A DNA stretch of 64,000 nt, from contig JBBSCQ010000006.1 in assembly GCA_038250105.1 (NCBI GenBank), positions 3,771 through 67,770 on the forward strand. Reading direction: 5' to 3'. The stretch comes from Burkholderiales bacterium (GTDB lineage Bacteria; Pseudomonadota; Gammaproteobacteria; Burkholderiales; Rhodocyclaceae). This document shows positions 1-64,000 of the stretch, piece after piece; positions within the stretch are counted from its first letter, which is position 1; each line of letters starts with the position of its first letter. Both the position numbers and the translations under genes were made by a program. Below the pieces are notes generated by a model. That model searched no databases and was not told the origin of the DNA. It was given only the letters and a program-made list of their open reading frames with translations.

Positions 1-830
1 TTTTGCACGCGCATTTGTAGCGGCACGAAGAAATCCGAATCGCGGGTCAGCACTGCCCGCATATTCGGCTCGGCATCGATGCGCGCCTTGAGGCGTTTGG
101 CGACTTGCAGCGTCACGTTCTTTTCATAGGAGCCGCCCTTGCCAATGGCGCCGGGGTCTTCACCACCATGACCGGGGTCAAGCGTAATCGTCACCATACG
201 GTCGACAATCTGCTTACCTGATTTTTTGCTGGTATGCACCTCAGGCGCTTCGACTACTTTTTCTGTTCTCTTTTGGCCAGTTTCATCGAGCTTTTTCTCG
301 ACCTGCGCCACATCCTGATCCATCTTGTAAGGCTCAACCGCATCCTTGCGGCCTTCAAGCAGCGCCATCAGCGGATCAGGCGGGTTGATCGGGTAGACGT
401 CAAGGACCAGACGATGGCCATATTCGCCGGCCGGGGCCAGCGTAAAGACTTGCGGCACTACCTTGGTTTTCAGTTCCATCACCAGGCGCACGACACCTGG
501 CTTGAAACGACCGGCACGCAGGAGCTTGATGTAGGGATCGTCGGTGGCTACCTTGCGGGCCAGGCTGTCGAGCACACTATTGAATTCAACGCCTTCGATA
601 TCAACGACCAGACGGTCAGGATTTTCGACGGTGAAATGGCTGTATTTGAGTGGCGCGTCGTGTTCCAGCGTCACCCGCGTGTAATCAGCGGCGGGCCAGA
701 TACGCACGGCAAGCACCGCCGGCAACTTTGCCGCAGCACCAGCCAGCGGCGATACCGACAGAATCAGTGAGGCGCCGGCGTAACGGAGGAGTTGCCGTCG
801 CCCCAGGCTGAGGCGAGCCCCTTTATACAT
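1..830 (-). CDS. amiC: N-acetylmuramoyl-L-alanine amidase AmiC, N-terminal part (gene continues past the left edge)
   Basis: Own minus-strand translation; the ORF is absent from the track because it has no stop in the window. MYKGARLSLGRRQLLRYAGASLILSVSPLAGAAAK is a twin-arginine signal. AVRIWPAADYTRVTLE is AMIN-type, and TLDPGHGGEDPGAIG is the start of the amidase_3 domain. It sits downstream of tsaE as in many proteobacteria. The + ORF 234..770 is its antisense shadow. Confidence 0.85.
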   Translation of the reverse strand, partial: MYKGARLSLGRRQLLRYAGASLILSVSPLAGAAAKLPAVLAVRIWPAADYTRVTLEHDAPLKYSHFTVENPDRLVVDIEGVEFNSVLDSLARKVATDDPYIKLLRAGRFKPGVVRLVMELKTKVVPQVFTLAPAGEYGHRLVLDVYPINPPDPLMALLEGRKDAVEPYKMDQDVAQVEKKLDETGQKRTEKVVEAPEVHTSKKSGKQIVDRMVTITLDPGHGGEDPGAIGKGGSYEKNVTLQVAKRLKARIDAEPNMRAVLTRDSDFFVPLQMRVQ

Positions 831-1279
831 TGCGTCCCTTCCGGTGAATCTGCCACGGCTTCGAGGTAACGCCCGAAACCTGCATGATGAAGGCGCAGCC
901 GCAGGTCTGGCGATGGAACGCAGCCATGAGCTTGTTCCGGCCACTCAACCAGGCAAACTGCAGAGTCATTAAAGTATTCGCTAAAGCCCGCATCGAGAAA
1001 CTCCTCGGGTGACTCAAAACGATAAAAATCAAAGTGATATAAGTATAAGCTCGAAATTACGTAAACTTCAACCAGAGAATACGTCGGGCTTTTCACCGGG
1101 CCGGCGTAACCCAAGGCACGAATCATGGCGCGGACCAATGTTGTCTTGCCAGTCCCGAGGTCACCTTCAAGGAAAATGACCAGCCCCGGCTGCAACAACG
1201 GCGCCAAAATTTCGCCTAGGCGCTGAGTTGCCGCTTCGTCAGGCAATTGAAAAACGGCGGTAACATCAGGGCTATGCAC
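764..1279 (-). CDS. tsaE: tRNA t6A37 threonylcarbamoyladenosine biosynthesis protein TsaE (YjeE ATPase)
   Basis: P-loop GDLGTGKTTLVRAMIRAL, SPTYSLVEVY and YHFDFYR motifs. Start set at the second GTG (GGAG 8 nt upstream); the long N-terminal extension in the ORF track looks non-coding. The 3' end overlaps the amiC start by about 67 nt. Confidence 0.85.
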   Translation of the reverse strand: MHSPDVTAVFQLPDEAATQRLGEILAPLLQPGLVIFLEGDLGTGKTTLVRAMIRALGYAGPVKSPTYSLVEVYVISSLYLYHFDFYRFESPEEFLDAGFSEYFNDSAVCLVEWPEQAHGCVPSPDLRLRLHHAGFGRYLEAVADSPEGTQCIKGLASAWGDGNSSVTPAPH

Positions 1280-2338
1280 GATCACGACTCCACAGTGGAT
1301 TACGCGGCGCTCAAGGAAGCAATTCGAGCGGCCGGCACAAAATTGGGCTTTGCGGCCATCGGCGTCGCCCGAGCCAAACCGGGCCAAGCGGTTGATGGCC
1401 TGAGGCAATGGCTGGCTGAAGGCTGCCACGGCGAAATGGATTATATGGCCCGCCATGCCGATTTGCGCGCCGAACCGGCACAACTCCAGCCGGGAACAAT
1501 CACCGTCATCTCTGCTGCGGTCGACTATCTGCCACACACAAAAACCGCCGATCAGCCGGAACAGGCGGCGATTTCGCGCTACGCCCAAGGCCGTGATTAT
1601 CATAAGCTGATCCGTAACCGGCTGCAAAAAATGGCCGATGTCATCACTGAGTTGGCTGGGCCATTCGGCTACCGGGTATTTTCTGACTCAGCGCCGGTTA
1701 TGGAGGTTGAATTTGCCCGGCAAGCCGGGCTTGGCTGGCGCGGCAAACACACGCTTTTGCTCTCGCAACAAGGCTCCTGGCGCTTTCTCGGCGAAATTTA
1801 CACCGATCTGCCATTGCCGCCGGATAGCCCGATTGACGAGCACTGCGGCAGTTGCACCGCCTGCCTCGACGCCTGCCCGACCCAAGCGATCATTGCGCCG
1901 TACAAAGTCGATGCTCGGCGCTGTATTTCCTACTTGACGATCGAACTAGCCGGCTCAATTCCTGAAGAGTTCCGTCCCCTGATCGGTAACCGCATTTACG
2001 GCTGCGACGACTGCCAGCTGTGCTGCCCGTGGAACCGTTTTGCCCAACTTGGCGACCCTGACTTCGCGCCGCGCCACGGTCTCGACTCAAGCAGCTTGCT
2101 TGAACTTTTCGCCTGGACAGAGGAGGAATTCAATGACCGACTCGCCGGCAACCCCATTCGCCGTATCGGGTATGAAAAATGGTTACGTAATATTGCAGTT
2201 GCGCTGGGCAATGCGCCATACAGCGAAACGACTGCAAAAGCCTTGCAGCAACAGCAAAACCACCCCTCACCCATGGTCAAAGAGCACGTTGCATGGGCGC
2301 TATTACAACAATATGACGGAAAATCCTCAACGGCCTAA
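1274..2338 (+). CDS. queG: epoxyqueuosine reductase QueG
   Basis: Two 4Fe-4S cysteine clusters, CGSCTACLDACPT and CDDCQLCCPWN, with QueG-like length and N-terminus. The start is uncertain (TTG 1247, ATG 1274 or GTG 1292). Confidence 0.9.
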   Translation: MHDHDSTVDYAALKEAIRAAGTKLGFAAIGVARAKPGQAVDGLRQWLAEGCHGEMDYMARHADLRAEPAQLQPGTITVISAAVDYLPHTKTADQPEQAAISRYAQGRDYHKLIRNRLQKMADVITELAGPFGYRVFSDSAPVMEVEFARQAGLGWRGKHTLLLSQQGSWRFLGEIYTDLPLPPDSPIDEHCGSCTACLDACPTQAIIAPYKVDARRCISYLTIELAGSIPEEFRPLIGNRIYGCDDCQLCCPWNRFAQLGDPDFAPRHGLDSSSLLELFAWTEEEFNDRLAGNPIRRIGYEKWLRNIAVALGNAPYSETTAKALQQQQNHPSPMVKEHVAWALLQQYDGKSSTA

Positions 2339-2391
2339 CCGACAAAGAAATTTGACTGGTATGCTGACCACAAAACTTAGAACGTAGGCCT

Positions 2392-3669
2392 ATGTGGAAA
2401 AAACCTGAAAAGCCCATATCCATTCACCCATCGCAAGTGGTGATCGGGCTCTACGTTTGGCTTGACCTGGGTTGGGACGATCATCCGTTCCTCTACAATC
2501 GCTTTAAAGTGAGCGATGAAAAACAAATTGCCACCATCCAGAGCATGCCACTCGATGGAAAGTTGTTTTATTACCGGGAAAAAAGCAGCGCACAACCTGG
2601 CCCATTAGTCCTTACCCCGGAAGCAAGCATTTCAGAAACAGTTGCAGTCGTGCCGGATCCAGCGCTAGCCAAAGAGATTGCGGAACACAACAAGCAAAAG
2701 CACGACCGTCTGCGCCAGCAAAAAGATTCTGCCGCCCGCGCCGACCGCGCTTGGGAACAAGCGGCGCGAATATCGCGTGAGGCCATGCTGGGCATGGCGC
2801 ATTCGCCCAAGCAAGCCGGTGAAAAACTCCTCGACCTGTCCAAAAAAACAGCTAATCTGATTACCGAGGGACAGGAAGTCCTGCTCCACTTACTGGGCGA
2901 CAAAGAAGGTGAAGGTCCACAGTTCCATGCCCTGAACGTGATGACCTTGGCTATGTTGCTCGGCAAGTCTGCCGGGCTGAACGAAAGCCAGTTGGCCGAA
3001 CTCGCCCTGGGCACACTGGCGCACGACATCGGCAAGGCCAAAGTGCCGGTGCATCTTCTGAAAGCAAAGACCCGCGCCAAGCATGAGGAGGCGTTCTATC
3101 GCCAACACGGCGCCTATGGCCTGGAAATGGCCAGAATATCGGGCGCCTTTGGGCCAGTGGCGCTTTCAATCATCGCCGATCATCACGAATTTATTGATGG
3201 CAGTGGTTGGCCGACTGGTAAAACCAACCCGGGCCCGGCTGCCCGCATTGTTGCGCTGGTCAACCGCTACGACCGATTGTGTTCCCCGGAGTCGCCTGAA
3301 CGTGATGCGCTGATGCCGGCCGAAGCGATGGCGCGGCTGTTTCGCGTTGAGACTGCCAAATTCGACCAGCGCCTGTTGAGCCTGCTGATCAAACTACTGG
3401 GCGTCTATCCGCCCGGTACGCTGGTGCGGCTCAATGACGAATCACTGGGCCTGGTGGTTAGCCCGGGCAAGGAAAGCCTGCGTCCAACCATTCTGGTTTA
3501 TAGCCCGGAATTCAACAAACGCGATGCACCGACGATCAATCTGGCCCAAGTGCCCGAGATCAAGATTGAAGAGGCTTTGCGGCCTTCCACCATTCCGCCG
3601 GATGTCCTGAACTGGCTTAATCCCCGCCAACGCCTGTCGTATTTCTTCTCGACCGAAAAAGCCGGCTGA
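2392..3669 (+). CDS. HD-GYP family metal-dependent phosphohydrolase (probable c-di-GMP phosphodiesterase) with DUF3391-like N-terminus
   Basis: HDIGK followed by HHEFIDGSGWP. This is the HD-GYP signature HHExxDGxGYP with W in place of Y. Confidence 0.8.
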   Translation: MWKKPEKPISIHPSQVVIGLYVWLDLGWDDHPFLYNRFKVSDEKQIATIQSMPLDGKLFYYREKSSAQPGPLVLTPEASISETVAVVPDPALAKEIAEHNKQKHDRLRQQKDSAARADRAWEQAARISREAMLGMAHSPKQAGEKLLDLSKKTANLITEGQEVLLHLLGDKEGEGPQFHALNVMTLAMLLGKSAGLNESQLAELALGTLAHDIGKAKVPVHLLKAKTRAKHEEAFYRQHGAYGLEMARISGAFGPVALSIIADHHEFIDGSGWPTGKTNPGPAARIVALVNRYDRLCSPESPERDALMPAEAMARLFRVETAKFDQRLLSLLIKLLGVYPPGTLVRLNDESLGLVVSPGKESLRPTILVYSPEFNKRDAPTINLAQVPEIKIEEALRPSTIPPDVLNWLNPRQRLSYFFSTEKAG

Positions 3670-3736
3670 GCATAAAGTGTAATTCGATACGGCGAGCCAC
3701 CCTTAACGCAATCGCTGAATTTAGCCTTTTTTTGGT

Positions 3737-3748
3737 GTTGACCGCAGC
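3737..3748 (-). repeat. intergenic copy of the over-represented word GCTGCGGTCAAC followed by an A-run
   Basis: The minus strand reads GTGCTGCGGTCAACACCAAAAAAAGG. It lies about 60 nt downstream of the sseA stop, in the same orientation as sseA. See finding 1. Confidence 0.7.
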
Positions 3749-3806
3749 ACGATCGCAATACGACCCGACTCAATGCATCAGGCTTGGCCGGAGTGGCTAA
3801 AACCTG

Positions 3807-4649
3807 TCAGTTTTTTTCTACTGGCCGATTGCAATCGCTACACCACTCGCTCCACGAACCACCATACAGGCGTGATCCGGCAAGCCCAGCAATCTCCATC
3901 GCAAGAATATTGTGGCAAGCGGAAACACCAGAACCACATTGGTGCACAACCTGCTCCGGCAAGCTGCCCGCAAGGAGCGCCAGCCATTCAGCGCGCAATG
4001 TTGCAGCCGGTTTGAAGCGGCCATCTGCCTGCAAATTTTCGCGAAAAAAGCGGTTGACCGCACCAGGGATATGGCCACCAACAGGATCAATGGTTTCGTT
4101 TTCGCCACGATAACGATCCGGGCTGCGAGCATCGACCAGATGCATACGCGAGGTGGCGAGAAAGGATTGGACGTAATTGGCGTCGACACAGCGGTCACAA
4201 ATTTTCGCCACGAAACTGGTTGGCCGAAGCAGCGGCAATTGTTGCGTTAGTGCCCCGTTCGCTGCCTGCCAGGCCTGAAATCCACCATCCAGCAAACCCA
4301 CTTGTTCATGGCCGAGCCAGCGCAACAGCCACCACAGGCGCCCGGCGATCATGCCTTGGGCGTCGTCATAGACAACGACCTGGGTTTGCCGACCAACACC
4401 GATTTCGCCCAAGCGTTTCGCCAGCGTTTCAGCATCCGGCAAGGGATGGCGACCATTCGCACCGGTAACCGACCCTGATAGGTCACGATCACAATGGAGA
4501 AAAACCGCGCCGGGAATATGGTTTTCGGCATAAACCCGATCGCCATAGCCGGTATCCGCCAACTGATGCCGGACATCAATCACCAACCAGTCGGGATCGT
4601 TCAGATGCGCCGCCAGCGCGGCGACATCAACCAGCGTCGTGTAGCTCAT
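3807..4649 (-). CDS. sseA: rhodanese-type sulfurtransferase (3-mercaptopyruvate/thiosulfate sulfurtransferase)
   Basis: Two-rhodanese-domain length (280 aa) and the active-site loop CGSGVSACH. Confidence 0.85.
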   Translation of the reverse strand: MSYTTLVDVAALAAHLNDPDWLVIDVRHQLADTGYGDRVYAENHIPGAVFLHCDRDLSGSVTGANGRHPLPDAETLAKRLGEIGVGRQTQVVVYDDAQGMIAGRLWWLLRWLGHEQVGLLDGGFQAWQAANGALTQQLPLLRPTSFVAKICDRCVDANYVQSFLATSRMHLVDARSPDRYRGENETIDPVGGHIPGAVNRFFRENLQADGRFKPAATLRAEWLALLAGSLPEQVVHQCGSGVSACHNILAMEIAGLAGSRLYGGSWSEWCSDCNRPVEKN

Positions 4650-4996
4650 GGTGCCGCATCAAGCCAGGATTTGGCTTCATCGGCGCTATCAAAGACCTCG
4701 ACATCGGCATTGACAAAGGTCTGCGATAACCAGGCGCTCCAGGTGACCCACTGGCTATCGGTCACCACGGCAACGCGTTTGAAATCATTGGCGTGGGCGC
4801 GGGAAAACTTGATTTCCTCCCAAGCTACGTCAATGGTCAGATCAGCCATTTGGCTCAGGTCAAAATAAAGATCAACCGGGCCTTCAAACTTGATCTTGAA
4901 ATTGACGACTTCTTCGAATTCCTTGTAATCCGCCAAGGTAAATTCACCAAAGACAGAAACGCCGACACGGCTGGGTTGATGGTCGATGACAATCAT
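4646..4996 (-). CDS. STAS/SpoIIAA-like small protein (DUF3478-type)
   Basis: 116-aa acidic ORF whose stop overlaps the sseA start by 4 nt. Family assignment is by remembered sequence resemblance only. Confidence 0.55.
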   Translation of the reverse strand: MIVIDHQPSRVGVSVFGEFTLADYKEFEEVVNFKIKFEGPVDLYFDLSQMADLTIDVAWEEIKFSRAHANDFKRVAVVTDSQWVTWSAWLSQTFVNADVEVFDSADEAKSWLDAAP

Positions 4997-5026
4997 GATT
5001 TGACTCCGTTGTTGTTTGTCACGAGT

Positions 5027-5878
5027 TTAATCCTGTTCTACCGGGCTGGCGCGGGAAAAGTGCGTAGCCGCAATACCGGAGAGGATGATCAGCCCGATGG
5101 CGAGCCAGGCCGAGGCATCGAGCACCTCGCCCCAGAAGAACACGCCGAACAGGCTGGAGAAGATCACGGTACTGTAGGCCAGTGCTGCCGACATCAGGGT
5201 TTTTCCCCGCGTGTAGGCGCGCGTCATGGCCAGCTGGGCAACCGTGGCAAATGAAGCAACACCGAGCAAAAGCAGCCCACTATGCCAGTCGACCGCATGC
5301 AGTTCACTGAACAGAAGCCAGGCACCGGCGCAGACCGAGGAAACCAGCGAGAAGTAAAAAACAGTCCGCGTTTCCGGCTCACCGCGCGCCCCAAGCTCAC
5401 GCACACTGAAATAGGCCATACCGGCGAGGACACCGGAACCGAGGCCAATCAGGCCACCGACCAATTGATCAGCATGAAACGCCGGCTTGAGCAGCATTGC
5501 CACGCCAATCAGGCCGATAACCAGCGCGCCAAGAATACCGGCGCGCATTCGTATGCCGGCCAAGGCGAGATAAATCGCTAGGAAGATCGCCGAGGTGTAG
5601 TTGAGGGTCACCGCCGTCGCTAGTGGCAACAGCGTAATCGCATAAAAATAGGCAAAGAGAGCCGAGAAGCCGACGACACCCCGGCTGATTTGCCAGCGCC
5701 AGTGTGGCGTGGCCAAAGGCACGCCCTGCAAGCGAACCAGGCCAAACATCAGAATCAGCGAAATGAAGCTACGGTAAAAGGTGATTTCGACTGCCGAATG
5801 CGTTGCCGCGGCATATTTGACGCACACCCCCATGCAGGCAAAAAGCAGGCTGGCGACCAGCATCCAGAGGGATTGCAT
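5027..5878 (-). CDS. EamA/DMT family transporter
   Basis: 283 aa and about 10 hydrophobic helices in two similar halves, typical of EamA-domain permeases. Confidence 0.8.
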   Translation of the reverse strand: MQSLWMLVASLLFACMGVCVKYAAATHSAVEITFYRSFISLILMFGLVRLQGVPLATPHWRWQISRGVVGFSALFAYFYAITLLPLATAVTLNYTSAIFLAIYLALAGIRMRAGILGALVIGLIGVAMLLKPAFHADQLVGGLIGLGSGVLAGMAYFSVRELGARGEPETRTVFYFSLVSSVCAGAWLLFSELHAVDWHSGLLLLGVASFATVAQLAMTRAYTRGKTLMSAALAYSTVIFSSLFGVFFWGEVLDASAWLAIGLIILSGIAATHFSRASPVEQD

Positions 5879-5944
5879 TGGCGTGACTCAAAATGAAAAA
5901 GGCGGCGGATTTTACCCCGACGCCCTGATTGATGTAGCCGACGC

Positions 5945-7069
5945 TTAAATGTGCGCTTGCATGATCCGCCGATAGAACTCGTGGAAATGCTGCATGCCGT
6001 CTTCCATCGGGCTCTGGTAAGGGCCGACTTCATTGTGCCCTTCTTTCATCAGCGCATAGCGACCACGATCCATCCGTTCGCCAATTTCGTCGTCCTCAAC
6101 GGCAGTTTCCATATAGGCGGCACGCTCGGCTTCGATGAAATCGCGCTCAAAATCGACGATTTCTTCCGGATAATAAAATTCAACGACATTCAAGGTTTTG
6201 TTATCCGATTGCGGAATCAGCGTCGACACAACCAGCACATGTGGATACCACTCGACCATGATGTTCGGGAAGTAGGTCAGCCAGATGGCGCCATGTTCCG
6301 GCGCTTTGCCTTCGCTGCCATAAATGTCGAGCACAGCTTTTTGCCAGCGTTCGTAGGCTTTCGAACCGGATTTTTTCAGCGAGGTAATACCAACGCGCTG
6401 GACGGAATACCAATCGCCAAACTGCCAGGTCAAATCATCGCAGCTAACGAAGTTGCCCAGCCCCGGGTGATACGGCGCCACGTGGTAGTCCTCAAGATAA
6501 ACCTCGATAAAGGTCTTCCAGTTGTAATTGCACTCGTGCATCTCGACGTGATCGAGCTTATAACCGGTGAAATCGAGGCCGCCAGCGACGTTCATCCCGG
6601 CCAGATCGGCATTGGCTGAACGTGGGCCTTTGAAAAGCAGACCGTTCCAGTTTTCCAGCTTGGCTTTGTTCAAATTCAAACAAGGGTTCTGCGGAAAATG
6701 CGGCGCGCCGATCAGTTCGCCACCGGTAGCGTAAGTCCAGCGGTGAATCGGGCAGACAATATTGCCCGGCAAATTACCGGAACCTTGCAACATGATCGCC
6801 TGGCGGTGGCGACAGACGTTGGACATCTGCCAATTGCCCGCATTGGCACCTTCATGGCCACCGTTGAGCAACATCTGGCCGTGATCCTTCCAGGCTAGCG
6901 TCCGATAATCCCCTGCTTCCGGCACCATTAACTGATGCCCCACATAGCCGGGGCCGGCATCGAAGATAAGTTTTTTCTCCAGCGCAAAAATCTTTTCGCC
7001 GAAATACCAGTCCACCGGCAGTTGCGAAACTGCCGGGGCCACACGGGACAAAGTCGCCACGTCGGACAT
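5945..7069 (-). CDS. Rieske [2Fe-2S] aromatic-ring-hydroxylating oxygenase alpha-subunit-like protein
   Basis: Rieske motif CRHRQAIM...CPIHRWTY, and a non-haem iron motif region EVYLEDYHVAPYHPG. The substrate cannot be inferred. Confidence 0.8.
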   Translation of the reverse strand: MSDVATLSRVAPAVSQLPVDWYFGEKIFALEKKLIFDAGPGYVGHQLMVPEAGDYRTLAWKDHGQMLLNGGHEGANAGNWQMSNVCRHRQAIMLQGSGNLPGNIVCPIHRWTYATGGELIGAPHFPQNPCLNLNKAKLENWNGLLFKGPRSANADLAGMNVAGGLDFTGYKLDHVEMHECNYNWKTFIEVYLEDYHVAPYHPGLGNFVSCDDLTWQFGDWYSVQRVGITSLKKSGSKAYERWQKAVLDIYGSEGKAPEHGAIWLTYFPNIMVEWYPHVLVVSTLIPQSDNKTLNVVEFYYPEEIVDFERDFIEAERAAYMETAVEDDEIGERMDRGRYALMKEGHNEVGPYQSPMEDGMQHFHEFYRRIMQAHI

Positions 7070-7173
7070 TCCATGCCTTCAGCGGGTTAAAAATGGGCAT
7101 TTTACTCTCCCGACGATTTGACCTAAAGCCCCTTGATAGAGTATTTTCGCGTGTTTCCCAAAAGCCGGATGAC

Positions 7174-7413
7174 ATGGATCAATCCCCCATCGACGACATG
7201 AAATTCGAGACAGCGCTCGCCGACCTTGAAAACATCGTCGCCAGCATGGAAGGTGGCAAGCTTGAACTCGAAGCCTCAATCGCCGCCTACCGCCGTGGTA
7301 TGGAACTGATGCAGCACTGTCAGGCCCAATTGACGGACGCCGAAACACAGATCCGCATTCTTGAAAATGGCCAGTTTAAAGACGTTGACCGCAGCACTCT
7401 GGAGGCTCAGTGA
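7174..7413 (+). CDS. xseB: exodeoxyribonuclease VII small subunit
   Basis: FETALADLENIVASMEGGKLELEASIAAYRRGMELMQHC is typical XseB. Start moved to the internal ATG that gives about 79 aa. Confidence 0.9.
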   Translation: MDQSPIDDMKFETALADLENIVASMEGGKLELEASIAAYRRGMELMQHCQAQLTDAETQIRILENGQFKDVDRSTLEAQ

Positions 7414-8303
7414 GTACAAGCCCGTTTGCCGAATGGATGGCAGCGACGCAAAGCCGCGTAGAAACCGCCCTCGCCCAGCACCTGCCGGGCCCGGACTGCA
7501 TTCCGGCTCGCCTGCATGACGCCATGCGCTACGCCACCTTGGGTGGCGGCAAGCGCGTTCGTCCGCTACTCGTCGTTGCTGCCGGTGAATTAACTGACGC
7601 GGCAGCAGAACAGCTTGATACCGTCAGCTGTGCCGTCGAAATGATCCACGCCTACTCGCTGGTCCATGACGACCTGCCCTGCATGGACAACGATGACTTG
7701 CGGCGCGGCCGGCCAACCTGCCATATTGAATATGACGAACCGACCGCCCTGCTGGTTGGCGACAGCCTGCAAACGCTGGCTTTTGAAATACTGGCCAGCC
7801 AAGCGAGTGGCGAACCGGCCCGTCAGCTTGAAATGATCAAACTACTCACCCATGCCAGCGGCTCGCGCGGCATGGCTGGCGGCCAGGCGATTGATCTTGC
7901 CTCGGTCGGCAAAGCCTTGAGCCAACCTGAACTGGAACTAATGCACGCGTTAAAAACCGGTGCCCTGATCCGCGCCGCCGTTTTGCTCGGCGCCCTAAGT
8001 GGTCAAGCATTGTCAGCCGATGAACGGCAGAACCTCGACCGCTTCGCCAAGCGGGCCGGCCTGCTCTTCCAGGTCGTCGATGACATCCTCGACTGCACCG
8101 CCAGCACCGCTACCTTGGGCAAAACCGCTGGCAAGGACGAGGCCGCCGCCAAGCCAACTTATGTCAGCCTGCTCGGCCTCAATGCCGCGCGCGCCTACGC
8201 CGACGAACTGCGCAGCGACGCCCTCGCCGCCCTCGCCATTTTTGGCGATCGTGCCACCCGCCTGATCCAACTGACTGACTTCATCTGTCACCGGCAATTC
8301 TAA
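7410..8303 (+). CDS. ispA: farnesyl diphosphate synthase
   Basis: First and second aspartate-rich motifs, [17 protein letters not shown] and [12 protein letters not shown] start overlaps the xseB stop. Classic xseB-ispA-dxs order. Confidence 0.93.
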
Positions 8304-8304
8304 A

Positions 8305-10164
8305 ATGAGCGCCTCTTTGCTTGAAACTATCAACAGCCCGGCCGACCTGCGCCGCCTGGATCGCAAGCAATTGCCACAACTGGCAACCGAACTGCGCGCC
8401 TTCCTGATCGACTCGGTGTCGCAAACCGGCGGCCACCTCTCATCAAACCTCGGCACGATCGAACTGACCATCGCCCTGCACGCCGTCTTCAACACACCGG
8501 AAGACCGGCTGGTCTGGGACGTCGGTCACCAGTGCTATGCCCACAAGATCCTCACCGGCCGCCGCGAAGGCATGAGTACGTTACGTATGCATGGCGGCGT
8601 CTCCGGCTTCCCCAAGCGCAGCGAAAGCCCTTACGACACCTTTGGCGTCGGCCACTCATCGACCTCGATCTCCGCCGCCCTCGGCATGGCCCTGGCCGCC
8701 AAGCACAAAGGCGAAGACCGCAAGGCAGTTGCCATCATTGGTGACGGCGCGATGTCAGCCGGCATGGCTTTCGAGGCCATGAACAACGCCGGCGTTGCCG
8801 ATGCCGACATGCTGGTCATTCTTAACGACAACGAGATGTCGATTTCGCCGCCGGTCGGCGCACTCAACAACATCCTGACCCGGCTGACGTCGAGCAAGAC
8901 CTTCAATGCCGCCCGCGACGGCGCCCGCAATATGCTCGGCTTCGCCCCGCCACTACTCGAACTGGCCCGCCGGGCCGAAGAGCACGTCAAAGGCATGATT
9001 GCCCCGGGCACGCTTTTCGAAGAGTTTGGCTTCCATTACTACGGCCCAATTGACGGCCATGACCTCGATGCCCTGATCCCGACGCTGGAAAACTTGCGCC
9101 AGCTTAAAGGCCCCAAATTCCTCCATGTCATCACCAAAAAAGGCCAAGGCTACAAACTGGCCGAAGCGGACCCGATCCTTTATCACGGCGTCGGCAAATT
9201 CGAGCCGGACGTTGGCATTAAAGCCAGCAAGGGTGGCAAGCTGACCTACACCCAGGTTTTTGGTGACTGGCTGTGTGACATGGCCAAGGCTGACTCCCGG
9301 CTGGTTGGCATCACCCCGGCGATGCGTGAAGGCTCTGGCCTGCTGCGCTTTTCGGCCGAATACCCGGACCGCTATTTCGATGTTGGCATCGCCGAACAAC
9401 ACGCCGTCACCCTCGCCGCCGGTCTCGCCTGCGAAGGTTTGAAGCCGGTCGTCGCCATTTACTCGACCTTCCTGCAACGGGCTTACGATCAACTGATTCA
9501 CGACGTCGCCCTGCAGAATTTACCGGTCATTTTCGCCGTCGACCGCGGCGGTCTGGTGGGTGCCGATGGCCCGACCCACCACGGCACCTTCGACCTCTCC
9601 TTCGTTACCTGCATCCCCAATATGGTTGTCATGACCCCGGCTGACGAAGTCGAATGCCGCAAGATGCTGTCCACCGCCTATGCGCTTGATGGCCCGAGCA
9701 TGGTGCGCTACCCACGCGGTGGTGGCACCGGCACAGTGCCAGAAATGAATCTCGACACACTGCCCGTTGGCAAGGGAGAAATCCGCCGCACCGGCCAGGG
9801 TATTGCCCTGCTCGCCTTTGGCAGCCTGGTCCCGGCCGCGCTGGCTGCCGGTGAAGAGCTGGATGCCACTGTCGCCAACATGCGCTTCGTCAAACCGCTC
9901 GATGTCGACCTGATTGTCGAACTTGCCGGGAACCATTCCCTGCTGGTCAGTATCGAAGAGAATGCCGTGATTGGTGGCGCAGGTTCGGAAATCGAACGCG
10001 TCTTGGCCGAACGTGGGATGAAGGTGAAATTCCTGCGCCTCGGCCTGCCGGATCGCTTCATTGACCACGGCGAGCAGAATCAACTACTGGCCGAACTTGG
10101 CCTCGACAAAAATGGCATCGTGCGTGCAGTAGGTGAAATGCGCGCCCTAACCAACACACAATAA
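8305..10164 (+). CDS. dxs: 1-deoxy-D-xylulose-5-phosphate synthase
   Basis: 619 aa with [18 protein letters not shown], the ThDP-binding [16 protein letters not shown], and transketolase-like C-terminal domains. Confidence 0.97.
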
Positions 10165-10182
10165 TTCATCTAAGAACAGCCC

Positions 10183-10983
10183 ATGAACACCCCCAACACT
10201 GCCATCCCCGACGTTCAGAACTCAGCCGACACGCGCCATATTGCCATTAACAAAGTCGGCATCAAGGCTATCCGCCACCCGATCAAGGTGCAGGATAAAT
10301 CGGTCGGCATCCAGCACACCATCGCTATGTTCAACATGTACGTCAGCCTGCCGCACAACTTCAAGGGCACGCATATGTCGCGCTTTGTGGAGATTCTGAA
10401 CAGTCACGAACGCGAAATTTCGGTGGAAAACTTCCCGGCCATGTTGCGTGAAATGGTGGTCAAACTCGAAGCCGAAACCGGCCACATCGAGATGAACTTC
10501 CCCTACTTCATCAACAAGACGGCGCCAGTTTCCGGTGTGCAAAGTTTGATGGACTACGACGTCACCCTTATCGGCGAAATCTGCCATGGTGAAATCGCCA
10601 CATCAGTCAAAGTCGTTGTCCCGGTGACCAGCCTCTGCCCCTGTTCGAAGAAAATTTCCGAGTATGGCGCTCACAACCAGCGCTCACACGTCACCGTAAC
10701 GGCCAAGACCAACGACTTCCTCTGGATTGAAGAACTGGTCCAACTGGTTGAACAGGAAGCCTCCTGCGAGCTTTACGGCCTGCTCAAGCGCCCGGACGAA
10801 AAGTACGTCACTGAACGCGCTTACGATAACCCCAAGTTCGTCGAAGACATGGTCCGCGACGTTGCCGCTCGCCTGAACACTGAAAGCCGCATCGACTCCT
10901 ACGTGGTGGAATCGGAGAATTTCGAGTCGATCCATAATCACTCAGCCTACGCGCTGATTGAAAAAGACAAAACCCAAGCTTGA
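10183..10983 (+). CDS. folE2: GTP cyclohydrolase FolE2 (type IB)
   Basis: 266 aa. [29 protein letters not shown] and [19 protein letters not shown] are FolE2-type motifs. Confidence 0.9.
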
Positions 10984-11031
10984 TCGTAACTGCTCCGGTC
11001 GACGCCTTATTTTAGGCAAAAACCAGATACA

Positions 11032-11063
11032 AAAAAGGGCGCCGAAGCGCCCTTTCCTTTTTC
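11032..11063. terminator. bidirectional rho-independent terminator (folE2 / rplS)
   Basis: AAAAAAGGGCGCCGAAGCGCCCTTTCCTTTTT: a GC stem GGGCGC/GCGCCC with a CGAA loop, an A-run on one side and a T-run on the other, between convergent genes. Confidence 0.85.
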
Positions 11064-11066
11064 ACC

Positions 11067-11444
11067 TTACGCCGCTGTCGGAGCGACTTTGCGGGTCAGT
11101 TTTTCCTTGATACGTGCGGACTTGCCTGAACGCTCGCGCAAGTAGTACAGCTTGGCGCGACGGACATCACCGCGACGCTTCACTTCAACCGAAGCTACCA
11201 GCGGGGAGTGGGTCTGGAAAGTACGCTCAACGCCTTCGCCAGAAGATATCTTGCGAACGGTGAAAGCCGAGTTCAGACCGCGGTTACGCTTGGCGATAAC
11301 AACGCCTTCGTAAGCCTGCAGACGCTCGCGGGTGCCTTCCTTGACTTTAACTTGGACAACGATGGTGTCGCCCGGGGCAAAATCAGGAAGTGTCTTGCCC
11401 AAACGTGCAATTTCTTCTTGTTCCAGTTGTTCAATCAGGTTCAT
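11067..11444 (-). CDS. rplS: 50S ribosomal protein L19
   Basis: [12 protein letters not shown]...[35 protein letters not shown] is a typical L19. Confidence 0.97.
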
Positions 11445-11471
11445 GTGAGATCCTTAAAATTTTATAAACAC

Positions 11472-12236
11472 TTACTCACCGCATTGCTCCTCTCCGACGA
11501 TTTCCGTGAGGAGTTGCGTTTCCTCCGCGTTCAACACGCGGTGCGCCAGTAAATCCGGCCGGCGCTTCCGGGTTCGGGCCAGCGACTGTTTCAGCCGCCA
11601 ACGTCGAATTCTTTTATGGTCACCAGACAACAACACATCCGGCACACTCTCGCCGTCGTAATTCTCGGGCCGAGTGTAGTGCGGACAATCCAGCAGACCC
11701 GTTACAAACGAATCTTCTACCGCCGAAGCGGCATCTCCCAACACCCCCGGCAACTGGCGGACGACAGCATCAATCAAAACCATCGCCGGCAACTCGCCAC
11801 CGGAAAGCACAAAATCTCCGATCGAAATCTCTTCATCGACACAGCGCTCGATCAAACGCTCGTCAATTCCTTCATAGCGACCACAAAGCAGGATCAATCC
11901 TTCTTCGCCCGTCGCCAGTTGCATCACACGTGCATGCGTCAGTGGCGCGCCCTGCGGTGAAAGATAGATCACCCGGCTCTTCGCCAACCCAGCTTCACGT
12001 TGCTGCAACTTGGCTGCAGCAATCGCCTTCTCCAGCGGCCCCGGCTGCATCAACATACCCGGCCCACCACCAAAAGGACGATCATCAACTCGTCGCCAGG
12101 CGTTCTCGGCAAAATCACGTGGATTCCAGCTTTGCCACACCCAGCGCCGCTCTTCCAGCGCCCGACGGGTAATTCCGCTTTGCGTCACAGCGACAAACAT
12201 TTCCGGAAAAATGGTTACGCAGTCAAAGCGAATCAC
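11472..12236 (-). CDS. trmD: tRNA (guanine37-N1)-methyltransferase
   Basis: [23 protein letters not shown] and [13 protein letters not shown] motifs. Start placed at the GTG forming a GTGA overlap with the rimM stop (alternative GTG at 12251). Confidence 0.95.
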
Positions 12237-12760
12237 CAGTCGCTGCCCCACTCCACTCGAATGAGTCGCGCCTCTTTCTCTACCGCCAAAACAACTGAAG
12301 CCACAAACGGCAACAGGCGTTCCGGATGATCATCCGACACCACACGCAAAACCGAGCTGGCGCCCGTTTCGATCAGGCTGGCAACTTTGCCCAGCCGCTC
12401 GTCAGCGGTGTTGATGACATCCAGCCCGATCAGATCGGACCAGTAAAACTCACCTTCTTCAGTCGTTGGCAAAGATTCACGCGGCGCGCCGACCAGAATC
12501 CCTTTCATGGCTTCAGCTGCTGTGCGGTCAACTACCCCATCCAACAACACCACTAAACCATTTGCGTGAGGTTTCAAGCGCTTGAGCTTGCATTCACGCC
12601 ACGATTCACCATCGCTACTGAGCCACCAAACAGGCATATCAGCCCAAGCCAGCGGATCGTCACCAAAGGGGTGCAACCTGAGCCAGCCTTGCATCCCGTA
12701 GGGGTCGGCGAGCCGACCCAGTACGACGATATCGTTGCCAGCCAAAGTGGGTACTACCAA
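12233..12760 (-). CDS. rimM: 16S rRNA processing protein RimM
   Basis: [19 protein letters not shown]-terminal RimM motif and a PRC-barrel-like C-terminus. Position is within the rpsP-rimM-trmD-rplS operon. Confidence 0.93.
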
Positions 12761-12772
12761 AGCGGGTATTAC

Positions 12773-13027
12773 TTAAGCAACCTGCTGGGCAGCGTGTTGC
12801 TTGACCAGACGTGCAACAGTCGGGGACAACTGGGCGCCATTGGTTTGCCAGTAGGCCAGGCGATCTGTTGCAATACGCAGGCTTTCTGCATTGCCGGACG
12901 CTACTGGGTTGTAGAAACCGATACGCTCAACGAAACGACCATCACGGCGATTGCGGGAGTCGGTAACAACCATGTTGTAGAAGGGACGCTTCTTGGCGCC
13001 GCCACGGGCAAGACGGATAACAACCAT
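12773..13027 (-). CDS. rpsP: 30S ribosomal protein S16
   Basis: [41 protein letters not shown] is a typical S16. Confidence 0.97.
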
Positions 13028-13159
13028 GGGAACTCTTTCGTTAGCTGGAAAAAAGACCCGAGATTATAGCGCTTTTATAAGGAAAAACAAGCCACTTGGC
13101 AGTCATCAAACAATCGCGCAAGGAAAAGTCCATTTAGACGCAAGCGCCATCTATCGGAT

Positions 13160-14716
13160 GTGTGTGGTCAAACCAAGGATTTTTGTTATTCTCAGCCAAG
13201 CATGAATAGCACACTAGAAAATCTCCCGAAAAACCCGCCAGAAGCCCATATTAAAGGGCTTCTCGAATGGCTGGCCCTGGCGCACGAACGCACGGGCGCC
13301 GACGATGCGGCTCAGCTTTATCGGCAGGTTTTGGTCTTGCGTGAAGCGCCAATCCCGACGGCCCAGCGGATAAAATTTCTTGATCTTCTATACAACCACG
13401 CCGAGCGCATCGCAAATGCCGAACTGGGGAAACTAAGGGTCATATCCTTACCCGCCTCGCGTAAGGTTCGCCAGCGCATGAAACTAGTACAAGACCTGCT
13501 GGCTACGCTGACACAAGATTACTTCAATACCCTTGCCGAGCTTTTCGACCCCGAAACGACTAATACGCTGCGTACACCTCACATTTCGCTACGCAGAGCG
13601 ATGGATGCGATTGCCTGGCAAATCAAAATCAATCATTTACTGGCCGCGCCGCCAGGCGTTGGACTCTGGCAGCAATTACATGCCGCCTATCGCACAGCTT
13701 GCCGCCTCAGACTGGAAAACCTACCCGCCCCACGCGACCGACCCAGCATCCAGCAGATTTACACCAACATACTGTTGGCTGCGATTGCCCACCCGGCTTC
13801 GTTTTCGTCAGCTGAGCTTGAGTTCATCAGCGACTATATCGAAAGCGCCTCATTAAGCATCAATTTTGCGTCGACGCTGCCGCTTGATAGCACCGGTCTT
13901 TTCTGGATCGACCTGAGCAAGGATTTTCCCGCCTACGCACTTGCACGACGAACGCCTGCGGTTGACCTCGACGTTTTATATTTTTCCTGCGACGCAATCG
14001 CCTGCACGGCAAGCCAACATCGTGCTGAACTGGAAAATGAAATTCCGGCCGCCACCCTTGGTTTGCCTGAATTTGCTGAGACGCATGCAGGAAAAGGGGT
14101 TTTACAGCGGCTCAACCTGCTCTGGGGCCACCCCAGCAAACGGAAATTTCCCCGGCGAAGACAATCCTACCGCGCCGCCCTTTGCGCCGGACTCGACCAA
14201 CTCTGGCACCTACTCAAAAAGCCAACAGCGAATATCGAGCTCAGCGAGTGGATGGTGACCAACGAAAGCCCCGATGGCTATTCGTTGATGCACATTTCCG
14301 GCCACACTGAAGACTTGCACGTGGGTGACATTGTCGCGCTGCAACCGCTCGGAGAGCGTACAGAGGTGATTCCGCTCTGGCACGTCTGCATCATTCGCTG
14401 GGCAATCTCGGAAAATCCGGAACATATCGAATTGGGCCTCGAGTTACTTGCCCCCCAGGCTACCGCAGCCGAAATCGCCCACCCCTTCGAACTTACAGCT
14501 GGCAAGATCGCCGCCCTGATCCTGCCGGAAACCCCCCCTTTGCGCATGGGGGAATCGCTCGTTGTACCAACTGGCGTATTGAAGGAAGACACCGGGCGCA
14601 TCATCCTTCTGGTAGAAAAAAACAACCTTGAAATTCGAGAAATCCGGGCAACACACCTTTCCGAACAAACTAGCGCCATCGAGATTTTTAGCGTTTTACC
14701 AGACGACTCACCTTAG
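13160..14716 (+). CDS. PilZ-domain (c-di-GMP-binding type) protein with a large uncharacterised N-terminal region
   Basis: C-terminal third carries RRRQSYR (RxxxR) followed about 33 aa later by NESPDG ([D/N]xSxxG), the two PilZ binding motifs. I do not recognise the N-terminal ~350 aa. An alternative start is ATG 13202 (MNSTLENL). Confidence 0.6.
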   Translation: MCGQTKDFCYSQPSMNSTLENLPKNPPEAHIKGLLEWLALAHERTGADDAAQLYRQVLVLREAPIPTAQRIKFLDLLYNHAERIANAELGKLRVISLPASRKVRQRMKLVQDLLATLTQDYFNTLAELFDPETTNTLRTPHISLRRAMDAIAWQIKINHLLAAPPGVGLWQQLHAAYRTACRLRLENLPAPRDRPSIQQIYTNILLAAIAHPASFSSAELEFISDYIESASLSINFASTLPLDSTGLFWIDLSKDFPAYALARRTPAVDLDVLYFSCDAIACTASQHRAELENEIPAATLGLPEFAETHAGKGVLQRLNLLWGHPSKRKFPRRRQSYRAALCAGLDQLWHLLKKPTANIELSEWMVTNESPDGYSLMHISGHTEDLHVGDIVALQPLGERTEVIPLWHVCIIRWAISENPEHIELGLELLAPQATAAEIAHPFELTAGKIAALILPETPPLRMGESLVVPTGVLKEDTGRIILLVEKNNLEIREIRATHLSEQTSAIEIFSVLPDDSP

Positions 14717-15521
14717 CGGCAATCAGGCCACCAAAGAGCACGACCGCCCAAGACAGATGCAGCCAGACAAGGAACACGGGAAAGGCAGCAAACGCGCCAT
14801 ATATACTTTTCAACATGGCGGAACTGACCAAGTACAGTTCAAAAACCTTTTGCATGGCGGAGAAGGCCAGCATGGCGAATAACCCGCCTACCAATGCTGC
14901 TCGGCGCGAAACATCCGCATTGGGCACGGCGTAATAAAGAAACGAGAAGAACAGGGCAAGCAGAGCCATCGAAACGGCCTTTAACAAACCTTGGCGGAGC
15001 CATATTGGCTCGTCAAACAAGCCCATTGAAACACTCACAGCCAAGGACATCGCCGCTGCCACGGCCCCCAGAATAAACGGCCATACGAGCATAACAAAGG
15101 CATAAAGCCGCAAGCGTACAAAAAACGGCCGGGGCGCCACCAGCCACAGATGATTGAACGTCCGCTCAATTGTATGCATCAACAAGAATGCCGTTACGCT
15201 GAGGAAGGCGATACCTGCTACGGTCAACTGCTGCGCCTTGTTCGAAAACCGGCTGATGCTATTCGCAATAGTTCCTGCGGCCCCGCTGGGCAGCAGGCTT
15301 TCTCTCATCATTAGATCAAGTCGTGAGACCAGTGTATCGAAATAGGGCACCACACCCGCCACGGCTAAAACAACGGCCACCAAGGGGACTAACGCCATCA
15401 AGGTGGTAAAAGCCAGAGCAGAACTGGTCTGCATCATGTTCTCGCTCAAGAAACGATGAAAGATGCCGCCGACCTCAACTGATTTGGGGCGAGCACGATG
15501 ATTTCGGGAGCGTGTTTGCAT
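14688..15521 (-). CDS. YihY/BrkB family inner-membrane protein
   Basis: SSALAFTTLMALVPL start of the YihY core and about 6 TM helices. Start set at an internal ATG (MQTRSRNH); the ORF track starts at 15578. The 3' end overlaps the convergent PilZ gene by 29 nt. Confidence 0.8.
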   Translation of the reverse strand: MQTRSRNHRARPKSVEVGGIFHRFLSENMMQTSSALAFTTLMALVPLVAVVLAVAGVVPYFDTLVSRLDLMMRESLLPSGAAGTIANSISRFSNKAQQLTVAGIAFLSVTAFLLMHTIERTFNHLWLVAPRPFFVRLRLYAFVMLVWPFILGAVAAAMSLAVSVSMGLFDEPIWLRQGLLKAVSMALLALFFSFLYYAVPNADVSRRAALVGGLFAMLAFSAMQKVFELYLVSSAMLKSIYGAFAAFPVFLVWLHLSWAVVLFGGLIAAKVSRLVKR

Positions 15522-15542
15522 GGGGCCGTATAATAGCTGACC

Positions 15543-16139
15543 ATGCAAGACATACTTATTCTCTATTACAGCCATCACGGCTCTGTACGCGCCTTGGCTG
15601 AACGTATTGCGTGCGGCATTGAAGCGGTGCCCGGCATGCAGGCGAGACTGCGTACCGTCCCGAAAATATCGACGACTTGCGAGGCAACCGAGAGAACTGT
15701 TCCAGATAGCGGCGCCCCTTATGTTGAGCTCGCCGACCTAGAAGAATGTGCCGGACTCGCGCTCGGCAGCCCGGTACGCTTTGGCAATATGGCGGCACCC
15801 ATGAAATATTTCTGGGATGGTACCATCGCAGCCTGGCAGAACGGCACACTGGACGGCAAGCCGGCCTGCGTTTTCACCTCCAGCAGCAGCCAACACGGCG
15901 GCAATGAAGCAACGCTGCTGTCGATGATGCTGCCGCTTCTTCACCACGGCATGCTGTTGACCGGCCTTCCCTACACCGAGCCGGCGCTATCAACGACCAC
16001 AACCGGTGGCACGCCTTACGGACCCAGTCATATTTCTGGCGCCAACGGCAATCCACTTTTGTCGGACGCCGAAAATCGGCTGGCCTTTGTACAAGGCCAA
16101 CGCTTGGCAAATATTGTTAAAAAACTGAGTCGACCGTGA
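15543..16139 (+). CDS. wrbA: NAD(P)H:quinone oxidoreductase, WrbA/flavodoxin-like
   Basis: ILILYYSHHGSVRALAE flavodoxin-like N-terminus and GSPVRFGNMAAPMKYFWD; 198 aa. Confidence 0.85.
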   Translation: MQDILILYYSHHGSVRALAERIACGIEAVPGMQARLRTVPKISTTCEATERTVPDSGAPYVELADLEECAGLALGSPVRFGNMAAPMKYFWDGTIAAWQNGTLDGKPACVFTSSSSQHGGNEATLLSMMLPLLHHGMLLTGLPYTEPALSTTTTGGTPYGPSHISGANGNPLLSDAENRLAFVQGQRLANIVKKLSRP

Positions 16140-16504
16140 CAGCCTCTCGATATCAACTGACCACTAGTGTCAGTCTCATCACCCTAATTTTTCTTTGTCT
16201 TCTTTGGGAAGGCTGGCTAGCGCCATTACGCCCCGGTGGCTCTTGGCTAATACTGAAAGGGGCCTTTTTACTGATTCCGCTTTTCGGCATCCTGCGCGGC
16301 AAGCGCTATACCTACAAATGGGTATCACTGTTTATTCAGTTTTACCTGCTGGAGGGCGCCTTCCGCGCAACCAGTGACAGCGGCATGTCACAATGGCTCG
16401 CCGTCGGCGAAACCGTGCTGGCCAGCATCATTTTCGTAGGAGCGATTCTTTACATTCGTGCAACGCGCGCCCCAAAAGAAGAAAAGGCCGCTCAGCCAAG
16501 CTGA
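16136..16504 (+). CDS. DUF2069 family membrane protein
   Basis: 122 aa with 4 predicted TM helices. GTGA overlap with the wrbA stop. This wrbA-DUF2069 pairing is recurrent in proteobacteria (recollection). Confidence 0.7.
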   Translation: MTASRYQLTTSVSLITLIFLCLLWEGWLAPLRPGGSWLILKGAFLLIPLFGILRGKRYTYKWVSLFIQFYLLEGAFRATSDSGMSQWLAVGETVLASIIFVGAILYIRATRAPKEEKAAQPS

Positions 16505-16536
16505 AGCAGCCCTTCGTTCAAGAGAACCCGCAGGGT

Positions 16537-18078
16537 TCAAATACCGCCTTGGGCGCGCACTTTTTCCAAAGTTGAATGCAGCTTATTCAGCGCGTTAAGG
16601 TAGGAGCGCGCTGATGCAATCACAATATCAGTATCGGCGCCATTTCCATTGACCACGCGCCCGCCCTTGGCAAGTCGAGTCGTTACTTCACCCTGCGCAT
16701 CGGTACCGGTCGTAATCGCATTAACCGAGTAGAGCATGAGCTCAGCACCGCTGCTGACGATGCTCTCAATCGCCTTGTAGGTCGCATCAACCGGGCCACC
16801 ACCACCCGCCTCGCCTTTCTGCTCGACACCACCCACGCTAAGAATGACCCGAGCAAAAGGCATTTCACCCGTTTCAGAGCAGACATTTGAATAGACGAGC
16901 TTGTAATACTCTTGCTCGGGTGTCACCACTTCATCTGAAACGAGTGCGTGCAGGTCTTCATCGAAGATTTCATGCTTACGATCAGCCAGTTCCTTGAAGC
17001 GGGCAAAGGCGGCATTAACAGCCTCATCACTGGCGAGCTCTATCCCCAATTCCTGCAAGCGGTTTTTAAAAGCGTTGCGCCCCGAATGCTTGCCGAGAAC
17101 AAGTTTATTTTGCGCCCAGCCCACATCCTGAGCCCGCATGATCTCGTAGGTTTCACGGTGCTTCAAAACACCATCCTGATGAATGCCGGACTCATGGGCA
17201 AAAGCATTAGCACCAACTACCGCCTTGTTTGGCTGCACCGGATAGCCGGTAATCTGCGAAACCAGTTTTGATGCAGGAACAATCTGTGTTGCATCAATCC
17301 GCGTTTCAACCGGGAAAACATCGGCACGTGTGCGCACGGCCATCACAATCTCTTCAAGCGCCGCATTACCGGCCCGCTCACCAAGACCGTTAATGGTGCA
17401 TTCCACCTGACGCGCCCCTGCCAGGACAGCCGCCAGCGAGTTGGCGACGGCCAAACCGAGATCGTTATGGCAATGCACCGACCAAACCACCTTGTCCGCA
17501 TTTGGCACACGCTCAATGAGTTGGCGCATTGTTTCGGCATACTGACTGGAAATATTGTAGCCAACGGTATCCGGCACATTGATTGTTGTTGCCCCGGCGC
17601 GAATCACCTCATCGAAAATTCGACAGAGGAAATCGAGTTCAGAGCGGCCGGCATCTTCTGCCGAGAACTCAACGTCGTCAGTATATTCACGCGCCCAGGC
17701 AATCGACTTCACCGCCTGCTCAACCACCTGATCCGGGCTCATGCGCAACTTCTTTTCCATGTGAATCGGTGAAGTGGCAATAAATGTGTGAATACGTCCC
17801 GACTTGGCTGGTTTGATCGCCTCGCCGGAGCGACGAATATCGTTCTCATTGGCCCGCGCCAATGAACAAATCGTCGAATCCTTGATCGTCTGGGCAATGG
17901 AAAAAATCGCGTCAAAGTCACCGGGTGAAGCAGCGGCAAAACCTGCCTCAATCACATCAACACGCATTTTTTCCAATTGCCGGGCGACGCGTATTTTTTC
18001 TTCCTTGGTCATCGAAGCGCCGGGGCTTTGCTCACCGTCGCGCAAGGTCGTATCAAAAATAACCAGATGTTGTTTCAT
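16537..18078 (-). CDS. leuA: 2-isopropylmalate synthase
   Basis: [31 protein letters not shown] and a C-terminal LeuA dimerisation/regulatory domain; 513 aa. Confidence 0.97.
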
Positions 18079-18094
18079 TTGAAGCTCCGAATTG

Positions 18095-18847
18095 TCACTG
18101 GGGTTTGCGTTTAATCAGGCTAATAGCGGCCTGCACATAGCCGGACAAACCGTAAAGAAGAAAGAATCCGAACAGGGTCATTTCAGGACTGATCGAGATC
18201 AACGCAAAACCCAGTGCAATGGCCGCAATCACGAAAAACGGCACGCTTTTGCGCAAGTTAATGTCCTTGAAACTGTAATAGCGAATATTGGAAACCATCG
18301 TTACACCGGCAAAGATCGTCAGCCCGCAGGCTAGCCAACGAACATCGGGGCCGGGAATACCGGAAACGATCATGACCCAGACCAGCCCCGCGACCAAAGC
18401 GGCGGCGGCCGGAGAGGGCAAACCTTGGAAATAACGTTTATCCATCACTTCAAGCGTTGTGTTGAAGCGGGCCAAGCGCAACGCAGCACCGGCACAGTAG
18501 ATAAATGCAGCTATCCAGCCAAGTCGCCCCATATCCCGCAGCGCCCACTCATAAACAACAAGTGCCGGAGCCGCACCAAAACTGACCATATCCGATAACG
18601 AATCGTACTCCGCACCAAAAGCCGATTGTGTATTGGTCATTCGAGCAACACGACCGTCCAAACCATCAAGCACCATGGCGATAAAAATCGCCATCGCCGC
18701 CCGCTCAAAATCACCTTGCATTGCTTGGACGATAGCAAAGAAGCCGGCGAAAAGTGCTGCTGTAGTAAACAGGTTGGGCAGCACATAAATGCCACGCCGT
18801 TTGATTTCGGGATTAAACAGGGCTTTACGAGGCTTGCGTTCAGTCAT
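18095..18847 (-). CDS. pssA: CDP-diacylglycerol--serine O-phosphatidyltransferase
   Basis: CDP-alcohol phosphatidyltransferase motif [26 protein letters not shown] in a polytopic membrane protein of 250 aa. Confidence 0.92.
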
Positions 18848-19037
18848 TGATTACACGAGTTCAGCAAAATAGGATGGCAAAGGATACACCTTTTCGCGAC
18901 TGGCCAATTCCAGAAACGACAAGGGCGATGCAGGATTCTGCACCGCCCAGGGCGAAGGTAGAGCTAGTTGCAAAGACGCAATCCGTTAGTGATAACGACA
19001 GAGTCGAGCAAAGATACTCTACGAAGTCGGCACAAGA

Positions 19038-20078
<1,041 letters not shown>

Positions 20079-20570
20079 TTAAATTTTAAGAATACGGTCA
20101 CCGCGACCGATGCCACAAACGCCGGTACGAACAGTTTCGAGAATCAAGCCAGCATCAATGGCGGCAATGAACGAGTCGAGCTTGGCGCTTGCCCCGGTCA
20201 ACTCGATAACATAGGTCGATTCGGTAACGTCGATGATCCGACCACGGAAAATGTCGGCCATCCGTGTCATTTCTTCGCGGTCCTTGCCGGTAGCACGAAC
20301 CTTGATCAGCATCAGTTCGCGCTCGACGTGAGCCGCCTGGGAAAGATCAACCACCTTGACCACATCAATCAGCTTGTTGAGCTGTTTAGTGATCTGCTCG
20401 AGTACCTCGTCGGAACCCCGGGTCAGGATAGTCATCCGTGACAACGAGGGATCTTCCGTTGGTGCCACAGTCAGCGATTCAATGTTATAGCCACGTGCCG
20501 AAAACAGACCTGCAACGCGGGAAAGTGCACCTGATTCGTTTTCAATCAGGATGGAAATGATATGTCGCAT
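20079..20570 (-). CDS. ilvN: acetolactate synthase small (regulatory) subunit
   Basis: MRHIISILIENESGALSRVAGLFSARGYNIESLTVAPTED (ACT domain); 163 aa. Confidence 0.97.
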   Translation of the reverse strand: MRHIISILIENESGALSRVAGLFSARGYNIESLTVAPTEDPSLSRMTILTRGSDEVLEQITKQLNKLIDVVKVVDLSQAAHVERELMLIKVRATGKDREEMTRMADIFRGRIIDVTESTYVIELTGASAKLDSFIAAIDAGLILETVRTGVCGIGRGDRILKI

Positions 20571-20586
20571 AATTTTTCTCTCCCGC

Positions 20587-22287
20587 TTACAAATCTTCAG
20601 CGAGAATCATTTCGGTCAGGCCCTTGCCGGCCGAAACCATCGGAAAGACATTCGCCGTCGGATCGATGATGAAGTCCATGAAAACCAGATCGTTTTTGTG
20701 TTCGGTAAATGCCTTACGCAGTGCCGGCTCAACATCTTCCGGCTTCTCGATTTTCATGCCAACGTGGCCATAGGCTTCAGCCAGTTTGACGAAGTCAGGC
20801 AGAGACGTGACGTAAGACTCCGAATAGCGCTTCGAATAAAACATTTCCTGCCATTGACGAACCATGCCAAGCATACCGTTGTTCAGGTTAATGATCTTGA
20901 TGGGCAGGCCGTACTGTTTGCAGGTTGAGAGCTCCTGAATGCACATCTGGATTGAGCCTTCACCCGTGACACAAGCAACCTGCGCACCCGGGTTCGCCAT
21001 CAAAACACCCATGCCGTAGGGTAATCCAACCCCCATCGTACCCAAGCCACCAGAGTTGATCCAGCGGCGCGGTTTATCAAACTTGTAGTACTGGGCGGCA
21101 AACATCTGGTGCTGGCCGACGTCGGAAGTAATGAAAGCATCACCCCCGGTGACTTCATAAAGCTTCTCGATCACGAACTGCGGCATGATGTGGTTGCTCT
21201 GCTTGTAACGCAGTGAATCGCGCCCACGCCACTCGTCGATCTGCTTCCACCAGTTACCAACATCCGGATCGGTCTTGAAGTTTCCGTCCATCAATTTGAG
21301 CAGTTCATCCAGCACATCGGCAACATTGCCGACGATAGGCACATCAACCTTGACGCGCTTGGAAATCGACGACGGATCAATGTCGATATGAATAACACGG
21401 CGCTTTTCCTCACCGAAGTGCTCGGGATTACCGATTACCCGGTCATCGAAACGTGCACCAATGGCCAGAATCACATCGGCGTAATGCATTGCATTATTCG
21501 CTTCAAAAGTCCCGTGCATCCCCAGCATGCCAACAAATTGCTTATCGGTCGCAGGAAAACTACCCAAACCCATCAGCGTGTTGGTTACCGGAAAATTTAG
21601 CTTGTGAGCCAACAAAGTCAGCTTTTCAGCCGCGTCAGAAAGGATCACACCGCCGCCGGCATAAATAATCGGTCGCTTGGCTTCCTGCAGCATCTGCACA
21701 GCCCGCTTGATCTGACCAAGATGCCCCTTGACGACCGGGTTGTAAGACCGCATCTGAATCGTCTTTGGATAGTCGAATTCACACATCTGGGCGGTAATAT
21801 CCTTCGGGATATCAACCACCACCGGACCAGGACGACCGGTTGCTGCAATGTGAAAGGCCTTTTTGATCGTCAGCGCCAAATCCTTGACGTCCTTGACCAG
21901 AAAATTGTGTTTGACACAAGGCCGGGTAATACCAACCGTATCGCACTCCTGAAAAGCGTCCTGACCAATATAGTGCGTCGGCACCTGCCCCGTAATGACC
22001 ACCATTGGAATGGAGTCCATGTAGGCAGTGGCAATACCGGTCACTGTATTCGTCACGCCGGGCCCGGAGGTGACCAAAGCAACCCCCACCCTTTGCGACG
22101 AGCGCGAATAGGCATCAGCCGCATGAACAGCCGCCTGCTCGTGACGCACGAGAACGTGCTTCACCTGATCTTGCCGGAAAAGAGCATCGTAAATGTGCAG
22201 TACGGAACCACCCGGGTAGCCGAAAACACAATCTATCTTTTCTTCTTGCAAGCACCTGATTACAATTTCTGCACCGCTGATCATCAT
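20587..22287 (-). CDS. ilvI: acetolactate synthase large (catalytic) subunit
   Basis: SGAEIVIRCLQEEKIDCVFGYPGG and the ThDP motif GLGTMGVGLPYGMG...GEGSIQM...NLNNG. Start placed at MMISGAEIV; the ORF track gives 22299. Confidence 0.96.
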   Translation of the reverse strand: MMISGAEIVIRCLQEEKIDCVFGYPGGSVLHIYDALFRQDQVKHVLVRHEQAAVHAADAYSRSSQRVGVALVTSGPGVTNTVTGIATAYMDSIPMVVITGQVPTHYIGQDAFQECDTVGITRPCVKHNFLVKDVKDLALTIKKAFHIAATGRPGPVVVDIPKDITAQMCEFDYPKTIQMRSYNPVVKGHLGQIKRAVQMLQEAKRPIIYAGGGVILSDAAEKLTLLAHKLNFPVTNTLMGLGSFPATDKQFVGMLGMHGTFEANNAMHYADVILAIGARFDDRVIGNPEHFGEEKRRVIHIDIDPSSISKRVKVDVPIVGNVADVLDELLKLMDGNFKTDPDVGNWWKQIDEWRGRDSLRYKQSNHIMPQFVIEKLYEVTGGDAFITSDVGQHQMFAAQYYKFDKPRRWINSGGLGTMGVGLPYGMGVLMANPGAQVACVTGEGSIQMCIQELSTCKQYGLPIKIINLNNGMLGMVRQWQEMFYSKRYSESYVTSLPDFVKLAEAYGHVGMKIEKPEDVEPALRKAFTEHKNDLVFMDFIIDPTANVFPMVSAGKGLTEMILAEDL

Positions 22288-22471
22288 TCTTGAGCCCAAA
22301 AAAGCTGTTGCCGGAAGGGCGTAACCTTAATCGACCGTCCCTTTTCGGTCAAGGCTTCCTGTCACGCCCCTATAATGCTCAAGGTTTTTACTGGAAGAGA
22401 CGACCCTGGCTTCACCCCAACAACTATCGAGCTTTCTAGAATCCGTTGAGCGGCGGGCATTCAAACAAGCC

Positions 22472-22969
22472 ATGTTTGCCGTCCACCAAGAGGAATCGGC
22501 CCTGGATATTGTTCAGGATGCCATGCTCAAACTCGCCGAAAAATATGGTGACCGACCAGAGGAAGAGTTTCCCATGCTCTTCCAGCGCATTCTGCAGAAC
22601 ACAATTCGTGATTTTTACCGGCGCAGCAAGGTGCGCTCAATGTGGACAACACTTCTATCGTCCTTCTCTTCCGAAGACGATGAGGACTATGATCCACTTG
22701 AAACACTTGCTGCCGATGAAGATGATGCCGGACCAAGAACGCCGGAAAGCAAGCTGCTGCAAGCGCAAACCCTGAACATTATTGATGAAGAAATAAAAAA
22801 ACTGCCAGCACGTCAACGGGAAGCATTCCTCATGCGTTATTGGGAGGACATGGATGTCGCTGAAACGGCAGCGGCGATGGGCTGCTCGGAAGGCAGCGTC
22901 AAAACCCATTGCTCTCGTGCCACCCACGCGTTGGCAGCCGCCCTGTCGGCAAAAGGTATAAGGCTATGA
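22472..22969 (+). CDS. ECF-type RNA polymerase sigma-70 family factor (start probably upstream, see findings)
   Basis: Region 2 ALDIVQDAMLKLAEKYG...FQRILQNTIRDFYRR and region 4 LPARQREAFLMRYWEDMDVAETAAAMGCSEGSVKTHCSRA. Coordinates begin at the first ATG. The homology-like sequence LSSFLESVERRAFKQA continues upstream with no ATG, GTG or TTG in frame. Confidence 0.85.
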   Translation: MFAVHQEESALDIVQDAMLKLAEKYGDRPEEEFPMLFQRILQNTIRDFYRRSKVRSMWTTLLSSFSSEDDEDYDPLETLAADEDDAGPRTPESKLLQAQTLNIIDEEIKKLPARQREAFLMRYWEDMDVAETAAAMGCSEGSVKTHCSRATHALAAALSAKGIRL

Positions 22970-23349
22970 AAGAAGAACGCTACGCTTCCCGGGTTCGGCA
23001 AGCACTGAACCACGGACTGAACGACATTCCACCGGCTGCCAGCCGGCGACTGGAGGCGGCTCGCCATCTCGCGCTGTCCCGGCAAAAACAGACTGCACCA
23101 GAAATGGTGCTCGCCCACGGCGGATCACGGTCACTCTCCTCACCATCCCATCTTCCCCACCTGAAACAGCTGATGGCTATTGCTGCCCTCTTATTGGGGA
23201 TGTGGATTTCATTTTATTGGCAGAGCACTCAATACGTCAGCGCCCTTGAAGAAGTGGATAGCGCCTTGCTTGCTGACGACCTCCCGCCAGAGGCTTTCAT
23301 GGATAACGATTTCTTCGAATGGTTAAAAGACGACACCTCAGAGGAGTAA
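22966..23349 (+). CDS. DUF3619 family protein (putative anti-sigma partner)
   Basis: ATGA overlap with the sigma-factor stop. One TM segment (LMAIAALLLGMWISFYW). This sigma/DUF3619/DUF3106/RDD order is conserved in betaproteobacteria (recollection). Confidence 0.7.
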   Translation: MKEERYASRVRQALNHGLNDIPPAASRRLEAARHLALSRQKQTAPEMVLAHGGSRSLSSPSHLPHLKQLMAIAALLLGMWISFYWQSTQYVSALEEVDSALLADDLPPEAFMDNDFFEWLKDDTSEE

Positions 23350-23879
23350 TCCTCTGTCTGGCGCTAATCGCAACAGCTGAAGCTGCGGATCTTCCAACAA
23401 CAGTTGTTCTTGGTACACTTCCCCAGCCAGCTTGGAACCAGTTAAGTTCGCAACAAAAGTCCATTCTCGCCCCACTCGCCAACGACTGGGAGAAGATGGA
23501 GAACGTCCGCAGGAAAAAGTGGCAGGGAATCGCTGATCGCTACCCCGGCATGAAAGCGGACGAGCAACTTCGCATGCAAGAGCGCATGCGTGAATGGGCT
23601 CGGTTAACACCCGAGCAAAGAGCAAAAGTTCGCGATAGCTACAAGGACTTCAACCAACTACCCGCCGAACAGAAGACTGCTGTAAAGCAAAAATGGGAAG
23701 CCTACTCCAGCCTACCTGCGGAAGAAAAACAACGTGTTCGTGAAGGTGGCAAGTCAGCACAATTGCTCACCCCGCCAGCACCGCCCCCTACCCCCGTAGA
23801 AAGCAAAGCGGGCGAACCGACAAGCGATTCGTTAGGCATTTCGCCCCAATCCTTACCCGCCGAGCAACCCCGACGTTGA
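23319..23879 (+). CDS. DUF3106 domain-containing secreted protein
   Basis: Signal peptide VILCLALIATAEA, then repeated W..L..EQ(R/K) helical motifs (WNQLSSQQK, WARLTPEQRAKV, FNQLPAEQK, YSSLPAEEKQRV). Confidence 0.7.
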   Translation: MVKRRHLRGVILCLALIATAEAADLPTTVVLGTLPQPAWNQLSSQQKSILAPLANDWEKMENVRRKKWQGIADRYPGMKADEQLRMQERMREWARLTPEQRAKVRDSYKDFNQLPAEQKTAVKQKWEAYSSLPAEEKQRVREGGKSAQLLTPPAPPPTPVESKAGEPTSDSLGISPQSLPAEQPRR

Positions 23880-24301
23880 GCACAGCCCCACTTCCGGGCA
23901 TTGGCCGCCGATTGACCAGTATGCTCTACGAAGGGCTGGTGGTCTTTTCCATATTGCTGATTGGTTTTCTGCTACCGCAAGTTGCCTTAGCCGGCTTCGG
24001 CATGGTGGCTAACCCCAAGTTTTTATGGCTTCACGTCTTCGTTTTGCTGATGTTTTACTTTATTTGGTGCTGGCTGAATGGCGGTCAAACACTTCCAATG
24101 AAAACCTGGAAGCTGCGTATTACCAACGTCGATGGCGCCCCGTTGCGCCCGGCGCAAGCACTATTGCGTTATTTAGCGGCATGGCCAAGTGTCATTCTGT
24201 TTGGCATAGGAATTTTTTGGGCGATTTTCGACAAAGACAAACAGTTTTTGCATGACCGTATCGCCGGCACACGCATCAGCAATACGGTAACTTCTGTGTA
24301 G
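23876..24301 (+). CDS. RDD family membrane protein
   Basis: RRLTSMLYEGLVVFSILLIGF, three TM segments and HDRIAGTRI near the C-terminus. TTG start overlaps the upstream stop. Confidence 0.75.
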   Translation: MSTAPLPGIGRRLTSMLYEGLVVFSILLIGFLLPQVALAGFGMVANPKFLWLHVFVLLMFYFIWCWLNGGQTLPMKTWKLRITNVDGAPLRPAQALLRYLAAWPSVILFGIGIFWAIFDKDKQFLHDRIAGTRISNTVTSV

Positions 24302-24341
24302 TTTTGTCACGCGGACTTTGTGACGGGCCATCCGATCAGCC

Positions 24342-25427
24342 CTATCGCCGCTCGACCCACCAGAGCATCCCGATGGCCGCACAAAGAAAAAGTGCAGAAG
24401 GTGCTGCAGCACTGGCAAAAGGTGGCCAAGCATTGATGATGCCTAGGTTGGAGAACAATCCATTCAGTGCGTAAAAAAGAATCCCCAGCATCACCCCGGC
24501 AAAAATTTTCAGACTTACACCACCAACTCGATTGTGCGAATAGCCAAACGGCAAGGCCAGGGCGACCATGACTAGCGTCGCTAACGGGTAAAGCAATTTT
24601 TTCCAGAGGGCAATTTCATAGCTCGCCGTGGTTTGACGATTTTCCGACAGGTGCTGTGTGTAATTAAGCAAGCCGAAAAGTGACATTCGCTCGGGAGTCA
24701 CCATCAAAACTGACAATAATTCGGGGTTGACCGCAGAATGCCACGCGCCGGTTTCATTGCGCTCAACTCTTGCCACGTCACCTTCAAGAATAGTTTTAAC
24801 GACCCCTTTAAGCCGCCAGCCTTCATTCATCACAAAGGCCGCTTCTTCTGCCTCAGTCACCGATTTCAGAAAATTTTCCTGATCAAAATCGTAGATACGA
24901 ATTTTTTTGAGTAGTCCGCCAGGCGTCGCTTCACGGATATTGATGAAACTTCGTCCATCCTTAACCCACAAGCCTGTTGCAAAGCCTTTTTGGGCAACAA
25001 CCTGACTCATTGCCTTAATCCGCAGATCCTGTACAACACGCTCCGAGATAGGGACCAAGGTCTCGCCGATAGTAAAAGTAAGCAATGCAAGCAGGGCGGC
25101 GACTTTGAACAGCGTCATGAGCAATTGGCTGGTCGCCAGCCCAGAGGCTCGCAACACGGTAATTTCAGAATGCCGCGCCAGCGTTGAGAGTGCGTAAAGC
25201 GCCCCAATCAGGGTAGCTATTGGCATAAGCTCATAAATCAACCCAGGCAAACCAAGTAAAACAATCACCGAGGCGTGCCAAAGTTGATAGCCATTCTTGC
25301 CAACGTCTCTCAGCTCGTTTATCAGATCAAAAAAACTGTAAATCACCAAGAAAGCAACGAGCACAAGCGCAACAGCAGCAAAGGTCTCCCGCATCAAGTA
25401 ACGTTGGTAGAGCTTTAAGCGAAACAT
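24342..25427 (-). CDS. lptG: LPS export ABC transporter permease LptG
   Basis: MFRLKLYQRYLMRETFAAVALVLVAFL YjgP/YjgQ-type N-terminus. The ATG shares one base with the lptF stop (TAATG). The 44-aa extension in the ORF track is rejected. Confidence 0.92.
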   Translation of the reverse strand: MFRLKLYQRYLMRETFAAVALVLVAFLVIYSFFDLINELRDVGKNGYQLWHASVIVLLGLPGLIYELMPIATLIGALYALSTLARHSEITVLRASGLATSQLLMTLFKVAALLALLTFTIGETLVPISERVVQDLRIKAMSQVVAQKGFATGLWVKDGRSFINIREATPGGLLKKIRIYDFDQENFLKSVTEAEEAAFVMNEGWRLKGVVKTILEGDVARVERNETGAWHSAVNPELLSVLMVTPERMSLFGLLNYTQHLSENRQTTASYEIALWKKLLYPLATLVMVALALPFGYSHNRVGGVSLKIFAGVMLGILFYALNGLFSNLGIINAWPPFASAAAPSALFLCAAIGMLWWVERR

Positions 25428-26509
25428 TAAGTGCGCTTCCTCTGCCAAGGCATACTGACCACAATGCGTCGGTAGAATAAAAAGATCAGCAGTAGCAGCA
25501 TGAATCCATGGACCACCCAGACACCGATCCAGAACGAAAGCTTGCCTTGGGCAACCCAAGCCTGGGCAACTGAAAGCAAATTGTTATAAATGGCGTATAC
25601 GAGCACGGCAATCAGCATATTGGCCGAGCGCCCGGCGCGCGGATTAACATATGAAAGCGGAATCGCCAGCAAGGCAAGGATCAATGCGGACACAGGAAGC
25701 CCAATCCGCCAAAGTAGTTCACCGCGTGCCTTGTTGCTTGTGTCAAAAATCAATTCGTGTATGGGCAGGCCCCGAGGGGAATGCTCAGTGGGCGTAGCTA
25801 CACCATCTTCAAAGCGAACCCGATAGCGCTCAAATTCCATGATCTTGAATTGAGGTGTTCCCGGTTCCACCTCATAGCGACGCCCGTGTTCAAGTACGAC
25901 AAAACGATCTCCGTTTTCGGCAACTTCCTGGTGTCCCGAGTTGGACATAACAACGCCCAATTGACCTTCTTGAATCGAAGCCAGAAAGACGTTGGCCACT
26001 TGGCTTGCATCTTCAGCCATGGCTTCAACAAAGAATACCCGCTGGCCTTTTTTAACTTCCCTAAAAACACCGGGCGATACCTGGGACAACTCACTTCGGG
26101 CCGATAATTTCTGCCGGTACTCCGCACTGCTTTGGTTAGCCCAAGGCGACAGAAAACCGGAAAGTACTGTGATCGCCAAAATAATGGGCAGCGCAAACAT
26201 CAATACAGGCCGCACCCAGTCAGTCAGGGAACGGCCGCAGGAAAACCAGACCACCATCTCGGAGTCGCGGTAGGCGCGAGATAGACTTAACAATACCGAG
26301 ACGAAAAGGGTCAGCGACAACAGGACTGGCATGAAATTCAACGCTGAGAAGCCCAACATTGAAGCCACTGCCTCAGGCGCAATGCGGCCTCCGGCGGCAT
26401 CTTTCAGCAACCGAATCAATTGACTGGAGGTCAGGATGGCCAGCAGCACGACACTGATGCCGGCAGCTGCCTGAGCAAATTCGCGTCGTGCGGCGCGCTC
26501 GAATATCAT
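25427..26509 (-). CDS. lptF: LPS export ABC transporter permease LptF
   Basis: MIFERAARREFAQAAAGISVVLLAILTSSQLIRLL; 360 aa, YjgP/YjgQ family, divergent from pepA as in E. coli. Confidence 0.92.
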   Translation of the reverse strand: MIFERAARREFAQAAAGISVVLLAILTSSQLIRLLKDAAGGRIAPEAVASMLGFSALNFMPVLLSLTLFVSVLLSLSRAYRDSEMVVWFSCGRSLTDWVRPVLMFALPIILAITVLSGFLSPWANQSSAEYRQKLSARSELSQVSPGVFREVKKGQRVFFVEAMAEDASQVANVFLASIQEGQLGVVMSNSGHQEVAENGDRFVVLEHGRRYEVEPGTPQFKIMEFERYRVRFEDGVATPTEHSPRGLPIHELIFDTSNKARGELLWRIGLPVSALILALLAIPLSYVNPRAGRSANMLIAVLVYAIYNNLLSVAQAWVAQGKLSFWIGVWVVHGFMLLLLIFLFYRRIVVSMPWQRKRT

Positions 26510-26580
26510 GCTTTGACGAAACCGAAAAAATACGAGGATAATCCCTCAAACACCGATATATCCTTGATCAGGAGCAGCCT

Positions 26581-28077
26581 GTGGAATTTAGCATAAAAAG
26601 CGGTAGCCCGGAAAAGCAGCGTAGCGCTTGTGTTGTTGCCGGCGTTTTTGAATCGAGAAAACTCACCCTCCCAGCCGAACTACTTGACAAGGCGGCTGAT
26701 GGGTATATTTCTGAGATTATCCGTCGTGGCGACATGGAGGGTAAGGCAGGAACCACCCTGTTACTCCATAAAGTACCTGGCACGCTATGCGAACGCGTTC
26801 TTCTGGTGGGATTGGGCAAAGAAAAGGATTTCCGCGAAAAAGAATTCTGCGCTGCAGTTCGCACTGCAATCAAAACCCTGAACGAAACAGGCGCTTTTGA
26901 TGCCTCATTTTTCCTGACTGAGCTTGCCGTTAAGAAACGCAGCTTGGCTTGGCGAGTTCGCCAAACGACGATCATTGCACTTGATGCCACTTACAAGTTT
27001 GATCAGTTCAAGAGCAAAAAGGATGAGGTTCGTCGTCCTTTGCGCAAGCTGACGCTTGGCGTTGAGCGCCGCAATGAACTGACGCTCTCCGATGAAGCCT
27101 TGAATCAGGGCATCGCTATTGCTGAAGGGATGGCGCTGGCCAAGACGCTGGGCAATTTGCCACCAAATATCTGCCACCCGACCTATCTGGCCGAACAGGC
27201 GCAGGCCATGGCGAAAGAGTTCAGCTTGGGTTGTGAAATTCTTGAAACGGCTGAGATGGAAACACTCGGCATGCATTCGCTGCTAGCCGTTGCGCGCGGT
27301 GCGCATCAGCCCCCCAAGCTGATTGTGCTGACTTACAAAGGCAGCAAAGCAAGCGAAAAGCCGGTGGTTCTGGTTGGCAAAGGCGTGACTTTCGACACCG
27401 GCGGCATTTCGTTGAAGCCGGCAGCTGAAATGGATGAAATGAAGTACGACATGTGTGGTGCCGCTGGCGTCCTGGGCACGATGCAGGCCGTTGCCCGCAT
27501 GCAGTTGCCGATTAATCTAATTGTGATCGTTCCCGCCACCGAAAATATGCCCGGTGGCAATGCGACGCGCCCCGGCGATATCGTCACCTCGATGTCGGGT
27601 CAAACGATTGAAATTCTCAACACCGACGCCGAAGGCCGGCTGATTCTGTGCGATGCACTGACCTACGCCGAGCGCTTTGAACCGGATACGGTGATTGACG
27701 TTGCAACACTCACCGGTGCTTGCGTCGTCGCCCTCGGCGGTGTGGCCAGCGGCCTGTTTGCCAACAAGGATAGCTTGGCGCGCGATCTGCTCGACGCCGG
27801 TGACGAAGCACATGACCGCGCCTGGCACATGCCACTTTGGGATGACTACCAAGAACTGTTGAAGAGCCCATTCGCCGACATGGGAAATATCGGTGGTCGT
27901 TGGGGTGGTGCCATTACAGCAGCCTGTTTCCTGTCACGCTTCACCAAGAAATACGATTGGGCGCATCTAGATATTGCCGGCACCGCCTGGAAGTCGGGTG
28001 CCGACAAAGGTGCCACCGGCCGGCCAGTCCCGCTGCTGACGCATTACCTGATGCAGCGCGCTGGAAAACTGAGTTGA
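26581..28077 (+). CDS. pepA: leucyl aminopeptidase (M17)
   Basis: VGKGVTFDTGGISLKP, NTDAEGRLILCDALTYA; 498 aa, GTG start. Confidence 0.96.
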   Translation: MEFSIKSGSPEKQRSACVVAGVFESRKLTLPAELLDKAADGYISEIIRRGDMEGKAGTTLLLHKVPGTLCERVLLVGLGKEKDFREKEFCAAVRTAIKTLNETGAFDASFFLTELAVKKRSLAWRVRQTTIIALDATYKFDQFKSKKDEVRRPLRKLTLGVERRNELTLSDEALNQGIAIAEGMALAKTLGNLPPNICHPTYLAEQAQAMAKEFSLGCEILETAEMETLGMHSLLAVARGAHQPPKLIVLTYKGSKASEKPVVLVGKGVTFDTGGISLKPAAEMDEMKYDMCGAAGVLGTMQAVARMQLPINLIVIVPATENMPGGNATRPGDIVTSMSGQTIEILNTDAEGRLILCDALTYAERFEPDTVIDVATLTGACVVALGGVASGLFANKDSLARDLLDAGDEAHDRAWHMPLWDDYQELLKSPFADMGNIGGRWGGAITAACFLSRFTKKYDWAHLDIAGTAWKSGADKGATGRPVPLLTHYLMQRAGKLS

Positions 28078-28496
28078 CCCAGGTTTTCTTTTACCACGGG
28101 GCGGCAGACAGGATTGCTGCCGCCTGTGCGCTGCTCGCCGGAGCCTATGCCAAGAAAAAACCGATGCTGGTTTTCGCCTCGGAAAAAGAGGTCGCTAACA
28201 GCGTCGACCGCATGCTTTGGACCCACCCGGCGCTGAGTTTTGTCCCACATTGCCCAGGTCACTCGCCGCTCGCCGCGGAGACGCCCATCGTCATTACCGA
28301 CAATTTGGAAACCCCGCCGCAGGATGAGCGCCTGATGAATTTGAGTCGGGAAATCCCGCCCGGTTTTGCTCGCTTTCAAAGCCTGATCGAAGTAGTCGGC
28401 CAGGAAGAAGGCGACCGCGCCGCCGCCCGTGACCGCGTCAAATTTTATAAAGATCGTGGTTATGAAGTGCGCTACTTCGACCTCAGCGAGCGTTAA
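28074..28496 (+). CDS. holC: DNA polymerase III chi subunit
   Basis: TQVFFYHG...DRMLWT...FVPH chi-subunit pattern, about 140 aa. TTG start overlaps the pepA stop. Conserved pepA-holC-valS order. Confidence 0.85.
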   Translation: MTQVFFYHGAADRIAAACALLAGAYAKKKPMLVFASEKEVANSVDRMLWTHPALSFVPHCPGHSPLAAETPIVITDNLETPPQDERLMNLSREIPPGFARFQSLIEVVGQEEGDRAAARDRVKFYKDRGYEVRYFDLSER

Positions 28497-28505
28497 GGAA
28501 AAAAC

Positions 28506-28922
28506 GTGCCCAGTCCCATCCTCGCTCGTGCCGATGCACTCATGCAGCGCCGCCGACAGAATGCCGAACTTGATGACCTGCCGGTACTGACCGACGCGAT
28601 TGATCCGGATGATGACGTGCCGGTGTTATTCGATGCCGAGTCGCCGAGCCCGGTTGCAGAACTCGAGCCGCCGTTTGAGCAGGCTACCAAGGCCGTTAGC
28701 GAAGCCGTTTTCGAGCCAGTTATCGAAGCGCCACCCGTGCTGGCAGAGGAGCAAACGCCGTCTAGACATTTTGATGCAGGCATACGCGACATCCTTGCGC
28801 ACGAACTAGCTCGTCGTGTTGAACACCGTATCATTGCTGAACTTCCCCGCATTATCGAATCGACCGTCCGTGACTTTCTGGCTGAACAACAAATGATTTC
28901 AGCGCTGCAGCCGGACGACTGA
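28506..28922 (+). CDS. hypothetical acidic protein
   Basis: 138-aa ORF with a GTG start, rich in D/E/P, wedged between holC and valS. Coding-like periodicity, but I recognise no family. Confidence 0.5.
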   Translation: MPSPILARADALMQRRRQNAELDDLPVLTDAIDPDDDVPVLFDAESPSPVAELEPPFEQATKAVSEAVFEPVIEAPPVLAEEQTPSRHFDAGIRDILAHELARRVEHRIIAELPRIIESTVRDFLAEQQMISALQPDD

Positions 28923-29035
28923 AACCAAAAGACGCTGCAGCTCATCGGAGCAGGCAACTGCAGCAGCGCGAATGAGCGCCGGGCGTGGGGCTTGAAGCCG
29001 GTATAATCGACGGTTTTCCGTTTTAGCCCAAGCCC

Positions 29036-31867
29036 ATGGAACTCGCCAAAGCCTTTGAACCAGCCGACATTGAGCGCCGCTGGTACCCCGAGTGGGAAAC
29101 GCAAAATTACTTCGCTGCCGGCGTTGACCGCAGCAAAGCCCCTGAAGACAACTTCTGTATCCTGCTGCCGCCGCCCAATGTGACCGGCACGCTGCACATG
29201 GGCCACGGTTTCAACCAAACATTGATGGATGCGCTGACCCGTTATTACCGGATGCGCGGCCACAACACCCTGTGGCAACCGGGCACCGACCACGCCGGTA
29301 TTGCCACCCAGATCGTCGTTGAGCGCCAGCTCGACGCCCAAGGCATCTCCCGCCACGATCTCGGCCGCGAGAAATTCCTGGAAAAAGTCTGGGAATGGAA
29401 AGAATACTCCGGCGGCACGATCACCCGCCAGATGCGTCGCATGGGCACCAGCCCGGACTGGAAGCGTGAGCGCTTCACGATGGACGCCGGCCTCAACAAG
29501 ATCGTCACCGAAAGCTTTGTTCGCTTGTTCAACGAAGGCCTGATCTATCGCGGCAAACGTTTGGTCAACTGGGATCCGATGCTGAATACCGCCGTTTCCG
29601 ACCTCGAAGTCGTGCAGGAGGAAGAAGACGGCTTCATGTGGCATATTCGCTACGCGCTTTCTGACGGTTCTGACGCCTTGACCGTAGCCACCACCCGTCC
29701 GGAAACCATGCTCGGCGACACCGCCTTGATGGTGCACCCGGAAGACGAGCGTTACAAACACATGATCGGCAAGATGGCAAAACTGCCACTGACCGATCGC
29801 GAAATCCCGGTGATTGCCGACAGCTACGTCGATCCTGCCTTCGGCACTGGCTGCGTCAAGGTGACGCCAGCGCATGACTTCAACGACTACGCCGTTGGTC
29901 AGCGCCATAGCCTGCCGATGATCTCGATCCTGACGCTGGATGCGAAGATCAACGAAAACGCCCCGGAGAAATATCGCGGCCTCGACCGCTTTGAAGCGCG
30001 TAAGGTCATCGTTGCCGACCTCGACGCTCTCGGCATTCTGGTCAAGACCGACAAGCACAAGCTGAAAGTACCGCGTGGCGACCGGACCAATGTCGTCATC
30101 GAGCCGATGCTCACCGACCAATGGTTCGTCGCCATGTCCAAGCCCGGTGCTGATGGCAAGTCGATCACCGAAAAGGCCTTGGACGTCGTCCATTCCGGCG
30201 AAATCAAGTTCTACCCGGAAAACTGGGTCAACACCTATAACCAGTGGCTGAACAACATCCAGGACTGGTGTATTTCCCGCCAGTTGTGGTGGGGCCATCA
30301 GATTCCGGCTTGGTATGGCGATAACGGCGAAATTTTTGTCGCCCAGAACGAAGAAGCCGCCCGCGCCGAAGCCACTAAGGCCGGCTACAACGGCCCGTTG
30401 AAGCGTGACGAGGACGTTCTCGATACCTGGTACTCCTCTGCCCTGTGGCCGTTCTCGACGCTGGACTGGACCGGTGACGAGGCGATTGATACGGTGAACC
30501 CGCTTTTGCAGCAATATTTGCCCTCCTCGGTGCTGGTCACCGGCTTCGACATTATCTTCTTCTGGGTGGCGCGGATGGTGATGATGACCAAGCACATCAC
30601 CGGCAAGATTCCGTTCAAACATGTTTATGTGCATGGCCTGATCCGCGACGGCGAAGGTCAGAAGATGTCGAAATCGAAGGGCAATGTCCTTGACCCGATT
30701 GACCTGATCGACGGCATCGGCCTTGAAGCGCTGATCGAAAAACGCACCACCGGCCTGATGAACCCGAAGCAGGCCGAGAGCATTGCCAAGAAGACGAAGA
30801 AGGAATTCCCGGAAGGCATCCCGGCTTTCGGCACAGATGCCCTGCGCTTCACCTTCGCCAGCCTCGCCTCTCCCGGCCGCGACATCAAGTTCGACCTGAA
30901 TCGCTGCGACGGCTACCGCAATTTCTGCAACAAGCTGTGGAATGCGACGCGCTTTGTGTTGATGAACGTTGAAGGCCACGACCTGGCCTTGGAACACCAG
31001 CAAAATGGCCCGGCCTGCGGCGGCTCCGCGCCGCTGGAGTTTTCGTTTGCAGATCGCTGGATCGTCAGCCAGTTGCAACGGGTTGAAATGGAAGTCGAAC
31101 AGCACTTCACCGACTACCGTTTCGACTTGGTCGCCCAGGCCATCTACAAATTCATCTGGGACGAGTTCTGTGACTGGTATCTGGAAATCGCCAAAGTTGA
31201 AATTCAGACCGGCAACGATGCCCAGCAACGCGGCGCCCGCCGAACGCTGGTGCGCACGCTGGAAGCCATCCTGCGCCTGGCCCATCCGCTCATCCCCTTC
31301 ATCACCGAAGAGCTATGGCAGACGGTGGCACCGATTGCCGGCCGCAAAACACACGACTCGATCATGCTCGCCGCCTACCCACGCGCCGAGGAGTTCAAGA
31401 TCGATGCCGCCTCCGAAGCTAAGGTTGAACGCCTGAAGGCCTTGGCCTACGCCTGCCGTAACTTGCGCGGCGAGATGAATGTCTCACCGGCACTGCGCAT
31501 GCCCTTGCTGGTTGCTGGCGGCGGTGCCGACATTGCCGAGTTCGCCCCCATCCTGCAAGCGCTCGGCAAGCTTTCCGAAGTGCAGATCGTCGATGAAATG
31601 CCGGCTGATGAAATGTCACCAGTCGCCGTGGTGGGCGAAACTCGTCTGATGCTCAAGGTTGAAATTGACCCGGCTGCAGAGCGCGAACGCCTCGCCAAGG
31701 AAATCGAAAAGCTGGAAAAGTTGATCTCTATCGCTCAGGGCAAGCTCTCTAACGAAGGCTTTGTCGCCCGCGCCCCGGCGGCAGTAGTCGAGCAGGAAAA
31801 ACAACGGGTCGCCGACTTCAGCGCGACACTGGAAAAACTTAAACCCCAACTAGCCAAACTCGGCTAA
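29036..31867 (+). CDS. valS: valine--tRNA ligase
   Basis: HIGH region [18 protein letters not shown] as KMSKSKGN, and a C-terminal coiled coil; 943 aa. Confidence 0.98.
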
Positions 31868-31880
31868 AGGAAATAAATAA

Positions 31881-32357
31881 ATGGCACTCGACAAACGCGG
31901 CATGCTGGCCCAAATTTTTATCGCCATGATGATTTTCTGTGGTTTGGTCTGGGCTTGGACTGTCGCCTTCATCATCACTTGGCCGTGGGAAAAAACTGAC
32001 GTCTGGAAACCGGAATTCCGCGTTGCCGCCGTCTGCAAGGATGGCGAAGTCTGCGGCATTCTTTATTCACAACTGGAAGAAGCCAAGAGCAAGGGCCTTT
32101 ACAGCACCCTGGTCATTCCGACTGATGCCGGCGACGTGATGGAAGAAATGAACTGGTTGAAATGGAAGAAGACTGGCGACATTATTGAAGTCAAAGCTTC
32201 TTCCTGGCATTTCCAGACTACGCTGCGCTATACAGTTGAAGGCGAAAAGCCGGTTCTGGTTGAGTATCAGGACGTTGGCGCCAAGGCGCTATATTTCGGC
32301 ATGGCGGCTGGGCTCTTCTCACTGATCGGGATTTACCTGCGCAAATTGCGTAACTGA
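31881..32357 (+). CDS. hypothetical membrane-anchored protein
   Basis: 158 aa with an N-terminal TM (IFIAMMIFCGLVWAWTVAFII) and a C-terminal TM (FGMAAGLFSLIGIYL). Followed by a strong terminator. No family recognised. Confidence 0.55.
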   Translation: MALDKRGMLAQIFIAMMIFCGLVWAWTVAFIITWPWEKTDVWKPEFRVAAVCKDGEVCGILYSQLEEAKSKGLYSTLVIPTDAGDVMEEMNWLKWKKTGDIIEVKASSWHFQTTLRYTVEGEKPVLVEYQDVGAKALYFGMAAGLFSLIGIYLRKLRN

Positions 32358-32371
32358 TCTCCAGGAAAAAT

Positions 32372-32383
32372 ACTGCGGTCGAC
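32372..32383 (+). repeat. intergenic copy of the over-represented word (ACTGCGGTCGAC variant)
   Basis: Lies 15 nt after the stop at 32357 and immediately 5' of the terminator hairpin. See finding 1. Confidence 0.65.
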
Positions 32384-32416
32384 GGCCTGAAAAGAAAATT
32401 TTCAGGCCGTTTTTTC
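32384..32416 (+). terminator. rho-independent terminator
   Basis: GGCCTGAAAA-GAAAA-TTTTCAGGCC (10-bp stem) followed by GTTTTTT. Confidence 0.9.
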
Positions 32417-32430
32417 GTCAGATATGCCGC

Positions 32431-34191
32431 TTAGCGGCCATTTTCTGCAACTGCCTGCAACTCAACCCAAATCAAACCGCGTAGCGCATTACCCAGCCAG
32501 AAACCGGATTGCAGATCATTCGGCAGCAACACCGCCTCCCTGGCACGCCCGCTCGCCAGCAATTCAGCACGCAAGACACCGGGCAGGCAACCACTCACCA
32601 GCGGTGGCGTCAGCAGCAAGCCATCGCGTTCGACAAAAACATTGCTGCGTGCGCCTTCGGCCACCTCGCCCCGCTCATTCAGAAACAGGACATCGAAAAA
32701 CGATGCATCTGCCGGCAGGCGTTGCAGCGCCACATCGTAAAGTTGGCGTTCGGTTGTTTTGTGACGGCGCAGTGGGTCAGAAGCATCGATCCGTTGCTCG
32801 GCCCATTGGGCGTAACGCGGGCCAATCGGCTCCTCCGGCAAGGCAAATGTCTGCACGTCTAGCTCGCCGGATTTACCAAGCGTCAGCCTGACCCGCCAGT
32901 TACCTTGCTGCGGTTGCGCCGCCAGAAGTTGCACCACAGCTGCCTCATCCAGCGCAAAGCCCATCCACGCGGCGGAACGGCGCAAGCGCGCCAGATGCCC
33001 AGCCAGGCGCGGATATTCAACATTTTCCCGACGCAGGGTTTCAATCAACTTAAGCCCGGGATCGCAATCGCGTAAAAACCGGGCCTTGAGCAAACACTCC
33101 TGCCACTCTGCCGCCGGTTGTGAATCGGCGACAATCCCGCTGCCCACGCCCAACTGACCAATCCCGCCGGCCTGTAGCGTTAGCGTGCGAATCGCCACAT
33201 TCAGGCGAAAATCACCATTTGGCGACAACCAGCCGAGCGCGCCGGTATATAGCCCGCGCGGCGTATTTTCCAGTTCTGTCGCAATCTGCATGGCGCGAAT
33301 TTTTGGCGCCCCGGTAATTGAGCCGCAAGGGAAAAGCGCCGGCAAAATATCAGCCAGATTGCGCTCGCCCACTTTGGCTGACACCGCCGACACCATCTGC
33401 CAAAGGCTGGGATATTCCTCAATATCGAATAGCCGATCAACCACGACGCTGCCTTTTTCAGCAATTCGCCCGAGGTCATTGCGGAGCAAATCGACGATCA
33501 TCAGATTCTCGGCTCTATCCTTCTCAGAGGCACGGAGTTCCTCCGGCGGCGAGTTTCGCGGCGCTGTGCCTTTCATCGGCCGGGTAAAAAGTTGATCCCC
33601 CCGCCCTTCGAGAAACAGTTCTGGTGACAGGGAAACGATACCCTGTTGCGCATCACCGACAAAACCGCCATAGCGCACTGGTTGGCACGGCCGCAGGCGG
33701 GCATAAATATCTAGTGGCCGGCCGAACCACTGAAACGACAGGGGAAAGGTCAAATTGACCTGATAGCAATCGCCTTCGAAAATCAGGTGTTTTATCCGGT
33801 CGACCGCAGCACAATGTTCTTTTTCGGAAATAAGTGGCTGTAAGCCGCCAACCCCTGCTGCTGCCGGACTGACCTGCTGCGCCAGCCACGCCTCAGCCTG
33901 TTCTGCCGTAAGTGGCTGACAAGCAGCAAAGCGCCAGAATTTGGCCAGTGGCCTCGATTCCGCCGGCAACCAGTGCGTTGGCGCCGCCTTCGGCTCGAAC
34001 AGGTAGCCAAGCTCATAGTCCAGCGCGGCAACCGCCCAGCCGGGCTTTAGTTCGAGAAGGCCAAGGGCCGCGTCCAGCGTGGTCTTATCCCAAGCAACCA
34101 GACAATCGATCAGCCCAGAAAAAAGCCAAGCGGCGGGTTCGCCATCGGGCGCCCGCCGGTCTTCAAGGAATGCGTAAAACGTGGGGTTTAT
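32431..34191 (-). CDS. pabB: bifunctional aminodeoxychorismate synthase component I / aminodeoxychorismate lyase (PabB-PabC fusion)
   Basis: Chorismate-binding core SPELFL...RPMKGTAPR...PCGSITGAPKIRAM...GVGSGIVADS, then an aminotransferase-IV-like PabC part (RRHKTTERQLYD...NERGEVAEGARSNVF). The frame stays open and PabB-like (FYAFLED...ALDYELGY) up to 34191, above the TTG (33969) used in the ORF track. The proposed start is non-canonical (see findings). Confidence 0.85.
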   Translation of the reverse strand: MNPTFYAFLEDRRAPDGEPAAWLFSGLIDCLVAWDKTTLDAALGLLELKPGWAVAALDYELGYLFEPKAAPTHWLPAESRPLAKFWRFAACQPLTAEQAEAWLAQQVSPAAAGVGGLQPLISEKEHCAAVDRIKHLIFEGDCYQVNLTFPLSFQWFGRPLDIYARLRPCQPVRYGGFVGDAQQGIVSLSPELFLEGRGDQLFTRPMKGTAPRNSPPEELRASEKDRAENLMIVDLLRNDLGRIAEKGSVVVDRLFDIEEYPSLWQMVSAVSAKVGERNLADILPALFPCGSITGAPKIRAMQIATELENTPRGLYTGALGWLSPNGDFRLNVAIRTLTLQAGGIGQLGVGSGIVADSQPAAEWQECLLKARFLRDCDPGLKLIETLRRENVEYPRLAGHLARLRRSAAWMGFALDEAAVVQLLAAQPQQGNWRVRLTLGKSGELDVQTFALPEEPIGPRYAQWAEQRIDASDPLRRHKTTERQLYDVALQRLPADASFFDVLFLNERGEVAEGARSNVFVERDGLLLTPPLVSGCLPGVLRAELLASGRAREAVLLPNDLQSGFWLGNALRGLIWVELQAVAENGR

Positions 34192-34415
34192 TTGCGCTTC
34201 AGGAAAAACTCGAAAACGCGATTTTCTTCACTATGCGCAACCAGTTCGTTACCGGTTTGCTTGGCAAAAGCAGGAAAATCCTTCAGAGAACCAGAGTCCG
34301 TGGCCTGAACGCGCAAGACCTGACCAGAAGCCATCTCGGCAAGCGCTTTCTTGGTACGGAGGATGGGCAACGGGCAGTTCAGCCCCTTGACGTCGAGATC
34401 GCGATCAAATTCCAT
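34188..34415 (-). CDS. tusA: TusA/SirA family sulfurtransferase
   Basis: 75 aa, LDVKGLNCPLPILRTKKAL with the conserved CPxP cysteine. Confidence 0.88.
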   Translation of the reverse strand: MEFDRDLDVKGLNCPLPILRTKKALAEMASGQVLRVQATDSGSLKDFPAFAKQTGNELVAHSEENRVFEFFLKRK

Positions 34416-34453
34416 GTTTGATTAACTTCCGGGTAAGGCCCAATATTTTACTC

Positions 34454-35902
34454 TCAATTACGCTTTTCCTTGAGTTCTTCAAGGAGCTGTCGTTTGAGCT
34501 CTCGAAGTCGCGTATCGATCACCGACATTTCGTAAAAATTAGCATCACCAGCCCGCTGCCCCAGCTCCAATTGTTGAATGGCATCCGCAGTCTGTCCCTG
34601 TAAGGCAAAAGCCTCGGCCAGCGCCTGATGCTGCTGCGCCTTACGCCCCTGCCCGGCGTAACTTTCAGCCCGCATCTTATGCAAGCGAACATCGTCTGGA
34701 TAATTCTGCAATTGCGCCTCGGAAAAACGCAATGACATATCAAAACGATGGTCGGCCAACAGGGCGCTACCATATCCATACATCAGCCCCATATGCAGCG
34801 GAAAATGCACCATCGCATCCCGATAGACATTCAGACCACCATCGACATCGCCTTGGGCAATACGAATATCAGCCAACAAGCGTTCGAGCATCGCGGCTGA
34901 AACCTTCATCTGGCGAACCACCGTGATCTCATGCTCAGCCGCAGGCCAGGCACGCTGGCGATAAAGCGCGTAAGCCAGGCCATAACGCGTCGCCGCTTCG
35001 GCAGTAAATTTCTTTTCGCGCAGCAAAGATTCGAAATCCTTCACCGCATCGCCCGGCGTACCCTGCATCGCGCGCAACTTGGCGCGAACCAACTGAAAAT
35101 CGATGCTATCGGGCATCTGACGATAGCCTTGTGATTGCTCACGATTCTGCATGTCAGTCAGCCGTTCGCCGGTCAACGGGTGCGTCCGCAAATAAGCCGT
35201 TGCATTGTTTTCATAGTGACGGACGGCGCGCTGCAGGCGCTCGAAAAAATCGGACATGCCGCGCACATCAAGGCCAGATTTGCGCATGATGTCAAAACCC
35301 TGGCGGTCAGCTTCACGCTCGAAATCACGAGAAAAAGCCAATTGGGCCGACATGGCCCCCGCCTGCGTCGTCGCAATCGCCGCCCCCGCCACCTGCCCGC
35401 TGGAACGGGCCGCCAGCAGCGCCAAGCCCATCGCCACCATCGAGGCCATGCCGATTTTTTTCGACTGAAAGACCTGGCGCGCAATATGTCGCTGCGTCAC
35501 ATGCGAAATCTCGTGCGCCAATACGCCGGCCAGTTCTGACTCAGACTGTGCTGACAAGATCAAACCGGTATGGACACCAATGAAACCGCCCGGCATGGCA
35601 AAGGCGTTGATGCTCGGATCGTTGATCGGAAAAAAGAAATAGCCCAGCCCAGGATCGCTACCCACCGCAGCCAGTCGCCCGCCCAATTGATTCAAATAGG
35701 CCTCGACATCCGAGTCATCGAGATACGATGGCTCGTGCCAGCGAATTTCATGCATGATCTGCCGGCCAATTTTTTTCTCGGCACTCAGCGACAAGTCGTT
35801 GCTGGCGACATCGCCCAATTCCGGCAATTCATCAGCACGCAAGGGTTGCAGAAACAGGGAGAAGGCCAGGAGTCCGGCGAGCAATCGTTGAGCAAGGGGC
35901 AT
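34454..35902 (-). CDS. M48 family periplasmic metalloprotease with TPR region (BepA/YfgC-like)
   Basis: Signal peptide, zinc motif HEISHVTQRH, a downstream E...READRQG, and a C-terminal TPR-like repeat region. Confidence 0.88.
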   Translation of the reverse strand: MPLAQRLLAGLLAFSLFLQPLRADELPELGDVASNDLSLSAEKKIGRQIMHEIRWHEPSYLDDSDVEAYLNQLGGRLAAVGSDPGLGYFFFPINDPSINAFAMPGGFIGVHTGLILSAQSESELAGVLAHEISHVTQRHIARQVFQSKKIGMASMVAMGLALLAARSSGQVAGAAIATTQAGAMSAQLAFSRDFEREADRQGFDIMRKSGLDVRGMSDFFERLQRAVRHYENNATAYLRTHPLTGERLTDMQNREQSQGYRQMPDSIDFQLVRAKLRAMQGTPGDAVKDFESLLREKKFTAEAATRYGLAYALYRQRAWPAAEHEITVVRQMKVSAAMLERLLADIRIAQGDVDGGLNVYRDAMVHFPLHMGLMYGYGSALLADHRFDMSLRFSEAQLQNYPDDVRLHKMRAESYAGQGRKAQQHQALAEAFALQGQTADAIQQLELGQRAGDANFYEMSVIDTRLRELKRQLLEELKEKRN

Positions 35903-35966
35903 GGTGTTATGATACCGCAGCCGAAAAACCGCCCTTCAGGCGATTCGTAACCTTGTGTGAATTCCT

Positions 35967-36476
35967 GTGAAAAACCAAACCCTTACCCACTTTGACAGCA
36001 CCGGCCAGGCTCATATGGTCGACGTTGGCAACAAGTCCGAAACCAGCCGCGTGGCGCGTGCCACCGGCAGCATTTTCATGCAGCCCGAAACCTTGGCGCT
36101 AATCCAGTCCGGCAGCGCCAAGAAAGGTGACGTCATCGGCATTGCCCGCATCGCCGCCATTCAAGCTTCAAAACGTACCGGCGATTTGATCCCCCTGTGC
36201 CACCCGATTGCGCTGACCCGCGTTGCCGCCGACTTCGTTATAGACCAAGCACATAACGCCATCCACTGCACCGTCACGGCCGAATGCCATGGTCGCACCG
36301 GGGTTGAAATGGAAGCGCTGACCGCCACCTCGGTTGGCCTGCTGACGATTTATGACATGGCAAAAGCCGTCGACCGCGGCATGCGTATCGAAAATATTCG
36401 CCTGTTGGAAAAAATCGGCGGCAAATCCGGCCACTGGACAGCTGAATTAGCGGCTGGAGAAAATAGCCATGCTTGA
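35967..36476 (+). CDS. moaC: cyclic pyranopterin monophosphate synthase MoaC
   Basis: [59 protein letters not shown]. Confidence 0.95.
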
Positions 36477-36942
36477 GTTACGCAGAAAACTCCTCAAGGG
36501 TAGCTCGTTGGCTGCCCTGCTCACGCCGCTGCTTGGCACCGGCCTGCTCACGCCAAGCCGCGTGCTCGCTGCCGAATGGAACCGCAACGCCTTTACCGCG
36601 CGCTCGATTAATGACGCACTGAAAGCTTACAGCGGCAGCAATTCAGCCGACTCGCGTGACATCCTGATCAACGCACCGGAGATTGCTGAAAATGGTGCCA
36701 AGGTTGAAGTCGACATCACCAGCAATATTGAAAACAGCCGCAGCTTGGCGGTCTTTGCCGACAAGAACCCAATGCCACTGTGCGCCATCATCGAATTTTC
36801 CGAGCCAGCGCTGCCCTACGCTCGTGTGCAGATAAAACTTGCTGAAACAACCCGAGTGCGCGCCATGATCAAAACAGCAGATGGCAAAACCTATGTTGCC
36901 TTTCGTGAAATCAAAGTCACACTCGGCGGCTGCGGAGGATAA
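36469..36942 (+). CDS. soxY: thiosulfate-oxidation carrier protein SoxY
   Basis: Tat-like leader ([12 protein letters not shown]), SoxY fold length, and the diagnostic C-terminal GGCGG. Overlaps the moaC stop by 8 nt. Confidence 0.88.
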
Positions 36943-36944
36943 TC

Positions 36945-37256
36945 ATGGGAGATCAAATCAAGATTCGCGCCCAGATTCAGGGTGAAATCACCGACATCCG
37001 TGTTTTGTTACAGCATCCGATGGAAACCGGGCAACGCAAGGATGAAAAAGGCCAGTCTCTGGCAATGCATTTCATCCAGCACTTTTCGCTCAGCCTCAAC
37101 GGAAAAGTATTGATAGATGGGCAACTCAACACATCGATTTCAAAAAATCCGCTATTCGCCTTCAAGGCGCGCGGCATCAAATCGGGTGACAAACTGACAG
37201 TGAGTTGGCGCGACAATACCGGCGACAAGCGTCAGGATGAAATTACGCTGGCCTGA
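36945..37256 (+). CDS. soxZ: thiosulfate-oxidation carrier complex protein SoxZ
   Basis: 103 aa, IKIRAQ...ITDIRVLLQHPMETGQRKD, typical SoxZ, directly after soxY. Confidence 0.85.
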   Translation: MGDQIKIRAQIQGEITDIRVLLQHPMETGQRKDEKGQSLAMHFIQHFSLSLNGKVLIDGQLNTSISKNPLFAFKARGIKSGDKLTVSWRDNTGDKRQDEITLA

Positions 37257-37305
37257 GCGTTGACCGAAGTACACTTACAGCCGAAATAAAAATAAAAGAT
37301 CAAAT

Positions 37306-37340
37306 AAAAAAAGCCCGCCTGAAACAGGCGGGCTTTTTAA
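37306..37340. terminator. bidirectional rho-independent terminator (soxZ / cspA)
   Basis: AAAAAAGCCCGCCTG-AAA-CAGGCGGGCTTTTT between convergent genes. Confidence 0.9.
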
Positions 37341-37358
37341 TTTCTAACGATCCGTTGC

Positions 37359-37562
37359 TTAGGCGCTCTGGATGTTGGAAGCCTGCTTGCCCTTGGGGCC
37401 TTGCACGACTTCGAAGGAAACTTTGTCACCTTCCTTGAGGGTCTTGAAACCATTCATGTTGATGGCGGAGAAATGTGCGAAAAGATCTTCGCTGCCATCA
37501 TCAGGAGTGATAAAGCCAAAACCTTTGGAATCATTGAACCACTTGACAGTACCGAGTGCCAT
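37359..37562 (-). CDS. cspA: cold-shock protein CspA family
   Basis: [34 protein letters not shown] (RNP1/RNP2 motifs), 67 aa. The upstream extension in the ORF track is rejected. A long (~270 nt) upstream non-coding region is consistent with a csp-type 5' UTR. Confidence 0.95.
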
Positions 37563-37835
37563 GTTTGCTACTTTCTTACAAAAAACGAATGATTTTTCCG
37601 GGTTTCCCCGATTCCCTGTTTGAGCCTGCCAACGCCGCATCTTTCGACACTTTGTTACAGCGAAAACTTAAACACAATTGCGTTCTACGCCACTTGAATT
37701 ATGTCGTCAACAAGTTTCGATTCTGCAGCGCAACATAACCAGCTGGTAAAAAGGCTTTTAACTGCACTGGAAATTTGCGCCCCCGCCCCAATATTTCTTA
37801 TTGCAGATTGAATTGGACTGTATAGAATCGAATGC

Positions 37836-38144
37836 ATGGCTACGAAGATTCATGAAGACGGACAGCTTGCAGCGCAACGCGCCAAGCTGGAGCCGCCAAA
37901 GATGTACAAGGTGTTGTTGTTGAACGACGATTACACTCCGATGGAGTTTGTCATCGAAGTTCTGCAACAGTTTTTTTCTCTCGATACTGAACAAGCGACG
38001 CGAATTATGCTCAAAGTTCACAACGAAGGTCGCGGTGTTTGCGGGGTATTCCCTCGCGATATTGCAGCCACGAAGGTGGAACAGGTGAGTGCATTCGCCC
38101 GCCGGCACCAACATCCGCTTGCTTGCATCATGGAGGAAAACTAA
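37836..38144 (+). CDS. clpS: ATP-dependent Clp protease adaptor ClpS
   Basis: [28 protein letters not shown]. Confidence 0.96.
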
Positions 38145-40402
38145 TGATTGCTCAGGAACTTGAAGTCAGCCTGCACATGGCTTTTGTCGAAGCACGGCAA
38201 AAACGCCATGAGTTCATTACGGTTGAACACTTGCTATTGGCGCTGATTGACAATCCATCCGCAGCTGAGGCCTTGCGCTCTTGTGGTGCCAAGCCGGACA
38301 CCTTGCGCAAGGACTTGGGCAACTTTATTAACGAACATACACCAACCGTTTCCGGTGAAGATGACATCGACACCCAACCGACGCTCGGCTTCCAGCGCGT
38401 TATTCAACGCGCCATCCTGCACGTCCAGTCATCGGGCAAAAAAGAAGTGAATGGCGCCAATGTGCTGGTCGCCATTTACGGCGAAAAAGATTCGCATGCC
38501 GTTTATTTTCTGCAGAAGCAGGGCGTCACGCGCCTCGACGTGGTGAATTTCATTGCCCACGGCATCAGCAAGGTGCCGCAGCAGAAGGCACCTATTGAAG
38601 GCGAAATTGAAACCGAGGCGGAGAAGGAACAATCTGGCCCGCTTGAGCAATACACGATCAATCTCAATGCCCTCGCCTTGCAAGGGAAGATTGACCCGTT
38701 GATTGGCCGCGACAAGGAACTTGAACGGGTGATTCAAACCCTGTGCCGACGCCGGAAAAACAACCCTTTACTGGTTGGTGAAGCGGGTGTGGGCAAAACA
38801 GCTATTGCGGAAGGACTGGCGCGCAAAATTGTTGAAGGCGATATTCCGGAGATTCTGGCCAAAGCGAATGTTTACTCGTTGGACATGGGCTCGTTGCTGG
38901 CAGGAACGAAGTATCGGGGTGATTTTGAGCAGCGCTTGAAGGGCGTGATTAAGCAATTGAGCGACAATCCGCATGCCATTCTTTTTATTGACGAAATTCA
39001 CACCTTGATTGGTGCTGGCTCGGCCTCGGGCGGCACGCTGGATGCATCCAATCTGCTCAAGCCAGCGCTTTCTTCCGGCCAGCTCAAGTGCATCGGCGCC
39101 ACAACCTACACCGAGTTTCGGGGAATTTTCGAGAAGGATAGTGCGCTTTCTCGCCGCTTCCAGAAGATTGACGTCAATGAACCTTCGGTGGCCGAAACCA
39201 TTGAAATCCTCAAAGGCTTGAAAGCCCGCTTCGAAGCCCACCACGGCATCAAATACTCGGCCACGGCTATCACTTCGGCGGCCGAACTGGCAGCGCGCTA
39301 CATTACCGATCGTCACCTGCCCGACAAAGCAATCGACGTTATTGACGAAGCCGGTGCAGCACAGCGCATTCTGCCTAAGTCGAAGCAGAAGAAAGTCATC
39401 AACAAGACGGATATTGAAGAGATCGTTGCCAAAATCGCCCGCATTCCTTCACAGCATGTGACGCTCGACGACCGTGGTGCACTGAAGAATCTTGACCGAG
39501 ATTTGAAAGCCGTTGTTTTTGGCCAGGAAAAGGCAATTGACGCGCTGGCCAAGGCGATCAAGATGGCCCGTTCCGGTTTGGGCAATCCCGGCAAGCCGAT
39601 TGGCTCCTTCCTGTTCAGTGGCCCGACCGGTGTCGGCAAGACCGAGGTTGCCAAGCAACTGGCTTACTGCCTGGGGATTGAGCTGGCGCGCTTCGACATG
39701 AGCGAATATATGGAACGCCACGCGGTCTCACGGTTGATTGGCGCACCACCGGGTTATGTCGGTTTTGATCAGGGTGGATTGTTGACCGAAGCAGTCACCA
39801 AGAAACCTTACTGCGTTCTGCTGCTTGATGAAATCGAGAAGGCGCATCCGGACATCTTCAACATTTTGTTGCAGGTGATGGATCACGGCACGCTAACCGA
39901 CAACAATGGGCGTAAAGCTGATTTCCGCAACGTGGTGATCATCATGACGACCAATGCTGGCGCCTCCGATCTGCAGAAGTCGAGCATGGGCTTTACCAAT
40001 TCCCGACAGACGGGCGACGAAATGGTCGAAATCAAGCGGCTATTTACGCCGGAATTCCGCAATCGTCTCGATGCGACGATCTCCTTTGCACCGCTCGACC
40101 GCGACATCATCCTGCGTGTGGTCGACAAGTTCCTGATTCAGCTCGAAGAGCAGCTCCACGAGAAGAAGGTGGATGCTCACTTCAGCGAGGCGGTGAAGGC
40201 CATGCTGGCGGAAAAGGGTTTTGACCCGCAGATGGGTGCCCGGCCAATGGCCCGGCTAATTCAGGACACCATCCGTTCGGCGCTGGCTGACGAACTATTG
40301 TTTGGCCGACTGTCAAATGGCGGTCGAGTTACGGTCGACCTCGATAAAGAGGGCAAAATCAAATTAGCTTTTGAGGAAGAAAAAAGCGTAGCCGTCGTTT
40401 AA
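38144..40402 (+). CDS. clpA: ATP-dependent Clp protease ATP-binding subunit ClpA
   Basis: [15 protein letters not shown]-domain and two AAA+ modules ([15 protein letters not shown]; [15 protein letters not shown]). The ATG overlaps the clpS stop by one base. Confidence 0.97.
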
Positions 40403-40423
40403 AATTCTTGCCACATTCCAACA

Positions 40424-40448
40424 AGCCATGCACTGCATGGCTTTTTTT
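40424..40448 (+). terminator. rho-independent terminator after clpA
   Basis: AGCCATG-CACTG-CATGGCT followed by TTTTTTT. Confidence 0.8.
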
Positions 40449-40465
40449 CTGCCAGGGAGCCCCGC

Positions 40466-40957
40466 ATGACCTTCAAAACCCCCGATCTGTGTGATGCATT
40501 TGAAACCGAACTCGGTAAAACATTGCGCGTCGTTGCCCCGATGTTCCAGCGCTACGGTGCACGCAATAGTTTTTCCGGCCAAATCGTCACCCTGAAGATT
40601 TTCGAGGACAACACGCTGGTACGCGAGGCTTTTGCGGAAAACGGTCAAGGCAAAGTACTGGTTATAGATGGCGGCGGCTCGTTGCGTTGCGCGCTGGTCG
40701 GTGACCAACTGGCCATTCTGGCGCAGAAAAATGCCTGGGAAGGCGTTGTGGTTTATGGCTGTATTCGTGATTCCGGCGACATCAACTCGATCGATATTGG
40801 TGTCCGCGCCTTGAACACTCATCCGCAGAAGAGCATCAAGAAAGGTGCTGGCGACAAAGACATTGCCGTTACTTTTGGTGGCGTCACCTTCAATCCGGGT
40901 GACTTTCTCTATGCCGATGAAGACGGCGTATTGGTTAGCAGCAAATCATTGTGCTAG
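40466..40957 (+). CDS. rraA: RraA family protein (RNase E regulator / 4-hydroxy-4-methyl-2-oxoglutarate aldolase family)
   Basis: TPDLCDAF...KIFEDN...GKVLVIDGGGSLRCALVGDQLA...GVVVYGCIRD. Confidence 0.9.
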   Translation: MTFKTPDLCDAFETELGKTLRVVAPMFQRYGARNSFSGQIVTLKIFEDNTLVREAFAENGQGKVLVIDGGGSLRCALVGDQLAILAQKNAWEGVVVYGCIRDSGDINSIDIGVRALNTHPQKSIKKGAGDKDIAVTFGGVTFNPGDFLYADEDGVLVSSKSLC

Positions 40958-40992
40958 TGCAAGGTAAAATCATTTCATAAAGACGAATAAAA

Positions 40993-41007
40993 TTTCACAT
41001 CGTGAAA
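40993..41007. promoter_or_regulatory. perfect inverted repeat TTTCAC-ATC-GTGAAA upstream of aceA (candidate operator)
   Basis: Seen directly in the AT-rich 218-nt aceA upstream region. The binding protein is unknown. Confidence 0.35.
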
Positions 41008-41053
41008 CATTGTTTTTATGTAATTGATTTTATTGCAAATAATAAAGTCTTAT

Positions 41054-41067
41054 GTCTTATATAAGAC
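41054..41067. promoter_or_regulatory. 14-bp perfect palindrome GTCTTATATAAGAC upstream of aceA (candidate operator)
   Basis: Seen directly. Preceded by a direct repeat of its half-site (GTCTTAT at 41047-41053). Confidence 0.35.
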
Positions 41068-41175
41068 TGTTGCTGCCCTGCAAAATAAACTTTATACTTT
41101 CTGCCATCGCATCGGTAAAATCCACCGCGGCGCCAAGCCTTAAATACCCCTAAACAAACTCTTAAGGAATTCACA

Positions 41176-42477
41176 ATGAGCACTCGCGAACAGCAAATCG
41201 CCGCCCTCGAAAAAGACTGGGCTGAAAACCCCCGCTGGAAAGGCATCAAGCGCGGCTACTCCGCTGCTGACGTCGTCCGTTTGCGCGGTTCTGTCGCGGT
41301 TGAATACACCCTGGCCAAGCGTGGCGCCGAAAAATTGTGGGATCTGGTCAATAACGAACCCTACGTTAACTGCCTGGGCGCCCTGACCGGCGGCCAAGCC
41401 ATGCAGCAGGTCAAGGCTGGCGTCAAAGCCATCTACTTGTCCGGCTGGCAAGTTGCTGCTGACAACAACGAATACGCCGCAATGTACCCGGACCAGTCCC
41501 TGTACCCAGTTGATTCCGTGCCTAAGGTGGTCGAGCGCATCAACAATGCCTTCACCCGTGCGGACGAAATCCAGTGGTCCAAGGGTGCCAACCCAGGCGA
41601 CGCAGGTTACATCGACTACTTTGCTCCGATCGTGGCTGATGCTGAAGCCGGTTTCGGCGGCGTGCTGAACGCTTTCGAACTGATGAAGGCAATGATCCGC
41701 GCTGGTGCTGGCGGCGTGCACTGGGAAGACCAATTGGCTTCCGTCAAGAAATGCGGCCACATGGGCGGCAAGGTACTCGTTCCGACCACGGAAGCGATTC
41801 AAAAGCTGATCGCTGCTCGTATGGCGGCTGACGTCTATGGTGTATCAACCCTGGTGATCGCCCGTACCGATGCGGAAGCGGCTGACCTGCTGACCTCCGA
41901 CTACGACGAAAACGACAAGCCGTTTATCACTGGCGAGCGCACTGCTGAAGGCTTCTACAAGACCCGTAAGGGCTTGGACCAGGCTATCTCCCGCGCCATC
42001 GCTTACGCTGACTACGCTGACTTGGTATGGTGCGAAACTGGCACGCCGGATCTGGAATACGCCCGTAAGTTTGCCGAAGCTGTGCATAAAGTTCACCCAG
42101 GCAAGATGCTGGCTTACAACTGTTCGCCGTCCTTCAACTGGAAGAAAAACCTGGACGATGCCACCATCGCCATATTCCAGAAAGAACTCGGCGCCATGGG
42201 TTACAAGTACCAGTTCATCACCCTGGCTGGCATCCACTCCATGTGGTACAACATGTTCGATCTGGCCCAGGACTACGTCGCTCGCGGCATGACCGCCTAC
42301 GTCGAGAAGGTTCAGGAGCCGGAATTCGCGGCGCGTGACCGTGGCTACTCTTTCGTTTCGCACCAGCAGGAAGTCGGTACCGGTTACTTCGACGAAGTCA
42401 CCACCGTCATCCAGGGTGGCAAGTCCAGCGTCACCGCGCTGACTGGCTCGACCGAAGAAGAGCAGTTCAATCACTAA
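41176..42477 (+). CDS. aceA: isocitrate lyase
   Basis: 433 aa; [13 protein letters not shown] active-site motif and a typical N-terminus [22 protein letters not shown]. Confidence 0.98.
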
Positions 42478-42518
42478 GCACTTCACCGTTTAAAATTGCT
42501 GCCCCACCGGGCAGTAAT

Positions 42519-42552
42519 AAAGGCCGGCTCCCACAAGGTGCCGGCCTTTTTA
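42519..42552 (+). terminator. rho-independent terminator after aceA
   Basis: AAAGGCCGGC-TCCCACAAGGT-GCCGGCCTTTTT. A smaller hairpin CTGCCC-CACC-GGGCAG lies just upstream. Confidence 0.85.
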
Positions 42553-42631
42553 TTGCGCGCTCGAGAATGCTACGACCCTAGAAATAACCGCTAGCCCCAG
42601 GGTCAACCCTAAAATTCGGCCAATTTAGGCT

Positions 42632-42985
42632 TCAGACTGACGGCCGTGACGCCATCCAGGCCAACACACAAAGGCCAATACCGCCTGGCACGTAGCACCA
42701 GGGTTCAGGCATGGAAAGCCAGCCGCCAATTGCACTGATTGTCAGAAGAAGGGCCGCCAGCCGTTTCGCTACTTTGGGTATAGCGCCATGGTCGCGCCAG
42801 GCCCGGATCGATGGCCCGACCGTTGGGTGGGCTAGCAGCTTCGCCTCCCATTCAGGATGCGATCGAGCGAAAAAATAGGCGGCAAGGATAAGAAATGGCG
42901 TTGTTGGCAGGAGTGGCAGGACGGCACCGATTACCCCCAACAGTACAGAAACAAGCCCGAGCACTCGATAGACCGGGCGTCTCAT
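42632..42985 (-). CDS. DUF454 (YbaN) family inner-membrane protein
   Basis: VLGLVSVLLGVIGAVLPLLPTTPFLILAAYFFARSHP is the YbaN signature. The ATG overlaps the LysR stop (ATGA). The track's N-terminal extension is rejected. Confidence 0.8.
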   Translation of the reverse strand: MRRPVYRVLGLVSVLLGVIGAVLPLLPTTPFLILAAYFFARSHPEWEAKLLAHPTVGPSIRAWRDHGAIPKVAKRLAALLLTISAIGGWLSMPEPWCYVPGGIGLCVLAWMASRPSV

Positions 42986-43884
42986 CGCAGTTCCCAATAA
43001 CTTGACCGACTGTAGGTCTCTTTCAGCAGATCGATGAACAGGCGTACCCGCAAGGGCAAATGTCGGCGTTGCGGGAAAACGGCGTAGATGCCCATCGGCG
43101 GCGCTTGCCAAGCATCAAGCACCGAGGTCAGGCGGCCCTCCTTCAAATCCTGGCCGACTTCCCATAGCGAGCGCCAAGCCAACCCTTTCCCGGCCAGCGC
43201 CCATTCGTGCAGCACGGCGCCGTCGTTGCATTCGAAACTGCCGCTGACTTTCAGCGTATCGACCTCACCGCTCTGCGCATTGCGAAAAACCCAACCGCGT
43301 TGCTGGCCGAGCGAAAGACAATTGTGCGTCGCCAGATCGACTGGTTCACGCGGCACGCCATGCGCCACCAGATAAGCCGGGCTGGCCACTACCATGCGAC
43401 GCATTTCGCCGAGGCGGACGCTGATCAGGCTGGAATCGGTCAATTCACCGATGCGGATGGCGCAGTCGATGTTTTCGTTGAGCAAGTCGACCAATCTATC
43501 GCTTAAATCGAGGTTGACCGTGACATCGGGATTGGCCCGCATGAAATCGCCGACCAACGGCGCAACATGGCGCCGGCCGAAACCGGAAGGTGCCGAGACG
43601 CGCAACTGACCGCTGGCCCGGATACTGCCCAGAGACACAGCGGCTTCGGCATTGGCGATGTCGTTCAACAGCGTCTGGCAGTTTTCCAGGAAAGCCTGCC
43701 CCTCGAAAGTAATCGTCAGCTTGCGCGTGGTGCGCAGCAGCAATTTCACACCGAGGCGGGCTTCCAGCGCGTCAAGCCGGCGCCCGATAATTGCCGGGGT
43801 AACGCTCTCTGCCCGGGCCGCAGCGGAGAGACTGCCGCGCGTTGCCGACGAAACGAAGGCTTCAATCTGCTTTAAGCGATCCAT
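42982..43884 (-). CDS. LysR family transcriptional regulator (divergent from aceB)
   Basis: N-terminal wHTH MDRLKQIEAFVSSATRGSLSAAARAESVTPAIIGRRLDALE plus a LysR substrate-binding domain. Confidence 0.9.
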   Translation of the reverse strand: MDRLKQIEAFVSSATRGSLSAAARAESVTPAIIGRRLDALEARLGVKLLLRTTRKLTITFEGQAFLENCQTLLNDIANAEAAVSLGSIRASGQLRVSAPSGFGRRHVAPLVGDFMRANPDVTVNLDLSDRLVDLLNENIDCAIRIGELTDSSLISVRLGEMRRMVVASPAYLVAHGVPREPVDLATHNCLSLGQQRGWVFRNAQSGEVDTLKVSGSFECNDGAVLHEWALAGKGLAWRSLWEVGQDLKEGRLTSVLDAWQAPPMGIYAVFPQRRHLPLRVRLFIDLLKETYSRSSYWELR

Positions 43885-43993
43885 TTGATACCTGAGGTAA
43901 AAGATGAAATGATTTTAACCGGCTTTTTATTCAATCGAAATAGCAATAAAATTTGCGGCGTCGCATCAATTTATCTATCTTTCAGGAGCCCCC

Positions 43994-45592
43994 ATGAGCC
44001 TCAACCTGCCGCAAGGCGTGCAAATTACCGCCCCTCTCCAGCCCGGTTTCGAATCCATTCTGACCCACGACGCGCTGGCCCTGGTCGCCAAGCTGCACCG
44101 CGCCTTTGAAGCGCGTCGCCAGGAACTCCTGAAGGCCCGCGTTACCCGCCAGGCCCGCATCGATGCCGGCGAAATGCCTGACTTCCTGCCGGAAACCAAG
44201 GGCATCCGCGAAGGTGACTGGAAGATTTCCCCGCTGCCCAAGGCGCTGGAATGCCGCCGCACTGAAATCACCGGCCCGGTTGAAGCCAAGATGATCATCA
44301 ACGCCTACAACTCAGGCGCTGACTCCTACATGACCGACTTCGAGGACTCCAACAGCCCGAAGTGGGAAAACCAGATTCAAGGCCAGATCAACCTGTATCA
44401 GGCGATCCGTCGCGAACTGTCGTTCAAGAACGAGAACGGCAAGGAATACAAGCTGAATGACAAGATCGCCACGCTGCAGATTCGTCCGCGCGGCTGGCAT
44501 CTCGATGAAAAGCACGTGCTGGTCGACGGTCAACGCGTTGGCGGCGGCATTTTCGACTTCGCCGTCGTCTTCTTCCACAACGCCAAGGAGCAGATCGCGC
44601 GCGGCGCCGGCCCGTTCTACTACCTGCCGAAGATGGAAAGCCACCTCGAAGCCCGTCTGTGGAATGACATTTTCGTCATGGCGCAGGACCACATCGGCCT
44701 GCCGCTGGGCACCATCAAGGCTACCGTACTGATCGAAACCATTCTCGCCACTTTCGAGATGGAAGAAATCCTCTACGAACTGCGTAACCACTCCGCCGGT
44801 CTGAATGCCGGCCGCTGGGATTACATCTTCTCGTGCATCAAGAAGTTCAAGAAGAACAAGGATTTCTGCCTGGCCCAGCGCAGCGCCATCACCATGGAAG
44901 TGCCGTTCATGCGCGGCTACGCCCTGGCTTTGGTGCAGGCTTGCCACAAGCGCGGCGCGCCGGCGATGGGCGGCATGTCGGCCCTGATCCCGATCAAGAA
45001 CGATCCGGTTGCTAACGAAAAGGCGCTGGCCGGCATCCGCCACGACAAGACCCGCGACGCCAATGATGGCTTTGACGGCGGCTGGGTGGCGCACCCGGGC
45101 CTGGTGCCGATCGCCATGGAAGAGTTCGTCAAGGTCTTGGGCGACAAGCCGAACCAGTGGGAAAAGCAGGTTGCAGGCAATTTCGGCCCGGCCCAGTGGC
45201 TCGATTTCCAGCCGGAACAGCCGATCACCGAAGCCGGCCTGCGCAATAACATCAACGTCGGCATCCATTACCTTGGCAGTTGGCTGGCCGGCAATGGTTG
45301 CGTGCCGATTCACAACCTGATGGAAGATGCGGCCACCGCTGAAATCTCTCGTTCGCAAGTCTGGCAGTGGGTGGTTTCGCCGAAGGGCATTCTCGACGAC
45401 GGCCGCAAGGTCACCGTTGAAATGGTCCGCCCGATGATTGCCGAAGAACTGACCAAGGTGAAAACCTTCGTTACCGCCCAAGGCGAAGACACCGCCAGCT
45501 ACGATCAGGCTGCGGTCATTTTCGACACCATGTCCCTGTCGCCGGAATACCCGGAATTTCTGACCCTGCCGCTGTATGAGGCGATGGCGTAA
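43994..45592 (+). CDS. aceB: malate synthase A
   Basis: 532 aa; MTDFEDS, YLPKMESHLEARLWNDIF, GLNAGRWDYIFS. Confidence 0.97.
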   Translation: MSLNLPQGVQITAPLQPGFESILTHDALALVAKLHRAFEARRQELLKARVTRQARIDAGEMPDFLPETKGIREGDWKISPLPKALECRRTEITGPVEAKMIINAYNSGADSYMTDFEDSNSPKWENQIQGQINLYQAIRRELSFKNENGKEYKLNDKIATLQIRPRGWHLDEKHVLVDGQRVGGGIFDFAVVFFHNAKEQIARGAGPFYYLPKMESHLEARLWNDIFVMAQDHIGLPLGTIKATVLIETILATFEMEEILYELRNHSAGLNAGRWDYIFSCIKKFKKNKDFCLAQRSAITMEVPFMRGYALALVQACHKRGAPAMGGMSALIPIKNDPVANEKALAGIRHDKTRDANDGFDGGWVAHPGLVPIAMEEFVKVLGDKPNQWEKQVAGNFGPAQWLDFQPEQPITEAGLRNNINVGIHYLGSWLAGNGCVPIHNLMEDAATAEISRSQVWQWVVSPKGILDDGRKVTVEMVRPMIAEELTKVKTFVTAQGEDTASYDQAAVIFDTMSLSPEYPEFLTLPLYEAMA

Positions 45593-45622
45593 GCAATACA
45601 GAGAAGAAGTAGGTTGAGACTG

Positions 45623-45651
45623 AAGCGCCGGGGAAACCTGGCGCTTTTTTG
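45623..45651 (+). terminator. rho-independent terminator after aceB
   Basis: AAGCGCCGGGGAAACCTGGCGCTTTTTTG (one mismatch in the stem). Confidence 0.75.
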
Positions 45652-45856
45652 TTGCCCTCGGAAAAGTTTTGGTGGCTCTCAACCCAGCCATCACGGTCAA
45701 CCCGTGATTTTGACCAAATTTTCCCGTCAACCGCAACATTGTTGACTCACGACTCCTCAGCCATACAAATCAATCAACGAATGACAAGATTTGTATAACC
45801 GATTGGATAAGCCGAACCGGGTCGTGGCAAAAATTTCCCCTACCCATGGTCGAACC

Positions 45857-46849
45857 TCACTCGATGCCGGCCATGCCGGCTTCCGGATAACGCTCACCCG
45901 CCACAAGGGATGGCTCAAACAGGCTATCGAGTTCGGCGATCTCGGCGACAGTTAGCACGCGATCAACCGCAGCGGCATTTTGTTCAAGATAGGCAAGGCG
46001 CCGGGTGCCAGGAATGGGAATCACATACGGGTACTTGGCAAGCAACCAAGCCAGAGCCACCTGAGCATTCGTCAAACGCCGTATTTTGGCAAAGGCAGCA
46101 AGTTGCTCGACCAGCAAATGGTTACTCTGTTCCGCCTCGCCTTGAAAGCGCGGGTTGGCTTTGCGGAAGTCGTTTTTTGCCAGTTTTTCGGGGTCGACCG
46201 TACCAGTCAGGAAAGCCCGGCCGAGCGGGCTATAGGCGACGAAGCTGGTGCCCAGTTCGGCACAGGTGGCGAGCATTTCGCGCTCCGGGTCGCGCGACCA
46301 CAGCGAGTACTCGCTTTGCACAGCCGCCACCGGATGCACGGCGACGGCCCGGCGCAGGGTGGCCGGCGAAACTTCGGAGAGACCGATCTGTGCCACTTTT
46401 CCGGCTATCACCAGTTCCGCCATGGTGCCGATCATTTCTTCAATCGGTACTTCCGGATTGCGGCGGTGGCAGTAATAGAGATCGATCTGCTCAATACCGA
46501 GGCGCTGCAGCGAGGCTTCGCAGGCGCTGCGGATGTAGGTCGGGCTGTTGTCGATGCGCCGTTCGTAATTACCCGGTTCACGCACGATGCCGAATTTGGT
46601 GGCGATGACCATTTCCTCGCGCCGTGCCGCCCCGCCCTGCTGAATGAATTGCCCGAGCAGGCTCTCGTTGTGACCAAAGCCGTAGGTATCGGCGCTGTCG
46701 AAAAAATTGTAGCCCCGCTCCAGCGCGCCGGCCAGGGTGAGCAGGGACTGGGCATCGTCAGCCTCGCCATAGAATTCAGACATGCCCATGCAGCCCAGGC
46801 CGAGGGCGGAAACGGTTTTTCCGGTGGCGCCTAATAGTCGATGTTTCAT
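45857..46849 (-). CDS. aldo/keto reductase
   Basis: MKHRLLGATGKTVSALGLGCMGMSEFYG, FFDSADTYG and IPIPGTRRLAYLEQN. Start at the internal ATG; the track's extension is rejected. Confidence 0.9.
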   Translation of the reverse strand: MKHRLLGATGKTVSALGLGCMGMSEFYGEADDAQSLLTLAGALERGYNFFDSADTYGFGHNESLLGQFIQQGGAARREEMVIATKFGIVREPGNYERRIDNSPTYIRSACEASLQRLGIEQIDLYYCHRRNPEVPIEEMIGTMAELVIAGKVAQIGLSEVSPATLRRAVAVHPVAAVQSEYSLWSRDPEREMLATCAELGTSFVAYSPLGRAFLTGTVDPEKLAKNDFRKANPRFQGEAEQSNHLLVEQLAAFAKIRRLTNAQVALAWLLAKYPYVIPIPGTRRLAYLEQNAAAVDRVLTVAEIAELDSLFEPSLVAGERYPEAGMAGIE

Positions 46850-47008
46850 CAGGAAAGTCCTTTTTTGCGGCGTATTAATTTGGACTGGAAGCGCTACGCC
46901 GGACGCGTCAATCCCCGGCCAATAACGGCTTGGGCTTAGAATACGAGCCAGCGTCCCATGCAACAATTCATCAAATTATTGATGCGTTACTGAATTACTC
47001 TCAACAAT

Positions 47009-47920
47009 ATGATCCGTACCAGTCTGAACGATCTGCAAGCCTTCGCCGCCGTCGCCCGCCTGCGCAGTTTCCGAAAAGCGGCCAGCGAAATGAATGTTTC
47101 ACCCTCTGCCCTCAGCCACACCCTGCGCGGGCTGGAAACCCGGTTGGGAGTTCGTCTGCTCAACCGCACAACACGCAGCGTGGCGCCGACTGAGGCGGGC
47201 CTGTGCCTGCTGACGCAACTCGTGCCGGCGCTGCTCGATATTGATTGCGCGCTCGACGAGGTCAACGCCTTTCGCGATTCGCCGGTCGGCACCTTGCGCA
47301 TTAACGCCCCGCGCGCCGCCGTCGATTATGTGCTGGCCCCGCTGGCCACGCGCTTCCTGCGCCAGAACCCTGGCATGCGGCTGGAGATCGTCACCGACAA
47401 CACGCTGGTGGACATCGTCGCCGCCGGTTTCGATGCCGGCGTCCGTTTCGGCGAACGCCTTGCCCAGGACATGATCGCCCGGCCCATCGGCCCGGCGCAG
47501 CGCTTTGTAGTGGTCGGCTCGCCGGCCTATCTGGCGGAATTTGGCACGCCGCAAACGCCGCAGGCATTGACCGGCCATCGCTGCATCCGTATCCGCTTTC
47601 AAAATGACGAACTTTATCGCTGGGAATTTTCACGCGGCAGCGAGAAGGTCGAGGTGGAAGTCGACGGCCCACTCGATGCCGGCGAAATGCCGTTAATGAT
47701 TCAGGCGGCCGAAGACGGCATCGGCCTTGCCTACGTCTATCAACAAGCCGCTGCCGCAGGTCTGGCCGCTGGGCGCTTGTGCAGCGTGCTGGATGACTGG
47801 CGCCCCAGCGAGCCGGGTTTTTTCCTCTACTACCCGAGCCGCCGCCTGGCACCAGCGGGTTTGCGGGCGTTTATTGACTTGCTCAAGACCCCGGAGGCGA
47901 CGGCTTTAGTAGTGGACTGA
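47009..47920 (+). CDS. LysR family transcriptional regulator (divergent from the aldo/keto reductase)
   Basis: LNDLQAFAAVARLRSFRKAASEMNVSPSALSHTLRGLE wHTH plus a LysR effector domain. Confidence 0.9.
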   Translation: MIRTSLNDLQAFAAVARLRSFRKAASEMNVSPSALSHTLRGLETRLGVRLLNRTTRSVAPTEAGLCLLTQLVPALLDIDCALDEVNAFRDSPVGTLRINAPRAAVDYVLAPLATRFLRQNPGMRLEIVTDNTLVDIVAAGFDAGVRFGERLAQDMIARPIGPAQRFVVVGSPAYLAEFGTPQTPQALTGHRCIRIRFQNDELYRWEFSRGSEKVEVEVDGPLDAGEMPLMIQAAEDGIGLAYVYQQAAAAGLAAGRLCSVLDDWRPSEPGFFLYYPSRRLAPAGLRAFIDLLKTPEATALVVD

Positions 47921-47970
47921 AATCAGCACACGGAGGCTGCATTTATTTCCTGCCGACTCATGATTGGCTG

Positions 47971-47982
47971 TTTGGCGAATGC
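47971..47982 (+). repeat. intergenic copy of the over-represented word GCTGCGGTCGAC followed by an A-run
   Basis: GAATGCTGCGGTCGACCGGCAAAAAATGAC, about 50 nt after the LysR stop, same orientation. See finding 1. Confidence 0.7.
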
Positions 47983-48112
47983 TGCGGTCGACCGGCAAAA
48001 AATGACAAAACCCAAGGCCCGTCGCGAGCAGTCAGGGAAGTCCATGATTGCCCCTGCGGGTTAAATAATGACAAGTTAAACCCCACCCTAAAATAATCCG
48101 AGCGAATCCCCC

Positions 48113-49051
48113 ATGGAAATCCTCATCGACATCATCCTGAAAGCTGGCCGCTCGGCGGTTGAGCTTTCGCTCTTCGTGCTGCTGCCGGTGATGGTCGTCA
48201 TGCTGTCGCTGATGCGCCTGCTTGAAGCGCGGGGCGTGCTCGACTGGGTGGTTGTCAAGCTAGCGCCGGTATTGAAGCCGGTCGGGCTGACCGGGCTGGG
48301 CGTTTTTGCCGCTTTGCAGATCAATTTTGTCAGCTTCGCCGCACCAATGGCAACATTGACCATGATGGAACAGCGCGGCGCTTCTGACCGCCATATTGCC
48401 GCGACGCTGGCGATGGTTTTCGCCATGGCGCAGGCCAATGCGGTTTTCCCGATGATCAGCATGGGCCTACATTTGGGCACGACGCTGCTCTATTCGCTGA
48501 TTGGCGGCCTGGTCGCAGCGGCCGCCACCTATTACCTCTTTGGCCGTCATCTGTCGGCGGATGAAGCATTGCTGGATGAAACCCTGCCGCACCCCGTGGC
48601 CGAAAGCGGCAAGGGCGTGCTCGACGTGATCAATCGGGCTGGTGCTGAAGCTTTCCGCATCGCCGTCGGCGCCATTCCGATGCTGGTTTTATCGCTGGTC
48701 GTCGTCACCGCGCTGCGCACATCAGGCGCCATCGACAGCCTGACCCGCTGGCTTGCCCCGCTGCTAACCGCTGCTTCCATCGACAGCGCCCTGATCCTGC
48801 CTAGCCTGACCAAGTACCTCGGCGGCGGCACGGCGATGATGGGGGTAATGGACGAAATGCGCCGGGCCGGCCAGATCAGCGCCGAACTGCTCAACGCCAG
48901 CGCCGGCTTCCTGATTTCCCCCTTCGACCTGCCCGGCGTCGCCGTGCTGATTTCTGCCGGCCGCCGCGTTGCCGCGGTCTGGAAACCCGCCGCCCTCGGC
49001 GCTTGCGTCGGTATTGCCGGGCGCACCATCGGCCATATTCTGACCCCCTGA
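48113..49051 (+). CDS. nucleoside-recognition (Gate) domain membrane protein
   Basis: 312-aa polytopic protein. N-terminus ILKAGRSAVELSLFVLLPVMVVMLSLMRLLE resembles SpmA/SpmB/FeoB-gate type domains (recollection, moderate). Confidence 0.6.
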   Translation: MEILIDIILKAGRSAVELSLFVLLPVMVVMLSLMRLLEARGVLDWVVVKLAPVLKPVGLTGLGVFAALQINFVSFAAPMATLTMMEQRGASDRHIAATLAMVFAMAQANAVFPMISMGLHLGTTLLYSLIGGLVAAAATYYLFGRHLSADEALLDETLPHPVAESGKGVLDVINRAGAEAFRIAVGAIPMLVLSLVVVTALRTSGAIDSLTRWLAPLLTAASIDSALILPSLTKYLGGGTAMMGVMDEMRRAGQISAELLNASAGFLISPFDLPGVAVLISAGRRVAAVWKPAALGACVGIAGRTIGHILTP

Positions 49052-49063
49052 AAGAGGCTCGCC

Positions 49064-49423
49064 ATGCTCTCCGCCCTGACCCAGTTGCTCATCTTTCAAC
49101 TCGCTGGCGAGATCATCGCCCGTGGCCTCAACCTGCCGGTGCCCGGCCCGGTGCTTGGCATGCTTTTCCTCTTCGTCGCGCTCGTTATCCGTGGCGGCCC
49201 GGGTAAGGATCTGCAAACGACCAGCCAGACGTTATTGCAACACCTTTCGCTGCTTTTCGTCCCGGCCGGCGCAGGCATCATGGTGCACTTGCATCGCGTC
49301 GCCAGCGAATGGCTGCCATTGCTGCTTTCACTATTGGTCAGCACGTTGGCCACGCTGGTGGTCACAGCCCTGGCAATGAAACTCTGCCAGCGCGCCCCCG
49401 CTACCAGCGGAGAACAACCATGA
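49064..49423 (+). CDS. lrgA: CidA/LrgA family protein
   Basis: 119 aa, 4 TM, LLIFQLAGEIIARGLNLPVPGPVLGMLFLF. Confidence 0.85.
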   Translation: MLSALTQLLIFQLAGEIIARGLNLPVPGPVLGMLFLFVALVIRGGPGKDLQTTSQTLLQHLSLLFVPAGAGIMVHLHRVASEWLPLLLSLLVSTLATLVVTALAMKLCQRAPATSGEQP

Positions 49424-50145
49424 CCGCGCCGATCAACGAAATCTGGGTCTATCTTTCGGCCTCGCCATTGCTCGGGCTAACCATCACGCTGCTCGCCTAC
49501 CAGGGCGCTTTCTGGCTCTACCAGCGTTCCGGCTGCAACCCGTTGGCCAACCCGGTGTTGATCGCCGTCACCGTTTTAGTGGTTTTTTTGACGTTGACCG
49601 CAACATCCTATGAAACCTACTTCGCCGGCGCCCAATTTGTCCATTTCCTGCTCGGCCCGGCCACCGTGGCGCTCGCCATTCCCCTTTACACGCAGTTTCA
49701 CCGCGTCCGCGCCATGTGGTTGCCGGTGGCGGTCGGCCTGGTCGTCGGCAGTTTGACCGCGACTATTTCGGCGGTGCTGGTCGGCCGCCTGTTCGGCGCC
49801 AGCTTATCCACCCAGCTCTCGCTCGCCCCCAAATCGGTCACGACGCCAATTGCCATGGGCATTGCCGAGCGCATCGGCGGCATTCCCTCACTCACTGCTG
49901 TGCTCGTTATCATCACCGGCATCCTTGGAGCCGTTGGGGCGCGCTATGTTTTCGATGCGATGAAACTGCGCGACCCGGCCATCCGCGGCTTCGCCATCGG
50001 CGTCGCCTCGCACGGCATCGGCACAGCGCGGGCCTTTCAGGTCAATGAACAAAGTGGCGCCTTTGCCGCGCTGGCGATGGGGCTGAATGGGGCGCTCACC
50101 GCCATCCTCGTGCCCTTGATTGCCGGCTGGCTGACCGGGCCATAA
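49420..50145 (+). CDS. lrgB: LrgB family protein
   Basis: ATGA overlap with lrgA; APKSVTTPIAMGIAERIGGIPSLTA motif; about 241 aa. Confidence 0.88.
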   Translation: MTAPINEIWVYLSASPLLGLTITLLAYQGAFWLYQRSGCNPLANPVLIAVTVLVVFLTLTATSYETYFAGAQFVHFLLGPATVALAIPLYTQFHRVRAMWLPVAVGLVVGSLTATISAVLVGRLFGASLSTQLSLAPKSVTTPIAMGIAERIGGIPSLTAVLVIITGILGAVGARYVFDAMKLRDPAIRGFAIGVASHGIGTARAFQVNEQSGAFAALAMGLNGALTAILVPLIAGWLTGP

Positions 50146-50150
50146 GGACT

Positions 50151-50162
50151 GCTGCGGTCAAC
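50151..50162 (+). repeat. intergenic copy of the over-represented word GCTGCGGTCAAC followed by an A-run
   Basis: GGACTGCTGCGGTCAACCACCAAAAGCGGCCAAAA, 6 nt after the lrgB stop, same orientation. See finding 1. Confidence 0.7.
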
Positions 50163-50247
50163 CACCAAAAGCGGCCAAAATCCCTGCCCGGTCAAGTAAG
50201 GGTATCTACCAATGGCCGAGGGCCCACGGTAAGCAAAGAATAGCCCA

Positions 50248-52599
50248 ATGTTCTTACGTCCCCCACCCGCCCCCGCGAAACAGACTTGGCTCTGGCTTGC
50301 CCCCTATGCCGCCATTGGTATATTTGCCCTCGCCATGCTCATTGTCACGGCGCTGCTCCAGTGGCGCGAGCAGGATACCGCCCGCTCAGCACTGGAAGGC
50401 GACATGCATTGGGCTGAGCGGACGATTGAAAGTCGCCTGCATGGCCATCTCGATTTTCTCGCCGCGCTTGGCCGCGAGCTGGAGTTCAAGCAACTGACCT
50501 ACGAAGCCTTTCAGGTCCGCGCCAGTCGCTATGTGCGCGACAATCCGGAACTTGATGCGATCATTTGGGTAAGCACCGAGGGCAAAGTCGACTGGGTATC
50601 GCCCAATGAAGCCACCGCCACCTTTGTTGGCGAACAGTTCAACGACAGCCGACTGCTTGCCTTGCAGGAAGCGCTGCGCACCCGGCGACCGCTGTTTTCA
50701 CAGAACTATCCAAATGCCAACCAGCGGCCAGCCAACGATCTGATTCAGCCAGTACAACAAGGCAGTGCCGACATCGGTGCCTTTATCGCCATGCAGTCGC
50801 TGGAAACTCTGTTGCGCGCCACCTTGCCAGCCGCCTTCACGGCTCGCTACAGCCTGACCGTGGTCGACGCCGAAGATAGAGAAGTTTTCCGCAACTCCAC
50901 CGTCAAGCCGACCGACCGGCAGATTTCCGGCAAGATCAGACTCGACCTGCCAAACAACCAGCTCGGCCTCAACATCGTCGCCTACCGCGGTGGCGGCGCC
51001 TGGCTGCCGTTTGTGCCAGCCGGCCTGATTGTTTTCCTGACGCTGATCGCCACCGCCACCCTCGTTCAACTGCGCCGACACGCGCATCACCGGGCCGAAA
51101 CCGAAGAAAAGCTGCGCGCCGCCTACGCCTTTCGCCACGCCATGTCGCAATCGCTGATCACCGGCATGCGGGCGATTGATCTCGAAGGGCGGATCACCTT
51201 CGTCAATGCCGCTTTTTGTCGGATGACCGGCTTCGATGAAAGCGAACTGGTCGGTATCGCGCCGCCCTACCCCTACTGGCCGGCGGAAGAGTTCAACAAA
51301 CTGCAGAACAACGTCAACCAGGCGCTGGCCGGCCAGGCGCCGACGGCCGGTTTCGAGATGCGCATCATGCGCAAAAACGGCGAACGCTTCGACGTTCGCC
51401 TTTACTTCTCACCGCTGATCGACAGCAATGGCGTGCAAATCGGCTGGATGGCCTCAATGAATGACATTACCGAGCCTAAGCGCGCCCGGGTTGAACTCGA
51501 ACGAGCTCACGAACGCTTTGTCACGGTCATTGATGGCCTCGATACGGCAGTGCACGTAACCGACGTGTCGACCGGCGAAATCCTTTTTGCCAATCGCGCC
51601 TTCCAGCACATTTTTGGCTTCAACAGCGTCGGCCGCGATTCCGCGCAAGTCACTGCTGCTTGTCACCCACCGCCGGAAGCACTGATTCGCGATTTAGAGA
51701 CATTGCACCCGGACGACCTGCCTTGCGAGGTTTTCGACGGCGAAATCCAGCACGCTCTGTCCGGCCACTGGTACCACCTGCATGAACGCGCCATTCGCTG
51801 GATGGACGGACGGACCGTGCGCGTCCAGGTCGCTGCCGACATCACCGACAAGAAGCACATCGACGAGGTCAATCTGCAGCAACAAAAACGCCTGGAACAA
51901 ACCTCGCGCCTGATCACCATGGGGGAAATGGCCTCCTCGCTTGCCCACGAATTGAACCAGCCGCTCTCGGCCATCGCCAATTATTGTGCTGGCTGCGTCA
52001 AGCGCATGCAAGCCGGTAACTACAAGTTTGAAGACCTGCTCGCCGCCATGCAAAAAGCGGCTGAACAAGCCGAGCGCGCTGGCAAGATCATCCGCCGTAT
52101 GCGTGACATGGTGAAAAAAAGCGACCCGAAATGCCTGCCGGTTTCGCTGCATGAACTGGTCGACGAAACCCGTGCCTTTGCCGACATTGAGGCGCAGCGC
52201 ACCGGCACGCAGATCACCGTCGGTATTCCGGAAAATTTGCCTCGAATTGTCGTCGACCGCATCATGATCGAACAGGTGCTGCTCAATCTGGTGAAAAATG
52301 GCATCGAAGCGATGAACGATGTGCCCTTCGACCGCCGTCACCTGAGCATTCAGGCCAAAGTAATCGACGAGCGCATGCTCGAAGTTGCGGTGGCTGATCA
52401 CGGTCATGGCTTGGCAGAGGAGGATATGGAAAGGATTTTTGCCCCGTTCTACACCACCAAGCCGGATGGCATGGGCATTGGTCTCGCCATCTGCCGCTCG
52501 ATCATCGAGTTTCACCAGGGGCGGCTATGGGTTGAAGCAGGACGCGACGGCGGCACCATCTTCCGCTTCACCGTACCGATTGAAGAAAAAGAGGAATGA
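50248..52599 (+). CDS. sensor histidine kinase with periplasmic domain and two PAS domains (FixL/DctS-like)
   Basis: Two TM segments flank a ~220-aa periplasmic region. PAS cores are GRITFVNAAFCRMTGF and GEILFANRAFQHIFGF, the H-box is SSLAHELNQPLSAI, and the HATPase motifs are NLVKNGIEAM, DHGHGL and GMGIGLAICRSI. Confidence 0.9.
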   Translation: MFLRPPPAPAKQTWLWLAPYAAIGIFALAMLIVTALLQWREQDTARSALEGDMHWAERTIESRLHGHLDFLAALGRELEFKQLTYEAFQVRASRYVRDNPELDAIIWVSTEGKVDWVSPNEATATFVGEQFNDSRLLALQEALRTRRPLFSQNYPNANQRPANDLIQPVQQGSADIGAFIAMQSLETLLRATLPAAFTARYSLTVVDAEDREVFRNSTVKPTDRQISGKIRLDLPNNQLGLNIVAYRGGGAWLPFVPAGLIVFLTLIATATLVQLRRHAHHRAETEEKLRAAYAFRHAMSQSLITGMRAIDLEGRITFVNAAFCRMTGFDESELVGIAPPYPYWPAEEFNKLQNNVNQALAGQAPTAGFEMRIMRKNGERFDVRLYFSPLIDSNGVQIGWMASMNDITEPKRARVELERAHERFVTVIDGLDTAVHVTDVSTGEILFANRAFQHIFGFNSVGRDSAQVTAACHPPPEALIRDLETLHPDDLPCEVFDGEIQHALSGHWYHLHERAIRWMDGRTVRVQVAADITDKKHIDEVNLQQQKRLEQTSRLITMGEMASSLAHELNQPLSAIANYCAGCVKRMQAGNYKFEDLLAAMQKAAEQAERAGKIIRRMRDMVKKSDPKCLPVSLHELVDETRAFADIEAQRTGTQITVGIPENLPRIVVDRIMIEQVLLNLVKNGIEAMNDVPFDRRHLSIQAKVIDERMLEVAVADHGHGLAEEDMERIFAPFYTTKPDGMGIGLAICRSIIEFHQGRLWVEAGRDGGTIFRFTVPIEEKEE

Positions 52600-52600
52600 G

Positions 52601-53200
52601 ATGACACAAACTATTTTTGTCGTCGACGATGACGAAGCCATGCGCGACTCGATGACTTGGTTGCTTGAAGGCGAAGGCTACAAGGTCACCTGTTTCGACT
52701 CAGCACAGAGCTTTCTCGCCGCCTGGCGCGACCACATGCGCGGTTGCATTGTGCTCGACGTCCGCATGCCCGAAATGAGCGGCCTGGAATTACATGAACG
52801 GCTCGACAGCCTCGGCTCGCAACTGCCGATCATCTTCGTCACCGGCCACGGCGACGTGCCGATGGCCGTCGCCGCCCTGCAGCGCGGCGCCTGTGATTTC
52901 ATCGAAAAGCCCTTCCACAATGAAGAGTTGCTCTCCCGTATCGAACGCGCCCTCGAACTCGACACCCAGATTGCTACGCGGCGTAAACACAACGACGCCA
53001 TCTCGCACCGCCTGAATCAGCTCACCCAGCGCGAAAGCGAAGTGATGAAACTGGTCGTCGTCGGCAAATTAAACAAGCAGATTGCCGACGAACTGGACAT
53101 CAGCATGAAAACAGTCGAAGCGCACCGCGCCCGCGTCATGGAAAAAATGGGCGTACGCACCCTGGCCGAACTGGTCAAGGCGGTGATGACAGTTAATTAA
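52601..53200 (+). CDS. response regulator transcription factor, FixJ/LuxR (NarL) family
   Basis: Receiver domain IFVVDDDEAMRDSM...LDVRMPEMSG and a C-terminal LuxR HTH LTQRESEVMKLVVVGKLNKQIADELDISMKTVEAHRARVMEKM. Confidence 0.92.
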   Translation: MTQTIFVVDDDEAMRDSMTWLLEGEGYKVTCFDSAQSFLAAWRDHMRGCIVLDVRMPEMSGLELHERLDSLGSQLPIIFVTGHGDVPMAVAALQRGACDFIEKPFHNEELLSRIERALELDTQIATRRKHNDAISHRLNQLTQRESEVMKLVVVGKLNKQIADELDISMKTVEAHRARVMEKMGVRTLAELVKAVMTVN

Positions 53201-53209
53201 ACTTGCGAC

Positions 53210-53542
53210 TCAGAACTGAATGATGTCGCTATCGTTCGAGTTGTAACCACCCGGGTAGAAAGCTTGCCCACGGATTTCCTTCCGGCGCAGCAGTTTTTCC
53301 TGAACCTTTGCCGGCAAGTCGGTAAACAAGATGATGCCCTTGGTGATCAGCAATTCGATCGTATCTTCAATGGCGCGGACAAAATCCCGATCCAGCTCGG
53401 AGAGCTCATTTTGCCGCCAGCGCTCGTGAATGAACTGTAGCACATCGGCATTATCCGCCGGCAAGGCCTCCTGGGCATGACCCAGCGGCATCGGGTGCAG
53501 TTCGCAAATCTGTCCTGCACTGTTTCTTGCCACGTAAAGCAT
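53210..53542 (-). CDS. conserved hypothetical small protein
   Basis: 110-aa ORF. I recall similar small proteins (…LSELD.DF.R..ED.I..LI.KG.I.FTDLP...Q.KL..R) in other beta/gammaproteobacteria without assigned function. Confidence 0.5.
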   Translation of the reverse strand: MLYVARNSAGQICELHPMPLGHAQEALPADNADVLQFIHERWRQNELSELDRDFVRAIEDTIELLITKGIILFTDLPAKVQEKLLRRKEIRGQAFYPGGYNSNDSDIIQF

Positions 53543-53658
53543 GCCAGCACCTCCTGTTAGTCAGCAACGAAGTCTGCATCAGGCAGCCATCGATTGCAAT
53601 TGGCCGAATGATGAAGTCAGACAATATACAGCCAGCGATTAAGCGGCCAAATAAGCGT

Positions 53659-54714
53659 TCAGTAGTTTTTAACCGGCACTTTGGGTGGCATTTTGGGCGT
53701 ACCGAAATAGCCAGTCGACGGCGCCTTGAAACCAACAGCCTTTCCCTTGTCATCGAAAATAATCTGCGTCGACTGCTCTTTAGGTATTTTTCGATTAGCG
53801 GTTATCTCAAGTGTTGCCGACCGGGGCGCCGGTACTTGACGATCAACCTCACTCCGCACAATACGTACCCGCTCCGACGCAATGCGCTTATCGACCGCCT
53901 CAGTTGAGACGCCACGCTCAACGAGTTTTTCACGCATTTCGAGCAGGTTTTCCAGTTCCTTGGACATTCGTACCGAACGCCGTGGCTCACCCCATTTTTC
54001 CTTGGGCTGACTGGCGGCAATGTTGAACTCCTCCGGATTCGTCACCATCCGGGCAATATTCAGATGATTGAAACGCATCGCCCACTCCAGCGCGCCATCT
54101 CCCCAATCATTTTTTGGGCTGCGGTCGGCGCCCTTTTCGAGCAGTTTGCGCGCCAGACCCTCCCGCCCTTCATAAATCGCCATCATCAATACCGTCGAGC
54201 CGTTGGTGCTCTGCGCCTCGATATCGGCCCCCTGATCGATCAGATAATCTGCCGCCTCGGCATGCCCGGCAAACACCGCGTAATGCAGCGCCGACCACTG
54301 GCGATTCGGTGCATTAATACGTGCCCCCCGATCGAGCAGCCATTTGACTGCCGACAGATTGCCGCGCCAGGCAGCCAGTGCAATCGCCGTTTCGCCGTTG
54401 CCATTCATCCGGTTGATATCTGCCCCGCGCGAAATAAACAGCCGCATCAGTTCGAGATTACCTTCCCAAGCCCCGATCATCAGTCCGGAACCAATCCGGC
54501 TGCCCATGAAATCGGGTGGCAAGCCGGCATCCAGCCAGGCTTCAGCCTGCCCGAGATCACCGACCTCCATACTGACCGCGAAAGCCGTCGGTGTCGGGAA
54601 AGCCAGCTTGTCGGCCGACCACGCCAGCGGCAAAATCAGCCCCATCCCGATTATCATTGCCGCCAGTTGCATTCGCGCCGACGGCTTTATTGTTCGCTTC
54701 ATCAACCGGTTCAT
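53659..54714 (-). CDS. secreted ankyrin-repeat protein with C-terminal extension
   Basis: Signal-like N-terminus MNRLMKRTIKPSARMQLAAMIIGMGLILPLAWSA. At least 5 ankyrin repeats (GETAIALAAWRGNLSAVKWLLDRGARINA, WSALHYAVFAGHAEAADYLIDQGADIEA, GSTVLMMAIYEGREGLARKLLEKGADRS...). The start could be 54726, 54714 or 54702. Confidence 0.8.
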   Translation of the reverse strand: MNRLMKRTIKPSARMQLAAMIIGMGLILPLAWSADKLAFPTPTAFAVSMEVGDLGQAEAWLDAGLPPDFMGSRIGSGLMIGAWEGNLELMRLFISRGADINRMNGNGETAIALAAWRGNLSAVKWLLDRGARINAPNRQWSALHYAVFAGHAEAADYLIDQGADIEAQSTNGSTVLMMAIYEGREGLARKLLEKGADRSPKNDWGDGALEWAMRFNHLNIARMVTNPEEFNIAASQPKEKWGEPRRSVRMSKELENLLEMREKLVERGVSTEAVDKRIASERVRIVRSEVDRQVPAPRSATLEITANRKIPKEQSTQIIFDDKGKAVGFKAPSTGYFGTPKMPPKVPVKNY

Positions 54715-54751
54715 TAATATTTCCATCTCACAGGCCAGCCCGCATTTTCTC

Positions 54752-55279
54752 ATGACCCGGACCAATTGCCGGCTAACACTGGCCCTTGCACTCTCGCTGC
54801 TGTTGCACCTCGCACCATTCCTTGAAATGCTGCTGCAACCACCGCCCAAGCCGGCACCGCCCCCGCCGCTGCAGGCCAAACTCCGCCCCCCGCCCAAATT
54901 GCCAGCACAAATCCCCCTTGTCTTGGCAAAGCCTATGCCGGCAGCAGCGCCCACCAAAGCCCCCCCCCCGGCCCAAAAAGTTCTGACCGCGCCGACTGGC
55001 CGCAGAAACTGGCAAGATGAAATTCGCCGGCAATTCCGCCAGCAAGACGAGCGCCAAGAGTTTTATCCCATCGAAGCGATCGCTCAGGGGATCGAAGGCG
55101 AGGCACTGATTCTGCTGATCCTAGACCCAAGCGGCCAGGTCGTTGCCGCCCGAATCGAACAAAGCAGTGGCCAGCGCATTCTGGACGATGCAGCCCTGCG
55201 AGCCGTCCGCGCCCTGCGCTCACTACCCACTGACGCCCCGCGAGAAACCTTGCTACCTGTGCGTTTCAGGCTACGCTAA
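54752..55279 (+). CDS. TonB C-terminal-domain protein (short TonB-like)
   Basis: N-terminal TM (LTLALALSLLLHLAPFL), proline-rich spacer PPPKPAPPPPLQAKLRPPPKLP, and a TonB_C-like end YPIEAIAQGIEGEALILLILDPSGQVVAARIEQSSG...LDDAALRAV. The track's 136-aa upstream extension is rejected. Confidence 0.75.
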   Translation: MTRTNCRLTLALALSLLLHLAPFLEMLLQPPPKPAPPPPLQAKLRPPPKLPAQIPLVLAKPMPAAAPTKAPPPAQKVLTAPTGRRNWQDEIRRQFRQQDERQEFYPIEAIAQGIEGEALILLILDPSGQVVAARIEQSSGQRILDDAALRAVRALRSLPTDAPRETLLPVRFRLR

Positions 55280-55303
55280 GGCACCAGAAACGCGAACGAT
55301 TTC

Positions 55304-55324
55304 CAATCCCCAATCCCCAATCCC
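55304..55324 (+). repeat. three tandem heptamers CAATCCC upstream of the chemoreceptor gene
   Basis: CAATCCC CAATCCC CAATCCC, ending 9 nt before a TATAAT hexamer (55334-55339). Confidence 0.8.
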
Positions 55325-55414
55325 CGGATGCCCTATAATCAAAGCCGTTAACTGACTAACGAACAACTAACAACTGACGCCAACAATAACATCACGCCAC
55401 TCGGGGAATCCATC

Positions 55415-57043
55415 ATGAACAACTTGAGTTCGTTACGTGTATCAACACGCATGCAACTACTGGTCGGCTTAACATTGGCAGGCCTGTTAATTCTTTGCTT
55501 CACCGCCTTGCTACAGCTCAAGTCCAGCATGCTGGATGACCGGAAACAGAAAACGCAAAATGTGGTTGAAGTCGGTGTGGGCATCCTTTCCCACTATCAG
55601 AAACTTGCGGCAGATGGCAAGCTCTCTGAAGAAGAAGCTAAAAATGCCGCCCGGGAAAGCTTGCGTCAACTGCGCTACGGCAGCAACGATTACTTCTTTG
55701 TGGTCGACACCACTCACAAATACATCCTCCTCCCCACCAAGCCTGAGTTTGAAGGCTTGGACAAGGCCGACATGAAGGATGCCAACGGCAAATTTCTGAT
55801 TCAGGAGCTGGTCAAGGCAGCCAAAGCCGGTGGCGGCTTTGTCGATTACTGGTTCCCCAGGGCTGGCCAGCCAATAGCCGAGCCGAAATTATCCTACGCC
55901 ACACTATTCGCCCCCTGGAACTGGGTCATCGGCACCGGTATCTACATTGACGATATTGATCGCCATTACAAAGATGCCGCCCTGCTGCTCGGTGGCATTT
56001 CTCTTGGCCTGCTATTGCTACTCAGTCTAGTCGGCTGGCAGATCGGCAGCAGCGTGGTACAGCAACTGGGCGGCGAACCCGGCGATGCCGCTGAAATCAT
56101 GCGCAGCGTCGCCGCTGGCGACCTCACCGCCAACCTTGAAAACACCCGCCCAGGCAGCTTATTGAATGCATTGGGAGGCATGGTTGCATCATTGCGTCAG
56201 TTGGTCAGTGAAATCAACCAGGATGCTAATAGCCTGGTGGGCAATGCCGCCCAGATCGCCCGGGCTTCCGATGAGGTGGCGCGCGCCGCGGAGCATCAAG
56301 CTGATTCAACCTCGGCGATGGCCGCAGCCATCGAGGAACTGACAGTCAGTTCCAACCACATTTCCGACAGCGCCCGCGAAACCGCCCGCGAAACCCAGGA
56401 GGCTGTCGAGCTTTCCGGCCAGGGTGCGGATCGAGTCCATCTGGCATCGCAAGCCATTCAAAAAATCTCAGACACGGTGACTGACGCCTCGGGCCGCATT
56501 CGCGCCCTGGAAGAACGCGCCAAGCAGATTTCATCAATCGCCAACGTGATCAAGGATATTGCCGGCCAGACCAACCTGCTGGCCCTAAATGCCGCCATTG
56601 AAGCAGCTCGCGCCGGCGAACAGGGGCGTGGCTTTGCGGTTGTTGCCGACGAGGTGCGCAAACTAGCCGAACGCACCGCCTCGGCGACGACCGAAATTGA
56701 GCAGATGATTACCGGCATCCAGGGTGAAACCATTGGCGCTGTCGAAGCGATGGATGCTGCGTTGCCCGAGGTTCAGGAAGGCGTACAACTGGCGACCTCC
56801 GCCTCCAATTCACTACGGGCGATTCAGGATGGGGCACGTCGCACGTTAACGCGGGTTGGCGAGGTGGCCGATGCGACGCAAGAGCAAAGTAGCGCCAGCA
56901 CCTCAATTGCCCAGCGCGTTGAGCAAATTGCCAATATGGTGGAAGAAACGACTACGACCATTCGCGGCACGGCTGAAACGGCGCATCAGCTGGAAAAAAT
57001 TGCCAACAGCCTGAAGCAGCAGATAGGCAAGTTCCGGGTTTAA
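55415..57043 (+). CDS. methyl-accepting chemotaxis protein with single-Cache (sCache_2-like) sensor
   Basis: TM1; a periplasmic region with YFFVVD...[14 protein letters not shown] (Cache-type); TM2; HAMP; and the highly conserved signalling hairpin [40 protein letters not shown]. Confidence 0.93.
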
Positions 57044-57059
57044 CGAGAGGCCGGCGGGG

Positions 57060-58271
57060 CTAAATCGCTCCGCTAGCTCTCAATTCGGCAATGTTCGCCA
57101 TGGAATAACCCAGTTCCGCCAGCACCTCATTAGTATGGGCGCCGAGTTCCGGCCCAACCCACTCGGTGCTACCCGGGGTTGCGGAAAGTTTGGGCACGAT
57201 GCCGGGCATACGGAATTCTTTGCCATCCGGCAACCGAGCCGATTCGATCATCTGCCGGGCAATGAATTGTGGATCAGAAAACATGTCGACCGCAGCATAA
57301 ACGCGCGAGGACGGCACTTCGGCCTCGGCCAGAATCGCCAACACCTCGGCTTCATCAAGCGTCGCACACCAAGCGTCGATCAAGGCATACACCTCATCAC
57401 GCCGCGCATCGCGCCCGGCGTTATCGGCCAGCCCCGGATCTTCGGCCAGATCGGCGCGCTTCATCGCCAGCATCAGGCGTTTGAAAATTGCATCGCCATT
57501 CGCCCCGATCGTCACATGCTTGCCGTCCTTCGTCGTATGCGTGTTCGACGGCGTAATGCCGGGCATGATGTTGCCGGTGCGCTCACGAATAAAACCGAAA
57601 ACGTCGAACTCTGGAACCATTGATTCCATCATCGCAAAAATGCCTTCATAGAGCGCGACATCCACCACCTGCCCGGCGCCGCCATTCACCTCTTTATGGC
57701 GCAAGGCCATCAACGCGCCAATCGCCCCCCACAAGGCGGCAATCGAATCACCAATCGAAATCCCGGTGCGTACCGGCGGGCGGTCGGGAAAGCCAGTGAT
57801 GTAGCGCAGGCCGCCCATCGATTCACCCACCGCGCCGAATCCCGGCTGATCTTTATAAGGCCCGGTCTGGCCGAAGCCGGAAAGCCGCACCATGACCAAA
57901 CCGGGGTTATCTGCCTTGAGTGCCTCCCAACCCAGGCCGAGCTTTTCCAGCACACCGGGGCGAAAATTTTCCACCAGAATATCGGCTTCGGCGATCAGTT
58001 TGCGCACGAACTCGCGGCCATCGGGATGTTTAAGATTGGCCGTCACCGACTTTTTATTGCGCGCCTGGACGTACCACCACAGCGAGGTGCCTTCGTAAAG
58101 TTTGCGCCATTGGCGCAAAGGATCGCCCCCATCGGGCGATTCCACCTTGATCACCTCGGCACCAAACTCGGCCATGATGCGTGTGCAAAACGGCCCGGCA
58201 ATCAGCGTTCCCAGTTCAACCACCTTCAAGCCAGCCAGCGGTTTGGGTGCGCATTTGGGTATTTGGCTCAT
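57060..58271 (-). CDS. CaiB/BaiF family (class III) CoA-transferase
   Basis: LAGLKVVELGTLIAGPFCTRIMAEFGAEVIKVE and VLVENFRPGVLEKLGLG motifs; 403 aa. Substrate not inferable. Confidence 0.9.
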   Translation of the reverse strand: MSQIPKCAPKPLAGLKVVELGTLIAGPFCTRIMAEFGAEVIKVESPDGGDPLRQWRKLYEGTSLWWYVQARNKKSVTANLKHPDGREFVRKLIAEADILVENFRPGVLEKLGLGWEALKADNPGLVMVRLSGFGQTGPYKDQPGFGAVGESMGGLRYITGFPDRPPVRTGISIGDSIAALWGAIGALMALRHKEVNGGAGQVVDVALYEGIFAMMESMVPEFDVFGFIRERTGNIMPGITPSNTHTTKDGKHVTIGANGDAIFKRLMLAMKRADLAEDPGLADNAGRDARRDEVYALIDAWCATLDEAEVLAILAEAEVPSSRVYAAVDMFSDPQFIARQMIESARLPDGKEFRMPGIVPKLSATPGSTEWVGPELGAHTNEVLAELGYSMANIAELRASGAI

Positions 58272-58272
58272 C

Positions 58273-59058
58273 TCAAGGTTCCCAATGTTCGATTGCTAAT
58301 TTTTGCCCAAAAAGACGGTCGACCGTAGCAATCACCTTTTGCGGCGCGCCACTGGTCGCCACCGTCAAGCGCCCCTGCCCGCCGCCCAACAAACCGGCCG
58401 CGGCGAGCAATCGATCCAACTGCCGCGCCACCGGCTCACCGGTATCGAGCAGATGAACACCCGCCGGCATGCGTTGGGCAATGGCCTTAGCCACCCAGGG
58501 AAAGTGCGTGCAACCGAGCACCACCACATCGGCCCCCGCCGCCGCCAGGGGTGCGACAAAAACATCAAGCAAAGCCGCCACGTCGGGGCTATCCGGCCCC
58601 TGCATTTCAATCGCCTCCGCCAGCCCCGGGCAGGCTTGGGCCACCAGCTTCAGATGATTGGCGTGATTACCGACCAGGCGTTGAAAACGCTCGCTCTCCA
58701 AAGTCCGGGTCGTCGCCAGCACACCAATGACGCCGGTTTTGCTCAAGGCGGCCGCCGGTTTCACCCCCGGCTCCAGCGCCACAATCGGTAAGGCAGTCAC
58801 CGCACGAATCGCCTCCGCCGCCGCCGCCGTTGCTGTATTGCAGGCGATCACCAGCGCCTTGGCCCCGCGTTTGGCCAAGGCCTGGGCGATCAGGACACCA
58901 CGCTCCTTGAGGAAAATTTCCGGACGATCACCGTAGGGCAAGAAACGGGTATCAGCAAAATAGAAAAAGTCCTCCTGCGGCAGCCGATCGCGCAACGCGC
59001 GCAACACCGTCAGGCCACCAAGGCCGGAATCAAAAACAGCGATTGCAGCGGCTTTCAA
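58273..59058 (-). CDS. murI: glutamate racemase
   Basis: IAVFDSGLGGLTVL, VIACNTATA, and LGCTHFPW with the two catalytic cysteines; 261 aa. Its 3' 53 nt are repeated at 61435-61487. Confidence 0.95.
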   Translation of the reverse strand: MKAAAIAVFDSGLGGLTVLRALRDRLPQEDFFYFADTRFLPYGDRPEIFLKERGVLIAQALAKRGAKALVIACNTATAAAAEAIRAVTALPIVALEPGVKPAAALSKTGVIGVLATTRTLESERFQRLVGNHANHLKLVAQACPGLAEAIEMQGPDSPDVAALLDVFVAPLAAAGADVVVLGCTHFPWVAKAIAQRMPAGVHLLDTGEPVARQLDRLLAAAGLLGGGQGRLTVATSGAPQKVIATVDRLFGQKLAIEHWEP

Positions 59059-59098
59059 AAGCAGCGCCGAGCAGCACGCTCAGATGGTGCGACAAAAC

Positions 59099-59392
59099 TC
59101 AAGAGGAAGACCGTTCGGCCGGATCTCCATTGACCGTCGCCGGCGGCTTCGGCGGCAGAATGGTGTGACGCAGGTTGAACAAATAGCTGGCGGTAGCGAG
59201 CAGACCGGCGATAAAACCCAAAATATTCTTTAGCTCGGCATCCATCATGGAATCAGGCACGAACAATATCCACCAGGCTGCGACCATGGCACCAATCAGG
59301 AACCCTCGAATCAACACCCAGCGACGTACTTTTCTCTGGCGCAGCAGAAGCTCTTCTCGACTAATAGATACTGGAACTGGTTCTGAACTCAT
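59099..59392 (-). CDS. hypothetical small membrane protein (2 TM)
   Basis: Shortened to MSSEPVPV... (97 aa) with TM segments WVLIRGFLIGAMVAAWWILFV and ILGFIAGLLATASYLF. No family recognised. Confidence 0.45.
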   Translation of the reverse strand: MSSEPVPVSISREELLLRQRKVRRWVLIRGFLIGAMVAAWWILFVPDSMMDAELKNILGFIAGLLATASYLFNLRHTILPPKPPATVNGDPAERSSS

Positions 59393-59575
59393 GACAAGGA
59401 TCACAAATGGAGTAAGGAGAGCGGCGATTCTACTTGAAATAAAGAAGCCCCCCCTTTGCGGCAAGCCCCTCTCAATTCCAGTTGATGAATTCGGCCAGGA
59501 GCTTTGAATGGGCATTCGGATTTGCCAGCCTAATTTATGCGCATCACTGGCGAGGTCAATGTACGCTTGCTTACA

Positions 59576-59594
59576 TACGGGATTCCCGTATAAT
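59576..59594 (+). promoter_or_regulatory. candidate promoter -10 (TATAAT) overlapped by the inverted repeat ATACGG-ATTC-CCGTAT (candidate antitoxin operator)
   Basis: TATAAT at 59589-59594 lies only 6 nt before the toxin GTG at 59601. The palindrome arms are 59576-59581 and 59586-59591. Confidence 0.45.
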
Positions 59595-59600
59595 TTCTTC

Positions 59601-59897
59601 GTGCGCACCGTCATCGAAACCCCGACATTTCAAAAGCAAGCCGAAAAGCTGTGGGGTGAAGCGGAGCGTCTGGAATTCATCAATTGGATTGCGGCAAACC
59701 CGCTCTCCGGTGACGTGATTCCCGGCGCAGAAGGGGCGCGTAAAGTGCGTTGGGGTCGTGCAGGCTCTGGCAAGCGTGGTGGCGTGCGTGTAGTTTACTT
59801 TAACCTGACCGAGCAAGGCGTTTTGGTGCTAATAATGATTTACGCCAAGGCGGCGCAAGCCAACGTTTCGCCCAGCAATATTGATAAGGCGGTGTGA
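59601..59897 (+). CDS. type II toxin, RelE/ParE superfamily (HigB2-like, COG4737-type)
   Basis: VRTVIETPTFQKQAEKLW...GARKVRWGRAGSGKRGGVRVVYFN...VLVLIMIYAKA matches my memory of HigB-2-type toxins, which begin right at IETP.F. The toxin lies upstream of the antitoxin, as in hig loci. Confidence 0.8.
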   Translation: MRTVIETPTFQKQAEKLWGEAERLEFINWIAANPLSGDVIPGAEGARKVRWGRAGSGKRGGVRVVYFNLTEQGVLVLIMIYAKAAQANVSPSNIDKAV

Positions 59898-59898
59898 C

Positions 59899-60201
59899 AT
59901 GGATATTGAAAAAATTGCCTTAGCGATTGAGGCAGATGCTGGCATGGGATTGCCTGACGTTCGACAGGCACTGAAAGAGGCGTCCGAAGGAGTCGGTCGC
60001 GTGTCGCAGGTTAAACTCTCGGCAGCAACCGAAGCACGGCAAAAGGTTGGCATGTCACAAACGCAGTTCGCCAAGCTGATGGGCGTGTCGGTTCGTACTT
60101 TGCAAGACTGGGAACAAGGCCGACACAAGCCATCTGGCGCGGCCAGAACCTTGCTGCGCATCGCGTCAATGAATCCGGACGCGGTGCTGGCTGCGGCCTA
60201 A
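59899..60201 (+). CDS. type II antitoxin, XRE-family HTH (HigA2/NadS-like, COG2944-type)
   Basis: MSQTQFAKLMGVSVRTLQDWEQGRHKPSGAARTLLRIA HTH. The ATG lies 1 nt after the toxin stop. Confidence 0.8.
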   Translation: MDIEKIALAIEADAGMGLPDVRQALKEASEGVGRVSQVKLSAATEARQKVGMSQTQFAKLMGVSVRTLQDWEQGRHKPSGAARTLLRIASMNPDAVLAAA

Positions 60202-60443
60202 TGTCTTAGCTTCACCGACAAATATAATAAGTTTAGCGATTAGCAGATGGTGAGGATTGGACGAAAATCGCAACGAACAGACTTGATCATTTCCAATCCC
60301 GAAACATTGAAGCTTCGGGTAACGGCTGGATGCACCCAGAGCAAGTGGCTGAACGTATTGGTTCTACTTTGTCAGATTCATTCCAAGCCATCGTTGTTTG
60401 CCATCTGCATACAAGGTGGATTTATTCCTGTCCGTGCGAACTA

Positions 60444-61307
60444 TTAAACGCTGAGGTTTACATTCCCGCCGGTAACGCTGATCGAAACCCCGCTCGCCAC
60501 ATCGCCAGCATTAAGCTCACCCTGCACGGTGTAAAGCTCAAATCCATCGCCCTGAGTCAAGGCGCGATTAATCTCGGTCAGGCTTTTATCGATATCCTGC
60601 AAGTCACGCTTGGTTTCTTTCCCGGCGTCGGCGAGTTTTGCCTTCAACATGCCCAGCACCTCTTTCAGGAGCTTTTTGGCATCGAGCAGCGCCGCACGCA
60701 AACTCTGATCGCCATCATCCGGCGCGGCGCTTTTACCGTTTGCTTGACTCTTGCTGGAGACACCCGGCAAAGCGGATTTTTCACCGTCGCTGGAATGAGC
60801 CTCACCCGATTTTTCGGCATAATCTTGGCTCACCACGCTCGGGTCTGCACCGTTTGCAGCAGCCGCCTCGGCAGCAAGTGCGTCCGGCGCAGCATCGGTC
60901 GAATTTGCTGGCTCTGATTCGCCAGCACTATTATTTGCCGCGACATTGGGCGCTACGTCATCGCCGCCACCGCTGCCACCTGAACCGAGATTTTTGGCGG
61001 TGCCGACAAGTTCCTTGGCAATACTCTTCAACTCACGGGCAAGGATTTTGGCCTGCTCCGGGCTGGCGTGTAACAGCATCGCCTTCAAAGCATCAAGGCG
61101 CTGTTTCAGCATCGCAACCTTATTCGTCGCCATTTGCTTCGCCATCGCTCTCGGGCTGGGCACCGCCTTCAGGGCCTCCTGCATGTCACTCAGTCGATTT
61201 GCCTGACGGCTCTCGGCCCGTTTAGCCAACTCGTTAGTCACCTCGGCATTCGTGGATGCCCGAAAACCTATCGAAACACGACTTCGCCTTGAAGCACTCA
61301 AGTCCAT
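60444..61307 (-). CDS. hypothetical protein, coiled-coil ends and Ser/Ala/Asp/Gly-rich low-complexity centre
   Basis: 287-aa ORF with coding-like composition. Helical N-terminus (KVAMLKQRLDALKAMLL), disordered middle (GSGGSGGGDD...AAEAAAANGADPS), helical C-terminus (LLDAKKLLKEVLGMLKAKLADAGKE). No family recognised. Confidence 0.5.
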   Translation of the reverse strand: MDLSASRRSRVSIGFRASTNAEVTNELAKRAESRQANRLSDMQEALKAVPSPRAMAKQMATNKVAMLKQRLDALKAMLLHASPEQAKILARELKSIAKELVGTAKNLGSGGSGGGDDVAPNVAANNSAGESEPANSTDAAPDALAAEAAAANGADPSVVSQDYAEKSGEAHSSDGEKSALPGVSSKSQANGKSAAPDDGDQSLRAALLDAKKLLKEVLGMLKAKLADAGKETKRDLQDIDKSLTEINRALTQGDGFELYTVQGELNAGDVASGVSISVTGGNVNLSV

Positions 61308-61434
61308 TTTGGACCTCGCTTTAAACCATTTGTACTATTAACGGCACGGCAAAGCAAAAGTTGATCGGCATGGGCGCGCTTACTGTAACAGCCGCAGCAA
61401 TCAGCGACAGGCCCGGTTTTTGGCTGTTTTTCAG

Positions 61435-61487
61435 GGTTGACCGTAGCAATCACCTTTTGCGGTGCGCCGCTGCTCGCCACCGTTAAG
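61435..61487 (-). pseudogene. 53-nt fragment duplicating the 3' end of murI (direct repeat of 58317-58369)
   Basis: 48 of 53 nt identical by hand alignment. It encodes LTVASSGAPQKVIATV versus murI LTVATSGAPQKVIATV. The flanks diverge on both sides. Confidence 0.8.
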
Positions 61488-61504
61488 GAACTACTGATTT
61501 ATTC

Positions 61505-61571
61505 GTCATCCCCGCGCAGGCGGGGATCCAGGAAAAACAAGGAGCTGGATCCCCGCCTGCGCGGGGATGAC
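61505..61571. repeat. perfect 27-bp inverted repeat (REP / dRS3-like palindromic element)
   Basis: GTCATCCCCGCGCAGGCGGGGATCCAG - 13 nt - CTGGATCCCCGCCTGCGCGGGGATGAC. Each arm also contains its own CCCCGC/GCGGGG mini-hairpin. Confidence 0.9.
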
Positions 61572-61670
61572 AAAATTGATTTAATCAACGGCTCCTTAAG
61601 GCTTCCTGATAACCACCAATGTTGATCAGTGAGACCAACACGTTCAAACGCACCCCGAAAAGCCAACCCC

Positions 61671-61696
61671 AAAAACAAAAGCCCCCAAGCGGGGGC
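61671..61696 (-). terminator. rho-independent terminator after icd
   Basis: The minus strand reads GCCCCC-GCTT-GGGGGC followed by TTTTGTTTTT, about 28 nt after the icd stop. Confidence 0.85.
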
Positions 61697-61723
61697 CTCT
61701 GTTCAACCATGAAAGCGCAACGT

Positions 61724-62965
61724 CTACATTCTTGCGATCATCGCATCGCCAAATTCCGAGCAGGACAACTCGTCAGCCCCTTCCATCAGGCGGGCGAAGT
61801 CATAGGTTACTTGCTTGTCGCCGATGGCGGCTTCCATCGCCTTGATGACCAGATTGGCCGCGTCGACCCAGCCGAGATGGCGCAGCATCATTTCGGCGGA
61901 GAGAATCAGCGAACCGGGGTTAACTTTATCCAGACCAGCGTATTTGGGGGCCGTGCCGTGGGTGGCTTCAAAACAGGCGTACTGGTCGGAGATGTTCGCC
62001 CCCGGGGCAATGCCAATGCCGCCGACTTGGGCGGCCAGCGCGTCGGAGATGTAGTCGCCGTTCAGGTTGGTGGTGACGATGGTGTCGTATTCGGCCGGAC
62101 GGAGCAGAATCTGCTGCAGGAAGGCGTCGGCAATGGAGTCTTTGACGATGACTTCGCGACCGCTGTTCGGGTTCTTGAACTTGCACCACGGGCCGCCATC
62201 AATCATCTCAGCACCGAACTCTTCCTGGGCGATCTTGTAGGCAACGTCACGGAACAGGCCTTCGGTGAATTTCATGATGTTGCCCTTGTGCACGATGGTC
62301 AGCGACTTGCGGTCGTTGGCGATAACGTACTTGAGGGCGGCACGGACCAGACGGGTAGTGCCTTCAACGGAAATCGGCTTGATGCCGATGCCGGAGGTGA
62401 GCGGGAAGCGAATTTTCTTGACGCCCATTTCATCTTGCAGAAATTTGATGACTTTTTTGGCGCCCTCAGAATCGGCAGCCCATTCGATACCGGCGTAAAT
62501 ATCTTCGGTGTTCTCGCGGAAGATCACCATATTGGTCAGTTCCGGGTGCTTCAGCGGCGACGGCACGCCTTTGAAGTATTGCACCGGCCGGACGCACTGG
62601 TAGAGATCGAGTTCCTGACGCAGCGCCACATTCAGGGAGCGAATGCCGCCACCGACCGGCGTCGTCATTGGGCCCTTGATTGAAACGGCGTACTCTTTCA
62701 GGGCATCGAAAGTTTCCTTCGGGAACCACTCATCCGGCCCGTACAGACGGGTGGATTTTTCGCCAGCATAAACTTCCATCCAGTGAATTTTGTTTTTGCC
62801 GCCATAAGCCTTGTCGACCGCAGCATCAATCACTTTGATCATGACGGGGGTGATGTCGATCCCGATGCCATCGCCTTCGATGAAGGGGATGATCGGATTG
62901 TTCGGCGTCGCCTGCCCCGGAACGATTTTCTGACCACCTTGTGGCACGTTGATGTGTGATGTCAT
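61724..62965 (-). CDS. icd: NADP-dependent isocitrate dehydrogenase (homodimeric type)
   Basis: [35 protein letters not shown] (contains the AceK-target serine context), and [25 protein letters not shown]. Start at MTSHINVP. Confidence 0.97.
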
Positions 62966-63151
62966 GTTCACTCCTTCACTGTGTTTTGACGACCGGCCTG
63001 ATGGCCCTGGACGCGACTGGCGCGTGGCCAACCTAGTTGATTCAGGCTGGCAGCGCGATGATTATGCGTGAATAAATGCACGACTGCCAGTGACTTGCGA
63101 ACTTTATGACGGTGTTAAAATTGCTCTTTCCGTGCAGCACAAATCGCGTTC

Positions 63152-64000
63152 ATGAAAATCTCTGTCGGCCTCTACGGCACCACTGCCCACCAGATCGCGC
63201 TCGCCCTTATTCAGGGCTTCAACAAGCACTACAGCTTGTTCCGCGAAACCAGCAAGGAGGCCAAGACCCGCTTCGAACGCGGTGACTGGCTGGGCGCGCA
63301 CAAGGCAGTCAAGGAACGCATCCGCTTTTATGACGACCGCGTCAACGAAAGCGTTGAACGGCTGCGCAACGAGTTCGACGCTCAAAATATCGAAGACGCC
63401 ACCTGGCAGCAGGTCAAGCTGCTCTACATCGGCTTGTTGCTTAACCACAAGCAACCGGAACTGGCCGAAACCTTCTTTAACTCAGTCACCACCAAGATTC
63501 TCAATCGCGACTATTTTCGCAATGAGTTCATTTTTGTTCGCCCGACCGTGTCGACCGAGAACATCGAATCCGAATTCACCCCGACCTATCGCAGCTATTA
63601 CGCCATGGACGACGGGCTGCGCGGCACGATTCGCCATATCGTTCAGGATTTCGAATGGCAACGCCCCTTTACTGATCTGGCGCGCGACGTCAATCACGTC
63701 TATCACGCCGTTCGCCGTTACCTGAAAGAGATGCCGGCCCGGGATGTAAATTTCCAGATTCAGGTGCTCGGCTCGGCGTTCTACCGCAACAAGGCGGCCT
63801 ATATTATCGGCAAGGCAATTAATGGCGCGGCCGAATATCCTTTTGCCATTCCAGTGCTGCACGATGAGAACGGCAAGTTGTTCCTCGACACCATCCTGCT
63901 GGACGCTTGGCGCATCGGCCTGCTCTTCTCGCTGTCGCGCGCCTATTTTATGGTCGAGATGGAAGTGCCCTCGGGCTATGTTCAGTTCCTGCGCTCCATC
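63152..64000 (+). CDS. aceK: isocitrate dehydrogenase kinase/phosphatase AceK, N-terminal part (runs off the right edge)
   Basis: Own translation; not in the ORF track because there is no stop in the window. MKISVGLYGTTAHQIALALIQGFNKHYSLFRETSKEAKTRFERGDWLGAHKAVKERIRFYDDRV...FFNSVTTKILNRDYF...FYRNKAAYIIGKAI...LLFSLSRAYFMVEM is collinear with AceK as I remember it. Confidence 0.88.
   Translation, partial: MKISVGLYGTTAHQIALALIQGFNKHYSLFRETSKEAKTRFERGDWLGAHKAVKERIRFYDDRVNESVERLRNEFDAQNIEDATWQQVKLLYIGLLLNHKQPELAETFFNSVTTKILNRDYFRNEFIFVRPTVSTENIESEFTPTYRSYYAMDDGLRGTIRHIVQDFEWQRPFTDLARDVNHVYHAVRRYLKEMPARDVNFQIQVLGSAFYRNKAAYIIGKAINGAAEYPFAIPVLHDENGKLFLDTILLDAWRIGLLFSLSRAYFMVEMEVPSGYVQFLRSI

Follow-up and report, generated by a model that had tools for sequence, protein, structure and literature searches.

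A candidate DNA uptake sequence of Pasteurellaceae-like architecture in a Dechloromonas-group bacterium and some of its relatives

Haemophilus recognises its own DNA by means of uptake signal sequences (USS). To our knowledge, uptake signals have so far been described only from two bacterial families other than that of the organism considered here. The USS of Pasteurellaceae consists of a core and two 3' AT-rich segments about one helical turn apart (PMC1626085; PMC3458573). Copies of USS and DUS were reported to be spaced more regularly than random and to have no significant orientation bias (PMC1626085), and DUS dialects are on record (PMC3630211). In the literature searched we found no report of natural transformation or of uptake sequences for Dechloromonas or Rhodocyclaceae, and no earlier description of the motif presented below.

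The window, i.e. the whole 64-kb stretch of DNA analysed, comes from a betaproteobacterium of the Dechloromonas/Azonexus clade. It contained nine exact copies of GCTGCGGTCRAC (1514+, 3737-, 7384-, 29123-, 33799-, 47981+, 50151+, 57285- and 62813-) compared to 0.01 expected from dinucleotide shuffles. The 10-mer TGCGGTCRAC was found 17 times (five on the + strand, 12 on the - strand) against 0.27 expected, and the minimal core CGGTCRAC 40 times against 4.55. Enrichment across word lengths was thus 9- to 900-fold, and the word ranked top among the 10-mers, 11-mers and 12-mers of the window. Besides the 17 perfect 10-mers there were 20 copies with one mismatch, where chance alone would give about 11. 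An earlier note on this DNA had arrived at the same nine 12-mers, 17 10-mers and strand split, and the near-copies that it placed at 10992 and 54118 (one mismatch) and 45509 (two mismatches) were all found. Most of its positions were right; five were shifted (47971 to 47981, 12533 to 12523, 4063 to 4053, 49594 to 49593 and 62814 to 62813).

The note had also named, as a possible refutation, a frequency that codon and dipeptide usage would suffice to explain; this was not the case. When synonymous codons were permuted inside genes, leaving protein sequence and codon usage unchanged, 0.60 coding 10-mers were expected (maximum 4 in 500 shuffles) compared to 12 observed, and 0.17 coding 12-mers compared to six.

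The repeat unit proposed earlier is real, while its true form is longer and, as the count of cores indicates, commoner. We observed a unit of about 33 bases with the consensus t-GCTG-CGGTCRAC-n4-WWWWW-n5-aAWWWy, in which the core mostly appears as part of GCTGCGGTCRAC and is followed on its 3' side, one and two helical turns off, by two A/T-rich tracts. With the first G of the 12-mer numbered 1, the tracts occupy positions 17-21 and 27-32. Positions 29-30 were A/T in 34 of the 40 core copies (background 0.213, p = 1e-17), in 16 of the 17 window 10-mers and in all ten copies from a sister species. Conservation of the flank is therefore stronger than had been claimed, and it is not confined to an A-run 3-4 nt after intergenic cores, since there are two tracts and coding copies have them too. 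In metagenome contigs, where copies were anchored on GCGGTCRAC alone and independently of the window, the A/T frequency at positions 29-31 was 0.82-0.88 among 122 non-seed copies compared to a background of 0.39. Outside the 33 bp, the sequences of the copies were unrelated. GTCRAC is a subset of GTYRAC, a HincII-type site, and the G-variant core is palindromic. The unit occurs about once per 2 kb in this wastewater bacterium; the copies are as follows (coordinates, strand, description).

194..226, +, core CGGTCGAC (CATA-CGGTCGAC); distal A/T tract; antisense, ORF 3-944
1513..1545, +, full 12-mer GCTGCGGTCGAC; distal A-tract; sense, queG-like ORF (SAAVDY)
3717..3749, -, full 12-mer GCTGCGGTCAAC; both A/T tracts; intergenic, 58 nt past the rhodanese (sseA-like) gene
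4033..4065, -, 10-mer TGCGGTCAAC; both A/T tracts; sense, rhodanese gene (GAVN)
5268..5300, -, 10-mer TGCGGTCGAC; distal T-tract; sense, EamA gene
7364..7396, -, full 12-mer; both A/T tracts; antisense, xseB (VDR frame)
9518..9550, -, GCCG-CGGTCGAC, one mismatch to the 12-mer; both A/T tracts; antisense, dxs
10991..11023, +, GCTC-CGGTCGAC, one mismatch; both A/T tracts; intergenic, 8 nt past folE2
12520..12552, +, 10-mer TGCGGTCAAC; the only strict copy without A/T tracts; antisense, rimM
15216..15248, +, GCTA-CGGTCAAC, one mismatch; distal A-tract; antisense, ORF 14688-15578
15936..15968, -, core CGGTCAAC; no A/T at positions 29-30; probably chance (~4.5 expected)
16109..16141, -, GTCA-CGGTCGAC; both A/T tracts; junction of genes 15543-16139 and 16136-16504
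20190..20222, +, GCCC-CGGTCAAC; A/T tracts; antisense, ilvH
24706..24738, -, 10-mer TCTGCGGTCAAC; both A/T tracts; sense, lptG; kept in Ca. D. phosphorivorans, F. limneticum and OU015322
28183..28215, -, 10-mer CATGCGGTCGAC; distal T-tract; antisense, holC
29103..29135, -, full 12-mer; distal A/T tract; antisense, valS; kept in every motif-positive genome, mutated in motif-negative ones
32371..32403, +, ACTGCGGTCGAC; both A/T tracts; intergenic, 14 nt past ORF 31881-32357
33779..33811, -, full 12-mer; both A/T tracts; sense, pabB (CAAVDR); one half of an overlapping palindromic pair
33792..33824, +, palindromic core CGGTCGACCG read from the opposite strand; its own T-tract
35165..35197, +, core CGGTCAAC; distal A/T tract; antisense, M48 peptidase gene
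36349..36381, -, GCCG-CGGTCGAC, one mismatch; A/T tracts; antisense, moaC
37239..37271, -, ACTT-CGGTCAAC; distal A/T tract; intergenic, soxZ / cspA
39761..39793, -, GCTT-CGGTCAAC, one mismatch; distal A-tract; antisense, clpA
40327..40359, +, GTTA-CGGTCGAC; both A/T tracts; sense, clpA; orthologous copy in every motif-positive genome
43493..43525, -, GTCA-CGGTCAAC; proximal A/T tract; distal tract displaced, so that positions 29-30 fail the WW test
44522..44554, +, core CGGTCAAC; distal T-tract; sense, ORF 43994-45592
45689..45721, +, ATCA-CGGTCAAC; both A/T tracts; intergenic
46173..46205, -, GGTA-CGGTCGAC; both A-tracts; sense, aldo/keto-reductase-like ORF
47980..48012, +, full 12-mer; both A-tracts; intergenic, 60 nt past the LysR gene
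47967-47999, -, palindromic partner of 47980..48012; without tracts
49573..49605, -, GTTGCGGTCAAC; both A-tracts; antisense, lrgB-like ORF; off-frame
50150..50182, +, full 12-mer; both A-tracts; intergenic, 5 nt past the lrgB-like ORF
51547..51579, -, core CGGTCGAC; without A/T tracts; probably chance
52232..52264, -, GATGCGGTCGAC; distal A/T tract; antisense, kinase ORF 50248-52599
54118..54129, +, 12-mer GCTGCGGTCGGC, one mismatch, which breaks the core at position 11; a doubtful copy or a decayed one
57265..57297, -, full 12-mer; A/T tracts; sense, CoA-transferase ORF (YAAVDM)
58298..58330, -, GCTA-CGGTCGAC, one mismatch; both A/T tracts; sense, murI-like ORF
58311-58343, +, palindromic partner of 58298..58330; without tracts
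61416..61448, -, GCTA-CGGTCAAC, one mismatch; both A-tracts; intergenic, downstream of icd
62793..62825, -, full 12-mer; A-tracts; sense, icd (DAAVDK)
63530..63562, -, core CGGTCGAC; distal A-tract; antisense, aceK-like ORF

The tracts of the copy at 32371..32403 also form a terminator-like hairpin, GGCCTGAAAA..TTTTCAGGCC.

Copies were present on both strands, in genes as well as between them, with about 26% of the copies in the non-coding 12.6% of the window (p = 0.03). The coding copies were mixed in orientation (about seven sense, nine antisense), so a role in RNA or protein is unlikely. Two of the six possible reading frames predominated: as the earlier note had stated, copies read as (A)AVD/N in sense or as VDR in antisense, and this held for 13 of the 16 coding copies with at most one mismatch to the 12-mer. 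Gaps between copies were more regular than random (coefficient of variation 0.67 compared to 0.97, p = 0.011). The G-rich strand carried 73 of 111 copies (66%, 73 versus 38) compared to a composition baseline of about 53%, a skew that was taken from the local GC skew of short contigs and may partly reflect transcription. A mild bias of this kind differs from USS and DUS, for which none was reported to be significant (PMC1626085).

Conservation in related genomes, a check that the earlier note had proposed, was assessed at the orthologous valS gene ± 10 kb, one 23-kb region per genome. The motif was present in five relatives and absent in four. The numbers of CGGTCRAC, with those having the distal A/T tract in brackets, were 12 (12) in the window, 16 (15) in Ca. 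D. phosphorivorans, 11 (10) in Ferribacterium limneticum, 11 (8) in OU015322, 11 (10) in JGI Ga0645783 and 13 (10) in Azonexus fungiphilus. The corresponding regions were motif-negative in D. aromatica and Azospira (no CGGTCRAC), HYN0024 (two, one with the tract) and ARDL1 (five, none with the tract). The motif was likewise absent from about 75 other betaproteobacterial loci; in 1.53 Mb from 79 such loci, GCGGTCRAC was 6-7 times rarer per kb, and just 21% of its copies had A/T at positions 29-30, as expected by chance. Carriers of the motif make up part of the Azonexus/Dechloromonas/Ferribacterium clade (Betaproteobacteria, Rhodocyclales), a patchier distribution than those of the motifs in Pasteurellaceae or Neisseriaceae. 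HYN0024 and F. limneticum, one negative and the other positive, are 95% identical over four proteins, hence gain or loss must be fast. Among the carriers, the 5' half varied by genome; F. limneticum and A. fungiphilus favoured A before CGG (ACGGTCRAC), which resembles the DUS dialects (PMC3630211).

Copies originate by point substitution at orthologous sites. For example, the clpA site reads GTCACGGTCGACCTCGAyAArGAsGGcAAAATC in motif-positive genomes and GTCACCGTCGATCTCGAyAAGGArGGCAAGATC in D. aromatica and HYN0024; core and A/T tract change jointly. In metagenome contigs with one copy, the density of additional 10-mers was 0.12-0.18 per kb (some 30-45 times the chance level), and viral contigs with one copy had just 0.03 per kb, consistent with depletion in mobile DNA.

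These observations also bear on explanations other than uptake. Transposition of a short mobile repeat (REP, MITE or Correia-like element) would produce many copies with a strong consensus, some of them just past stop codons. We could reject it almost with certainty: orthologue alignments show substituted bases and no inserted element, about 75% of the copies are in frame within conserved housekeeping genes that have no insertion relative to orthologues, terminal inverted repeats and target duplications were not found, and the flanks are unrelated. Nor is the motif at all likely to be a by-product, with no role as a signal, of peptide or codon usage or of a sequence-specific repair or mutation bias (e.g. 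very-short-patch-like repair linked to a methyltransferase for GTCRAC or GGTCGACC), even though the overlap with the HincII-type site, the palindromic G-variant core and the common codons of the AAVD and VDR frames would fit. Repair-driven enrichment of such a kind is about 2-fold or less, well below the values given above, and a bias whose target is 5-8 bp long leaves co-varying A/T tracts 9-24 bp away unexplained. This reading is largely refuted by the codon shuffling, by tract conservation in metagenome copies and by the placement in the window, where about a quarter of the copies are intergenic.

The earlier note had left the choice between an uptake sequence and a Chi-like word open. A Chi-like hotspot or other polar sequence (RecBCD/AddAB, FtsK), enriched for chromosome protection or orientation, would agree with a density of one per 2-4 kb, similar to that of Chi in E. 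coli, and with a G-rich-strand fraction above baseline. However, known Chi sites are 5-8 nt long, are read on a single strand without phased flanks 10-25 nt off, and share one orientation in about 75% or more of cases, a figure that exceeds 85% for FtsK-orienting sequences (KOPS). A bias of just 66%, together with long flanks in helical phase, makes such a role improbable here. Information spans about 33 bp, 85-100% of the copies having A/T at positions 29-30, and we know of no Chi with a unit of this kind; a RecBCD/Chi pairing is also unlikely to switch between species 95% identical. Somewhat less improbable, yet still unlikely, is a site bound or bent by an abundant intracellular protein (a lineage-specific nucleoid-associated, chromosome-organising or segregation factor) and kept by selection on chromosome architecture. 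Bending by a protein is suggested by the asymmetric core and its A/T tracts, which are phased at about 10-11 bp; the spacing is regular, and the mild strand bias could mean a replication-linked function. On the other hand, the known nucleoid proteins that bind thousands of sites do so through degenerate motifs, and known specific organisers (parS, matS, SlmA and Noc sites) have tens of sites, whereas here a highly specific 33-bp site is forced on coding sequence at about one per 2 kb, at the expense of altered codons and amino acids. Nor would a housekeeping organiser be expected to occur in F. limneticum yet be missing from HYN0024, given 95% protein identity between the two, or to have dialects.

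A lineage-specific DNA uptake sequence is the best reading, to which we assign a probability of roughly 0.6 from the sequence analysis. It fits every sequence-level test run: an excess that survives the codon-aware null, phased tracts, both strands, origin by substitution, regular spacing, and restriction to a lineage with dialects. The core-plus-two-tract build matches exactly the description of the Pasteurellaceae USS (PMC1626085; PMC3458573). The link to that family through TGCGGT, which had been proposed earlier, is weak: in the Ferribacterium/Azonexus dialects (ACGGTCRAC) CGG is not preceded by a conserved G, the pasteurellacean common core ANNNGCGGT is unmatched by the motif, and the host is a betaproteobacterium. 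No competence or pilin genes were present in the 64-kb window or in the motif-bearing loci analysed.

The protein, uptake and recombination steps that we infer, by analogy with the USS of Pasteurellaceae, would be as follows. In a competent cell, a surface receptor tied to the type IV pilus or secretin machinery would bind outside double-stranded DNA, recognising the asymmetric core (G/A)CGGTCRAC and, in the species of the window, also the 5' extension tGCT. The A/T tracts, whose centres lie some 11 and 22 bp from GCGGT on its 3' side, may ease bending, kinking or melting, so that uptake could begin internally on a fragment. Fragments with the motif would be preferentially imported and recombined, and because of this preference point mutations that give rise to a copy, or bring one closer to the consensus, would spread by molecular drive, with an outcome of about one copy per 2 kb, genic and intergenic, on both strands. 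Shifts in receptor specificity would give rise to dialects, and where the bias is lost the motif would decay.

The word noted in an earlier sequence-only reading of the window is over-represented far beyond chance. The 12-mer GCTGCGGTCRAC occurs nine times, compared to 0.01 expected in dinucleotide-preserving shuffles of the window, and the 10-mer TGCGGTCRAC occurs 17 times (0.27 expected), with 5 copies on the forward and 12 on the reverse strand, which reproduces the split given in the earlier note. Among the 10-, 11- and 12-mers of the window, the motif word ranks first in each case. The 8-mer core CGGTCRAC was found 40 times in 64 kb (4.55 expected), and the motif with its A/T tracts at 33 loci, or one per 1.9 kb. 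Five of the positions first assigned to copies had to be corrected, three by ten bases (47971 to 47981, 12533 to 12523 and 4063 to 4053) and two by one base (49594 to 49593 and 62814 to 62813); the rest hold, and the near-copies at 10992, 54118 and 45509 are present as described. We also observed that the 17 perfect 10-mers were comparable in number to the 20 copies with one mismatch, about 11 of which are expected by chance. Such a ratio indicates an unusually strong consensus of the kind that characterizes uptake sequences.

The same note had named, as a refutation, an excess that codon or peptide usage could by itself account for. For the 58 ORFs called in the window, synonymous codons were shuffled 500 times within each gene, with protein sequence and codon usage kept. 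The observed 12 coding 10-mers compare to 0.60 under this shuffle (maximum 4 in 500), and the 6 coding 12-mers to 0.17. The excess persists, and a codon or peptide artefact is rejected.

An alignment of the 22 window copies that differ from the 12-mer at one position at most revealed conservation well beyond the word itself. Counting from the first G of the 12-mer, an A/T tract occupies positions 17-21 and a stronger one positions 27-32, positions 29 and 30 being A or T in all 22 copies; T directly precedes the word in 20 of them. The tracts stand out because the window has 56% G+C. Exact 10-mers are followed by A/T at positions 29-30 in 16 of 17 cases in the window and in 10 of 10 cases in a sister species. 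For the core copies the figure is 34 of 40, compared to a background dinucleotide frequency of 0.213 (p = 1e-17). The smallest conserved part is CGGTCRAC and, since the distal tract is conserved along with this core, the unit is about 33 bp long, with the consensus t-GCTG-CGGTCRAC-n4-WWWWW-n5-aAWWWy.

The G-variant of the core, CGGTCGACCG, is a perfect palindrome, and for this reason motif copies can overlap in inverted orientation:

Overlapping inverted pairs of motif copies
Window, 33779-33824, both strands, pair with palindromic core
Window, 47967-48012, both strands, pair with palindromic core
Window, 58298-58343, both strands, pair with palindromic core
Comparison locus L131, 4626/4629, overlapping inverted pair
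Comparison locus L103, 8926/8929, overlapping inverted pair
Comparison locus L002, 13461/13463, overlapping inverted pair
Comparison locus L002, 22002/22004, overlapping inverted pair

In palindromic pairs, A/T tracts are sometimes present on both sides. The GTCRAC part of the motif corresponds to three of the four HincII/HindII (GTYRAC) sites. At window positions 32371-32410, the A/T tracts also form the two arms of a hairpin that resembles a terminator, GGCCTGAAAA-gaaa-TTTTCAGGCC, with a T-run after it; this arrangement is kept in Ca. D. phosphorivorans, while D. denitrificans has the hairpin without the core. A terminator function of the motif was rejected: the copy at 32371 is the only one that overlaps a hairpin, and an A-run after a palindromic core does not resemble a terminator.

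When metagenomes were scanned with a strict version of the motif, at least 120 contig stretches matched. Further 10-mers were frequent in them, with 82 in the first 80 stretches (444 kb), or 0.18 per kb, and 0.12 per kb in the other 40, compared to about 0.004 per kb by chance. From these contigs we collected 122 different copies other than the seeds, with GCGGTCRAC as the sole anchor. The T-G-C-T preference on the 5' side recurs in them, and so does the distal tract, whose positions 29-31 have an A/T frequency of 0.82-0.88 compared to a background of 0.39. The metagenome copies thus confirm the flanks independently, and the flank conservation suggested in the earlier note was borne out in both alignments. 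The motif-bearing contigs span 55% to 66% G+C, and the tracts are sharply visible in the G+C-rich ones. The strict pattern matched only 59 times in the entire IMG/VR viral collection (loci L216-L274), and four of these loci (L216, L225, L234 and L246) carry four tract-bearing copies each. Further 10-mers in these viral contigs reached 0.03 per kb, several-fold below the chromosomal contigs and above chance. The matches may be phage or provirus DNA from hosts with the motif, and the density agrees with such elements carrying it at a reduced level.

Orthologue alignments of eight to nine genomes showed how the copies arose: by substitutions only, never by insertions, with the core and the tracts changing together. 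For example, at one valS site all positive genomes have TGCGGTCRAC...GAAGTAATTT, where D. aromatica and Dechloromonas sp. HYN0024 have CTGGCGTCTAC and TTACTGTCTAC. At a clpA site, the positive genomes have CACGGTCGAC...GGCAAAATC and the negative ones CACCGTCGAT...GGCAAGATC, while at a second valS site the complete copy was built only in F. limneticum and OU015322. As far as the alignments go, this pattern is the signature of a directional force on DNA itself that would act in some species and not in others. A mobile repeat was rejected on the finding of substitution rather than insertion, and a repair drive of the VSP type on its failure to account for the distant phased tracts. Explanations by a codon or repair artefact or by a mobile repeat are effectively refuted.

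The relatives of the window were identified by ValS identity, which is 92% for Ca. Dechloromonas phosphorivorans, 92-93% for D. aromatica, D. denitrificans and Ferribacterium limneticum, and 84% for Azonexus fungiphilus. A 121-kb ENA metagenome contig, found via L19/rplS, is 99.86% identical to the window. The genomes were compared over one orthologous 23-kb region each (valS +/- 10 kb).

Copies of CGGTCRAC, and those with the distal A/T tract, within valS +/- 10 kb
Window: 12 copies, 12 with distal A/T
Ca. D. phosphorivorans: 16 copies, 15 with distal A/T
F. limneticum CP075189: 11 copies, 10 with distal A/T
OU015322: 11 copies, 8 with distal A/T
JGI Ga0645783: 11 copies, 10 with distal A/T
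A. fungiphilus DSM 23841 (NZ_RBXP01, 64.5% G+C): 13 copies, 10 with distal A/T
D. denitrificans: 4 copies, 4 with distal A/T
Dechloromonas sp. ARDL1 (CP168939): 5 copies, 0 with distal A/T
Dechloromonas sp. HYN0024 (CP031842): 2 copies, 1 with distal A/T
D. aromatica: 0 copies, 0 with distal A/T
Azospira oryzae: 0 copies, 0 with distal A/T

Six genomes are motif-positive and the outgroups are negative. There were no copies in Zoogloea, and none of the four in Accumulibacter had the distal tract. In 79 other betaproteobacterial loci (1.53 Mb), GCGGTCRAC was 6-7 times rarer per kb, and A/T at positions 29-30 followed it at the chance rate of 21%. A de novo k-mer search for another over-represented word in the motif-negative D. 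aromatica, D. denitrificans and HYN0024 returned only GC-rich, codon-like words.

Besides the variability in copy number, the positive genomes differ in the base before CGG, which is usually G in the window, Ca. D. phosphorivorans and Ga0645783, whereas F. limneticum and A. fungiphilus usually have A there. On sequence grounds, these variants are dialects around a shared sub-core. In a neighbour-joining tree of four concatenated proteins, built without support values, the motif-positive genomes fall in three places, and the negative HYN0024 (locus L212) adjoins the positive F. limneticum (locus L210). The two are 95% identical over the four proteins and have 2 and 11 motif copies per 23 kb, respectively; at shared sites HYN0024 often has the same non-motif state as D. 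aromatica. The scatter of positives on the tree implies that the motif was ancestral and decayed repeatedly, or was gained repeatedly. Either gain or loss would have been very fast, or the tree may be blurred by recombination.

Two other words came up among the relatives. The Rhodocyclaceae MAG 5N546 (locus L008) has a different word, (C/G)TGCAGATCCGC, seven times in 22.8 kb on both strands (4422, 4734, 12903, 15639, 17097, 19312 and 20693), without an obvious A/T flank. This may be a further over-represented word specific to one lineage, or a repeat driven by peptide sequence (LQIR/VQIR). The words GCTGGCCGA / CGCTGGCCGA are the top 9-10-mers in nearly all relatives, motif-positive or not (L002, L209-L212 and most Rhodocyclales loci), with 15 occurrences in 23 kb of A. 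fungiphilus, and are probably codon- or peptide-driven.

About 75% of the motif copies are intragenic. Non-coding DNA makes up 12.6% of the window, yet it holds 9 of 34 copies, about a quarter (p = 0.03). The coding copies are about 7 in sense and 9 in antisense and, as the earlier note had observed, lie mostly in two frames, sense (A)AVD/N and antisense VDR. The near-equality of the two orientations, together with these frames, argues against an RNA or peptide function. An RNA element was rejected on the equal numbers of sense and antisense copies, and Rfam gave no match at any motif copy in the window. The spacing is more regular than random: the coefficient of variation of the gaps is 0.67, compared to 0.97 for random placement (p = 0.011, in a single 64-kb window).

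Two stretches of the window may be mentioned along with this placement. On the reverse strand, 37306-37665 matches the Rfam cspA thermoregulator RF01766 over its full length (84 bits), 5' of a cold-shock-domain gene at 37359-37640; immediately downstream of that gene is a motif copy (37239-37271). The longest motif-free gap, 52264-57265, holds one decayed one-mismatch copy at 54118. It includes the region 52600-55400, with poorly scoring or odd ORFs (52790-53008, 53210-53542 and 53659-54957), which may be recently acquired or non-coding DNA.

Published uptake sequences share a strong-consensus core, very high copy number, occurrence in both orientations, a preference for non-coding DNA, regular spacing and a mutational origin (PMC1626085; PMC3458573). 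The USS of Pasteurellaceae has in addition, 3' of its core, two AT-rich segments separated by about one helical turn, which have been proposed to help the DNA bend or kink as uptake begins (PMC1626085; PMC3458573). The USS (Hin-type AAGTGCGGT, Apl-type ACAAGCGGT) is the closest known system. Like the motif, it has an asymmetric core, some 9-12 bp long, with two such segments on the 3' side, and hundreds to thousands of copies per genome at about one per 1-2 kb (the density of the motif being that of one window). Both occur on both strands, in coding and preferentially in non-coding DNA, in restricted reading frames, with strong consensus, regular spacing, point-mutation origin and subclade-specific variants. 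The window dialect also contains TGCGGT and hence the GCGG inner core, which is critical for uptake in H. influenzae (PMC1626085; PMC3458573).

The USS-type architecture proposed in the earlier note was found as regards the two phased 3' A/T tracts, but not as regards the common Pasteurellacean pattern ANNNGCGGT: the window has T-GCT-GCGGT, and in 20 of 22 copies the first base is T and not A. Whereas USS hosts are Pasteurellaceae (Gammaproteobacteria), the motif is found in a betaproteobacterium of the Rhodocyclales. The motif core is CGGTCRAC; in place of the G of GCGG, the Ferribacterium and Azonexus dialects have A (ACGGT). The distance from GCGGT to the A/T tracts exceeds that of the Hin-type USS by about 5 bp. 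Because of the host, the T at position 0, the ACGGT dialects and the shifted tracts, the motif is not a Pasteurellaceae USS, and homology with it was rejected on the difference in taxon and the mismatch to ANNNGCGGT. That the Hin-type USS also has TGCGGT is probably due to coincidence or convergence. Unlike the USS, the motif is patchy among close relatives and has a mild strand bias.

The DUS of Neisseriaceae (AT-GCCGTCTGAA, with dialects, read by the minor pilin ComP) also belongs to Betaproteobacteria. It is likewise a 10-12-mer whose sub-core is conserved, the other positions varying as lineage-specific dialects. Like the motif, it is enriched in the core genome and less frequent in mobile DNA, and some of its copies lie just 3' of genes. 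The motif is unrelated to GCCGTCTGAA in sequence and has conserved flanks, whereas the DUS has no flanking A/T motifs (PMC1626085). In addition, DUS often form inverted-repeat terminator pairs, while the motif pairs only through the self-complementary CGGTCGACCG, in a way that is not terminator-like. On these three grounds the motif is not a Neisseria-type DUS. Repeats of the REP, BIME or Correia type share high copy number and strong consensus with the motif, which differs from them in lying mostly inside genes, in being made by substitution and in having no hairpin-forming body. Paired intergenic REP-like elements, cgggcgg...GCCCACCCTA, were seen at 76-176, 7349-7448 and 12857-12955 of locus L079 (Telluria aromaticivorans); inverted and about 100 bp apart, they are unlike the motif.

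The earlier note had hedged between an uptake signal and a Chi-like word. Chi is a word of 5-8 nt with about 75% or more of its copies co-oriented with replication, and for KOPS the figure exceeds 85%. As do Chi (in E. coli GCTGGTGG) and KOPS, the motif occurs as an over-represented chromosomal word about once per 2-5 kb, with some excess on the G-rich, presumably leading, strand. With local GC skew as a proxy, 73 of 111 copies (66%) are on the locally G-rich and 38 on the C-rich strand, compared to about 53% for words of the same composition. This bias is real but modest, and it remains below the co-orientation thresholds of polar words. Moreover, the information extends over about 33 bp with phased A/T flanks, dialects exist, and the motif is present or absent at the level of species. 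A Chi- or KOPS-like word is thus very improbable, and the Chi-like half of the earlier suggestion is poorly supported. The 66% bias is at the same time a departure from the classical USS and DUS, which have no significant orientation bias (PMC1626085). The binding site of an intracellular architectural protein is a less remote alternative, though still an unlikely one: it fits poorly the site specificity, the cost imposed on coding sequence and the patchiness among close relatives.

Since these features match published traits of uptake sequences (strong core, copy number, copies in both orientations, non-coding preference, spacing and mutational origin), a lineage-specific DNA uptake sequence appears to be the best explanation of the motif, with a probability of roughly 0.6 in our estimate. 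The uptake-signal reading of the earlier note is in this sense the best supported. Copies would build up through uptake-biased recombination; the protein steps of the proposal are ones that we infer. No competence genes (type IV pilus/PilQ, ComEA, ComEC, DprA) were found in the window, and a regular-expression screen of all motif-bearing loci gave no pilin, ComEA or DprA signatures. Neither transformation nor uptake sequences of this Rhodocyclales clade appeared in the searched literature, and a search by the literal motif string matched only primers.

With slightly less confidence, we suggest that the motif represents a third, independently evolved family of uptake sequences, outside Pasteurellaceae and Neisseriaceae. 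It would belong to environmental Rhodocyclales of the Azonexus/Dechloromonas/Ferribacterium clade, including uncultured polyphosphate-accumulating wastewater bacteria. This family would have come by convergence to the Pasteurellacean plan, in which two phased A/T tracts accompany a core; it would have dialects and would have been gained or lost among species whose proteins are about 95% identical. Experimental confirmation in A. fungiphilus or F. limneticum would make the motif the first reported uptake sequence beyond the two families, judging from the searched literature.

Decades of work on sequence-specific DNA uptake have dealt with only two host-associated families, and these are still the only cases counted in reviews and preprints of 2025. 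The receptor of the Pasteurellaceae USS is still without experimental identification (PMC12616744). An independent instance would show whether a core with phased A/T tracts is a physical requirement and not a family quirk; if our reading is true, this design would be a general physical requirement of uptake by the type IV pilus and secretin. The related motif-positive and motif-negative pair, F. limneticum and HYN0024 (95% protein identity), could pinpoint the receptor gene by comparative genomics. The motif is also a ready taxonomic or host marker for metagenomic contigs, and a marker of core versus mobile DNA. If the reading holds, adding the motif to constructs could help to transform intractable strains of the Dechloromonas group. 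It would also mean that natural transformation is sequence-biased in these Rhodocyclales, and that gene exchange is self-preferring in bacteria central to biological phosphorus removal.
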